Positions 1 through 38,184 of a stretch of DNA of 38,184 nucleotides are shown piece after piece. A program made the translations under genes and the position numbers. The stretch's first letter is position 1, and each line of letters begins with the position of its first letter. Source of the DNA: Candidatus Daviesbacteria bacterium (GTDB lineage: Bacteria > Patescibacteriota > Microgenomatia > Daviesbacterales > UBA10151); assembly GCA_016176335.1 (NCBI GenBank), contig JACOXI010000003.1, positions 72,920 through 111,103 on the forward strand, written 5' to 3'. Below the pieces are notes generated by a model. It was given only the letters and a program-made list of their open reading frames with translations. It ran no database searches and had not been told where the DNA came from.

Positions 1-376
1 GAGTACCATCTGAAGCTTTACCAGAACTATCGGCACATTTGGTGGGTTGGTTGTTCCACGAACTGCCACATTGTCCTGATTGTTGGGCATAAGCTGCAGT
101 AACCAGATTAGGCAGCCTGCCTTGAGGTTGGGAGGGTGACCAGACAGTGGGTTGATTAATATAAATGCGAATCTCCTGACTGGGCACCTCATACACCCCT
201 CCATCTTTAGGAGACAATTGATTGCCTTTGTCATCAATCAACCAAACTTTTCCCCCGCCGGCTTTAGGCTTAAATATCTGCGGATGCTGCACTAAATAAA
301 CGCCGGCTACTAACCCTAGCAAAAGTAAAATCAGAAGTCCTAGGTGGACAATGCCTTTTTGGGACTGCACTAACAT
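1..376 (-). CDS. Pilin-like (class III signal peptide) membrane-anchored secreted protein, 3' end runs off the window
   Basis: Manual translation from ATG 376 is open to the window edge: MLVQSQKG-IVHLGLLILLLLGLVAGVYLVQHPQIFKPKA..., i.e. QKG followed by a hydrophobic helix. Not in the ORF track because it is truncated. Confidence 0.7.
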   Translation of the reverse strand, partial: MLVQSQKGIVHLGLLILLLLGLVAGVYLVQHPQIFKPKAGGGKVWLIDDKGNQLSPKDGGVYEVPSQEIRIYINQPTVWSPSQPQGRLPNLVTAAYAQQSGQCGSSWNNQPTKCADSSGKASDGT

Positions 377-420
377 CTTTTCCTGTCTATAACCAGATTA
401 GGATATTTATGAAGAGTTTG

Positions 421-2265
421 TCAAGTTTTCTTTTTCCCCACAATTTTCTCAAATTCTTCTGCTTCCAAGGTTTCTTTTTCCAAAAGGGTCTTTGCCACTT
501 GATCCAATTTTGCACGGTGCTTTTTCAGCAGTGTTTGGGCTGCTTTATAACAACCATCCATGATCCTTTTCACTTCCAAATCAATGGCATCATGCATCTT
601 GGGAGAAACCTCCGATCCTTCTTCCATTCCCCGCCAAATCCCAAACAAGGGCCTGGGATGGGCATTAATAGGCCCAAGCAAGGACATACCATATTGAGTA
701 ACCATTGATCTGGCAATGTTGGTGGCAACTTCAATATCAGATGCCGCACCTGTTGATATATCTTTGAAAATTAAATCCTCTGCAGCTTGTCCGCCCAAAG
801 CGGCCGTGATCTGCTCCAGCAGGCGTGACCTGCTTTCGTTTGACCTATCCTCTGTCGGCGGAAATAAGGTATGCCCGCCTGACATACCTCTTGAGACAAT
901 AGAGATCCTATGCACTGGATCAACATTTTTTAGAAAATGTCCCACTATAGCGTGGCCTGCCTCATGATAGGCTGCCAATTTCCTGTCTTTTTCAGACTGC
1001 ATTCTTTTTCGCTGGGGCCCTAATTTTTCTTTTGTGGCTGCCTCTTCCAAATCTTTATTATCTATGGCCGTTTTTCCCTCTCTGGCTGCCAAAATTGCCG
1101 CCTCATTTAACATATTTGCCAAATCAGCACCGGAAAACCCGACAGTTCTCCTGGCCAATTTTTCTGTTGAAACATCTTTGGTAAAAGGCTTACCTTTCAT
1201 ATGAAGTTCGATGATGGCTTTTCTTTCCACCAAATCAGGCAAACCCAAAACAACTCTTCTATCAAACCTGCCAGGTCTAATTAGCGCTGCATCCAAAAGA
1301 TCCGGCCTGTTAGTGGCGGCCAATACTATGACATGATCATTAGGAGTGAACCCATCCATCTCTACCAGAATCTGGTTTAGGGTCTGTTCTCTCTCATCAT
1401 GCCCACCTGAAAATCCCATGCCTCTTTGTCTGCCAATTGATTCAACCTCGTCAATAAAGATAATGGAAGGTGCAGCCTTTTTAGCTTGAGCAAACATATC
1501 ACGAACGCGACTTGCGCCCACCCCTACCAACATTTCCATAAATTCTGATCCGGCAATGGAATAAAAAGGGACTCCAGCTTCCCCGGCCACGGCCCGCGAC
1601 AATAGGGTTTTTCCTGTGCCGGCAGGTCCTACCATTAAAACTCCCTTGGGAATCCTGGCACCCAAAGCTTTAAATTTATCCGGGGTTTTTAAAAATTCCA
1701 CTACCTCGGATAGTTCTCTTTTGGCTTCCTCTGCCCCTGCCACATTGGCAAATTTTATTTGCGGGGCATCCTTGGTAAAGAGCCTGGCCCTGGATTGAGC
1801 AAAAGAAAAAATACCCTGAGCCCCTTCCCTGGCATTTCTGAAAAGCAAAAACATCAAACCAACCAGAAGCAGAATAGGCAAAATAGCAGATATTATGCCT
1901 ATCCAGGCTTGCTGTATGGATAAATCCCTAACCTCAATGGTGACAGATTTGGGATCCACACCTGAAGATTCAAGGATTTTGTAGATAGACTCACCTGCTT
2001 CCTTGCGGGAGATCAGCTTTTGATCCGCATCTTTGACCTCGGCAATAACTTTGTCACCTTCCAAAGAGATCTTTTGAATTTTTCCTTCTCTGGTTTGATT
2101 GATAATTTGTGAAATGGGGACCTCATTACCGGCAGTTTGGGGACCACCTGACACTTGATAGAAAAAGATTAAGGCTGCCAAAGCAATTAACACATATACC
2201 AGCAAACCCTTCACAACAGCCCAAATCCTTTTATTTACATTAATCTTTCTTTTACCGTTTGCCAT
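421..2265 (-). CDS. ftsH: ATP-dependent zinc metalloprotease FtsH
   Basis: Two N-terminal TM segments, Walker A GPAGTGKT, Walker [30 protein letters not shown], zinc motif HEAGH. Confidence 0.98.
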
Positions 2266-2339
2266 GGAGGAATATTAGCACAATTTAGCAGATTTTGGTA
2301 CCCGGCGGGACTTTTTAATGAAATCATCTTATAAGTTTT

Positions 2340-2386
2340 CCAAGTACCAAATTACAAGATTTCCAAACAATCATCAGACTCCAAAT
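2340..2386. repeat. Degenerate 7-mer tandem repeat arm downstream of four-helix-bundle gene 1
   Basis: ccaagta ccaaatt acaagat ttccaaa caat; inverted relative to 2751-2791. Confidence 0.75.
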
Positions 2387-2387
2387 T

Positions 2388-2750
2388 CTAAAGAGACTTA
2401 TTTATCATAGAGGAAAATATCTTAATGAATTCTGTGGATTCCAAAAGTTTTGGGTCAATTTCTCCTTTTAAATCTGGATTATTATGCAGAATTAATTCTA
2501 ACCAATACCTTGTTTCTTTAGCTTCCTTTCTGCATATCCTAACTCTCATATAAAAATCTTTTTTACCAAGCGCTTCATTTGCCTCTCTATAATTCGCTCC
2601 AACTGAACCTGAAGATCTCACTACTTGACTAATTAATTCGAAGTTAACTGAATTTTTGGGGAGTTTTTTGACAAGATCAATTATTTTCTTAGCAAAGTTT
2701 AGTGTTCTGTCTTCAAGATCAAATTTTCTATCTATTTGATTATTGGGCAT
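2388..2750 (-). CDS. Four helix bundle protein (23S rRNA IVP / bAvd-like family)
   Basis: 120 aa with DLEDRT..FA, QVVRSSGSVGANYREA, KEAKETRYWL family motifs. Confidence 0.92.
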   Translation of the reverse strand: MPNNQIDRKFDLEDRTLNFAKKIIDLVKKLPKNSVNFELISQVVRSSGSVGANYREANEALGKKDFYMRVRICRKEAKETRYWLELILHNNPDLKGEIDPKLLESTEFIKIFSSMINKSL

Positions 2751-2791
2751 TATTATTTGTTTGGTACTTGGTTCTTGGATACTTGGTACTT
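2751..2791. repeat. 7-mer tandem repeat arm upstream of four-helix-bundle gene 1
   Basis: tttgtttggtacttggttcttggatacttggtactt; minus strand reads aagtacc aagtatcc aagaacc aagtacc aaac. Confidence 0.8.
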
Positions 2792-3833
2792 ATTGATTGA
2801 AATAATCCAACTTCATGGCTTTTGTAACTTCTTCTAGGGTTTTTTTGGCTTCAGACCTGGCTTTTTGGGTCCCTTCTTTTAGTATTCTATCTACGAGCTC
2901 CGGCTGTTTTTCATACTGCGCTCGTTTTTTTCTAATTGGATCCAGGAAATTATTTAAAATTTTAGTAAGGTACTTTTTTACCTCAATGTCTCCTACTTGG
3001 CCTTTTGTATATTGATCCTTGTAATTTGTAATTTGGGCTTTGTCATTTTCAGAACCAAAAGCATCCAAATAAATAAATACCGGGTTTCCTTCCACTGTCC
3101 CGGGATCTGTTGAATGAATTCTTTTTGGATCTGTGTACATACTCATGACTTTCTTCTCCACTTCATCAGGAGAATCTGTTAAAAAAATGGCATTCCCTAA
3201 AGATTTACCCATCTTTGATTGACCATCTGTACCCGGCAAAGTCGGCACCTCCCCTATTAAGGGTTCGGGCAACGGGAAAACTTGTCCATATAAATTATTA
3301 AACTTGATGGCAATATCCCGGGCAAATTCCACATGGGCTTTCTGATCCTTACCAACAGGCACCAGATTGGCCTTGGGCAAAAGGATGTCAGCTGCCATCA
3401 GTACAGGATAGCTGTACAAAGCAAAGGTGTCTTGCTCCCCTTGATCCAACTTCTCTTTTAAAGCCGGTTGCCTTTCCAATACTGCCCTGGGGGTGAGAAT
3501 CCCCAAAAAATAAGCCAGCTCGGTTGTTTCCGGCACTTGTGATTGCAGTACAAAAGTGGCTTTATTGGGATCTAAACCAACCGATAAATATCCCAGCATC
3601 AGACCGCGGATGTTTTGCCCCAGATCCCCGGTTTTATCAAAATGGGTAGTCAGAGCATGCAGATCCGCTATGAGGATATACGTCTCATATTCATCCTGTA
3701 ACTTGACTCGATTCTTGAGTGAACCAATATAATTTCCCAAATGGAAACTATCATAGGTGGGCCTATCCCCAGTGAGAATGCGTTTTCTGGCATTCTCACC
3801 CTGAGCTTGTCGAAGGGTCAAAATCCTTTTCAT
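2790..3833 (-). CDS. trpS: Tryptophanyl-tRNA synthetase (likely start MKRILT at 3833)
   Basis: ILTGDRPT, HIGH-like HLGN, YPVLMAADIL, VPVGKDQ, KMSKS-like KMGKS. Confidence 0.97.
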   Translation of the reverse strand: MKRILTLRQAQGENARKRILTGDRPTYDSFHLGNYIGSLKNRVKLQDEYETYILIADLHALTTHFDKTGDLGQNIRGLMLGYLSVGLDPNKATFVLQSQVPETTELAYFLGILTPRAVLERQPALKEKLDQGEQDTFALYSYPVLMAADILLPKANLVPVGKDQKAHVEFARDIAIKFNNLYGQVFPLPEPLIGEVPTLPGTDGQSKMGKSLGNAIFLTDSPDEVEKKVMSMYTDPKRIHSTDPGTVEGNPVFIYLDAFGSENDKAQITNYKDQYTKGQVGDIEVKKYLTKILNNFLDPIRKKRAQYEKQPELVDRILKEGTQKARSEAKKTLEEVTKAMKLDYFNQ

Positions 3834-3898
3834 ATTCTTCTTAAGTATTGTATTCCCTCCCAATTCCATACGCAATAATGCTCTTATATTTTCAACTA

Positions 3899-4426
3899 TT
3901 ATCCGGCTATCGGCGCTCTAGGAAATGGTTCCAGACCACTGCTTTGAGCTTGAAACAAAATCTCTTGTCTTCTTTTCGCATCAGGCCGTCTTATAAAACT
4001 AAAACCTGATAAATCCAAGTCTACTTCAACTCCAATTAACAGTTGTCTTAATTCTAACACCCGAGCATAACCTGTTAAAATACTCTGCATCTTAAATCGT
4101 TCAGCATTCTCAGCATCGAATTCTCGATATTCCACTCGGCGATGCATCTCATATGCTATTTCCCTAATTCTACCTTTTAGATCATACGATCTATAATAGG
4201 CTCCAAAAATCCTATCATGCATGAATGTGAGACTGATGCCGAAGGTAGGACTTACTATATCATAGCAATTTTCCACACATCGCGACGGCATTACCTCCAC
4301 TCTAGCTACCCCATCCATTCTTGCGTGTTCTACAAACTCAGCAATAGTCATTCTATCAATTGCTTTAAATTGTTTAGCTATCGATCGAACTATCCCCCCT
4401 AAACCACTATTAACTATTTCTTTCAT
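3899..4426 (-). CDS. Hypothetical protein (likely start MKEIV at 4426)
   Basis: Long ORF with a strong SD (AAGGAGGTGA) just before ATG 4426, overlapping the racemase 3' end. No recognised motif. Confidence 0.7.
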   Translation of the reverse strand: MKEIVNSGLGGIVRSIAKQFKAIDRMTIAEFVEHARMDGVARVEVMPSRCVENCYDIVSPTFGISLTFMHDRIFGAYYRSYDLKGRIREIAYEMHRRVEYREFDAENAERFKMQSILTGYARVLELRQLLIGVEVDLDLSGFSFIRRPDAKRRQEILFQAQSSGLEPFPRAPIAG

Positions 4427-5150
4427 TTCTATCACCTCCTTGCATAATGTTGTTTTTGAATTGACCATAGTAAGTTTGGAGTAGTTTTTTTGCCAAGACT
4501 TCTACTGAATTGTAAACGGGTAATGTGTAATTTTTTGAGAAAACTAACGGCAATTCCGTACAACCGAGAATAATTGCCTCTGCTCCGCTTACCTTTAAAT
4601 TATCTGCGATTTTTTTGAGACACTCCCTGTCACTTGTTAATATCTTCCCTTTTATTACATTGCGTATAATTCTCGCCAGAATTGCTATTTGTCCACTGGA
4701 AGGTATTACTGTTGATATTCCATGTTTACTAAGGGCTATTTGATATAAACCATATTTTATGGTTAATGGAGTTCCCATAAGCCCCACTTTCTTAATACCG
4801 TCTCCAGAGACTTGCTTTACTGTCTCATCTATCATAGAGACAAAGGGGATCTTTGAAATCATCTGCAATTGTGGAAGTAAAATATGGGCAGTATTACAAG
4901 CAATTGATATACAAGAAGCATTCCTTATTAGCTTCACTCTTTGTTTTAGCATGTTTAATGCCTTATTGCGGCTTCTGTCGTTTGAAATAAAATCTGGCAC
5001 AGGAACTGAATATAGAACAATTTCCGGAAATTCGTCGTTGTTTTTAGCTCCGAATTGACTAATTGCTAAATCAATTAGCAATTTATACAAATAGACAGAC
5101 GCTTCAGGGCCCATTCCTCCTAGAATATAAAGTGCTTTTTTATGTTTCAT
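4410..5150 (-). CDS. PLP-independent aspartate/glutamate racemase family protein
   Basis: ILGGMGPEAS, two catalytic Cys motifs IACNTAH and ILGCTELP. Confidence 0.93.
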   Translation of the reverse strand: MKHKKALYILGGMGPEASVYLYKLLIDLAISQFGAKNNDEFPEIVLYSVPVPDFISNDRSRNKALNMLKQRVKLIRNASCISIACNTAHILLPQLQMISKIPFVSMIDETVKQVSGDGIKKVGLMGTPLTIKYGLYQIALSKHGISTVIPSSGQIAILARIIRNVIKGKILTSDRECLKKIADNLKVSGAEAIILGCTELPLVFSKNYTLPVYNSVEVLAKKLLQTYYGQFKNNIMQGGDRNERNS

Positions 5151-6244
5151 ATTCTATCCTCCAGGAATTGCTGTAAATCCCCTCTAATAGAGCTGAGCTT
5201 TTGAAGATAATCTAAATCATACTTGGCAGCTGCACCTATCTTATACGGATCCAACTTATCTGTCATACTCACGTCACCATCTGAAGCCATATAATAAGGA
5301 GGCACTTGATGTCTGGTAAAAAACTGGAATGTTAAGACTTCTCGATATCTTGCTGGTAAATATGGGTTAATTCCATGACGAAATCTATAAAAAAATCTCT
5401 CTTGTCGTCCTCCTATACTAACTATGGTTTTAGGATCTACCATAGTTGGCTGACCTTCCAAAATAGGGGCAAATGCTCCTGGTAAAGCAATGTCGTGCAC
5501 TAACAAATGCGCTGAACCATAATAAACACCTGTACCATTCCCATAAGCTTTGTTTGCCAAAGCGTGACGGGTTTGATCAGATATTACTTGATCTACTAAA
5601 GAAGATATTTCTGCCAGTTCGTCTCCTAATACGGTTCCTGCGCCTACTTGAGTGTCCCTCAACATTAATACATGGTTTTCTAATACTGGGAAAAAGGCCT
5701 CAATATAATGTCTAGCTAACTCTGCAAACTTAGTAGATTCTGCTGTTACCCGTTCAAAGTCAAGATGGTGATTGGCAGCAGCAGAAATATGATCTGCAAA
5801 AATCATCTGCAATTGAGGAACAGCTACTCCAACCTCTTTAAGGTACTCCATATATACTAAAGCTGGTAATAATCCACTCAAAGCTCGTAAAGGTAATTGA
5901 TTTGTACCTCCGTTTACTACTCTAATAACAGTTGGCGGGTCTTGAGGTTCTAATAATGCTGTTTGCATGGCAATCTTGGTAATATTGCCGAAATCCTCTC
6001 CTCCCATAGCTTCAATATATGCTGCGTTCCTTAAGTTTCTATTACCAGAAAAGAGCATGGCATCTAAAACTTTAGGAAATCTCACGTTTAACCTAGCGGC
6101 TTCGACTTCTACGCTTTGAGGTTCATAAGGATATGGAGGTAAAAAAGGAGCGAACTGCCGGAATTTTACTACCTTTCCGTCAAACTCTCCTCCTACTACA
6201 GGGATGGTATTATTATCTAAGGCTGCTCTAACTCTACCAAGCAC
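5147..6244 (-). CDS. Hypothetical protein, possible class Ic aaRS-like (HUP/Rossmann) fold
   Basis: 365 aa ORF translationally coupled (ATGA overlap) to the racemase. Motif order MIFADH / YYGSAHLLVHDI / VSIGGRQE parallels TrpRS ILIADLH / YPVLMAADI / VPVGKDQ. The fold call is inference. Confidence 0.6.
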   Translation of the reverse strand: MLGRVRAALDNNTIPVVGGEFDGKVVKFRQFAPFLPPYPYEPQSVEVEAARLNVRFPKVLDAMLFSGNRNLRNAAYIEAMGGEDFGNITKIAMQTALLEPQDPPTVIRVVNGGTNQLPLRALSGLLPALVYMEYLKEVGVAVPQLQMIFADHISAAANHHLDFERVTAESTKFAELARHYIEAFFPVLENHVLMLRDTQVGAGTVLGDELAEISSLVDQVISDQTRHALANKAYGNGTGVYYGSAHLLVHDIALPGAFAPILEGQPTMVDPKTIVSIGGRQERFFYRFRHGINPYLPARYREVLTFQFFTRHQVPPYYMASDGDVSMTDKLDPYKIGAAAKYDLDYLQKLSSIRGDLQQFLEDRI

Positions 6245-6356
6245 ACCTTTTCCGTAATTAGAACCAAACTAGCCCCTGGTCCTCGCAAGAAGACCCAGAG
6301 GTCCGTTCGTTTGTATTTGTTCCACTTATTCTTTCCATATTTTTATTCTTTTTTAA

Positions 6357-6611
6357 TTAGACTGCTTTAAATCTCCCTTTTTGTAGCTCTTTTGAGCCAC
6401 GAGTTACCGTGGCAATACCTACTCTTAATTTTTCAGCAATTCGATGCTGAGGAAGACCTTTCTTAAGCATTTTAACAATACTTAATCTAGTTGGTATTTC
6501 TTCCAATTCTTTTGGAGTCAAAATCCCCAAAAGAAAATCCTCCATCTGATCTCTTGCTTTAATGGTTAGCAATAAATCAATTAGCTCATTTAATTGTTTA
6601 TTTCTAAGCAT
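6357..6611 (-). CDS. trpR: Trp operon repressor family protein
   Basis: LTPKELEEIPTRLSIVKML...PQHRIAEKLRVGIATVTRGSKEL, the TrpR HTH signature. Confidence 0.92.
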   Translation of the reverse strand: MLRNKQLNELIDLLLTIKARDQMEDFLLGILTPKELEEIPTRLSIVKMLKKGLPQHRIAEKLRVGIATVTRGSKELQKGRFKAV

Positions 6612-6621
6612 TAGATATACT

Positions 6622-6650
6622 ATTATACTAGTATGCTAGTACTTTGTCAA
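6622..6650 (-). promoter_or_regulatory. Consensus sigma70 promoter with overlapping TrpR-type operator
   Basis: Minus strand TTGACA (6650-6645), 17 nt spacer, TATAAT (6627-6622). Palindrome GTACTAGCATACTAGTAT (6642-6625) matches the ACTAG-N4-CTAGT trp operator pattern. Confidence 0.88.
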
Positions 6651-6695
6651 GTATCATTTGAGGAGATACTTCGAGTTCCTGAAAGGTAAACCAAT

Positions 6696-7994
6696 TTATA
6701 CTATCCTGTGTTTCTCCCGTAATTCTTCGGCAACTGTGACCATTCTATCTAACACTGCAGCTCGAGTATCCACTTGATAAATCTCTGGGGGGAAAAGCAC
6801 CTGTAAAACAGGCAGGGATCGCCTTAACTCATATAAATCATGCGCCCTACCCGGATAAATACCGGTACCAGAATCTCTAGTACCTACCTCATATTCAGAG
6901 TTTAAATAACCCAGACAGGTGTAAAAAATTAATTCCAAAGGCACAGAGATATCCCTTAACTTAAGTTGTAGGCGGGTGAAGCTGGATGCTTCTGATTGAC
7001 CCCGACCCCGGTCAACATGGTGGTCCTCCATGATTTCTTCCACGCCACTGGGGTGAGACTGTAAAACTGTAGTCACTCTTTGTACCAACTCCTTTCTTTC
7101 ATTCCCCCCTCCCATCGCTACAAACATAATTCCCAAACTATCTTGCACATAGGAAAGCGGGTCAATCACTCCCCCATTATCCACTGCCTTAGCAAGTGCT
7201 TTTAAGATTGAAGCAGCATCACTCTTCTTTCTGGGATTGGTATAAACCAAAGAGTCTGTCTCTCCGATACGCCTTAGGGAGAAAGGGTGTCTTTTTAAAT
7301 GGCAGCCTTCCGGCAGGGCTCCGCAGATCTCTCTGGCCTGCTCTCTGGCATATTGTCTCGCCGTCACCAAAACCTGCACGGCAGAGTTTGTCCCGTCTTC
7401 GTGTAATGCATAGACATCAAAATCTTCCCCGTCACCAATTCTCCCTCCGTATAGCTCCCCATTAAGCAGCATTTGCACTCGTGATAACTCGGTACGCAAG
7501 CGACCATTTAATGTCCTGGAATTAAATGAGGCTGAAATATGAGACAAGAGTATATGTCTTTGTAATTCAAATTTTAATGTAGGGTTAATACCATCATCAG
7601 GATAAGCCAGTAGTCTCAACAGGTCTGCGGGGCTTTCCGAATACAGACTGACCTCGTTTTTCAAACCCAGCTCATGTCTGTAAGCAGGCAGTGCCCTGCC
7701 CAGTACAGAATCAATTACTTCTGCGGCATGTCTTTGTTGTCTTAGATAAAAATCCTGCGGGTCCATATTTTCTGGTAAGCCATATGCCCGCCTAATAAAC
7801 CCGTAGAAGTACCTGTCAGTAGCTGTGCTAAGTTGGGCGTGCGGCTCTAGTCCTTGTCTTGTTACATTGAAGAAGCTCAAACCTTCTCTTCCGTAGGCTC
7901 TACCTAATAAACCGGTTATTCGACGATCTGCTGCTGTGGATCGTCCGGTTGGTTGAAACATTTCTATAGTGATTCGTGGTAATTTTCTCTCCAT
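6696..7994 (-). CDS. Divergent RelA/SpoT-like nucleotidyltransferase-domain protein
   Basis: C-terminal half has RKKSDAASILK, QDSLGIMFV, LELIF and AHDLYE in the order of the RelA/SpoT synthetase motifs. Confidence 0.6.
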   Translation of the reverse strand: MERKLPRITIEMFQPTGRSTAADRRITGLLGRAYGREGLSFFNVTRQGLEPHAQLSTATDRYFYGFIRRAYGLPENMDPQDFYLRQQRHAAEVIDSVLGRALPAYRHELGLKNEVSLYSESPADLLRLLAYPDDGINPTLKFELQRHILLSHISASFNSRTLNGRLRTELSRVQMLLNGELYGGRIGDGEDFDVYALHEDGTNSAVQVLVTARQYAREQAREICGALPEGCHLKRHPFSLRRIGETDSLVYTNPRKKSDAASILKALAKAVDNGGVIDPLSYVQDSLGIMFVAMGGGNERKELVQRVTTVLQSHPSGVEEIMEDHHVDRGRGQSEASSFTRLQLKLRDISVPLELIFYTCLGYLNSEYEVGTRDSGTGIYPGRAHDLYELRRSLPVLQVLFPPEIYQVDTRAAVLDRMVTVAEELREKHRIV

Positions 7995-8005
7995 AATTCC
8001 TCATT

Positions 8006-8035
8006 AAAAAACAAAAATACCCCAAAGGGATATTT
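8006..8035 (-). terminator. Intrinsic-terminator-like hairpin upstream of the RelA/SpoT-like gene
   Basis: Minus strand AAATATCCC-TTT-GGGGTATTT followed by TTGTTTTTT. Confidence 0.55.
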
Positions 8036-8103
8036 CACTTGCTGTCAAGATTATATCTTACTATGGGGTAGCAGAAAAGTCAACCCTTCAATTAAATTCA
8101 GGA

Positions 8104-8856
8104 TCAAGTTTTCTTAAGCGGTCTGGCCAGCACTCCGTCATACTCAATCTCTTCATTGGATATTCTTCTAAATGGTTTTTCTCTGACCCATTCCTCAAAA
8201 ATATGGGCCACCAAACCTACCACTCTGCCAATTATGAAAAATCCTTTGCCTAAACGATAGTCAAATCCCATATCGGAAACCACCGCAGCAATTGCCCCAT
8301 CCACATTGATGGGGATTTTTTTACCTTTCTTTTTCTCCAGTTCAGCTTCCACAGCCACTGCCAGCTCACTGTGCTCTCCAAAAAATCCTAAACTTTTGGC
8401 TTTTTCAAAAATTTGGGTGGCCCTAGGATCAGTGGTATATACTTTGTGGCCATATCCAGGTATTCTATCCCCACTGCCCACTACTTTCTCGATCAGTTTC
8501 TGGGCTGTTAACCCCATCTGTAAAAGGCGGGCACACTCCTCTATTGCCCCACCATGATATTCCCCCACCCCCAATACTCCTGCAGCCACAGCAGCTTGCA
8601 TGGGATTGCCTGCTGAAGCAGCATTTCTGGCATTGGTGGTAGAAGGTGGACCCAAACCATTGTCAATGGTGGAAATCAAAATAGCATCCAGCATGGCCCG
8701 TTCTTTTTCCGTAGGCAGCTCACCTTTGAGCTCCAGCCAGATTGCATCTGTGAAGTTAACTTTATCAATCAACTCGGTGATCTTATACCCATGAAGGTGT
8801 GCTTCTTGGTCAATGATCCCTGATATAGCTGTTTTCCATTTCTTATCCATGCTCAT
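8104..8856 (-). CDS. Citryl-CoA lyase (citrate synthase family, short form)
   Basis: 250 aa with HGGAIE, IPGYGHKVY..DPR and INVDGAIAA; downstream of the SCS/ACL-like subunits. Confidence 0.88.
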   Translation of the reverse strand: MSMDKKWKTAISGIIDQEAHLHGYKITELIDKVNFTDAIWLELKGELPTEKERAMLDAILISTIDNGLGPPSTTNARNAASAGNPMQAAVAAGVLGVGEYHGGAIEECARLLQMGLTAQKLIEKVVGSGDRIPGYGHKVYTTDPRATQIFEKAKSLGFFGEHSELAVAVEAELEKKKGKKIPINVDGAIAAVVSDMGFDYRLGKGFFIIGRVVGLVAHIFEEWVREKPFRRISNEEIEYDGVLARPLKKT

Positions 8857-8864
8857 ACTTTAAC

Positions 8865-9779
8865 TTAAGAGAGTGTCTGTTGCAACAGTTCTGGTATCTC
8901 ATCTGGGGTCTTGGCAATAATTACTCCAGCAGATTCCAAAGCATTTATCTTTGATTTATAACTGCCTTTTTCCCCATAAATTATGGCTCCTGCATGGCCT
9001 AATTTAGTGCCTTGAGGCAAAGTTTCTGCAAAAAGACCAGAAATAAAAGCCACTACGGGTTTTGTAAACTTTCCCCTTCCCGCTTTCCCCTTCCCGCTTA
9101 TATATTCTGCCGCATCCTCTTCATATGTTCCGCCAATTTCTCCAAATAAAACAACAGATTCAGTTTGTGGATCTTTTTCAAAATCTTCCATCAGATCCGT
9201 AAAAGAAGAACCCACCAGAATATCTCCACCGATACCAATGACTGTTGATTGCCCTATGCCATTTTTGGTTAGAATCCAGGAAACCTCTGATGCCATCCCC
9301 CCGCTTTTGGAAATTACTCCGACTGATCCTTTTGAAAATACCCCCCTTGGATCATCTCCTCCAATGGAGCCTATCTTTCCAATTCCCGGAGATATAATTC
9401 CAATTGATGAAGGGCCCACAATTCTGACATTATTTTGACGAGCCAGTGCTATAGCCTTGGCGCTATCTGCGATTGGAATATGCTCTGTTAAAACATTAAT
9501 TAAGGAAATTTTTGCCTTGATAGCCTCCTCCATTGCTCCATATGCTGCAAAATTGGGAACTGCTACAAAAGAAGTATTTATTCCTGGATGGTTATCCATT
9601 GCTTCTTTGATAGTGTTATAAACAGGCACACCATGTACTTCCAAACCTCCTTTGCCCGGGGTTACCCCAGCTAAAACTTTGGTCTGGTAATTTTGCATTT
9701 GCAAAGCCACTTTGGAGCCTTCTTTGCCGGTTATTCCTTGAATTAAAACTTTTGTGTCTTGTGTAATTAATATAGCCAT
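8865..9779 (-). CDS. Succinyl-CoA synthetase alpha-like / citryl-CoA synthetase small subunit
   Basis: QGITGKEG CoA-binding fold, SKSGGM, GEIGG, phospho-His loop LGHAGA. Confidence 0.9.
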   Translation of the reverse strand: MAILITQDTKVLIQGITGKEGSKVALQMQNYQTKVLAGVTPGKGGLEVHGVPVYNTIKEAMDNHPGINTSFVAVPNFAAYGAMEEAIKAKISLINVLTEHIPIADSAKAIALARQNNVRIVGPSSIGIISPGIGKIGSIGGDDPRGVFSKGSVGVISKSGGMASEVSWILTKNGIGQSTVIGIGGDILVGSSFTDLMEDFEKDPQTESVVLFGEIGGTYEEDAAEYISGKGKAGRGKFTKPVVAFISGLFAETLPQGTKLGHAGAIIYGEKGSYKSKINALESAGVIIAKTPDEIPELLQQTLS

Positions 9780-9782
9780 TTT

Positions 9783-9815
9783 TAAGCGTGAAGCGTTAAG
9801 GGTGAAGGGTAAAGT
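9783..9815. repeat. 7-mer tandem repeat arm downstream of four-helix-bundle gene 2
   Basis: aagcgtg aagcgtt aagggtg aagggta aag; inverted relative to 10214-10244. Confidence 0.8.
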
Positions 9816-9816
9816 C

Positions 9817-10212
9817 CTAACTTCCTCCGTCCCCGCCTCCTCCTACTTTATATGTATTTTTTACTCTTTTACTCATTACATACAACATCTTCATAACTTC
9901 AGTTAGTAAAGATTCAGCCTTCGCAAAATCTAGTCTATTGAATTTACTAACTGGCTTACATATAAGAATTTGTGTTTCTAATTCGGCAGCTGAACCAAGT
10001 GCGATCAAAAGAAATTGAATATACTCTTTTCTATGTCCTCTGAGATATCCTTCTGCTATATTGCTTGGTATAGCAACAGCAGCTCTTTGCATCTGACTTG
10101 CTAAACCATAAATCTCATCCTTGGGAAATTTTTCTGTAAGTAAATAAATTTCTCTTACAAGATCCATTGCTTTTTGCCATACTATTAACTCCTTATAAGA
10201 ACTGATTTTCAT
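9817..10212 (-). CDS. Four helix bundle protein (23S rRNA IVP / bAvd-like family)
   Basis: SYKELIVWQKAM, FPKDEIYGLASQMQRAAVAIPSNIAEG, ALGSAAELETQ. Confidence 0.95.
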   Translation of the reverse strand: MKISSYKELIVWQKAMDLVREIYLLTEKFPKDEIYGLASQMQRAAVAIPSNIAEGYLRGHRKEYIQFLLIALGSAAELETQILICKPVSKFNRLDFAKAESLLTEVMKMLYVMSKRVKNTYKVGGGGDGGS

Positions 10213-11387
10213 TCTTTCCCCTTTCCGCTTCCCCCTTTACCCTTGTAGGCAAGGTCTATTATAATCTTTGCTGTACTTGTCATTGGTGTTTCCCGACCAA
10301 AAATATGAAAATCAAATCCCTCTTTTTTACCAATCTCTTTCAAAGCCTCAAAAGCTTCCTTATCTCTTGGCCCCCCTCTTCTTATCACAATTGGATAGAC
10401 AGGCTTAGGTTTTAATTCTCTTAACCCTTCCACAAATCCCATTAAAGTCTCATAAATATCAGTAAAATTGGCTGTTCCCCCCACAAACCAACAACCTTTA
10501 AGACCAGGCTTAGATAGTACTATCTGGGTTAACTTTTTCAGTTTTTCTCTGGGAGGATTGCCTGAATGTTCAGTATAATTGGCAGGTTTACCTCCTAAAG
10601 CCACTAAAGCATCCATATTGACAATAGATCCTCCACCTCCTGCCGCAATCACGGCAATATCTCCCTCCAAGTCCCAATAAACTGAACCGGCTGTACCTCT
10701 ATGATCTCCTTCATCAATCTTCCTGGCTTCAATTTCAGCTTGGGTTGGAGGTCTGCCAAACAAATTTCTTTCAGGAAATTTAATCTCCCGCCTAAAATCT
10801 GCATCATCATCCAAAATCACCTTGGCATCTAAAGCATAAACCCTGAGCGAAGTCGAAGGGTTACCTTTTACCACAACCAATGGATTAATCTCCGCCAGCT
10901 CACAATCATATTTAGTAAATACTTCCCACAGCTTTTTAGCTGTATCCATCAGCTCTTCAGGCACATTTTCACCAGAATATCCTTGTAAAATATCAACAGG
11001 ATAGGTTTTTGCTCCTTTCTCTTCTGCTCCTGTTCCACCTTCTCCAAAAGTTAAAACAGGCCCTCTAGTTTCTGTGGAATATGAAAAAGATAGATAATAT
11101 TCTTTCTCTATCTCCACCATCTCCTCCACCAAAACTTTCTCCACCTTTTCCCCATTGATTGTCTTCCCGAAAAGCTGTCTTAAACTGTCCCCTGTAACCT
11201 GTCCCCTGTCCACTTTTACAATCCCGCCACTATCTGCCCTTTTTCCGGATAATGTCTGCGCTTTCAAAACAAGTGGAGATTTAATACTGATTATCCGATC
11301 ATCTGACCCACTGATTAACTGGCTTTGTGGAACATTTATCCCACAATTTTTAAAAAGCTTTTTCCCTTCAAATTCATACAGAAGCAT
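10209..11387 (-). CDS. ATP-grasp subunit, ATP-citrate lyase beta / citryl-CoA synthetase large subunit (SucC-like)
   Basis: LYEFEGK, EINPL, ALDAK, AGGGGS and GGTANFTD, the last resembling the ACL citrate-binding GGIANFT motif. Confidence 0.88.
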   Translation of the reverse strand: MLLYEFEGKKLFKNCGINVPQSQLISGSDDRIISIKSPLVLKAQTLSGKRADSGGIVKVDRGQVTGDSLRQLFGKTINGEKVEKVLVEEMVEIEKEYYLSFSYSTETRGPVLTFGEGGTGAEEKGAKTYPVDILQGYSGENVPEELMDTAKKLWEVFTKYDCELAEINPLVVVKGNPSTSLRVYALDAKVILDDDADFRREIKFPERNLFGRPPTQAEIEARKIDEGDHRGTAGSVYWDLEGDIAVIAAGGGGSIVNMDALVALGGKPANYTEHSGNPPREKLKKLTQIVLSKPGLKGCWFVGGTANFTDIYETLMGFVEGLRELKPKPVYPIVIRRGGPRDKEAFEALKEIGKKEGFDFHIFGRETPMTSTAKIIIDLAYKGKGGSGKGKE

Positions 11388-11394
11388 GAGCTAG

Positions 11395-11423
11395 ATTGTA
11401 CTGGACTTGACTTACCTTTTCAA
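11395..11423 (-). promoter_or_regulatory. Sigma70-like promoter giving a leaderless transcript of the ACL-like operon
   Basis: TTGAAA, 17 nt, TACAAT, ending 7 nt before ATG 11387. Confidence 0.6.
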
Positions 11424-11524
11424 CTCATGATATGGTAATTTTTCCCTCTTTTATGTTTGAAAAAACACCATCATCCTCACCTTCAGTATTGCCTATAGGT
11501 AATTATTTGAAAGGAGGTGATTTT

Positions 11525-11701
11525 ATGGAACGGTTTACACCTATACCGCTGACAGCTGACGAAATGGCGATTAGCGACATGATGTGGGAAGGAGGTCCCC
11601 CTCCGCCATTCGAACCCAAAGTTAAGAATTCACAATTTCCAGAGAGGAATGGTCGAATTCGGCCGGGTGTACAGGAGGTGCTAGCTCAGGCAGCAGGTTA
11701 A
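11525..11701 (+). CDS. Small orphan protein (58 aa, MERFTPIP...)
   Basis: Perfect SD AAAGGAGGTGA upstream of ATG 11525; terminator hairpin directly downstream. Confidence 0.6.
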   Translation: MERFTPIPLTADEMAISDMMWEGGPPPPFEPKVKNSQFPERNGRIRPGVQEVLAQAAG

Positions 11702-11704
11702 TTA

Positions 11705-11783
11705 GGCCAATCTTAGTAGATTGGCTTTTTACTGCCCAGTAGAGTATGTTAATCCGCCTAGGGACAATCTTTAGGCGGATTAA
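11705..11783. terminator. Two hairpins between convergent genes
   Basis: gccaatct-tagt-agattggc followed by TTTTT (11705-11730), and ttaatccgccta...taggcggattaa (11749-11783). Confidence 0.7.
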
Positions 11784-13106
11784 TTATTTTAATTTATCTC
11801 GAAATTGATCATAGCTTGTAAGAGCAGGCGAATGTTCAGTTACTTCTAAGTTTTGTTTAACTAAGACCTTTTTATTATCAGGAACATCACCATATAGAGT
11901 CACCCCAGGCCCCACCAAGGAGCTGGGACCAACCTTGACTCCAGGCATGGTGGCTGCATTAACTCCTACTCTTGAACCTTTTCCAGCAATTAAACCAAGT
12001 TTGTGTCTTCCTGAATCAATCATCTCTTCACCAATTTTTACTCTGATAGTATGGTCATCCAACCTTAAATTGGCCAACACTGCCCCAGACCCCATGCCAA
12101 AATCTCCTTCAATAATTGAATCTCCCACATAATTGGTATGAAACCAGGAATTAGCCCCAATATAGCTTCTGGTAATATCCGAGTTAAAGCCGCTCACGCA
12201 ACCCTCTTCCAAATCAGATTCCCTGACCATGGTGTTATTTCCCACAATACAGTTTTTACCTATAAAACAAGGGCCCTTGATCACAGCTCCTTCAAACACT
12301 CTGGCCCCCTCCTCAACCACCACCTTGCCTTCAATAATAGCTTTATCAGATACTTTTGCTTTAGGGGAAATTTTGTGTTCAATTTTGGACAATAGGTACT
12401 CCATGATATCCAAAACATGCCATGGATACTTTAAAGGAATCCACACTCCGTCATATTCTGAAAACCTGACATCCATCCCATCCGCAATCATCTTATCCAA
12501 GGCCACTTCATATTGATCATCTTTATCAGATTGGGCTGACTCCAAGTATCCCAGCAGTTTTTTGCCATCTTTAAAGTAATCAACCACCAGCTTGACCAAA
12601 CTAGACGGCTCATTCCCCTCCCCCGGCTTCTCCACTATCCCCTGTACCCTGCCTGTCCCGCGAAGCCTTGGCGAAGTGGGATCCCCTGTAACCTTTAAAT
12701 ACCCCCCGGGAAAGTATTTGTCTACCTTCAAACCAGTAATCACCAAATCTGCCTTCACTGCTAAAACTGCCTCATATACATCTGCATCCAGTTGGTCTTC
12801 CGCATTTAAAATTAACACTTCTCCCTCTATTAGATCTTTGGCTGAGAGAATTGCATCAGCCATGCCTTTGGGTTGACCTTGGATGGCGATGGTGTAGGAA
12901 AGTTGCAACTGCCTGGTAATTTCCTCTATTGCATCTTTGCTTTTTGGGTTTGCCACAATGATAAACTGGGCATCTTTTATATTTTCCTTAATTTTTTTCA
13001 AATTATGATACAAAAGAGGTTTTCCCAAAAAGGGGATTAAACACTTATCTGTTTGAATCGGCCACATTCTTTTGCCTTCCCCACCAGCTAAAATTATTAC
13101 TTTCAT
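11784..13106 (-). CDS. Bifunctional sugar-1-phosphate nucleotidylyltransferase / acetyltransferase (GlmU-like)
   Basis: ILAGGEGKRM..K, IVEKP, C-terminal hexapeptide left-handed beta-helix repeats. Confidence 0.9.
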   Translation of the reverse strand: MKVIILAGGEGKRMWPIQTDKCLIPFLGKPLLYHNLKKIKENIKDAQFIIVANPKSKDAIEEITRQLQLSYTIAIQGQPKGMADAILSAKDLIEGEVLILNAEDQLDADVYEAVLAVKADLVITGLKVDKYFPGGYLKVTGDPTSPRLRGTGRVQGIVEKPGEGNEPSSLVKLVVDYFKDGKKLLGYLESAQSDKDDQYEVALDKMIADGMDVRFSEYDGVWIPLKYPWHVLDIMEYLLSKIEHKISPKAKVSDKAIIEGKVVVEEGARVFEGAVIKGPCFIGKNCIVGNNTMVRESDLEEGCVSGFNSDITRSYIGANSWFHTNYVGDSIIEGDFGMGSGAVLANLRLDDHTIRVKIGEEMIDSGRHKLGLIAGKGSRVGVNAATMPGVKVGPSSLVGPGVTLYGDVPDNKKVLVKQNLEVTEHSPALTSYDQFRDKLK

Positions 13107-13130
13107 AATTTAACTATACCCTAAATTAAG

Positions 13131-13202
13131 TAGCAGCGACTGGAATCGAACCAGTAACCTATCGCTTATGAAACGATCGCTCCGCCATTGAGCTACGCTG
13201 CC
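13131..13202 (-). tRNA. tRNA-Met(CAT), elongator
   Basis: GGCAGCG...ATCGT-TT-CAT-AA-GCGAT...GGTTCGATTCC...CGCTGCT-A cloverleaf. Confidence 0.88.
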
Positions 13203-13250
13203 ACGTTCGATTTACATGAACGTGGCTAAATTGTACCAAAAAGAATGAGA

Positions 13251-14618
13251 TTAAACAAAAAGCGAGATTATAGTGGCAACTCCTGCCAAAGCCATAGCAG
13301 TAGTTACCAACCATCCCAATGCTGTGGTTACAGGATGATTAACCCTTTCTCCCATCACCTTTCTACTACTGCTTAAAAGTATGATAAGAACCAAAATAAC
13401 AGGGGCAATCAAACCATTGGCAATAGCCGTATAAATTAGCACTTTAATAGTATCCAGATTCAAAAAATTAATTGACAAACCAATTAAAGTGGAGATAATA
13501 ATCACTCCGTAAAATGCATTTGCTTCTTTCAGCTTTCTGTAAAGGCCAAACTTCCACCCCATACTTTCGGAAATTGCATACGAAGCAGAACCTGCCAGTA
13601 CAGGTATTGCCAAAAGGCCTGTCCCGATAATCCCTAAGGCAAAAAGCAAATATGTAGAATTACCTGCAATCGGCCTTAAAGCCTCGGCAGCCTGCTCTGC
13701 GGAAGTTATATTGGTGATCCCGTTTGCAAAAAGCACTGCTCCGCATGCTGCAATTATAAAAAACATCACCAGGTTTGATAAAAACATGCCCGACCACACA
13801 TCCAGCCTCATATCTTTTATCTCCTTATTGGTTGTTTCCGCCTGTCTAAGTTTTAAAGTAGTTCTTCCTTCCAAAATCTGCTCTTCAATTTCCTGGGAAG
13901 TCTGCCAGAAAAAAAGATAAGGGGATATGGTGGTGCCTAAAATTGCCGTGACTATAAAAATTTGGTCCCTGCTGAATTCAAACGATGGTTTGATTGCATT
14001 TATGACAACCTGCTGCCAGTCTAAATTTGCAGCTATTGCGGAAAAAACATACGCCAAAAGCACCAGAGCCAGCCACTTTAGATACTTTGCATATTTGTCA
14101 TAAGTTGTAAAAATCTGCAGAGCCAGGGAAAAGACTGCAAAGGCCATAATCAGAAAATTAAAGCCTAAATGCGGGTATATTAGCTGAACGGCTCTTGCCA
14201 TTGCCCCCAGATCTGCTCCTATATTTAGTGAATTTGCCCCGAAAAGCAATGCTGTGCATATATACAGAACCCATTTGGGGTAATATACCCTGATATTGCC
14301 GGCCAGCCCTCTGCCGGTTACCAAACCTATGCGCGCGCACATTTCCTGCACAATTGCCATTAAGGGAAAACTGAAAACAGCAGTCCACAAAAGTCCAAAA
14401 CCGAATTTCGAACCGGCCTGCGAGTAAGTTGCAATGCCTGATGGATCATCGTCCGCCGCCCCTGTTGTTAACCCCGGGCCCAAAGCCTTCCAATAATCCC
14501 TGGCTTTTTGGATATCTTTTTGGCGCCTGACAAGCCTGACAAATTGTTTTGAGTTATCAACAGTTTTCCCTAGGACAACAGCAGGAGCTTCTACTACTTT
14601 TCTAAAAAACTTTTTCAT
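13251..14618 (-). CDS. NRAMP-family divalent metal transporter
   Basis: LGPGLTTGAADDDPSGIATYSQAG, QEMCARIGLVTGRGL, GTTISPY; about 11 TM segments. Confidence 0.9.
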   Translation of the reverse strand: MKKFFRKVVEAPAVVLGKTVDNSKQFVRLVRRQKDIQKARDYWKALGPGLTTGAADDDPSGIATYSQAGSKFGFGLLWTAVFSFPLMAIVQEMCARIGLVTGRGLAGNIRVYYPKWVLYICTALLFGANSLNIGADLGAMARAVQLIYPHLGFNFLIMAFAVFSLALQIFTTYDKYAKYLKWLALVLLAYVFSAIAANLDWQQVVINAIKPSFEFSRDQIFIVTAILGTTISPYLFFWQTSQEIEEQILEGRTTLKLRQAETTNKEIKDMRLDVWSGMFLSNLVMFFIIAACGAVLFANGITNITSAEQAAEALRPIAGNSTYLLFALGIIGTGLLAIPVLAGSASYAISESMGWKFGLYRKLKEANAFYGVIIISTLIGLSINFLNLDTIKVLIYTAIANGLIAPVILVLIILLSSSRKVMGERVNHPVTTALGWLVTTAMALAGVATIISLFV

Positions 14619-14681
14619 ATTTTTTCATATCAAGTATAACCTTAAGAGTAGATCAATAAAGTCTTGCGCGTCAAGAAGAAA

Positions 14682-15272
14682 TTAGGGAGCGATTCTGTTG
14701 AGGATTTTGCCAAGTACAGATTGTTCTGTTTTTACCACTTGGCCGTTTTCAGCGGAAACAAAGGCCTTGACCTTACTCTTTAGCGGGATCAACCCCAAAA
14801 GTTTATGAACTCTTACTCCATCTATCTCATAAACAAGCACACCATCCTTTTGGGTCAGTGTCACCAGCTTATCAGTACTGGCAAGTTCACCTTTGGCTGG
14901 AACTGATGTGACATAACTCATCACTTTTGATGCCAGCATATTTTGGATGGCAGCATCAGGTAAAACTGTGACCACTTTCTCGCCTTTTGGTGTAGTGACA
15001 GTAAGATTGCCTGTTTTTGGATCTACCTTCAAAGGAAAAGCAGATATTGCCCCATCTTTATTGCTGATAAACCCGGGTTTGCCACCCTCGGTGGCAATCT
15101 TGGGATTGCCTTTGGCAGTTTGCGCACCCAAAACATTATCTTGACCATCCAAATAAACTCTGGTGACCGGGATATTGGCAGAAATCAACACTCCTGCCAA
15201 AATTACTACTACAACAAGCGGTAAAAGACGGGACATTAACCTGATCATATGTGGAAAAATCAATATTGTCAA
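14682..15272 (-). CDS. Secreted/membrane-anchored hypothetical protein with PepSY-like C-terminus
   Basis: N-terminal hydrophobic helix; C-terminal LVYEI...VSAENGQVV. Confidence 0.65.
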   Translation of the reverse strand: MTILIFPHMIRLMSRLLPLVVVVILAGVLISANIPVTRVYLDGQDNVLGAQTAKGNPKIATEGGKPGFISNKDGAISAFPLKVDPKTGNLTVTTPKGEKVVTVLPDAAIQNMLASKVMSYVTSVPAKGELASTDKLVTLTQKDGVLVYEIDGVRVHKLLGLIPLKSKVKAFVSAENGQVVKTEQSVLGKILNRIAP

Positions 15273-15308
15273 CTGGTCGGATTAGAGACTATATATCTAA
15301 AAGAAGTG

Positions 15309-16562
15309 TCAGGCTGCTTTAGAGCGATATACATTAGGAGATTGTTTCAAATGCTCTGCTAAAGCACTAATAATTGGATGCGCTTTTAAGTAGTCAATAT
15401 TAGTAAAATTCGCTATCAGTTCCTGAATATGTCTGTCAAAGGCTCGAGAATATGCAGATGAGGCTTGCTCAAAAGGCATACCCCTTTTAGCAAGAGCGTA
15501 CATTAGATCTGTATAAGATTTTACTCTGCTTAACCTATCTGGAGCTATACCTAACTCTCTGCCAATATCCAATAAAATATAATAGGCTCCATTATTTATA
15601 ATTCTCATTCTGTGAACTACATTTTCGCTGGCCCTTAATCCATCGTGGCTAATATATCTTAGAGTATGAGCTAAATCTGGTCTTCTTCTCCAAAGGATAT
15701 ACATGGAGTCCTCTGAAGTTCTGCCATTCGCTTCATAGAATGGATGGATTAAGACGATAACATATTGAAAGGCTGATCCGTAGTAATAAATATTCTCTTC
15801 ATCAACCTGAGGATTAACACCTTGTTGAGGAAACATTCTTTCAGCCTGAGTTGCAATCTTCTGCATAAATTCAGGAGTCCTTTGGTAGCTAGCACACTGA
15901 ACCAATCCACCGTTAAGGTGAATATTTAAGGCTAGTCTTTGAGGGGAACGCATTACTCCTGCCAGCCTGTCTGTAGTACATAACACTCCTTCAAGGGCCC
16001 TGTTGGCTTGATCAGAATATAGGAGATAATGTTCATTACCTCTCATATGAGCACGATGAATAAGTCTGACTTGAGTTAATATGTCTACCCCATGTCTACG
16101 GTAGCGATCTAGCAGCCGATCCCTGATAGAGTCAGTACTAACTTGCCGTCTCCTGTCTGCTTCTCTCCACCTTTCTATCAGGTCAGCAGGAGCCGCAGCC
16201 CATACTAATCTGTCTCTCAAGGGAAGTGAATCTACTGGTTTGACCGGAGTGACAACTGGTACACCTTTAACTTGAGGATTTGGAGTTAGTATATCCCATT
16301 TAGGTAATCCTCCAAAGAGTTCAATAAGATTTAAGTTTAAGCCTCTGTAATTTCTTAGTGGAATGATGTTTATCTCGGGAACGATCTTAAGGTTATTTTT
16401 ATCAAACCAAATTTCCCCAAAATTCCTTTTTATTATTATTGGGATTGGGAAAGGAATGATATTCTCCTTGGGCTCGAGATTGATCTTGAGTGCATTTTGA
16501 CCCAACCAAATTTCCTCAAGATTCGGTTCTATTATCAAGTTTCTAGGTGATTCTATTTCCAT
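15309..16562 (-). CDS. Fic/DOC-domain protein
   Basis: IHPFYEANGRTSE matches HPFx(D/E)xNGR. Confidence 0.82.
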   Translation of the reverse strand: MEIESPRNLIIEPNLEEIWLGQNALKINLEPKENIIPFPIPIIIKRNFGEIWFDKNNLKIVPEINIIPLRNYRGLNLNLIELFGGLPKWDILTPNPQVKGVPVVTPVKPVDSLPLRDRLVWAAAPADLIERWREADRRRQVSTDSIRDRLLDRYRRHGVDILTQVRLIHRAHMRGNEHYLLYSDQANRALEGVLCTTDRLAGVMRSPQRLALNIHLNGGLVQCASYQRTPEFMQKIATQAERMFPQQGVNPQVDEENIYYYGSAFQYVIVLIHPFYEANGRTSEDSMYILWRRRPDLAHTLRYISHDGLRASENVVHRMRIINNGAYYILLDIGRELGIAPDRLSRVKSYTDLMYALAKRGMPFEQASSAYSRAFDRHIQELIANFTNIDYLKAHPIISALAEHLKQSPNVYRSKAA

Positions 16563-16623
16563 GTGTCCTATAGTTTAGCATAAAGGTGAATACTAGTCAA
16601 GTCACTTGGTAAATAATTGTTAA

Positions 16624-16875
16624 TCAAATAGCAACATTAAGTTTCAGAATTTTTATTTTCTTTTCTCTACTCCATTTTTTGATTTCATATTCTCTTTTTA
16701 GAGCTTGACCTTTAGTTGCTAATTTTTCTTTATAAATTAACTTGCTTGGTTTGTGAGATCTGGTGTAATGTCCGCCTGTTCCATTTTTATGGTCTTCAAA
16801 GCGTTGCCTTAGGTCATTTGAATAACCAGTATACAAACTACCATCAACACATTGAAGAATATATACATACCACAT
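16624..16875 (-). CDS. Small GIY-YIG nuclease (UPF0213-like)
   Basis: WYVYIL..DGSLYTGYSNDLRQRF..H, ALKREYEIK. Confidence 0.92.
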   Translation of the reverse strand: MWYVYILQCVDGSLYTGYSNDLRQRFEDHKNGTGGHYTRSHKPSKLIYKEKLATKGQALKREYEIKKWSREKKIKILKLNVAI

Positions 16876-16966
16876 AAATTTATTCTATCAACTCTTGAAC
16901 AACACCATACGCAAGCTTGTAGAATACTTAAGAATAAGATAAAATACACACTGTTCTTTTAAATAT

Positions 16967-17274
16967 CGCGGGGAAGTGTAACGGCTGCACACAAGGCTCA
17001 ATTTGGGCTCCACGATGGGTAACTATCGAGGATAACCTGGCTCATAACGGTGAAATCCAAAATGATAATACCGTGGGAAGGATGCCCCGTACTGTCCAGT
17101 ACAGGACATCCCCCGTAACGACTGACATTTCAGGTACCAGATATTCTGGATTCTAAACTGAAATTATACGCTAGGCCCCTGTACCATATGGTACAGGGTG
17201 ATGGTATAGTCTAAACTTTCGGAAACGGAAGAAGCATAATCTTGAGGCAGTGGGTTCGATTCCCACCCCCGCAA
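16967..17274 (+). tRNA. tRNA-fMet(CAT) interrupted by a group I intron (exons 16967-16998 and 17235-17274)
   Basis: Spliced product CGCGGGG...CAAGG-CT/CAT-AA-TCTTG...GGTTCGATTCC...CCCCGCA-A; the C1:A72 mismatch is typical of an initiator tRNA. Confidence 0.88.
16999..17234 (+). ncRNA. Group I self-splicing intron, 236 nt, at tRNA position 33/34
   Basis: Exon ends in U; P1 GGCU/GGCU with U-G pair; P7 halves AACGACTG and TAGTCT; terminal omega-G; no ORF. Confidence 0.85.
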
Positions 17275-17283
17275 CACAAAAAA

Positions 17284-17634
17284 TTAGGGGAAAAACAACT
17301 TCCACCAACCTAACCAGTTGGGAAGCCTGATAGCTGCTGATTCCGAAGCTCCCAGGATTTGTTTTATTTTCTCATCCGGAATAATCACAATGGTCTCTCC
17401 TGCTTTGCCAAGACCCAGCTTATTGCGCACTTCCTCTTCTATAAATTGGGGTGACTGAATATCCCCCAGTTTATTTTTAAGTGCTTTATTTTTGATCTCT
17501 AATTTGTAAACTGCATCTACTGCCTCGGACAAACGTTCTCCTGATTTAGTAGCCTGAATAATTTGATAAATCAGATTATATCCTGCTACAAGGCTGATTA
17601 GAATAATTGCAACCACAACAAACTTGTTAACCAT
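17284..17634 (-). CDS. ftsB: Septum formation initiator (FtsB/DivIC family)
   Basis: TM helix, coiled coil, FIEEEVRNKLGLGKAGETIVII. Confidence 0.8.
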   Translation of the reverse strand: MVNKFVVVAIILISLVAGYNLIYQIIQATKSGERLSEAVDAVYKLEIKNKALKNKLGDIQSPQFIEEEVRNKLGLGKAGETIVIIPDEKIKQILGASESAAIRLPNWLGWWKLFFP

Positions 17635-17639
17635 AGTGC

Positions 17640-17689
17640 TTGATCTTTCGACAGGCTCAAGATCAATACTGAGCGAAGTCGAAGTATTG
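17640..17689. repeat. Pair of REP-like palindromes
   Basis: ttgatct-ttcgacaggctc-aagatcaa overlapping caatact-gagcgaagtcga-agtattg. Confidence 0.8.
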
Positions 17690-17724
17690 ACAAAGTTATC
17701 CTATAGGTTTAAAATATCAGTCAA

Positions 17725-18591
17725 ATGATCTCTTTTTCTTTGGCCCATCAACAATTTATAGCCAATCTTAAGGGTAAATCCCGTGCTACAGCTACTATTC
17801 TAGCCTATGGCAAAGATATTGCACAACTGATAGATCACCTTAAAAAGGCAGGTAAGGATGATGCTTCAGTGGTCCAAACAGAGGATTTACAATCCTTTAT
17901 GGACAAATTGTCAAAAGAAAACTATACAGCCAAATCAATCTCCAGAAAGACAAACTCTACTAAAACTTTTTTTAAATTTTTACAGACAACAGGAGTCATA
18001 AGTGGTGATCCGGCCAATGCTTTGGCACATCCAAAATTTGAAAATAAACCCCCAAGAATCCTATCAAAATTGGAATATAGAGCAGTAAGGGATGGGGCAA
18101 GATCAGATATCAGAATGCTGGCAGTTATTGAACTGCTTTTGCAAACAGGTATCAGAATTGGAGAGCTGGCACAGCTTCGTTTGGAGGATATTAATCTGGA
18201 TGAGCAATCAACCTTACATGTTCCACCGTTTGAAGGGACAAACGAAAGAACCGTGCCGCTAACCAAATCTGCTGCTGATGCTGTGAGAAAATATTTGGAA
18301 ATAAGAACAAAAACCCCATCTCACTCTCTGTTTGTCACAAAAACAGGAAAACCTTTACTGATAAGAAATATCAGAACCGCAATTGACAGATATTTCAGGA
18401 TTGCCGGAATAAAAGAGGTGAAGGTGAATGATCTGCGCCACACCTGGGTGGCACATCAATTGCAATCAGGGGTACCTATGACTTTGGTTTCCAAATTAGC
18501 CGGCCACAAAAGACTTTCCACAACCGGCAGATATCTTCAATTTATCCAAAATCATTCTGCTGAAGCTAAAGTCAAATTAGAAGAGCTGTAA
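17725..18591 (+). CDS. XerC/XerD-like tyrosine recombinase
   Basis: N-terminal SAM-like domain, TGIRIGE, NDLRHT, AGH...TTGRY. Promoter TTGACA-17-TAAAAT at 17687-17715. Confidence 0.9.
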   Translation: MISFSLAHQQFIANLKGKSRATATILAYGKDIAQLIDHLKKAGKDDASVVQTEDLQSFMDKLSKENYTAKSISRKTNSTKTFFKFLQTTGVISGDPANALAHPKFENKPPRILSKLEYRAVRDGARSDIRMLAVIELLLQTGIRIGELAQLRLEDINLDEQSTLHVPPFEGTNERTVPLTKSAADAVRKYLEIRTKTPSHSLFVTKTGKPLLIRNIRTAIDRYFRIAGIKEVKVNDLRHTWVAHQLQSGVPMTLVSKLAGHKRLSTTGRYLQFIQNHSAEAKVKLEEL

Positions 18592-18595
18592 AGAT

Positions 18596-18634
18596 AAGTA
18601 CCACGGGGTTTACGGGTATCACGAGTATCACAGG
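18596..18634. repeat. 9-mer tandem array, direct repeat of 18736-18766
   Basis: aagtaccacggggtttacgggtatcacg versus aagtaccacggagtttacaggtatcacg (26/28 identical). Confidence 0.85.
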
Positions 18635-18655
18635 TTTTGGTATAATTTCATCCAC

Positions 18656-18729
18656 AGGCCCGTAGTTCAATGGTAGAACGTTTGTCTTATACACAAATCA
18701 CGAGGGTTCGATTCCTTCCGGGCCTACCA
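18656..18729 (+). tRNA. tRNA-Ile(TAT)
   Basis: AGGCCCG...TTTGT-CT-TAT-AC-ACAAA...GGTTCGATTCC...CGGGCCT-ACCA. Confidence 0.9.
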
Positions 18730-18735
18730 ACCAAA

Positions 18736-18766
18736 AAGTACCACGGAGTTTACAGGTATCACGGGG
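18736..18766. repeat. 9-mer tandem arm downstream of four-helix-bundle gene 3
   Basis: gtaccacgg agtttacag gtatcacgg, abutting the stop codon; inverted relative to 19139-19177. Confidence 0.85.
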
Positions 18767-19132
18767 CTATTTAAGACTTAGTTTGTAACGATAAAGAAAA
18801 TACCCTGCCACAGAACGCTTTTTATCAAACAACTCATAATCTTCATTGGTCCAATAACTTAATATCAAACAGATTTCGCTTTGACCTTCCAGTTCCATCA
18901 AAGAAGTTTCAGCAATTTCCATAAAGCGATTTTTATCTTTCCTGCTACTTTTAAGATAACCTTCTACAAAGTTTGAAATCACCGACACCGTCGCTCTTTT
19001 CATTTGAGGAACTAAACCAAATTCCTCAGATTTTGGCAGTTTATCTGTCAGTTTATATGTCAGAGTTAATAATTCCTTAAGCTTAGACCAAAGTATTAGC
19101 TTATGATAACCTTTGCTAGTTTTATCAATCAT
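18767..19132 (-). CDS. Four helix bundle protein (23S rRNA IVP / bAvd-like family)
   Basis: GYHKLILW, LPKSEEFGLVPQMKRATVSVISNFVEGY, SLMELE. Confidence 0.92.
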   Translation of the reverse strand: MIDKTSKGYHKLILWSKLKELLTLTYKLTDKLPKSEEFGLVPQMKRATVSVISNFVEGYLKSSRKDKNRFMEIAETSLMELEGQSEICLILSYWTNEDYELFDKKRSVAGYFLYRYKLSLK

Positions 19133-19138
19133 CTACTC

Positions 19139-19177
19139 CTCGTGGTACCCGTGGTACTCTTACCACCCGTGATACCC
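19139..19177. repeat. 9-mer tandem arm upstream of four-helix-bundle gene 3
   Basis: ctcgtggtac ccgtggtac tcttaccac ccgtgatac c. Confidence 0.85.
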
Positions 19178-19179
19178 TT

Positions 19180-21522
19180 CTATAGCCTTGCTCTTCGGGC
19201 AACTTCTGCTTCAACTTGGACCACATCCCTGCCAAATTTAAGTTTTGATAACTCTCTTATGGCCTGGCCAATTTGCGGGTTTAACATTGCTTTCCATTTA
19301 TCCATGCTCTTCGTGGTATCCAAAGAAAACGGAGGCACTGGTTCACCGTTTACTATAGTTTTTATATAAGCATGAGGAGATTCCACATTAACCAAATCGT
19401 TTTCCCCAAAGACAGGCGAAAACTCATGCTGCAGATAATTGGCATCTGTGACTCCTACCCTAAATCCCACCAAAGTACCAACATTGCCAAAAACCGCGTT
19501 TTTTAAATCCTCTCCAATTTGACCTATAAATTGATTTGCCACAATCAAATTTAATCTATATTTTCTGGCTTCCGATAAAATATCCGCAAAGGTGTCTGTG
19601 GCGAAGTTTTGGAATTCATCAACATACAGGTAAAAATCCCGTCTTTTCTCATCCGGCATGTTTGCCCGAGACATGGCTGCAGCCAAAATCTTGGGCACCA
19701 GGATTAAACCTAAGAAGTTGGAATTCTCCTCCCCTATCCGCCCTTTGGAGAGATTCATTATTAAAATCTTGCCCTCATCCATCACTTTTCTTAAATCGAA
19801 AGAGGATTTGCTCTGACCAATAATATTCCTCATCATTTTATTGGTAACAAATCTGCCAAACTTGGAAACCGTATAATCCAAAACTTCCGATTTGTGAAAG
19901 TCTGTTGTTTGGGCAATCTGATCTGTCCAGTATCGCCTGACCACAGGATCGGCTACATGCGGTAAAAGCTCCTTGACAAAATCCGCATCAGTCATAATAC
20001 GGACCACCTCAACAAATGTTGCCCCCTCCCGACTCATGGCTGTCAGCATGGCATTCCTGACTCCATGCTCAAACCTGGGCCCTATAATTCCTGTTTTATT
20101 TGGATCGAACAGTTTGTACATCAAACCAATAATTGATGCCACCACAAAGTGTCTTTGTTCTTCGGTATATGCCTCCAGCATGTTTAAACCAAACGGACGC
20201 ACCATATCGGATGGATCAAAATAAATCACATCTTCAGCCCGCTCCGGCGGGATTAGTTGTATCATCTCCTCCGCCGCGTCACCGTGAGGATCTATAAAAC
20301 AAAGACCTTGGCCTGCCCTGATATCCTGAAGCATTAAACTTTTTAAAAACTCGGTCTTACCTGTGCCTGTCCTGCCTATCACATACATATGCCTTCTCCG
20401 GTCATCTTCGGCCAAATATACCGGGCGCTCCACCCCTCTGAATACTGATTTACCCAGATATAAACCTGATGAGGGGATTTTCTCCGGCGCCGGGGCCCTT
20501 TTTGAGGAAAGCCAGCTGATGTATGGAGTTTCAATGGATTTATTGGGAAAATGAAAAATTGATGATAGTTCATCAGCTGTCAGTACCGGAGTTTTTGAAT
20601 ATTTTGGCATATATCTGTATATAAAATCTGTCATAAAACCTTTCTCGGAATAAATCTTTGCGCCGGTTAAACCATTATATGGCCCGGAAAATTGCTCAAA
20701 AGCAGTCTTAATATTGGTTAGGTGAGCTTTAGCCGAATCTGATGAGGCAGATGATGCCACAATTCGCAAAGCCACATTAAAACCGGGCTTGGAGATTTTA
20801 TTTTCAACAGCCTCAATTTGCTTGGCATCCGGAGGGGGCTTGGGATTTTTTTCATCGCCCGGTTCTTTTTCTTTTTTAAGCCATTTTTTCCCTGAATCCT
20901 TCCACATGTTTCCGGCAGGAGAAATCATAAGTTGCACTGCTGCCCCTTCCCCAACTTGCATCTTGGCCAAAGCGGAAGTTAAAGCAGACAGCGGATCTGT
21001 TGGTAAGTCACGGTAGGTTTTAAGTGGAAAATAATCTGCATTTTTTAAGGTAAGCCTTGCATAAGCGGTTTGGGCGCTTTCCGAGAAAATATTATATTCG
21101 GGGACTTCTTTGATCTCCGCATCAGGGTATGCGCCGTGAATCTGTTTTTCAATCAAATCTTGGTGTGATTTATGAGTTGAAACGAAAAATTTTATAGACT
21201 CATGCTGCGCCACTATCTCAAAGGAAAGTTGAGGTTGAGACTTAAGTGCGGCAAACATCCCGCCGGATTTTCTAAGGGAGGCAAAAGTGGCAAACAGTTG
21301 TTCAGCAGCATCAATTTTGATCTCATTGTTTCTGGGAACCTTAATTTGTAAAACCACATATTGCAATGAGGTTTTTTCCCTGTCTTTATATTTAATCCAG
21401 CCAACAAAAAACTTTTTTAAAAAAAGAAAAATGCCAACAATCAATAAAAGTACTGCCAAAACCAAGACTACGGCAAAAAGTAAACTTGTAAAATCAGGAC
21501 CTGTGCTTTGCGTTACTTCCAT
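19180..21522 (-). CDS. Membrane-anchored VirD4/TraG/HerA-like P-loop ATPase
   Basis: N-terminal TM, RRRHMYVIGRTGTGKT, IDPHGD, LYVDEFQNF, LSEARKYRL..ANQ. Confidence 0.88.
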   Translation of the reverse strand: MEVTQSTGPDFTSLLFAVVLVLAVLLLIVGIFLFLKKFFVGWIKYKDREKTSLQYVVLQIKVPRNNEIKIDAAEQLFATFASLRKSGGMFAALKSQPQLSFEIVAQHESIKFFVSTHKSHQDLIEKQIHGAYPDAEIKEVPEYNIFSESAQTAYARLTLKNADYFPLKTYRDLPTDPLSALTSALAKMQVGEGAAVQLMISPAGNMWKDSGKKWLKKEKEPGDEKNPKPPPDAKQIEAVENKISKPGFNVALRIVASSASSDSAKAHLTNIKTAFEQFSGPYNGLTGAKIYSEKGFMTDFIYRYMPKYSKTPVLTADELSSIFHFPNKSIETPYISWLSSKRAPAPEKIPSSGLYLGKSVFRGVERPVYLAEDDRRRHMYVIGRTGTGKTEFLKSLMLQDIRAGQGLCFIDPHGDAAEEMIQLIPPERAEDVIYFDPSDMVRPFGLNMLEAYTEEQRHFVVASIIGLMYKLFDPNKTGIIGPRFEHGVRNAMLTAMSREGATFVEVVRIMTDADFVKELLPHVADPVVRRYWTDQIAQTTDFHKSEVLDYTVSKFGRFVTNKMMRNIIGQSKSSFDLRKVMDEGKILIMNLSKGRIGEENSNFLGLILVPKILAAAMSRANMPDEKRRDFYLYVDEFQNFATDTFADILSEARKYRLNLIVANQFIGQIGEDLKNAVFGNVGTLVGFRVGVTDANYLQHEFSPVFGENDLVNVESPHAYIKTIVNGEPVPPFSLDTTKSMDKWKAMLNPQIGQAIRELSKLKFGRDVVQVEAEVARRARL

Positions 21523-21531
21523 GTTTTAAAT

Positions 21532-21927
21532 TTATATGTCTATTGGCTTATATGCTTTTTGAGCAGTCCTTTTTTGTGCTGCTCTTCTTTTTATTAAATT
21601 CACCCATCCAAAGGCTCTCCCAATCCTTGCCCAAATACTTTCACCAGTAAAAAGGCTCCTGGCAATTTTAACATTATGTGCAACATCTGCAGGATTAATT
21701 ATCGGCTCCTGGCTTCCCACCCGCTCCGCCTGAACTGTTGCTAAATCGGCACTGGGAGGAACCGGTGTTACTGCAGTTACCGGTCTTACCTGCCCAAGAG
21801 GACGGTTTGGGTCGTGCTCTCTTAAGAGTCGTTCAACTTTCGCGACAACAGCAGCTTCTGCAGTTTCAGGGGTTGTTATACCTATATCAGTGGGTCTTGG
21901 TTTTTCTACAGATGTGGCAGTAGTCAT
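21532..21927 (-). CDS. Hypothetical protein (likely start MTTAT at 21927)
   Basis: Open frame filling the gap between sodX and the ATPase; no recognised motif. Confidence 0.55.
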   Translation of the reverse strand: MTTATSVEKPRPTDIGITTPETAEAAVVAKVERLLREHDPNRPLGQVRPVTAVTPVPPSADLATVQAERVGSQEPIINPADVAHNVKIARSLFTGESIWARIGRAFGWVNLIKRRAAQKRTAQKAYKPIDI

Positions 21928-21977
21928 ATCTTCAATTATCTCACATCCAGTTGATCGCGCCAATTGAGAAAATATTA

Positions 21978-22262
21978 TTACGGCCAAATAACCTTACCAA
22001 TAATGTCTTTCTTATTTATCCATCCAAAATTTCTACTATCAGTACTCTCTTTCTCGTTATCCCCTTGGACAAACGCACCACGATCGGAGGACATTTGTCT
22101 CACTCTTTTAATCATTTCTTTCACATTAATTTTTATGGCCACAATATCTCCTACCTTAAGTTTGTAAAACCAGCACCAAACTAAAACATCTTGTCCTGGT
22201 TTTAAAGTTGGAAGCATGCTATTGCCATAAACTGTAAATCTTTGTAAGGGGAACCAATTCAC
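21978..22262 (-). CDS. sodX: Nickel SOD maturation protease (S26 family)
   Basis: GNSMLPTL, MIKRV, GDN..STDSRNFG; coupled to sodN. Confidence 0.9.
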   Translation of the reverse strand: MNWFPLQRFTVYGNSMLPTLKPGQDVLVWCWFYKLKVGDIVAIKINVKEMIKRVRQMSSDRGAFVQGDNEKESTDSRNFGWINKKDIIGKVIWP

Positions 22263-22693
22263 TTTTTGGTTTGATTAAAAATATCAGCGATTTTATCTAC
22301 CGCTTCTATCAACTCTTGAGCTTTTGCCTCATCCACTACTCTTTTGTTATCAGAACAAAGCTTGGTAGTTTGCCAAACTAAAGTGTGGAGATCCGGAAAT
22401 TTTTCCAAATGCTCCGCTTTAAAATAATCTGTCCAGAGAATTAAGATTTCCCTTTTACAAGTTTCCGCATGTTGTTCTTTAGTCAAAATCATCCTGATCA
22501 TGCTATTTTTATAATCCATCCAACCTTTATCCTCTTGAGGTTTTTGCAGTTCTTTAAGCTTTTGTACCATTTTTAACACAGTTTGTGAGGCAAGTTGGCT
22601 GCTTTGCGGATCATAAATCCCACAGGGAATATCACAATGAGCAAAAACAGGTTTTGCAGGTAAAAGTTTAAGCAGAAGATTGATAAATTTCAT
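22259..22693 (-). CDS. sodN: Nickel superoxide dismutase precursor
   Basis: Ni-hook HCDIPCGIYDP after a short leader; ILWTDYFK. Confidence 0.96.
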   Translation of the reverse strand: MKFINLLLKLLPAKPVFAHCDIPCGIYDPQSSQLASQTVLKMVQKLKELQKPQEDKGWMDYKNSMIRMILTKEQHAETCKREILILWTDYFKAEHLEKFPDLHTLVWQTTKLCSDNKRVVDEAKAQELIEAVDKIADIFNQTKK

Positions 22694-22714
22694 ATAAAAT
22701 TAATTATATACCTG

Positions 22715-23668
22715 TCATTTTAAATTTTCCAGATATTCTTCAACATCCAAAGCTGCTTTACAACCTGCTCCTGCTGCAGTCACAGCCTGCCTATATTTAT
22801 AATCAGAAACATCTCCAGCAACAAATACTCCTTCAATAGAAGATCGGGTCTCATCATGAACAACCACATATCCTTTTTCATCCAACTCTACCTGTCCTGT
22901 TAAAAAGTCAGTATTTGGTTTGTGACCGATGGCAATAAATACTCCGTCAATATCCATTTGGCTAATCTCCCCGCTTTGAGTATTCTTTAGTTTCACTCCA
23001 GTTACTTTATCGCTCTGTGACAAGCTTTGCTTATCCTGTCCTAATATTTCCTCCACTATTGTGTTCCAGATAAAATTAACGTTTTGCTTACTTTTTACTA
23101 ACTGTTGTAAAGCCGCTTGGGCTCGCAACTGATCCCGACGATGTACCACTGTGACTGTTTTGCATAATTTGGCAAGATAGGCTGCCTCCCTCATGGCAGT
23201 ATCCCCTCCTCCAACTACAATCACATTCTTATCTTTAAAGAAAAATCCGTCACAAACAGCACAAGCAGACACCCCTTTACCGCGAAGTCTTTGTTCAGAT
23301 GCCAAATTAAGCCACATGGCAGATGCACCGGTAGCTAGAATTAAGCTATTAGAATTAAGAATCATGCTTTCAGTCTTAATCTCAAATGGTCTCACTTTTA
23401 AATTTACTGACACTACATCCTCATTAATAAATCTGGTGCCAAACCTTTCAGCCTGTTTTCGCATTTTATCCATAAGCTCCGGACCTTGTATCCCATCCTC
23501 AAACCCTGGATAATCATCCACATCTGTTGTCAACACCAGCTGCCCGCCTGCTTCTCTTCCGGAGATCACCAGTGGATTCAAACTACCTCTGGCAGCATAA
23601 ATGGCAGCAGTCAGCCCTGCAGGCCCAGAACCTATTATTACCAGTTTCTCAACTTGGGATTTATCCAT
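22715..23668 (-). CDS. trxB: Thioredoxin reductase
   Basis: GSGPAG, CAVCDG, GGGDTA, GVFVAGDV. Confidence 0.97.
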   Translation of the reverse strand: MDKSQVEKLVIIGSGPAGLTAAIYAARGSLNPLVISGREAGGQLVLTTDVDDYPGFEDGIQGPELMDKMRKQAERFGTRFINEDVVSVNLKVRPFEIKTESMILNSNSLILATGASAMWLNLASEQRLRGKGVSACAVCDGFFFKDKNVIVVGGGDTAMREAAYLAKLCKTVTVVHRRDQLRAQAALQQLVKSKQNVNFIWNTIVEEILGQDKQSLSQSDKVTGVKLKNTQSGEISQMDIDGVFIAIGHKPNTDFLTGQVELDEKGYVVVHDETRSSIEGVFVAGDVSDYKYRQAVTAAGAGCKAALDVEEYLENLK

Positions 23669-23916
23669 TATCTTCCCACAGAAGAAGGTGTCGATGTCTT
23701 CTGTTTCACCGAACCAGTAGCCTCTTTTCCTACCGGGGTGGCTGTTGGACTGGCTGCAACAGAAGGCGAAGCTTGCGGTGTAATTTGTACTTTCTCTTCC
23801 ACCCTGGGAGATACAGGCTGTTGGTATTTACTTCGAAGCCACACCAGATAGCCTGCAATTACCACCAACACCAGGATCATTACCACAATCGTTACATTTC
23901 TATTCAAAAAACTCAC
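23668..23916 (-). CDS. Small single-pass membrane protein with Pro/Thr/Ser-rich tail
   Basis: N-terminal TM helix; in operon frame with trxB. Confidence 0.65.
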   Translation of the reverse strand: MSFLNRNVTIVVMILVLVVIAGYLVWLRSKYQQPVSPRVEEKVQITPQASPSVAASPTATPVGKEATGSVKQKTSTPSSVGR

Positions 23917-23952
23917 CTCCTAGGCAGCAAGAGCATATTACAAAAAATATTG

Positions 23953-24627
23953 TCAGTTTGCAATATCAACTGTCTCCGGAATTTTTTTTCGACCCAATAT
24001 AATCAACATATAGGCAAATAAACCGAATCCTACCCCAAGTAAAGTTCCACCTACTACATCAGATAGCCAGTGTTCTCCCAAATAAATTCTTGTCAAACCC
24101 ATCATAAAACCAAATCCGGTCAAGGCAAAGATTGCACCGTATTTAAAAAATAAATTTAATCTTGAAAAAAAGAATAAACAGCCAAGAACAGTTATGATAA
24201 AAATAGTTCTTGTCATATGACCGGAAGGATAAGAAAAGTTAGTGTGAACATAAAAACTTGGCAGGGATTGAGACAGTAAAGTTCTGTGGAAAAAAACAGG
24301 AGGACTTGGGTGGAAAAGCACTAACTTTCCAAAAACCTCACCTATAGATGCCGGAATAATCAGCAACCAACCCAAGAAGCCAGCCCATTTGCCTCTTATA
24401 AGCCAGGCTAGACTCAAGATCAGGCAGATTACAAAGGTAATTTCAACACTGCCTAAAAGACTAAAGTAAGAGAAAATTTCATCATATTTCCTGGGTATGT
24501 GATCCTGTACCTTGACTGTTGTGTCAAAATCCCTCTGAACAAATCTTTCTTTGGCAACATTATAAGAAAATAAGGTAAAAAGAGCCAAAGAAATAATTGA
24601 AAGCAAGAATAATTTAGTTCTCATCAA
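23953..24627 (-). CDS. PAP2-family membrane phosphatase
   Basis: SYPSGH and TRIYLGEHWLSDVVGG. Confidence 0.9.
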   Translation of the reverse strand: MMRTKLFLLSIISLALFTLFSYNVAKERFVQRDFDTTVKVQDHIPRKYDEIFSYFSLLGSVEITFVICLILSLAWLIRGKWAGFLGWLLIIPASIGEVFGKLVLFHPSPPVFFHRTLLSQSLPSFYVHTNFSYPSGHMTRTIFIITVLGCLFFFSRLNLFFKYGAIFALTGFGFMMGLTRIYLGEHWLSDVVGGTLLGVGFGLFAYMLIILGRKKIPETVDIAN

Positions 24628-24649
24628 AGGATCACAAAGCTACAAGCTT

Positions 24650-25102
24650 TTATTTTACAGTAACAGAACCTGTCAGGGAAGGATTTAAATGGTCGTGATA
24701 TTGGTAAGTTCCGGCTTTGGGAAATTCCAGACTGACTTGTCTGCCTGGTTTTATCGTTCCCAGATTTAGTGGAGGATAAGTTAAATGTGTCGGGTGTCCT
24801 GCAGAGTAAACAGTATGGTTAGTGTTGTCATTATTCATCCAGGTCACGGTTTCCCCTACCTTAATAGCGATGCTTTTTGGTGAGAAACCGGAGGAACTAA
24901 TTTGAACCGCATTTTTATCTTCTGTTACTATCGCTCCGTCAGTTGCAGACGAAGTTGGAGATGCAGCAACAGGAGCCGGGGTCTGGCTGACTTTTGCCGG
25001 GGCTTGGGGAGTGGAATATTTTTTAGAACCAATAAAATACCATCCGGCCAAAACTAAAACTACAATTACTACTGTAGCAATGACAACATTTTTGGGCATC
25101 AC
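24650..25102 (-). CDS. Membrane-anchored cupredoxin/plastocyanin-like protein
   Basis: FSPKSIAIKVGETVTW, HTV, FPKAGTYQYHDHLNP..TGSVTV. The usual Cys and Met ligands are absent. Confidence 0.8.
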   Translation of the reverse strand: MMPKNVVIATVVIVVLVLAGWYFIGSKKYSTPQAPAKVSQTPAPVAASPTSSATDGAIVTEDKNAVQISSSGFSPKSIAIKVGETVTWMNNDNTNHTVYSAGHPTHLTYPPLNLGTIKPGRQVSLEFPKAGTYQYHDHLNPSLTGSVTVK

Positions 25103-25141
25103 TTTTTTAAGATAGCAGACTAATTTTATTAAATCAATACC

Positions 25142-25624
25142 CTAGTTTTGAGTAAGAATTCTGGTGGTGGAGTAATCACCAATGATGCCGGTGACATATT
25201 TAAGCCTTGCACCGACTAATTTTGACGCCCTTTTGTGATGATAATCATCTGCGCCTTTTGTGACAGCTATAATATCCGGCTTTAATTGAGTAATAAGCGC
25301 ATCATATTCTTCTTCAGTTTCCATACTGGGAAGCAATACAACATAATCCACTACTTTGAGTGCAGCCAAAATTTTGGCCCGCTCTTTTTGATTATGAACC
25401 GGACGGTTAACCCCTTTTAATTTTTTTATCTTTTCATCAGATTCCAAAAGTACCACTAATGTATCCCCTGCTTTTTGGGCTTGTTGTAAAAAAATTACAT
25501 GTCCCAAGTGTAAAACATCAAAGCACCCGCCTGTTAGAACAACTTTTTCATTTTTTAATTTCTGCAAAATATCAGGGATATCGTAAACATTTATAACTTG
25601 GGCCATAGGGGTAGATCTACCCAA
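25142..25624 (-). CDS. Cytidylyltransferase-family protein (RfaE domain II / TagD-like)
   Basis: GGCFDVLHLGH, KGVNRP, YSTT. Confidence 0.88.
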   Translation of the reverse strand: MGRSTPMAQVINVYDIPDILQKLKNEKVVLTGGCFDVLHLGHVIFLQQAQKAGDTLVVLLESDEKIKKLKGVNRPVHNQKERAKILAALKVVDYVVLLPSMETEEEYDALITQLKPDIIAVTKGADDYHHKRASKLVGARLKYVTGIIGDYSTTRILTQN

Positions 25625-25632
25625 ACTTAACC

Positions 25633-25860
25633 TTAGCTTACTGCTACTGCTCTTTCTCTTTCCAATTTTGCTGCGATTTTCTTTTTGCTTATCAGATCGT
25701 TTTTCTCTTGTCTTTCTGCAATTGCCTTATCAACAAGTTTTTGACAGGTTGAATCCGGACAAATGGTCATAGTATAAGTTACAATAGAGATTCCGACTTT
25801 CTCTTTCCAGGTTTTACCATCAATTCTTTGTTTGCTACACCTAACACAAGGATTATTCAT
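25633..25860 (-). CDS. Small Cys-containing (zinc-ribbon-like) protein
   Basis: MNNPCVRC...CPDSTCQ followed by a charged helix. Confidence 0.65.
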   Translation of the reverse strand: MNNPCVRCSKQRIDGKTWKEKVGISIVTYTMTICPDSTCQKLVDKAIAERQEKNDLISKKKIAAKLERERAVAVS

Positions 25861-26031
25861 AAATTTAATTAGAGAATGTATTTTAACAGATTCAGTCAAT
25901 TAAAACAATGACGAGAGTGAGGTGGGAGAAGAACAGCCAAACCAGCAATAAGCAGGATTTTTTCATTCTGCATTCAGTATAACAAAACCTCTGAAAGCCT
26001 TTGAGGATATTACACTAGTGGAATTAGTATT

Positions 26032-26514
26032 TTAAAAAACAAGTTTACTGACCCAATCTGGAACTTTAGCATTTTTAACCTCATCATATCGAGGAGTATA
26101 AGGCTTGATGTCTAATACAGGAGTACCGTTTAGAACATCTAATCCTCTGACTTTGAGTACATTTTGCTTTCTATTTAAAAGGGGTGCAGTTGATATGGCA
26201 ATTCTGTTTGGTCTTTGTGGACAACGGCAGGCAAAAATTCCAATATATGGAATATCTTCTTTTCCTTGCGGATGATGCTTCAGATGACATTCTTTTTCCT
26301 GATTCATCCAGTAAACCACAATAATATGAGAATACTCCTCAATCCCATCTAAACCTTTGGCAAAATTTTTATCAATAACAATTTTGGTAACAACATCCTT
26401 CCAGCCGGGTAGTGTTGGTTTAGAAACGCTATTGTTCGCTTTTCCCAACGGTTTGATAGTAATAATGCCATCTTTGTTTTGACTGTCAAGAAACTTGCAA
26501 AAGATTGTTTTCAT
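26032..26514 (-). CDS. tsaA: tRNA m6t6A37 methyltransferase TrmO/TsaA family
   Basis: GLDGIEEYSHIIVVYW, GIFACRCPQRPNRIAIS, GLDVLNGTPVLDIKPY. Confidence 0.88.
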   Translation of the reverse strand: MKTIFCKFLDSQNKDGIITIKPLGKANNSVSKPTLPGWKDVVTKIVIDKNFAKGLDGIEEYSHIIVVYWMNQEKECHLKHHPQGKEDIPYIGIFACRCPQRPNRIAISTAPLLNRKQNVLKVRGLDVLNGTPVLDIKPYTPRYDEVKNAKVPDWVSKLVF

Positions 26515-26539
26515 ATTGTATCTTTTGAGCTACCTTATT

Positions 26540-28114
26540 TTAGTGTTGAGTTTGCTGTTGGCCTTGATTTTGCTGCCCTTGATTCCCACCTCCATATTGC
26601 CCAACATATGGGGCACAGGCTGAATCTTTAGGGTTTGACTTACAGTAAGATGTACAAGAAGCTTCATCCGTACATCCGCCTGGTCCGGAGAATCCTCCAT
26701 ATTGGCCGGCATATTTTGCGCATTCACTGTCCTTCGGATTGCTTTTACAGTAGGACGTACAGGAAGATTCATCAGTGCATCCGCCGGGTCCTTTTTGCAT
26801 ACCACCATACTGACTGGCAAATTGCTGACACGCCGAATCTGACCGGTTTTTGGTGCAGTAATCTTTACATGATGCTTCATCTTTACATCCGCCGGGTCCG
26901 GAGAATCCTCCGTATTGGCCGGCATATTTAGCACATTCTGCATCCTGGTAGTGTTCCTTGCAATATGCTGTACACGAGGCTTGATCTTTACAGCCTCCCG
27001 GACCTGTAAAAGAAGATGCATATTGCTTGCAAGTGCCATCATCCGGGTGTTCTTTGCAGTAAGCTGTACATGAATCAACATTGTTGCAACCCCCTGGTCC
27101 GCTAAACTCTACCGGGATATTATGTTCTTTGGCATATTGAAGGCAGACATTCTGATTTGACGACTGATTACAAAAAGCGCCGCATTCATCCTTTGATTTA
27201 CAGCCACCCGGACCCGTACCTCCATACTTTTTAATCGCATCAGATTCGTCCTTAGACAAAAGTCCTGCAGAAACAGCAAAATCAGTGCATTCTACGCCGT
27301 GGGCGGGAATGGCGCAGTATGCATCGCATGCCTCCTTTGATTTACAACCCCCGGGTGTAGCCCCTTGCATAGCCAAGGCTATAAACTTACCAGTCTTATC
27401 TGCCTGTATCTCGCTCGGGTAAAAACCAACCTTCTTGGCATAAGTTGCGCATTCATTAAAGTGAGAAACATCATTACAATAGTTATCGCATTCGCTGATG
27501 CCCCGGCACTTTCCAGGGGTTTCTATTCCCTGCCTGAAACCCTCGGCCACTTTGCGTGTAGCACTCAACTCCTCTTCCGCCACCAACTTTTTCTTACCAA
27601 CATAGTCAAGACATTCATTGGTATGGCTGCTACTGTCACAGTAACTGTCACATTCTTCAAGTGTTCTACAACCTCCCGGAGTTCCGCCGGAGGCAATTGC
27701 GGCAGTAAATGCCCGCGATATTTCAATGTTACTGGGCGAGAGCAAATCGTATTTGTCGGCAAAATCAATGCATTGGGTGATATTTTCATCCCGGTTACAA
27801 AAATTGCGGCAATCTGATCCTATCTGACAATTACCAAGCTCTGAAATAGTAAATGATAAGACATCTGCTTTGGTGAGCTGATGGGTATTAACAAACTTCA
27901 TACAGGAGGGCAGGTTGCCCTCTTGCCGACAATATGCTCCGCACTGCGCTATACTGCCACAATTATTCAGCTCGGCAACAGGAAATGTAACACCATATTT
28001 CTGGGTAACTTCCTTTTCAGATAAAGCTTGAGGTGCGCCAAAAACTGTCTTAGATCCACTCAAAACTATGAGTAATAGAGCTAAACTTAAGAATATTAAG
28101 GTTTGAAGCTTCAT
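26540..28114 (-). CDS. Secreted cysteine-rich repeat protein (GPGGC-x5-C-x3-C-x8-C repeats)
   Basis: Signal peptide, about 11 four-Cys modules, Gln-rich tail. Confidence 0.85.
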   Translation of the reverse strand: MKLQTLIFLSLALLLIVLSGSKTVFGAPQALSEKEVTQKYGVTFPVAELNNCGSIAQCGAYCRQEGNLPSCMKFVNTHQLTKADVLSFTISELGNCQIGSDCRNFCNRDENITQCIDFADKYDLLSPSNIEISRAFTAAIASGGTPGGCRTLEECDSYCDSSSHTNECLDYVGKKKLVAEEELSATRKVAEGFRQGIETPGKCRGISECDNYCNDVSHFNECATYAKKVGFYPSEIQADKTGKFIALAMQGATPGGCKSKEACDAYCAIPAHGVECTDFAVSAGLLSKDESDAIKKYGGTGPGGCKSKDECGAFCNQSSNQNVCLQYAKEHNIPVEFSGPGGCNNVDSCTAYCKEHPDDGTCKQYASSFTGPGGCKDQASCTAYCKEHYQDAECAKYAGQYGGFSGPGGCKDEASCKDYCTKNRSDSACQQFASQYGGMQKGPGGCTDESSCTSYCKSNPKDSECAKYAGQYGGFSGPGGCTDEASCTSYCKSNPKDSACAPYVGQYGGGNQGQQNQGQQQTQH

Positions 28115-28116
28115 AA

Positions 28117-28374
28117 TTATTGAAACGGATTTTTATACACTCCTTTAAAAGGATTTACCTTGGTAAATGGATTGGTTTCGGGAATTTTATCCTGGAGAGG
28201 ATTTTGTGTTTTTTCAAAAATTTGAGTACCCAATGAAGAATTAGGTGGACTTTTTTGAAGAGGATTTTTAATAATCCCTTTTGATATTAGAAGATAAACT
28301 ATACCTGCTGCCAAAAGCAGCACTATCACAAGAATTAGGGCAATATTTCCTTTTGATTGGCCTTTTTGGTACAT
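28117..28374 (-). CDS. Small pilin-like single-pass membrane protein
   Basis: QSKG followed by hydrophobic NIALILVIVLLLAAGIVYLLI; NPF repeats at the C-terminus. Confidence 0.7.
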   Translation of the reverse strand: MYQKGQSKGNIALILVIVLLLAAGIVYLLISKGIIKNPLQKSPPNSSLGTQIFEKTQNPLQDKIPETNPFTKVNPFKGVYKNPFQ

Positions 28375-28481
28375 TAACCTTACTATAACACTTTTTTAAA
28401 AAATTTATAATTTGTATTTTCCCTCACTACATACTACTTACTACCTGCTACCAATTCTCCACCCACCTCCAAAAACTCTAA

Positions 28482-28946
28482 TTAGAAACATTTAAGCACT
28501 GCCCACGCAATCCATTTCTCCAAAATTAGTCCAGAGAGTTCTACCAAACTAGCATGTCTAGAGGTCATTGGACTCTTTGACCCATGAAATAAATTGCATC
28601 TTATTTGATATATAAACCAAACTACCTCTTCAATGTTATTTATATTATTCAACTCACGTTTTTTATTTGAATTGGGGCTATCGTCATAGACAGGTGATTT
28701 AGTCTTCAAATCATTTAATAATGAAGTCATCCTTTTAGACGGTAATACCTCAAACCACTCATCTTTTAAACAATTATCATTCGAGAGAAACCATTTTAGT
28801 TTTTCGGTATCCCTATCTTTTTGTGACTCCGCCGTAATCCAAGCATCAAAACACATATAGAAGAAAAAGAATCTCGTAAAAGAATTTGTTTCTCTTTCTC
28901 CATATAGTTTTAACCAACCTATTAAATCTTTTACATTCTGGTTCAT
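28482..28946 (-). CDS. HEPN-domain protein (putative RNase)
   Basis: YQIRCNLFHGSK is an Rx4H HEPN motif; all-helical pattern. Confidence 0.75.
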   Translation of the reverse strand: MNQNVKDLIGWLKLYGERETNSFTRFFFFYMCFDAWITAESQKDRDTEKLKWFLSNDNCLKDEWFEVLPSKRMTSLLNDLKTKSPVYDDSPNSNKKRELNNINNIEEVVWFIYQIRCNLFHGSKSPMTSRHASLVELSGLILEKWIAWAVLKCF

Positions 28947-28986
28947 TTAAGAATCCCACCTCCAAAAACTATAAATCTATTGGAGA

Positions 28987-29724
28987 TTAAAGCCTACGTT
29001 CTATTAATTTTATCTGATCGTCTTTGATAACCTGAACTGGCGGATTAAAATCCTTAAAGTATTTAAATATTCTTACAGCTGCTTTCTCAGCCAATTCTAA
29101 TGTAGATTTATTTAATTCTTCCACTGTTACAATCGCATTAAAAGCAGTCATCGTAACGGCTGATGATTCATAATTGAAAAACATTGGAATGCGCCTTGGG
29201 TCAAACGTAGTTAAAGTACGATTCTCCCCATTATTCAGGGTAATTATAATTCTAAAGGATCCCCCGTAATTAACTTTATTAATTAAGTTATTTGCAAATA
29301 AAAACATTTCAGTTAGAGTTAACGTTACTCCAACGAAATCTAATTTCGTCCTTGGCTCTACCTTTTTTAAGTAGTGACCCTCTTCAAACCAACCACTTTC
29401 TTTAAACCAATCCTCTCTTAAACCAAGTAAATGGACAAATTGACCAGAAATAAAATAACTCCATGCTTCCAAAAAATGATCCATAATTATATATCCATCA
29501 AGACGATTATCCTCAATGTTAATTCGCTGATGATCATTATTCTGCTGGGGTATGTGAGGATAATACCACCCTCTTAATTTAATCAATGCATCATTTAAAA
29601 TAGGTTCCGCATCGCGTGAGTGCTCAAAAGGAGATGGAATATTGTCTATAGGTTCTATTACCAATCTCCAGTATCCTCTAGACTTAACTTTTTCTATCAC
29701 TGACTTTAAATTTAAATTACTCAT
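28987..29724 (-). CDS. Hypothetical protein, partner of AlbA_2 domain protein
   Basis: 245 aa ORF (GYWRLVIEP, LRGWYYPH) coupled to the extended AlbA_2 frame. Confidence 0.75.
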   Translation of the reverse strand: MSNLNLKSVIEKVKSRGYWRLVIEPIDNIPSPFEHSRDAEPILNDALIKLRGWYYPHIPQQNNDHQRINIEDNRLDGYIIMDHFLEAWSYFISGQFVHLLGLREDWFKESGWFEEGHYLKKVEPRTKLDFVGVTLTLTEMFLFANNLINKVNYGGSFRIIITLNNGENRTLTTFDPRRIPMFFNYESSAVTMTAFNAIVTVEELNKSTLELAEKAAVRIFKYFKDFNPPVQVIKDDQIKLIERRL

Positions 29725-30379
29725 AATCTACTCTCTCTTTCTTCAATTTTTCCATTAAATCCTTCACTTGATCTATCTTAATGTAACCCCTAATTTCTAG
29801 ATCTTTTTGCGCTTTATCAGTTGCCAATTTTATTATTTATTCTAATTCTCTTGTTGCTGCTTTTTTACTAGACCAGCCTCCACTATAAGATCTGGTGTAG
29901 AGATCTCCCTCAAGTAAAATTTTTTTACCCTTATCATCTACTTCTTTACCTGTTGTCTTACAAATTACCGGTCTGATCGAAAATTCTTTTACAAAAATTA
30001 ATACAAAAGCCGTTAATTTATTACTGGGTAACTTATCTGTTTCACCATATACGAATTCAAATTTTGGATATTCCGAACAGTAGGTATGCACGTCACTTTC
30101 AATCTGTTCAAAATTCTTTTCTATCCAATCAATTTGACTTAAAGTAATACCATCAGTTAATTTCCTTTTTGATCTGTTGTCTTCTTTTATTCCAAGAATT
30201 ATTACACCCCCATTAGGTATGTTAGACATCGCAATTATGGCTTTAATCACTTCTTCTTTAATCTTCCTTGAATTAACTTCATGCCAATCAAAAGAGCTTT
30301 TAAATTCAATACTCTTTTCTTCCTTCAACATTTGCAGATACTCAAGTAAAGCTTGCTCATCAATTTTCCGCATTTTCAT
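29717..30379 (-). pseudogene. AlbA_2 (Schlafen-like) domain gene with a probable premature stop at 29837-29839
   Basis: EEKSIEFKS, AIIAMSNIPNGGVIILGIKED. The frame stays open for 39 codons after TAA and ends overlapping the next ATG. Confidence 0.72.
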
Positions 30380-30527
30380 ATGTTTAAAATTAAAGCGAAG
30401 GAGATGGGGTGGCAGAAAGAAGTCACTCCAGGCTGACTTCGCCTGTTTATTTTTGTAAAGAAAATATTAGCACTTTCTGTAAGAAATTGCTAGTCGTATA
30501 TTGAACGGCATGTTATACTTAGTTTAT

Positions 30528-30716
30528 ATGCAGGATTACATTTGGTTTACGGCTACAAAAACATTTGTTAGGAATCAAAAATGGCTTTGGGTACCTTACC
30601 TACACTCTCTAAATGGTAAAAATCTGTTCTGGCCAAATAAAGGTTTTGAAACACAGGAAAAAGCAACAGACTATATGAAAATGCATTTAAATCAAATTAA
30701 ACAAGATTATTTCTAG
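30528..30716 (+). CDS. Small hypothetical protein
   Basis: Open frame MQDYIWF... in an AT-rich region, convergent with the next gene. Confidence 0.45.
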   Translation: MQDYIWFTATKTFVRNQKWLWVPYLHSLNGKNLFWPNKGFETQEKATDYMKMHLNQIKQDYF

Positions 30717-30719
30717 TGA

Positions 30720-31019
30720 TCAAAAACCTAGATAGGTAGGTTCTTCACCTTCTCGTTCTATTATGTTCTGATCCCACATAAAATCCATCAATGAGAATAC
30801 TAATGTTTCTCCAATTCCCAACTTAAACATCAAATGATTAACAGAGGCATATCCAGATTCATAAACTATTGTGAGAGCTAATTTTAAATTTGATAAACGG
30901 TCTACCCCAGATGGGTGATCAATATAAATTGATCTATAAGAAGAATCGTTATTTATAATATCTTGTACTTTATCCCATTCTACTTTTTGTAAAAGGTAAT
31001 ATTTTTTTAAATCTTCCAT
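30720..31019 (-). CDS. Small protein with FtsK-gamma-like winged helix
   Basis: ASVNHLMFKLGIG...SLMDFMWDQNII resembles the FtsK gamma AS.S.LQRKL.IG...ID.LE..GII pattern. Confidence 0.55.
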   Translation of the reverse strand: MEDLKKYYLLQKVEWDKVQDIINNDSSYRSIYIDHPSGVDRLSNLKLALTIVYESGYASVNHLMFKLGIGETLVFSLMDFMWDQNIIEREGEEPTYLGF

Positions 31020-31046
31020 TTCTAATAAATTTTAGGACTTTCTTAG

Positions 31047-31167
31047 TGGTGAGTCAATCCTTCGACAAACTCAGGAAAAGCTTGTGGTGGGCACTTCGGC
31101 TGGTTCGACTACTTCAGTACAGGTACGCTCACCACAAGTATGCTCAGTGTAAACTTCGTCGAACCAT
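31047..31167. repeat. Cluster of nested REP-like palindromes
   Basis: tccttcgacaaactcagga; tggttcgac..tacgctcacca; cacttcggc..tatgctcagtgt; tggtgggc..gtcgaacca. Confidence 0.75.
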
Positions 31168-31194
31168 GGGAAATATTGTCTACCCTATACTACC

Positions 31195-31479
31195 TTAGAC
31201 TAATTGAATTTTTAATTTTAGATTTAGGGCTGAAGCTACTTTCTGTATAAGCCCAATTGATGGATTAGCATTCATACCTTCTAACCTGGAAATAACTGCC
31301 TGAGTGGTATTGGCCGCTTTAGCCAGATCCCTTTGAGAAATACTTTTACTAAGCCTTGCTGCAATAAGTGCCCTACTGATTTGATACTCAGCTTCTGATT
31401 CCTCCCAAGCTTTTTTAAACTGTGGATCTTTTAAACTTTTTTTTAGATGTTGTCTAAAGGTGTATGTTTTCATATTCAA
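31195..31479 (-). CDS. XRE-family HTH antitoxin (HigA-like)
   Basis: ISQRDLAKAANTTQAVISRLE..NANPSIG. Confidence 0.9.
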   Translation of the reverse strand: MNMKTYTFRQHLKKSLKDPQFKKAWEESEAEYQISRALIAARLSKSISQRDLAKAANTTQAVISRLEGMNANPSIGLIQKVASALNLKLKIQLV

Positions 31480-31497
31480 ATGATATCCTAAAAGATA

Positions 31498-31836
31498 TCA
31501 ACTTGTCAAGCCTTTTAATCGCACCAAAGCAATATTAATTTCCTTTGCAGGAGTTTTGTTAGTTTTTTTAACAAAAGCGTGAAGAAGTAAAATCTGTTTT
31601 TCCATCCGAGTAACATATAAAATCCTGATGCTATCTTCCCCTAAAATTCTAATCTCCCAAAGCGGAGACCCAGTTAATTTTTTAATATGTGGAATAGCAG
31701 AGATTAATCCATATTCCTCTATATTAGAAAAAATTTTAAAGGCTTTAATTTTAGCTTTTAAATTAGTATCCAAAAATTCCCTTACCGGATTGCTACCGGA
31801 AGATGAAATATAATAGATAACTTGCCATTTATCCAT
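31498..31836 (-). CDS. RelE/HigB-family (Gp49-like) toxin
   Basis: NPVREFL, IKKL..LWEIRI, RILY, LLHAFVKKTNKTP; toxin-first order. Confidence 0.9.
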   Translation of the reverse strand: MDKWQVIYYISSSGSNPVREFLDTNLKAKIKAFKIFSNIEEYGLISAIPHIKKLTGSPLWEIRILGEDSIRILYVTRMEKQILLLHAFVKKTNKTPAKEINIALVRLKGLTS

Positions 31837-31850
31837 TCCAGGCAAATTTT

Positions 31851-31925
31851 ACACTTCGACTACGCTCGGTACAATAGCCCCTTCGACCCGTTCGATTCAA
31901 CTCAGGGTAAACAAAGCTCAGGGCA
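31851..31925. repeat. Cluster of nested REP-like palindromes
   Basis: acacttcgactacgctcggtac; cccttcgac[ccgttcgattcaactcagggtaaac]aaagctcagggc. Confidence 0.78.
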
Positions 31926-32040
31926 TTGGGACTTTTGGGAGAAAATTACCAGATATAATAAGGAAATATTAATCCTTACACAGGCAAGAAGGGTACTGTT
32001 AACCCTTTTAAAATAACCCCTAAAAAACGTAGATAGAAAC

Positions 32041-32200
32041 TAGCCTAGAAGATAGAGCAAAACAGCCAAAATAAGTAAGGCTACTCCTGTATATAAATTT
32101 AAGGTATTGGAAACTTGAATAAGATTTAATCCGGCCAAAACAAGCAGCAGTCCAATAGCTCCAGTTAGAATGGCAAAAAAACTTTCTTGAACCGGTTCAT
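32041..32200 (-). pseudogene. Frameshifted small membrane-protein gene
   Basis: MNRFKKV, then a T7 tract. A +1 shift restores AILTGAIGLLLVLAGLNL...GVALLILAVLLYLLG (two TM helices). Confidence 0.45.
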
Positions 32201-32241
32201 AAATTTATTATATCAGAAGTCCTAAGCTTGCAAACTACTAG

Positions 32242-32499
32242 CTCCTCGACCTGGATTCGAACCAGGAACCTTCTCGTTACTTTAATGGACTATCTCATCA
32301 CCATGAATCTGGATGATCTTTAGGTGGTGGGCGCTATTGGTGTACTCACCTAGTCTCTGCACCTTGAACGCACCGTATGGTACATCCCTTGGCTCAGGGT
32401 TATCTTAAGACGTTCCCTGAATTCACCCACTTATCATTCTAATGTTTCCATTAGAAGCTGCTAACACAGCGAGCCGCTCTACCGTTGAGCTATCGAGGA
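32242..32499 (-). tRNA. tRNA-Asn(GTT) interrupted by a group I intron (exons 32499-32466 and 32279-32242)
   Basis: Spliced product TCCTCGA...CTCG-CT-GT/T-AA-CGAG...GGTTCGAATCC...TCGAGGA-G. Confidence 0.9.
32280..32465 (-). ncRNA. Compact group I intron, 186 nt, at anticodon position 35/36
   Basis: P1 GCUGU-GUUA-GCAGC with U-G pair; AAUUCAGGGAA / CCCUGAGCC (P4/P5); GCAGAGACUA / AUAGUCC (P7); omega-G. Confidence 0.88.
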
Positions 32500-32554
32500 T
32501 TGTGAATGTGCCTGGATATTTTACCACAGTTAGATAACAACTAGGATGTAGCTT

Positions 32555-33346
32555 TTATGTATGCAGCGGTTTTAATTTTGCAGGAGTAGACTCACGGATC
32601 AAGGCTCTTGCTAAAGCGACCATTGGATCTATCAAATGCACACCTTGATATTTTGACTCTGGTAAGGCTAGCGGTATTTCTGTACACCCTAAAATAATTG
32701 CATCTACACCTTGATCGTAAAGTATTTCAGTATATCTTAGAAAATTATCTCGGGCTCTTACTGTCACAGGGCTAACTGCTTTAATACCCCACTCAGGATT
32801 GTAAATTGAATCATGAAGTTCATCTTGTAACTTCTGTGGCACTTGTAATAAGCGGTATCCCAGAGGAGTAAGTATTTGCTCATAAACACCAACTTTTCTA
32901 GTACCTGTTGTAGACATTAAACCAATGTTTTGAGCGTTTGGCAACATCTCTTTAATTAAACCGGCTGTTTCTTCAAGCATATGCACGACTTGCACACATA
33001 CACTCTTTTCTTTTAGCATTCGGGTGAAATCTTTCCAAATTCTTGGAGCATGGAAAGTGTTACAAGGCACACCAGCCACCACTTCTTCCGCACCTGCAGC
33101 TTTAGCAGCAGCAGCTATGGCTTGCATGACTAAAATCATGGCTTCGGCCGGGTCTTCTTTAATTTCTCCTAATAAAAATTTAGTCCTGTCGGGAATTTGA
33201 GAAGAGTGGGAAATATGAACTACCGATAAATGTCCTTGATCAGTTCTACTTAAAGTATGCTGAATAATTAGCTCATGAAGCTTAACGCCTGCCATTGGAC
33301 CAACTCCACCACCAATTCCTATTACTTTCTCTACCATATTGCTCAT
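32555..33346 (-). CDS. Aspartate/glutamate racemase family protein (second paralog)
   Basis: GGGVGPMAG, IPDRT, VPCNTFH, ILGCTEIP. Confidence 0.92.
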   Translation of the reverse strand: MSNMVEKVIGIGGGVGPMAGVKLHELIIQHTLSRTDQGHLSVVHISHSSQIPDRTKFLLGEIKEDPAEAMILVMQAIAAAAKAAGAEEVVAGVPCNTFHAPRIWKDFTRMLKEKSVCVQVVHMLEETAGLIKEMLPNAQNIGLMSTTGTRKVGVYEQILTPLGYRLLQVPQKLQDELHDSIYNPEWGIKAVSPVTVRARDNFLRYTEILYDQGVDAIILGCTEIPLALPESKYQGVHLIDPMVALARALIRESTPAKLKPLHT

Positions 33347-33378
33347 TTTAACAGCAATTTTACCATCTAATGGAGAAG

Positions 33379-33404
33379 ATTGCCACGCTTCGCTTGTAAT
33401 GACG
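33379..33404. repeat. REP-like imperfect palindrome downstream of rpoD
   Basis: gattgccacgcttcgcttgtaatgac. Confidence 0.5.
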
Positions 33405-33405
33405 A

Positions 33406-34497
33406 CTATTCTAAATAATCTCTTAGCTTTTTAGCCCGAGTTGGATGTTTTAATTTTCTGATGGCTTTGGCTTCAATCTGTCTAATACGTTCACGGGTCA
33501 CCCCAAACTCTTTCCCTACCTCTTCCAAAGTCCGCTGTTTTCCATCTTCTAATCCAAATCTAAGCTGCAGTACTCTTTTTTCTCTAGGTGAAAGACTGTC
33601 TAATACTTCATCCAGATGTACTTTCAACAGCTCACGGGTGGCCTGCTCATCCGGCTGCAAGCCCTGATCCGCAATAAAATCCCCCAAATGTGAGTCTTCC
33701 TCATCTCCTACCGGTGTTTCCAAAGAGGTTGGTTCTTGGGAAACCTTGATAATCTCTCTGGCCTTGCTCTCATCAATCTCCAAAACTTTGGCAACTTCCT
33801 CGGGGGTTGGTTCCCTGCCCAGCTCCTGCATCAATCTTCTTTGAGTTCTATTAAAACGATTTATGGTCTCCACCATATGAACAGGGATACGAATGGTTCT
33901 GGCCTGATCAGCGATGGCCCGCGTGATGGCCTGCCTGATCCACCAAGTGGCGTAAGTGGAAAATTTATAGCCTCTTCTCCAATCGTATTTATCAACAGCG
34001 CGCATTAAACCGATATTGCCCTCTTCAATAAGATCCAAAAGACTCATGCCCCTGCCAACATATTTTTTGGCAATGGAAACAACCAATCTTAAATTGGCAC
34101 TAATCAGTTTATCCCGGGCTTTTTTCTCATTTTTCTCCGCCCTTTTGGCAAGATCTATCTCATCCTGCGCTGTTAAAAGGGGGATCTTGCCAATATCACG
34201 CAGGTATTGCCTGACAGGATCTGTAACGGAGCCTTCCTCGAGTGTTGATAAAAGCTCCAGCTCTTTTTCCAGTTCTGATGCGGTTTTAGTATCCGCTTCC
34301 AATTCCTCTGCAGTTGTTTCGAAAACATCCACACCCTCGCTGATAAGCTTGGTGTAAAATTTGTCCAGCTCCTCAATTGCTTCCTCCGGTTTGGGAAAAA
34401 TTTGCAGGATTTCTTCCTGGGTAACAAACCCCCGCTTTGTTCCCAGCTTGAGCAGTTTTTTAACATCAAGTGATGATTCTTTTTTGTTTTTGGCCAT
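33406..34497 (-). CDS. rpoD: RNA polymerase primary sigma factor
   Basis: [48 protein letters not shown]. Confidence 0.98.
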
Positions 34498-34498
34498 A

Positions 34499-36274
34499 TT
34501 AGAGATTTTTCAATTTAACCGACAGATCTCTGAAACGCTTGTTCAAAGACTCCACCACTTCCATATTACCAAACTCCTGGGCATTTTTTATCTCCAGTGA
34601 CAACCTCTCCAAAGATGCTTTAATCAAAGCTTTCTTAAGTTCTGACACTACCGCCTCCAGTTCTTTCTGCCAGTTTTTAGGATCGTTTAGCTTACCATCA
34701 AGCTCTGTTAAATACAACTTGTCCACCTCCGAAAGTAATTCTTTTGGCAAACCTGAAACATATTCAGAAATATTAAAAGCCTCACTTTTAAAAGAAATCG
34801 AATCCATGTATAAAACCAACAGTACATAAATTTGCCTGAAATTTTCTTTGAAAAACAACGTTTCCGGGAAATTGGGAACAAAAGTGAAATCCAAAGGAGG
34901 GTGTAACAGCAGAGCAATTAAGTATTCTTCCAAAAGCTCTCTCCTATTTTTGCCCAAAATCACATTATCTTGGGCTGTTTGTTGGAAAACCTGTGAATAA
35001 TTTCTCTGCAGCGTGGTACTTCTTGCTTTATTGACTGCATCCCGGATCACTTTTTCATCTGTTTTTATAAATGCCGCAAGTCTTGTGATATATTTTTCCC
35101 TTTCAAAATCATTGGTAATTTTTGCCCAGATAGAAATCAACTCCTCACCTATTTTTTTCAAATCCGCACTCTTTTTAGTATCAAATCTTTTAGCGGTTGA
35201 TGTTAAATAATAATCGTAGATTGCTACTGCTTCACTGATGGCTTTCTGCCAAATCCCGGGATCGTCTTTGATGGCTTCTGCCGCATCTTTCTCACCCTCA
35301 ATTTGGATAATTTTAATGTTCAAACCTGCTCTATCGGCAAGTTCTATGCCTCTTCTTGCTGCCGAGTCCCCTGCCAAATCCATATCAAAAGACAAAGAAA
35401 TATTTTCCGCATATTTTTTAATAAGATCAACTTGCCCCTCTGTCAGCGCAGTACCTTTGGATGCCACCACATTTCTAAAACCGGCCTGATGAGAAAGGAT
35501 TACATCCATCTCCCCTTCTACCAATATCGCCTCTTTTTTGCTTCTGATCTCCCCTTTGGCCAAATTTAATCCAAACAAAAAATTACTCTTGTCAAAAATT
35601 GGGGTTTGCGGAGTGTTGATGTATTTTGGTTCGGCAGGATATAAAACCCTGCCGGCGAATCCTCTTAATTGATCTTTACCATCAATCAGAGGAAAAGTGA
35701 TCCTGCCCCTAAATCTATCATAACAACCTGATTTAGAAGATACCCCCAAACCTGAACCTAAAATTTCTGCGACGGTAAATCCTCTTTTTAATAAAAACTT
35801 TGTCAGGGACTCCCAAGAATTCAGTGAGTAACCTATGCCAAAACTTTCAATACTGCCTTCTGTTATGCCCCTGGTCTTTAAATACTGCAAAGCTTTTTTA
35901 CCTAAATTGTGTTTGGTTAAAATGTAGTGAAAAAATTCCTGGGCTTTTAAATTAACTGCAAAAAGTCTGTCTTTGAGGTCTGTTTTTTGAGGAGTTTTTT
36001 GCAGGGTCACTCCTGCTCTTTTTGCCAAAAATTCCAAAGTCTCCTTAAATTCCATGCCCTCTTTTTCCATGAGAAATGTGAAGTGATCGCCGCCTTTTTG
36101 GCAGCCAAAACAATGCCAGATTTGGCGCTCGGGAGACACCACAAATGAAGGAGTTTTTTCGCTGTGGAACGGACAAACAGTCTTAAAATTGACACCGCTT
36201 TTTTTTAAGGTCAGGTACTCGGAGATTAAATCTACGATATTTAACTTTTGCTTGATAAGTTCAACATCATCCAT
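34499..36274 (-). CDS. dnaG: DNA primase (likely start MDDVEL at 36274)
   Basis: CHC2 zinc finger [11 protein letters not shown]...[26 protein letters not shown] and FDMDLAG. Confidence 0.97.
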
Positions 36275-36278
36275 ATTG

Positions 36279-36357
36279 ACAATATCCCAAAAGCCCGCAT
36301 ATTCTTGGCTCCCAGGTATTGTGAGCGGATTGTACCCCAAAAGGATCCCGAAGGCAA
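36279..36357 (-). promoter_or_regulatory. dnaG-rpoD promoter and 5' leader hairpin
   Basis: TTGCCT-17-TACAAT (36357-36329), then ACAAUA-CCUGGGAGCC...GGCUUUUGGG-A-UAUUGU hairpin ending 4 nt before the ATG. Confidence 0.55.
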
Positions 36358-36373
36358 GGCTGGAAGATGTGAG

Positions 36374-36463
36374 TGGCGGAGGGAGTGGGATTTGAACCCA
36401 CGATACCCTTGCGGATATACCTGCTCTCCAAGCAAGCGCACTAGGCCACTATGCGATCCCTCC
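36374..36463 (-). tRNA. tRNA-Ser(GGA)
   Basis: GGAGGGA...CTTGC-TT-GGA-GA-GCAGG, long variable arm, ends GCCA. Confidence 0.93.
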
Positions 36464-36475
36464 AAACGTTGGATA

Positions 36476-37060
36476 TTATACAGTAATGATTAAAAGATAT
36501 TCTTTGTTTCCTCCCCCACCTAAAATTGGTGACTCCATACAATCGTTTGTCGTATATTGTATATCGCTTATCGTCTTAATCACATTATTTTTCACTTCTT
36601 CAGCTTTTTCTGCAGGCAAAACACCTTTGATTAAATCCTTTTTTTCAGCTTCATAATGGGGTTTTAAAAGAGCAACAATTATTCCGTCTGGTTTAAGAAA
36701 TTTTCTAACTACTGGTAATATAAGTTCCAGTCTGGTCCAGCCAGCATCAATGGTGATAATGTCCACCCTTCGACTTCGCTCAGGGCCTTCGGCCATCTCC
36801 GGGAGGTTTTCCAGGTGGAGTATATTTGTCCGCTCCATTACCACCACTCTCTGGTCGTTTCGAAGTTTCCAGGCCAACTCACCATAAGCTGTATCAAGTG
36901 CATAAACTTTTTTGGCTTCATTTTGCAAAAGACAATCCACAAACCCGCCGGTTGACGAACCAACATCCAAAATAACCTTATCTTTGACGCTAATTTTGAA
37001 TTGGTCTAATGCTGACTGGAGTTTTTCTCCGCCTCTGGATACAAACTGCTTACTTGCCAT
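36476..37060 (-). CDS. tlyA: TlyA-family rRNA 2'-O-methyltransferase lacking the N-terminal S4 domain
   Basis: FVSRGGEKL, LDVGSSTGGF, MERTNI, LLKPHYE, SPILGGGGNKEYL. Confidence 0.9.
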   Translation of the reverse strand: MASKQFVSRGGEKLQSALDQFKISVKDKVILDVGSSTGGFVDCLLQNEAKKVYALDTAYGELAWKLRNDQRVVVMERTNILHLENLPEMAEGPERSRRVDIITIDAGWTRLELILPVVRKFLKPDGIIVALLKPHYEAEKKDLIKGVLPAEKAEEVKNNVIKTISDIQYTTNDCMESPILGGGGNKEYLLIITV

Positions 37061-37454
37061 AAATTTCTAAAGCTTTTTTGAGAAGTTGCTTGTCTTGAGA
37101 AAAAGTAAGCTGCTTTAATGCCTCGTTAATATCATACCATCCAGCTTCCTCCACCTCCCAGTCGTGATTATTTGGATCGCCATTTTTATATTTCATTAAA
37201 AAGTAGGTCACAACTTTAAATATTTTCTCCCCATTTAGGGTGTAAACATATTTTGAATAACCCGCTTTGCTCAAAATCTCCGCCTCTACCCCACCTTCTT
37301 CCCTGACTTCACGAATTGCGGCTTCTTTGCTGGTTTGTCCTGGATCAATGAGTCCTTTGGGGAAACTCCAGTGTTTGTTTTGAGAATGCTTGGTCAAAAG
37401 CACTTGATTGGCCTTATTAAAAACTATTCCTCCGGCAGAAAATTCTCTTTTCAT
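37050..37454 (-). CDS. NUDIX hydrolase
   Basis: Nudix box PKGLIDPGQTSKEAAIREVREEGG. Confidence 0.93.
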   Translation of the reverse strand: MKREFSAGGIVFNKANQVLLTKHSQNKHWSFPKGLIDPGQTSKEAAIREVREEGGVEAEILSKAGYSKYVYTLNGEKIFKVVTYFLMKYKNGDPNNHDWEVEEAGWYDINEALKQLTFSQDKQLLKKALEIYGK

Positions 37455-37476
37455 TTATTTAAACTATTATAGCAAG

Positions 37477-37563
37477 CGGTGGGAGCAGGATTCGAACCTG
37501 CGTGAGACTTTCGTCTCGATTGGTTTTCGAGACCATCCGAATAGGCCACTCTCGCATCCCACC
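37477..37563 (-). tRNA. tRNA-Ser(CGA)
   Basis: GGTGGGA...TGGT-CT-CGA-AA-ACCA, long variable arm GAGAC-GAAA-GTCTC. Confidence 0.92.
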
Positions 37564-37564
37564 T

Positions 37565-37640
37565 TGGCGCGCCTGGAGGGAATTGAACCCCCGACCTTAA
37601 CGTCCGCAACGTCACGCTCTATCCGCTGAGCTACAGGCGC
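37565..37640 (-). tRNA. tRNA-Arg(GCG)
   Basis: GCGCCTG...TGACG-TT-GCG-GA-CGTTA...CAGGCGC-GCCA. Confidence 0.92.
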
Positions 37641-37742
37641 ATAAAACTGGTGTTCTACCTTTCGTTAGCAAAAGGCAAGCTCCTGCTTATCCATTGAATT
37701 ACGGGCGCTTGCACGCTCATTTTAGCATAGAAGTGCTGATAA

Positions 37743-38184
37743 CTACCTATGGACGTTTTCCAAGGGGAAATGTTTTTGCAAGCCTTCCGACCATTTTTCC
37801 ATCCAGGATTTGTACGGTACTTCAACAAACGGTAAAAACCTGGCCACAATTTTTTTGATTTTTTCCTCCTCTTGCGAGCCTAACACAAGCATTAATTGTG
37901 CCGGGAAGCGAAACCGAGTTTGAATAATTAAGATTTGATAACCTTCTTTTGGCTTAAACCAAAACGCATCCAAAAAATGCCAAAAGTAAAAATCTTCTCC
38001 AATCGTTACTCCTTGAGTAGAAATCCTGTACTTGATATTGTGAGGTGGAACATACGCCAAAACATATGCCACAAAAGCCAAAGCCAACAGCACCCCTATA
38101 AGTAAAAATTCTCTTAACAGAAAGGCGATTAGGACCAAAAGAATAACTAAAACCGCGATTGTGGTGTAGTAAGAGCGATCCTTT
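37743..38184 (-). CDS. Conserved hypothetical membrane protein, 5' end outside the window
   Basis: Two TM helices followed by a small beta domain (YRISTQGVTIG..YFW). Confidence 0.7.
   Translation of the reverse strand, partial: KDRSYYTTIAVLVILLVLIAFLLREFLLIGVLLALAFVAYVLAYVPPHNIKYRISTQGVTIGEDFYFWHFLDAFWFKPKEGYQILIIQTRFRFPAQLMLVLGSQEEEKIKKIVARFLPFVEVPYKSWMEKWSEGLQKHFPLENVHR

What the first reader, a model, noticed from the sequence alone, without database searches (positions are those of the whole stretch)
2340..19177. Three four-helix-bundle genes, each caged by its own inverted short-tandem-repeat arms: candidate mRNA-level intervening-sequence element
Seen: all three IVP/bAvd-like genes (2388-2750, 9817-10212, 18767-19132) are closely flanked by tandem arrays in inverted orientation. 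The repeat unit differs for each copy, while the two arms of one copy are complementary. Copy 1 has CCAAGTACCAA/TTGGTACTTGG (7-mer). Copy 2 has AAGGGTAAAG/CTTTACCCTT (7-mer). Copy 3 has GGTATCACGGG/CCCGTGATACC and AGTACCACGG/CCGTGGTACT (9-mer). Each cassette is co-oriented with the host transcript: after trpS, inside the ACL-like operon, and after the ATPase. Known: this family occurs in excised 23S rRNA intervening sequences, and its homologue Avd is the nucleic-acid-binding accessory of diversity-generating retroelements. Inference: the arms pair in the transcript and loop out the ORF as an IVS-like stem. The result would be a transposase-less mobile or regulatory cassette that is excised or recognised at RNA level, with arm sequences co-evolving per copy.
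Basis: partly seen in the sequence, partly recalled or inferred. Interest (0 to 1): 0.85.

Follow-up and report, generated by a model that had tools for sequence, protein, structure and literature searches.

The report
Four-helix-bundle genes inside repeat hairpins
Three small genes of unknown function each sit in the loop of a hairpin built from short tandem repeats, the same layout as the intervening sequences that fragment ribosomal RNA, and this layout accompanies the gene family in many bacterial phyla.

Summary
All three ORFs are PF05635/TIGR02436 four-helix-bundle (4HB) genes. Each lies between copy-specific, mutually complementary short tandem arrays. In this 925-kb genome, 6 of 6 such genes have a perfect inverted flank match of 10 nt or more, against 15 of about 830 other ORF calls. 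The layout recurs in relatives (18 of 27 loci) and in loci labelled as non-CPR phyla (16 of 37, against 3.6% of non-cognate pairs). In sister genomes the same anatomy forms the 23S rRNA helix-45 intervening sequence. Relatives show empty sites and ORF-less hairpins at the same gene junctions. The genome itself holds an ORF-less twin of cassette 2 with near-identical arms. The arms covary. Best reading: IVS-type insertion elements living outside rRNA, in ORF-bearing and ORF-less forms. Not shown: RNA-level excision. No RNA run was listed, and the stems show no G·U excess over A·C, so a DNA-level palindrome role remains open. My searches found the rRNA IVS, heptamers in the Coxiella IVS and Xanthomonas heptamer pairs, but not this general link.

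The parts
2757..2793 (-). Cassette 1, 5' arm: about four degenerate 7-8 nt units, ending 6 nt before the ATG and starting directly after the trpS stop
   Evidence: D3, D9, I2, I5; closes the MFE stem
2388..2750 (-). Cassette 1 ORF, 120-aa four-helix-bundle protein (PF05635 62.3 bits; TIGR02436 80.9 bits)
   Evidence: 83% identical to the orthologous cassette protein of G001
2340..2372 (-). Cassette 1, 3' arm: outer 12-nt perfect partner at 2340-2351 and inner degenerate unit at 2360-2372
10213..10244 (-). Cassette 2, 5' arm (AAGGGTA/AAGGGGA/AAGCGGA-type units on the minus strand); it encodes the last 11 codons of the upstream ATP-grasp/citrate-binding gene
   Evidence: 31 of 31 nt identical to the ORF-less twin at G000:C5:243851-243881
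9817..10212 (-). Cassette 2 ORF, 131-aa four-helix-bundle protein (PF05635 126.7 bits); its ATG overlaps the stop of the upstream gene
   Evidence: nearest solved structure 2GSC, E 1.5e-20
9784..9816 (-). Cassette 2, 3' arm, ending 4 nt before the ATG of the CoA-ligase alpha-like gene
   Evidence: 33 of 36 nt identical to the twin
19136..19179 (-). Cassette 3, 5' arm (9-nt units of GGTACCACG / GGTATCACG type), filling the gap between the stop of the HerA/TrwB-like ATPase gene and the 4HB ATG
   Evidence: (I1, I3-I6)
18767..19132 (-). Cassette 3 ORF, 121-aa four-helix-bundle protein (PF05635 88.4 bits)
18736..18766 (-). Cassette 3, 3' arm, abutting the stop codon
   Evidence: D1, I3, I6
18596..18634 (-). 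Second, direct copy of the cassette 3 3' arm (93% over 28 nt) on the far side of tRNA-Ile(TAT) at 18656-18729 (+)
   Evidence: (D1)
9069..9099 (-). Array of the cassette 2 unit family inside the CoA-ligase alpha-like gene, read in frame as a 6-aa insert (GKGKAG)

Best explanation
Each of the three genes is the ORF-bearing form of an IVS-type insertion element. A PF05635 four-helix-bundle gene sits in the loop of a long hairpin. The two arms of that hairpin are copy-specific, mutually complementary short tandem arrays, mostly heptamers. SHOWN: (1) the anatomy, and its specificity to this gene family in this genome, in relatives and in many phyla; (2) the same anatomy at the helix-45 site of 23S rRNA, and in a group-I-intron-like loop, in sister genomes; (3) insertion polymorphism, meaning empty sites and ORF-less hairpins at the same gene junctions in relatives, plus an ORF-less twin with near-identical arms elsewhere in this genome, so ORF plus arms, or arms alone, get copied; (4) the two arms change together; (5) the coding sequence looks constrained. 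INFERRED: the cassettes lie between co-directional genes with gaps of -4 to 62 nt upstream, so they are probably co-transcribed. The arms would then pair into a duplex of 20 bp or more. The genome encodes RNase III, which would cut that duplex without religation, as it does for rRNA IVS. This would release the 4HB mRNA and separate the flanking messages. The basic, Avd-like protein probably binds the arrays or the stem of its own element. How the element is copied at DNA level is unknown.
For: Family identity. Arms. Specificity: 6 of 6 4HB genes against 15 of about 830 other ORF calls. The only two-sided cages with a 350-450 nt gap in the genome hold 4HB genes. Relatives: PF05635 found in 36 of 41 genomes. 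Cognate flanks match at 10 nt or more in 18 of 27 loci, against 32 of 702 non-cognate pairs. Across phyla: 45 of 77 loci against 208 of 5852 non-cognate pairs. Core stem median 23.5 nt, ending a median 18 nt before the ATG and restarting a median 4 nt after the stop. rRNA link: 4HB genes lie inside 23S genes on the same strand in G013, G002 and G021, with inverted heptamer-like arms at the helix-45-like site. The Coxiella IVS has a 28-bp terminal stem cut by RNase III and tandem GACAGAT heptamers before the S23p start (PMC4990558, passages read). Polymorphism: none of the 16 other genomes that have the upstream gene carries a 4HB at the copy 2 junction; five show directly overlapping genes; G025 and G018 carry ORF-less hairpins there. 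28 of 30 trpS loci lack a 4HB. The orthologous cassette in G001 is 83% identical in protein, while trpS and ftsH are 56-58% identical. Twin: G000:C5:243851-243927. Covariation: 94 cells changed on both sides against 52.9 +/- 6.0 in shuffles (0 of 500 as high); score 0.257 against 0.12 when slid by one column. All three MFE and centroid folds close with the arm-arm stem. RNase III gene present. Codon-position divergence 0.37/0.29/0.55 and pI 9.2-9.7 in 5 of 6 proteins.
Against: There are no RNA data, so cleavage, co-transcription and even expression are untested. The sense strand shows no excess of G·U over A·C mismatches (58 vs 61, 241 vs 275, 29 vs 42), so nothing points to RNA rather than DNA pairing. 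In G006 a cassette sits in the 23S-5S spacer antisense to the rRNAs. Whole-transcript z-scores are modest (-2.0, -2.7, -1.95). Not every locus passes the 10-nt test: 9 of 27 relatives and 21 of 37 non-CPR-labelled loci fail. L012 has direct rather than inverted arrays, and L113 has no 3' array. The units within one array are copies of each other, so the covarying pairs are not independent. Template-switch correction of quasipalindromes (recalled mechanism) could produce concerted change without selection. Cutting operon mRNAs would carry a cost. No target-site duplication or mobility enzyme was identified.
Confidence: 0.6

Rival explanations
1. The palindrome works as DNA, not RNA. The arms extrude as a cruciform or fold in single-stranded DNA, or they serve as 30-35 nt homology arms that let the ORF be swapped in or out of hairpins sharing the same arms. 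They are kept complementary by template-switch (quasipalindrome) correction and replication slippage. On this view, pairing in the transcript is a by-product.
For: G·U and A·C mismatches are equally common in the stems. One cassette is antisense to the rRNA operon in G006. The ORF-less twin has 31 of 31 and 33 of 36 identical arm bases at another locus. G000 and G025 each hold a copy-2-type cassette and an ORF-less hairpin of the same unit family, but at swapped places. Arrays also enter coding regions in frame. Assembly contigs break at these hairpins.
Against: Elements of the same anatomy in 23S rRNA are processed as RNA by RNase III (PMC4990558). All six cassettes in G000 are co-oriented with the upstream gene, which a strand-blind DNA element need not be. 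No recombinase, nuclease or target duplication was found. This reading is not exclusive of RNA processing.
Confidence: 0.25
2. The stem is chiefly a control device for the 4HB gene itself. Pairing of the 5' arm, which ends just before the ATG, with the 3' arm hides the start region or stabilises the message. The basic, ring-forming 4HB protein binds its own heptamer units, one unit per subunit as TRAP does with its triplets, to autoregulate.
For: The 5' core stem ends a median 18 nt before the ATG, and in the window the arms abut the ATG. Proteins are basic. The homologue 2GSC was deposited with five chains and is described as a homopentameric toroid in PMC4990558. Arrays usually have 3-6 units. 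Arm unit family goes with protein subfamily, for example CNAARYN units across the 26 subfamily-1 loci.
Against: There are no binding data. The link between unit family and protein clade is equally explained by common descent of ORF and arms. ORF-less hairpins exist without any gene to control. One of the six proteins is acidic (pI 5.9).
Confidence: 0.2
3. Coincidence: this genome is littered with heptamer arrays in its short intergenic gaps, so any small gene will be flanked by them.
For: 261 period-7 arrays against 21 in a shuffled genome. 87 of 381 gaps of 40 nt or more hold an array.
Against: Cognate inverted matches occur in 6 of 6 4HB genes against 15 of about 830 other ORF calls. Cognate pairs far exceed non-cognate pairs in two independent locus sets. 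The same layout appears in genomes sampled without an array excess (G006: 0 arrays in 40 kb) and in isolates of other phyla.
Confidence: 0.01
4. The genes are Avd accessory proteins of diversity-generating retroelements.
For: Weak matches to bAvd (PF22296, 22 bits) and to NF033474 (24-25 bits). PF05635 is treated as Avd-like in PMC10053308.
Against: Both matches lie far below the cut-offs of 40 and 80 bits. No reverse transcriptase (PF00078) was found in the 96.9%-complete genome. No template or variable repeat lies nearby.
Confidence: 0.02

Closest known systems
ORF-bearing 23S rRNA intervening sequence (Coxiella burnetii IVS with S23p; Leptospira IVS, the latter recalled)
   Same: A PF05635 ORF in the loop of a stem made by terminal inverted repeats; tandem heptamers next to the ORF start; sporadic, horizontally spread distribution; no transposase (PMC4990558, abstract and passages). 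Sister genomes of this window carry such IVS at the helix-45-like site, with the same kind of arms.
   Different: The window copies lie between protein-coding genes of operons and next to a tRNA gene, not in rRNA. The arms are almost wholly tandem arrays. The ORFs look constrained, whereas the Coxiella ORF is reported as decaying and probably untranslated. ORF-less twins exist in the same genome.
ORF-less 23S rRNA IVS of Enterobacteriaceae and others (mentioned in PMC11270868 and PMC4990558; details recalled)
   Same: Short stem-loops inserted into a transcript and removed by RNase III without religation. They parallel the 39 ORF-less hairpins seen here.
   Different: Here the hairpins sit at gene junctions and are built of heptamer arrays. 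Their processing is untested.
Intergenic heptamer arrays: Xanthomonas GGGAATC repeats, often as convergent inverted pairs; cyanobacterial STRR; Beggiatoaceae TAACTGA (PMC4692102 and PMC4679880, passages)
   Same: Period-7 tandem arrays in intergenic DNA. In Xanthomonas, 70-75 sites are inverted pairs able to form stem-loops.
   Different: Those papers make no link to PF05635 genes (term searches gave 0 hits). One unit dominates each of those genomes, whereas here the unit differs from locus to locus.
Avd of diversity-generating retroelements
   Same: Homologous four-helix-bundle fold; basic; nucleic-acid-associated (PMC10053308).
   Different: No RT, template repeat or variable repeat; scores below the family cut-offs.
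MITEs and their autonomous parents; REP/BIME elements (recalled)
   Same: Small palindromic intergenic elements in long (ORF-bearing) and short (ORF-less) forms that share ends.
   Different: No transposase, no target-site duplication seen; ends are tandem arrays that differ between copies.
ORFs lodged in peripheral loops of group I introns (homing endonuclease genes; PMC11270868)
   Same: In L032, L121 and L122 a 4HB cassette of about 520 nt sits between two motifs that are only about 30 nt apart in the window's own tRNA intron and in L120.
   Different: The ORF is not a known endonuclease, and it brings its own array arms.

Membership tests
IVS-type element (ORF-bearing 23S rRNA intervening sequence) | ORF encodes a PF05635 / TIGR02436 four-helix-bundle protein | tested here: met
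   all three ORFs score above both curated cut-offs
IVS-type element (ORF-bearing 23S rRNA intervening sequence) | Terminal inverted repeats that pair into a stem enclosing the ORF | tested here: met
   covariation in 26 homologous cassettes
IVS-type element (ORF-bearing 23S rRNA intervening sequence) | Tandem heptameric repeats beside the ORF start (described for Coxiella) | tested here: met
IVS-type element (ORF-bearing 23S rRNA intervening sequence) | Inserted in 23S rRNA (helix 25 or 45) | tested here: not met
   The window copies lie after trpS, inside an ACL-like operon and after an ATPase gene. The feature is met by homologous cassettes in G013, G002 and G021. The 23S gene of G000 itself is not assembled.
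IVS-type element (ORF-bearing 23S rRNA intervening sequence) | Excised from the transcript by RNase III without religation | not testable with these tools
   An RNase III gene is present. No RNA run was listed.
IVS-type element (ORF-bearing 23S rRNA intervening sequence) | Sporadic presence/absence among relatives | tested here: met
DGR accessory protein Avd | Score above the family cut-off, and a neighbouring reverse transcriptase with template and variable repeats | tested here: not met
   NF033474 scores 24-25 bits against a cut-off of 80. No PF00078 match in the genome.
MITE / IS-type transposable element | Conserved terminal inverted repeats shared by copies, target-site duplication, and a transposase in the long form | tested here: not met
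   Arms differ between cassettes. No duplication is seen at the copy 2 junction or at its twin. The only ORF is the 4HB gene.
Intergenic heptamer-array inverted pairs (Xanthomonas GGGAATC type) | Period-7 tandem arrays in convergent pairs in intergenic DNA | tested here: met
   261 period-7 arrays against 21 in a shuffled genome; 39 local hairpins. Whether they are the same kind of element as in Xanthomonas was not tested.

The most novel reading that the evidence does not exclude
PF05635 four-helix-bundle genes and inverted short-tandem-repeat hairpins form one pan-bacterial class of transposase-less insertion elements, and the classical 23S rRNA IVS is only its best-known habitat. The ORF-less heptamer hairpins and arrays scattered through bacterial genomes (STRR-like repeats, Xanthomonas GGGAATC pairs, the 39 hairpins here) would be its non-autonomous derivatives. 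The ring-shaped 4HB protein would read the heptamer units, one unit per subunit, and drive or guard their copying into loops of structured RNA genes and into gene junctions.
Probability: 0.15. Interest if true: 0.9.

Novelty: new variant of a known kind. Interest (0 to 1): 0.72.

Why it matters
PF05635 / 'four helix bundle protein' is a very widespread bacterial family of unknown function. In the 41 genomes searched here, each has 0 to 13 matches. Its only described context is the rRNA IVS, whose origin and purpose have been open for decades. Here the gene carries its own inverted tandem-repeat arms wherever it sits: in rRNA, rRNA spacers, a group-I-intron-like loop, next to tRNA genes, and inside operons. 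ORF-less hairpins with the same arms also exist. Together this turns the IVS from an rRNA curiosity into a general element with two forms. It also gives a concrete lead on why heptamer repeats are so common in bacterial intergenic DNA. It makes the protein's function testable through cognate-array binding and RNase III-dependent processing. A practical point: these arrays add tails and inserts to host proteins and break assemblies.

Tried and rejected
RNAduplex energy between flanks did not discriminate: 4HB genes ranked 6, 44, 57, 80 and 303 of 835. I replaced it with the longest perfect inverted match.

Far inverted partners of arrays other than those around 4HB genes were mostly one-sided 9-mers, so I did not count them as cages.

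No further diverged 4HB genes were found with a family HMM built here.

The 23S rRNA is not assembled in G000, so its own IVS state is unknown.

The look-up of sequencing runs listed no RNA holder: 8 DNA runs from 2 studies.

Read laying used DNA contigs only. No long contig lacked a cassette. The joints 9815->10214 and 18634->19137 have sides of 30 nt or less. The first is explained by the paralogous ORF-less twin in G000. The second was not found in G000. Neither is evidence of excision.

Array density against 4HB content was sampled at 40 kb or 20 kb per genome. Five 4HB-free relatives had 7 arrays in 200 kb (shuffled 6). Six relatives with 5 or more 4HB genes had 18 arrays in 200 kb (shuffled 8), ranging from 0 to 20 per 100 kb. 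This is a weak trend only. The load in G000, 28 per 100 kb, is exceptional.

The G·U versus A·C test gave no RNA signature.

In Thiohalocapsa the cassette's unit also occurs as lone arrays elsewhere, but I saw no ORF-less hairpin twin in the three loci inspected.

Rows dropped before the covariation count: L101 (frameshifted ORF in two pieces), L102 (contig end) and L113 (no 3' array, a case against the structure). That left 26 of the 29 loci other than the window's own L090 that one search listed, counting L090 among the 26. One search skipped 1 of 28 loci because it was near a contig end. One search skipped 3 of 80 for the same reason.

Not in print, as far as my searches reach (and the term look-ups): a link between PF05635 genes outside rRNA and inverted heptamer arrays. 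Table S4 and Fig. S3 of PMC11270868 might bear on rRNA copies.

Full report
THE OBSERVATION. The window lies in a 925-kb, 7-contig, 38% GC genome that is 96.9% complete. The closest named relative of its copy 2 protein is a Candidatus Levyibacteriota MAG at 72% identity. They match PF05635 (23S_rRNA_IVP) and TIGR02436 (four helix bundle protein) above the curated cut-offs. The nearest solved structure is 2GSC of Xanthomonas, E 1.5e-20. Perfect inverted arms of 10-12 nt lie at the coordinates given, within degenerate tandem arrays of 7-9 nt units that differ from copy to copy. In RNA sense, the 5' arm fills the gap between the stop of the upstream gene and the 4HB ATG, and the 3' arm starts at or just after the stop. 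In copy 2 the 5' arm is read as the last 11 codons of the upstream gene.

TRF finds 261 period-7 arrays in this genome, against 21 in a shuffled copy. Fifty of them have a reverse-complement 9-mer partner within 60 nt, which gives 39 local ORF-less hairpins of median span 87 nt. Of these, 26 lie between co-directional genes, 3 between convergent genes, 2 between divergent genes, 5 inside called ORFs and 3 at contig ends. A control was therefore essential.

CONTROLS. For 835 crude ORF calls I took the longest perfect inverted match between the 5' flank (-90..+10) and the 3' flank (stop-60..+90). Twenty calls reach 10 nt, and five of those are 4HB genes. The sixth over-threshold 4HB gene had a miscalled start and reaches 11 nt once corrected. 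That makes 6 of 6 against 15 of about 830 (Fisher p about 1e-10). A seventh, sub-threshold hit (31 bits, 177 aa) has no inverted match. Direct matches are not enriched. The only two-sided cages with a 350-450 nt gap in the genome hold 4HB genes.

GENERALITY. PF05635 matches occur in 36 of 41 related genomes, including G000, at 0-13 per genome. I took one locus per genome. Of 28 loci, 27 were usable, and 18 of those 27 have a cognate inverted match of 10 nt or more, against 32 of 702 non-cognate flank pairs. A scan of species genomes with the copy 2 subfamily gave 80 loci, of which 77 were usable. The test is passed by 20 of 27 loci labelled CPR, 16 of 37 labelled as other phyla and 9 of 13 with unclear labels, against 208 of 5852 (3.6%) non-cognate pairs. 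The other-phyla group includes isolates of Thiohalocapsa, Flavobacterium and Capnocytophaga among its passing loci. By eye most of the rest also carry arrays on both sides. A core stem is found in 58 of 77 loci, with a median length of 23.5 nt. It ends a median 18 nt before the ATG and resumes a median 4 nt after the stop. The layout is therefore a property of the gene family, not of this genome.

LINK TO THE CLASSICAL IVS. I crossed the places of 23S genes in relatives with the places of 4HB genes. 4HB genes lie inside the 23S gene on the same strand in G013, G002 and G021. In G002 and G013 the insert is at the helix-45-like site and is bracketed by inverted heptamer-like arrays. Warrier et al. 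2016 (PMC4990558; abstract and passages read) describe the Coxiella IVS. It has a 28-bp terminal stem cut by RNase III, an S23p ORF in the loop, and two or three tandem GACAGAT heptamers before the start codon. Other habitats were seen here too. One is just 3' of the 23S gene (G002). One is the 23S-5S spacer, antisense to the rRNAs (G006). Several are next to tRNA genes (the window's copy 3; L030 and L031). In L032, L121 and L122 the cassette sits between two motifs that are about 30 nt apart in the window's own tRNA intron and in L120 but about 520 nt apart there.

IT IS AN INSERTION. Copy 2 lies between the two subunit genes of an ACL-like operon. The upstream gene is found in 16 other genomes, and none has a 4HB gene at that junction. 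In G007, G017, G023, G015 and G006 the two genes overlap directly. G025 carries an ORF-less hairpin of the same unit family at the same junction. G018 carries an ORF-less hairpin of another unit family there. G011, G009 and G014 carry other inserts. Copy 1 follows trpS, and 28 of 30 trpS loci show no 4HB gene. G001 and G348 carry the orthologous cassette. Between G000 and G001 the 4HB protein is 83% identical and the arms and spacers align, while trpS and ftsH are only 56-58% identical. That points to transfer or unusually strong constraint. DNA of cassette 1 finds relatives in 40 of 401 genomes of the class, in varied contexts.

THE ORF-LESS TWIN. G000:C5:243851-243927 carries the two arms of cassette 2, with 31 of 31 and 33 of 36 bases identical. 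They are separated by a 10-nt loop instead of the 398-nt ORF. The twin lies between two other co-directional genes in the same layout: the stop codon is inside the 5' arm, and the next ATG comes a few bases after the 3' arm. Arms of cassettes 4 and 6 also have relatives among solo arrays, whereas cassettes 1, 3 and 5 have none in this genome.

THE ARMS CHANGE TOGETHER. I aligned 26 subfamily-1 cassettes (A1) and tested a 34-pair long-range stem. 71.6% of cells are paired, against 48-49% when the 3' partners are slid by one column. 94 cells are changed on both sides, against 52.9 +/- 6.0 in shuffles (0 of 500 as high). The covariation score is 0.257, against 0.165 in shuffles and 0.12 when slid. 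The second base of each heptamer switches U:A, C:G or G:C in step on both arms. One caveat: the units within an array are copies of each other, so the pairs are not independent.

RNA OR DNA? All three window cassettes fold, in both the MFE and the centroid structure, with the arm-arm stem closing the molecule, at z -2.0, -2.7 and -1.95. The genome encodes RNase III. All six cassettes are co-oriented with the upstream gene, and five of six with both neighbours. But G·U and A·C mismatches are equally frequent on the sense strand: 58 vs 61 in A1, 241 vs 275 in local alignments, and 29 vs 42 in strict cores from 79 of 104 cassettes. No RNA run was available. RNA-level excision thus rests on analogy with the rRNA IVS. 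A DNA-level role of the palindrome, or concerted repair of the two arms, remains a live rival.

THE PROTEIN. Five of the six proteins are basic (pI 9.2-9.7). Codon positions diverge at 0.37, 0.29 and 0.55, as expected for a constrained coding sequence. No reverse transcriptase is found in the genome, and Avd models score far below their cut-offs. These are therefore not DGR parts.

WHAT IS KNOWN. The rRNA IVS and its RNase III processing are known. So are the heptamers in the Coxiella IVS and 23S_rRNA_IVP ORFs in CPR rRNA insertions (PMC11270868; passages). Intergenic heptamer arrays are also described, including 70-75 inverted pairs in Xanthomonas (PMC4692102; passages). My searches found no paper that ties PF05635 genes outside rRNA to cognate inverted arrays, reports ORF-less twins, or reports arm covariation.

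VERDICT. This is a real and striking feature. It is best filed as a new variant of the IVS kind: the same element class living outside rRNA, with ORF-bearing and ORF-less forms, and family-wide across bacteria. The mechanisms of processing and of copying are inferred, not shown.

Noticed in passing
whole genome G000 (e.g. C3:33431-33537, C3:36961-37062): The genome carries 261 period-7 tandem arrays, against 21 in a shuffled copy, and 39 ORF-less hairpins made of inverted arrays, mostly between co-directional genes. A few unit families, such as AAACTCA/AAATCTC, recur at many loci.
   Followed up: partly
window 9069-9099: An array of the cassette 2 unit family lies inside the CoA-ligase alpha-like gene and is read in frame as a 6-aa insert (GKGKAG). 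Of four relatives compared, only G025 shares the insert, and G025 is also the genome with the same-family ORF-less hairpin at the upstream junction.
   Followed up: partly
window 18596-18766: tRNA-Ile(TAT), on the plus strand, is bracketed by two direct copies (93% over 28 nt) of the cassette 3 3' arm. Either the arm was duplicated around the tRNA gene or the gene was inserted into the array.
   Followed up: no
window 16960-17275: A tRNA-like gene is split in its anticodon loop by an insert of about 235 nt. Contigs of other community members join 16998 to 17233/17235 without the insert. Neither ARAGORN nor Rfam calls it. The insert carries the two motifs that flank 4HB cassettes in L032, L121 and L122.
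   Followed up: partly
window 32280-32481 (-): Rfam reports a group I intron match (53 bits, gathering score 50). I did not look at its host gene.
   Followed up: no
window 2270-2335: Downstream of cassette 1 lie the start and end of a Trbp111-like tRNA-binding gene. This gene is intact between trpS and ftsH in G001, G348, G019, G013, G024 and G040. In G000 it looks like a deletion remnant.
   Followed up: partly
G000:C5:35769-36302 (-): A 177-aa ORF has a sub-threshold PF05635 match (31 bits). TATAA-type tandem units lie upstream and also, in direct orientation, inside the ORF, where they encode a run of Y/N residues.
   Followed up: no
G000:C3:109497-109957: Inverted CGATTAA-type arrays bracket the C-terminal part of an ATP synthase gamma-like reading frame. 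This may be an array insertion inside atpG.
   Followed up: no
G000:C1:79994-80063 and C3:219197-219263: Two contig ends carry the same heptamer hairpin in reverse complement. In one search contigs also break at the cassette 2 5' arm. Assemblies therefore break at these elements.
   Followed up: no
L096 (G006:C8), 1362-2583: A subfamily-1 4HB cassette sits in the 23S-5S rRNA spacer but on the strand opposite to the rRNAs.
   Followed up: partly
L015, L011, L019 3' flanks: The 3' arms of one orthologous cassette group are CCCTAA/CCCTAAA-type arrays, which resemble telomere repeats. This is probably coincidence.
   Followed up: no
window 16624-16875 (-): A free-standing 83-aa GIY-YIG domain ORF lies next to the split tRNA-like gene.
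   Followed up: no

Follow-up and report, generated by a model that had tools for sequence, protein, structure and literature searches.

The tryptophan operon that we analyzed in a 38,184-nucleotide stretch of the genome of a Candidatus Daviesbacteria bacterium (hereafter the window, in which all positions are counted) seems, with a probability that we put at roughly 55%, to be a Trp starvation module that combines repression by TrpR with a +1 frameshift which is gated by Trp-tRNA and yields a synthetase-like protein (the pseudo-synthetase). All the operon genes and the features described below lie on the minus strand and, counting from the promoter, the gene order is trpR, a 365-aa orphan (the pseudo-synthetase), a two-Cys racemase, a 175-aa orphan, and trpS. 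The sigma-70-type promoter TTGACA-17-TATAAT (6622–6650, with TTGACA at 6650–6645 and TATAAT at 6627–6622) is the only 12/12 consensus match in a scan of positions 2300–8100, and because the -10 box is 10 nt away from the trpR ATG, the trpR mRNA is nearly leaderless. By direct reading of the sequence, operator-like boxes, GTACTAG-C-ATACTAG-TATAATAG-TAT (6617–6642), follow a CTAG/CTAG/ATAG pattern at 8-bp spacing and overlap the promoter spacer and the -10 box; they resemble the E. coli trp operator and presumably constitute a TrpR site. Equivalent layouts of boxes and promoter are present 5' of trpR in four related loci (L001, L004, L005, and L022), and the ATACTAGTAT box is kept in five loci. 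The trpR product (84 aa; 6357–6611) matches PF01371 (6.5e-21) and, under the family cut-off, TIGR01321 (1.2e-15); this profile, together with the CTAG-box operator-like site over the gene's own promoter, suggests that it is a genuine Trp repressor.

The CTAG boxes over the -10 box are shared with TrpR control of trp genes in general, but in the window, TrpR governs no biosynthetic genes, and trpB is absent from the whole genome (96.9% complete). The host is an ultra-small groundwater bacterium of the CPR/Patescibacteria. A terminator scan detected no terminator-like sites on the minus strand from 6357 to 2790, that is, no internal terminator that would separate the downstream genes from trpR. 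To this extent, the original prediction, which posited a perfect promoter overlapped by a trp-operator palindrome, five genes including a Cys-Cys racemase and an orphan of about 175 aa, and the lack of trp biosynthesis genes in the window, agrees with the profile matches, the ATGA coupling, the 175-aa ORF, and the genome-wide search for trpB.

The limits of the pseudo-synthetase gene had to be revised. It was first read as a 365-aa ORF (5147–6244), but conserved residues are encoded upstream of GTG 6244, in the +1 frame, and the start of the gene is very probably ATG 6338, with a +1 change of frame required at 6269–6264. The 0-frame ORF (6258–6338) passes through a hairpin (6273–6301; MFE -18.4 kcal/mol, z -2.63), reaches CAGGGG-CUA-GUU-UGG with 23 codons from ATG to GUU, and ends two codons later (GUU, UGG, UUC, UAA), the product made without a frameshift being a 26-aa peptide, MERISGTNTNERTSGSSCEDQGLVWF. 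The hairpin encodes the residues …ERTSGSSCEDQGLV…, and its 3' strand is the Shine-Dalgarno (SD)-like element CCAGGGG (AGGGG at 6277–6273), located 3 nt upstream of the proposed shift site GUU_UGG (6264–6269). Just upstream of this site, the +1 frame is closed by UAG, and two codons downstream, the 0 frame is closed by UAA; the +1-frame body comprises 372 codons (5147–6265) which, joined to 24 0-frame codons, would give a predicted trans-frame product of 396 aa. Directly 3' of the UAG, the +1 frame encodes the N-terminal segment (F)GSN..YGKGVLGR, and the stretch GSNYGKGVLGR, which lies 5' of GTG 6244, is conserved in L001 with synonymous changes; by our own reading, the differences between the window and L001 across this segment appear to be mostly synonymous. 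No ATG, GTG, or TTG is found between the UAG and the conserved residues in L001 and L015. Genome-wide, there are 6,402 NTT_TGG sites, 6 of which show the same frame geometry, and the SD-like element is additionally present in only one, that of the window; the cassette does not form a dispersed repeat.

The cassette recurs in relatives: the motif CAGGRG-N3-GUU-UGG-Y was found in 5 of 22 upstream regions (the window, L001, L015, L016, and L018), and the respective proteins are 35–62% identical. In all five loci, CAGG.G...GTTTGG is invariant, AGGGG or AGGAG is followed by a 3-nt gap, and the hairpin ends in the SD-like element, with values for the same-position hairpins of the four relatives between -16.3 and -19.0 (z between -2.1 and -3.3). 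The distance from the start codon to GUU is 23 codons in four loci and 24 in L016, and the 0-frame stop comes 2, 2, 2, and 3 codons past UGG in four of the five. The exception is L016, an ambiguous case, in which a +1-frame ATG is located five codons 5' of the site and the 0 frame stays open for 18 more codons. In the window, L001, and L015, the shift window is three codons long. A clear SD is missing at four of the five 0-frame start codons; in L018, the 0-frame start, a GTG, has a GGAG site and overlaps with the end of the racemase gene that precedes it. Between the 0-frame peptides and the N-termini of unbroken homologues, there is only a loose alignment, and the tree neither supports nor refutes a single origin of the cassette.

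In other relatives, the position of the cassette is occupied by a UGG-specifier T-box of the short stem-I type, and at the syntenic locus L004, a T-box stands in place of the cassette seen in L015. All six relatives' loci tested contain the core sequence of the T-box, GGTGGCA[AC]C, with UGG in the short stem-I loop; these leaders contain a terminator along with the UGG loop, and the core aligns well. By the Rfam measure, they score low (20.3 bits for the L002 T-box vs. a gathering score of 93), and RF00230 at that score had no match in 15 loci. In the window itself, no T-box was found.

Gene order, fold, synteny, and the frame break with its conserved motif are shown by the analysis; we infer that the frame break is crossed by +1 frameshifting at a rate set by the supply of Trp-tRNA, and the sequence of events could be as follows. 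In a host that cannot make Trp, the TrpR-repressed promoter would transcribe trpR, the pseudo-synthetase gene, the racemase gene, the 175-aa orphan, and trpS. Translation of the pseudo-synthetase would start at ATG 6338 and, past 23 codons, reach GUU_UGG, with AGGGG 3 nt behind and the hairpin potentially refolding in the wake of the ribosome. When Trp-tRNA(Trp) is plentiful, UGG would be decoded and termination would occur two codons on; when it is scarce, the ribosome would pause with UGG in the A site, and peptidyl-tRNA(Val) would shift by +1, from GUU to UUU, leading to the 396-aa protein. Ongoing translation would then support expression of the coupled racemase and, by way of Rho polarity, of the distal genes; Rho is encoded in the genome.

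The layout mirrors the autoregulatory +1 frameshift site of prfB (release factor 2). The prfB site, as given in PMC12421855, consists of AGGGGG, 3 nt, CTTT, TGA, and C; the cassette shares with it an SD-like AGGGG(G), the 3-nt gap, the NUU_U slippery codon, a slow UG-initial A-site codon usually followed by C, and a functional protein that continues in the +1 frame past about 25 codons. Unlike prfB, where the A site holds the stop codon UGA read by RF2, all five cassette loci have the sense codon UGG, so that Trp-tRNA(Trp), rather than RF2, would be what is sensed. The P-site codon is GUU in all five loci instead of CUU, which implicates a different tRNA, and the shifted tRNA(Val) on UUU would probably pair more poorly than tRNA(Leu) does in prfB. 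Furthermore, the SD-like element of the cassette is formed by the 3' strand of a hairpin that is itself conserved, and the gene is unconnected with translation termination. The genome's own prfB contains no internal stop and no frameshift, so that the host ribosome is not otherwise documented to perform this kind of frameshifting.

The proposed mechanism, in which slow decoding of an A-site sense codon drives the shift, resembles hungry-codon +1 frameshifting (studied by Gallant in E. coli; CUU_AGG_C of yeast Ty1), but Ty1 depends on a constitutively rare tRNA, whereas those from E. coli are either errors or constructs. As a sensor, +1 programmed frameshifting is known for RF2 and for polyamines in eukaryotes. 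Shifts of +1 at such slowly decoded sense codons are covered by a major review of recoding (PMC5009743), which states, of starvation-specific trans-frame proteins, that "no examples are known", and the literature that we searched contained no later ones. If the reading proposed here is correct, the pseudo-synthetase would be such a protein arising from hungry-codon frameshifting, and the T-box riboswitch would be shown to be replaceable in evolution by a frameshift site, and vice versa, as reader of the same signal. For the composite claim, namely, that this is the first natural amino-acid-sensing programmed +1 frameshift, a prfB-like site with a Trp codon in place of the stop through which the ribosome itself would gauge charged tRNA(Trp) and turn on a starvation-specific operon, interchangeable with the T-box in sister lineages and gating a new TrpRS-like family without ATP motifs that acts on Trp or tRNA(Trp) along with a racemase, the odds appear to us to be even. 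At about 100 nt, the cassette is small enough for a direct reporter test.

Rather unlikely, in our estimation, is a leader peptide followed by restart, in which the 26-codon ORF would be a Trp-containing leader, the hairpin with its U-rich tail would attenuate or pause, and the enzyme would start downstream, at GTG 6244. In favor of this scheme, the hairpin is followed by CUAGUUUGGUUCU, the relatives' leaders at the equivalent position are terminator-based, and gene callers placed the starts of three close homologues (P0002, P0005, and P0006) further downstream. The GTG is preceded by GGAAAAGG, but such a restart is possible in the window alone: the aligned residue in L001 is encoded by GTC, and L001 and L015 lack a +1-frame start before the YGKG/YSNK segment, which is nevertheless conserved as protein. 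In addition, the hairpin tail does not pass the terminator scan, and a Trp codon 3' of the hairpin could hardly control it in the classical manner. Translational bypass, a hop of about 50 nt from codon ~10–12 to a matching codon before the conserved Tyr, as in T4 gene 60, is very improbable. Compared with the closest unbroken homologues, which have 10 residues before YGKG, the extra stretch in the window is 52 nt, which is not a multiple of 3, and includes the hairpin and the SD-like element; there are matching codon pairs, such as AAC10/AAU in the window and UUU12/UUU in L018, but most candidate landing codons have such pairs, which therefore carry no weight, the candidate take-off codons never precede a stop or a rare codon, and the invariant GUUUGG is left unexplained. 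That the gene is decaying or misassembled is scarcely credible: an indel error would look like a single frame break near the 5' end, but the same +1 break and motif appear in five independent assemblies encoding divergent proteins, Logan contigs from runs of two studies reproduce the cassette with 0 differences and no indel, and the remainder of the gene is intact and conserved. Among RNA runs, none was found to contain the stretch.

The pseudo-synthetase belongs to a rare family that has no name in Pfam; it matches no Pfam or NCBIfam family, PF00579 included, and a profile search of the family yielded 418 representative clusters at 50% identity. The AF2 model (pLDDT 91.4) predicts a fold like that of TyrRS and TrpRS, with a Rossmann catalytic fold and a helical C-terminal domain. 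In structure comparisons, TyrRS and TrpRS score above cyclodipeptide synthases (CDPS) and PvcA/Dit1, whose matches are also shorter, the C-terminal helical part being a region that the CDPS matches do not cover. Sequence likeness to class Ic synthetases is marginal (hhalign E 0.026). Of 25 family members, none has the HIGH, KMSKS, or GxDQ motif at the corresponding positions, compared with HLGN45, KMGKS221, and GKDQ175 in the TrpRS of the window, used as a control. The original prediction of a class Ic-like protein devoid of HIGH and KMSKS is borne out in both the predicted fold and the missing motifs. The linkage that it anticipated is also present: a racemase adjoins the pseudo-synthetase in 25 of 29 related loci, with trpS in 11 and trpR in 8, and a distant member (L035) is flanked by two TrpRS genes. 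HisZ, a paralogue of HisRS that is the regulatory subunit of HisG, offers a possible analogy, as a synthetase paralogue without aminoacylation motifs that is genetically tied to an enzyme for the same amino acid, although it derives from another synthetase class.

We consider it unlikely that the pseudo-synthetase is a CDPS-like or other aminoacyl-tRNA-dependent transferase which, together with the racemase, makes a Trp- or D-amino-acid-containing product. CDPS are single Rossmann domains of about 200–300 aa in which a catalytic Ser accepts the aminoacyl group. The pseudo-synthetase is longer and aligns with TyrRS past the portion covered by CDPS; it has an invariant Ser154, which may or may not be equivalent to the CDPS serine. 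There is no match to PF16715 in the pseudo-synthetase, 78 distant relatives, or 37 members of A3, and the fold is nearer to full-length TyrRS/TrpRS, with the C-terminal helical part kept. All three regulatory devices, moreover, would turn expression on under a shortage of Trp or Trp-tRNA, a sign opposite to that expected of a consumer of Trp-tRNA, which argues against a Trp-consuming peptide pathway. The interpretation given in the original prediction is partly supported, its Trp-consuming peptide product being disfavored by this sign and by the lack of PF16715. A PvcA/Dit1-like enzyme that modifies the amino group of free Trp without ATP (isonitrile or N-formyl type) is highly improbable, given that PF05141 has no match in the same three sets, TyrRS and TrpRS score higher, a partner oxygenase gene is absent from the operon, and the sign of regulation poses the same problem.

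Within the starvation module that we favor, the racemase (4410–5150), the ATG of which overlaps the pseudo-synthetase stop as ATGA, is a cofactor-independent two-Cys enzyme of the aspartate racemase type (PF01177, 1.6e-32; TIGR00035, 7e-47). The PF01177 profile and the two catalytic cysteines (Cys85 and Cys197), conserved without exception among 17 homologues, point to the Asp/Glu racemase superfamily, and the closest solved structures are archaeal aspartate racemases. Arg48 of 1jfl, which we take to be the basic residue for the Asp side-chain carboxylate, aligns with Phe54, invariant in the racemase clade; Lys164 is retained. Tentatively and more speculatively, the racemase might convert D-Trp to L-Trp, with the pseudo-synthetase binding either Trp or (D-)Trp-tRNA(Trp), perhaps in the role of a deacylase or by partnering with the racemase; as a first guess, the chemistry could be salvage of D-Trp or clearance of D-Trp-tRNA. 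Carriers and non-carriers do not differ in lacking DTD, the usual D-aminoacyl-tRNA deacylase, which was found in none of the 21 family genomes and none of 5 other carriers; we count this against the D-Trp version of the starvation module. In any case, the gated protein defines an unnamed family of class Ic look-alikes linked with racemases and TrpRS genes, which points to new biology of Trp or D-Trp handling in organisms that have to scavenge all the Trp they use.

Of the two distal genes, trpS (2790–3833, with the true ATG at 3833) encodes the genome's sole TrpRS (PF00579, 4.6e-68; TIGR00233, 2.9e-88). The 175-aa orphan (3899–4426) starts at ATG 4426 with an AGGAGG ribosome-binding site and has neither a family in Pfam or NCBIfam nor a fold match; inside it, a weaker promoter-like site (4051–4078), identified as a 10/12 consensus match with TG, could conceivably provide basal expression of trpS. 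In L024, a homologue of this orphan separates trpR from the pseudo-synthetase gene.

All genes between positions 2300 and 8100 of the window lie on the minus strand (ftsH, a 23S-IVP protein, trpS, a small orphan, a racemase, a 365-aa orphan, trpR and a 432-aa orphan), and the only perfect sigma-70 match in this interval consists of TTGACA (6650-6645) and TATAAT (6627-6622), 17 nt apart. Three (C/A)TAG boxes, spaced 8 bp apart (GTACTAG-C-ATACTAG-TATAATAG) and, as we take it, resembling the trp operator of E. coli, cover the promoter spacer and the -10 box. In four related loci (L001, L004, L005 and L022), trpR is likewise preceded by this promoter with a ATACTAGTAT box and, in these loci as in the window (6611-6650, minus strand), the trpR ATG follows the -10 box by 9-10 nt (10 nt in the window) without a ribosome-binding site, so that, judging from this arrangement, the trpR mRNA looks leaderless and the gene looks self-repressed. 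Family profiles identify trpR (PF01371, 6.5e-21) and trpS (PF00579, 4.6e-68; TIGR00233, 2.9e-88), and the 365-aa protein and the small orphan have no family match in Pfam or NCBIfam. The racemase start codon overlaps the stop of the gene before it (ATGA), and GGAGG sites precede the genes for the racemase and the small, 175-aa orphan; thus, the organism uses Shine-Dalgarno (SD) pairing. The original prediction placed trpR, the 365-aa orphan, the racemase, the small orphan and trpS in one TrpR-controlled unit, and a scan of the minus strand from trpR to trpS found no terminator-like site that would cut them off from trpR. Groundwater metagenome contigs of other organisms match the trpR gene and its promoter (6360-6650) at 80-95% identity, with a summed depth much higher there than over the flanks; the trpR-plus-operator unit seems to be widespread in groundwater communities.

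The 5' end of the gene for the 365-aa protein (5147-6244, minus strand) is where a second layer of control would reside. Homologues of this protein share a conserved N-terminal segment, Y(G/S)(K/R)K-LLGR; the closest of them (P0002-P0011) are known from Logan assemblies alone, with N-termini that are short or 10 residues long. In the window, the corresponding NYGKGVLGR is coded upstream of GTG 6244, in a frame closed by UAG. One base out of that frame, ATG 6338 opens a 26-codon ORF that ends in ...CAG GGG CUA GUU UGG UUC UAA. If GUUU is read as a single step at the proposed shift site GUU_UGG (6269-6264), the product is a protein of 396 aa beginning MERISGTNTNERTSGSSCEDQGLVGSNYGKGVLGR..., with an N-terminal length that fits the unbroken homologues (8-29 residues ahead of the Tyr). 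The layout is the same in L001, where the protein is 62% identical, GTC is aligned to the GTG of the window, the +1 frame has no ATG, GTG or TTG from the UAG as far as the conserved residues, and most of its changes relative to the window are synonymous. The pattern is repeated in L015 and L018; L016 shares the motif, but an ATG in the +1 frame lies close to it and its 0 frame stops late. In all five cassette loci (the window, L001, L015, L016 and L018), CAGG.G...GTTTGG is invariant, the start codon lies 23 codons upstream of the GUU (24 in L016), and a hairpin (-16.3 to -19.0 kcal/mol, z -2.1 to -3.3) finishes with the SD-like strand. A productive shift is confined to three codons in the window, L001 and L015, with GUU UGG as the sole conserved part. 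The tree fits either a common or a multiple origin of the cassette.

Chance and error were weighed against this pattern. The genome contains 6,402 NTT_TGG sites, six of which have the frame geometry, and the combination with an SD-like element occurs solely here; two further AGGRG-N3-GTTTGG matches are both read in other frames. Contigs from runs of two studies match 5900-6700 with 0 differences and no indel in the cassette; among the sequencing runs listed as carrying this DNA, none is of RNA. The cassette is single-copy in the genome, and an origin as a dispersed palindromic repeat was rejected for want of a second copy. A start further upstream in the +1 frame, with the UAG read through, was dismissed as well, the window alone having a candidate (GTG) and L001 and L015 none in that frame. 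Translational bypass was also rejected, since codon pairs that match occur too often to be informative.

The closest parallel is prfB, where the site, as given in PMC12421855, is AGGGGG, 3 nt, CTTT, TGA and C; the cassette has (C)AGGGG, 3 nt, GTTT and TGG, followed by C in four of the five loci. Counting against the frameshift reading, the genome's own prfB (contig C5, 367227-368255) has no internal stop, so the classic RF2 frameshift is missing. In PMC6321510, an upstream refolding hairpin is described as stimulating +1 shifting, an effect reportedly confirmed in a 70S system. Our literature searches found no described frameshift that senses Trp or any other amino acid, and according to a 2016 review (PMC5009743), 'no examples are known' of trans-frame proteins made specifically in starvation.

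Under the proposed mechanism, free Trp would be sensed by TrpR at the promoter, and charged tRNA(Trp) by the GUU_UGG site on the ribosome. Without the shift, translation would stop at UAA 6260-6258, leaving ~1.1 kb untranslated, and since Rho is present in the genome, its action on this stretch would reduce the output of the downstream genes (racemase, 175-aa orphan and trpS). Basal trpS expression could possibly be kept by a weaker promoter-like site at 4078-4051 (minus strand, consensus match).

Relatives carry other devices in the corresponding region. In those with an unbroken gene, it contains a T-box, with the core GGTGGCA[AC]C in 6/6 loci tested, a terminator downstream of the core and, upstream of it, a short stem with the loop UGG-A or UGG-G; visual inspection identified these features in L002, L004, L008, L014 and L019, and folding confirms them in L002, L008 and L019. 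These T-boxes score far under the Rfam threshold (20.3 vs 93 bits in L002), none reaching the gathering score. L004, with a T-box, and L015, with the cassette, have flanking genes in common. L005 (1240-1340), L022 (420-510), L016 (4700-4830), L003 (20-120) and L023 (100-200) have another kind of leader, in which the terminator has an alternative pairing, in the interval from trpR to the gene for the 365-aa protein. This leader consists of UGGCAnnnCC, a helix and then a terminator (AACCUCUC..GAGAGGUUUUUUU), the 5' arm of which could alternatively pair with the first helix; it has no matching Rfam family and is probably another sensor of Trp or tRNA-Trp. At the Rfam gathering score, 15 loci show tRNAs alone, and the window shows tRNAs and a group I intron (32280-32481, minus strand; 53 bits, gathering score 50) and nothing else.

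The 365-aa protein itself is a synthetase look-alike. The AlphaFold model built from the alignment of its relatives (pLDDT 91.4, pTM 0.91) has 105 Foldseek matches in the PDB at E <= 1e-3, and those listed are all TrpRS or TyrRS (best 3foc, 2.6e-7), bearing out the original prediction of a class Ic synthetase-like fold. The absence of ATP motifs noted at the outset extends to the relatives: HIGH-, KMSKS- and GxDQ-like motifs are missing at the homologous places in 25/25 members and are all present in the adjacent TrpRS. Of the proposed motif parallels with that TrpRS, a profile comparison recovers the second, the helix YGAAHLLVHDI aligning with YSYPVLMAADIL (E 0.026), and no other part aligned. 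Searching PDB sequences with the family profile gave no meaningful match. A search of 5.8 billion proteins yielded 25 relatives, all of which lack Pfam domains; an exhaustive profile search reached 418 representative clusters at E <= 1e-3 (95 of them at E <= 1e-30), and none of 78 distant relatives has a meaningful Pfam family. The family is rare (matches in 3/301 genomes of the class, 6/401 of a phylum sample and 0/19 of the same family), too rare for a presence/absence test.

The neighborhood is conserved, as anticipated. Among 29 related loci (5 genomic and 24 metagenomic; L009-L011 are duplicates of L002, and L020 of L019), the racemase gene adjoins the look-alike in 25, the other four either breaking off inside the gene (two) or having <340 nt downstream (two); trpS follows in 11 and trpR precedes in 8. 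In L004 and L015, trpR, look-alike and racemase are present and trpS is not, so the look-alike and racemase pair is itself the regulated unit; our literature searches found no description of such a pairing. On distant branches, the racemase lies immediately upstream of the homologue in L037, and in L035 (3705-8197), the homologue is flanked on both sides by TrpRS genes (208 and 261 bits with TIGR00233), the first of which also occurs in L036; thus, the link to tryptophanyl-tRNA synthesis spans the whole family. The second of these TrpRS proteins (681 aa) carries a fused YbaK-type aminoacyl-tRNA editing domain and, at its C terminus, a tRNA-binding domain; this is unusual for a TrpRS and hints that tRNA-Trp is mischarged.

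The racemase (PF01177, 1.6e-32; TIGR00035, 7e-47) is closest to archaeal aspartate racemases. An invariant Phe of its clade is aligned with Arg48 of 1jfl, which presumably helps bind the side-chain carboxylate of the substrate; if so, a non-acidic, perhaps aromatic, substrate is likely. TrpRS charges D-Trp. The genome (925 kb, 96.9% complete) has no trpB, a single tRNA-Trp gene and two PF00579 genes, the TrpRS of the operon and a class Ic gene taken to be TyrRS. Our first guess, with a probability of roughly one in three, is salvage of D-Trp to L-Trp, in which the look-alike would bind Trp or remove D-Trp-tRNA. Induction under Trp shortage would point to supply, salvage or charging help and argues against a pathway that consumes Trp-tRNA to make a product, as originally proposed. 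Cyclodipeptide synthase-like chemistry, which such a pathway would employ, is accordingly unlikely, and the protein has no match to PF16715, nor to PF00579; PvcA-like chemistry, with no match to PF05141, is more improbable still. Replacement of D-aminoacyl-tRNA deacylase (DTD) by the look-alike proved uninformative as a test, PF02580 being absent from this genome and present in 0/21 genomes of the family sample and 0/5 other carriers alike.

Two further genes of the Asp/Glu-racemase family, at ~32603-33310 (minus strand) and on contig C3, are present, one of which presumably encodes the cell-wall glutamate racemase. Directly upstream of the trpR promoter, the 432-aa ORF (6696-7994, minus strand) has no Pfam or NCBIfam family, no counterpart among the fetched loci and no relationship to the other flanking orphans. 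Finally, trpS contains an in-frame 45-nt N-terminal insertion (3771-3815, minus strand; LRQAQGENARKRILT, with KRILT repeated) that is absent from L001; its palindromic core of 20-21 nt is found at three further sites in the genome, and the insertion therefore looks like a tiny in-gene repeat.
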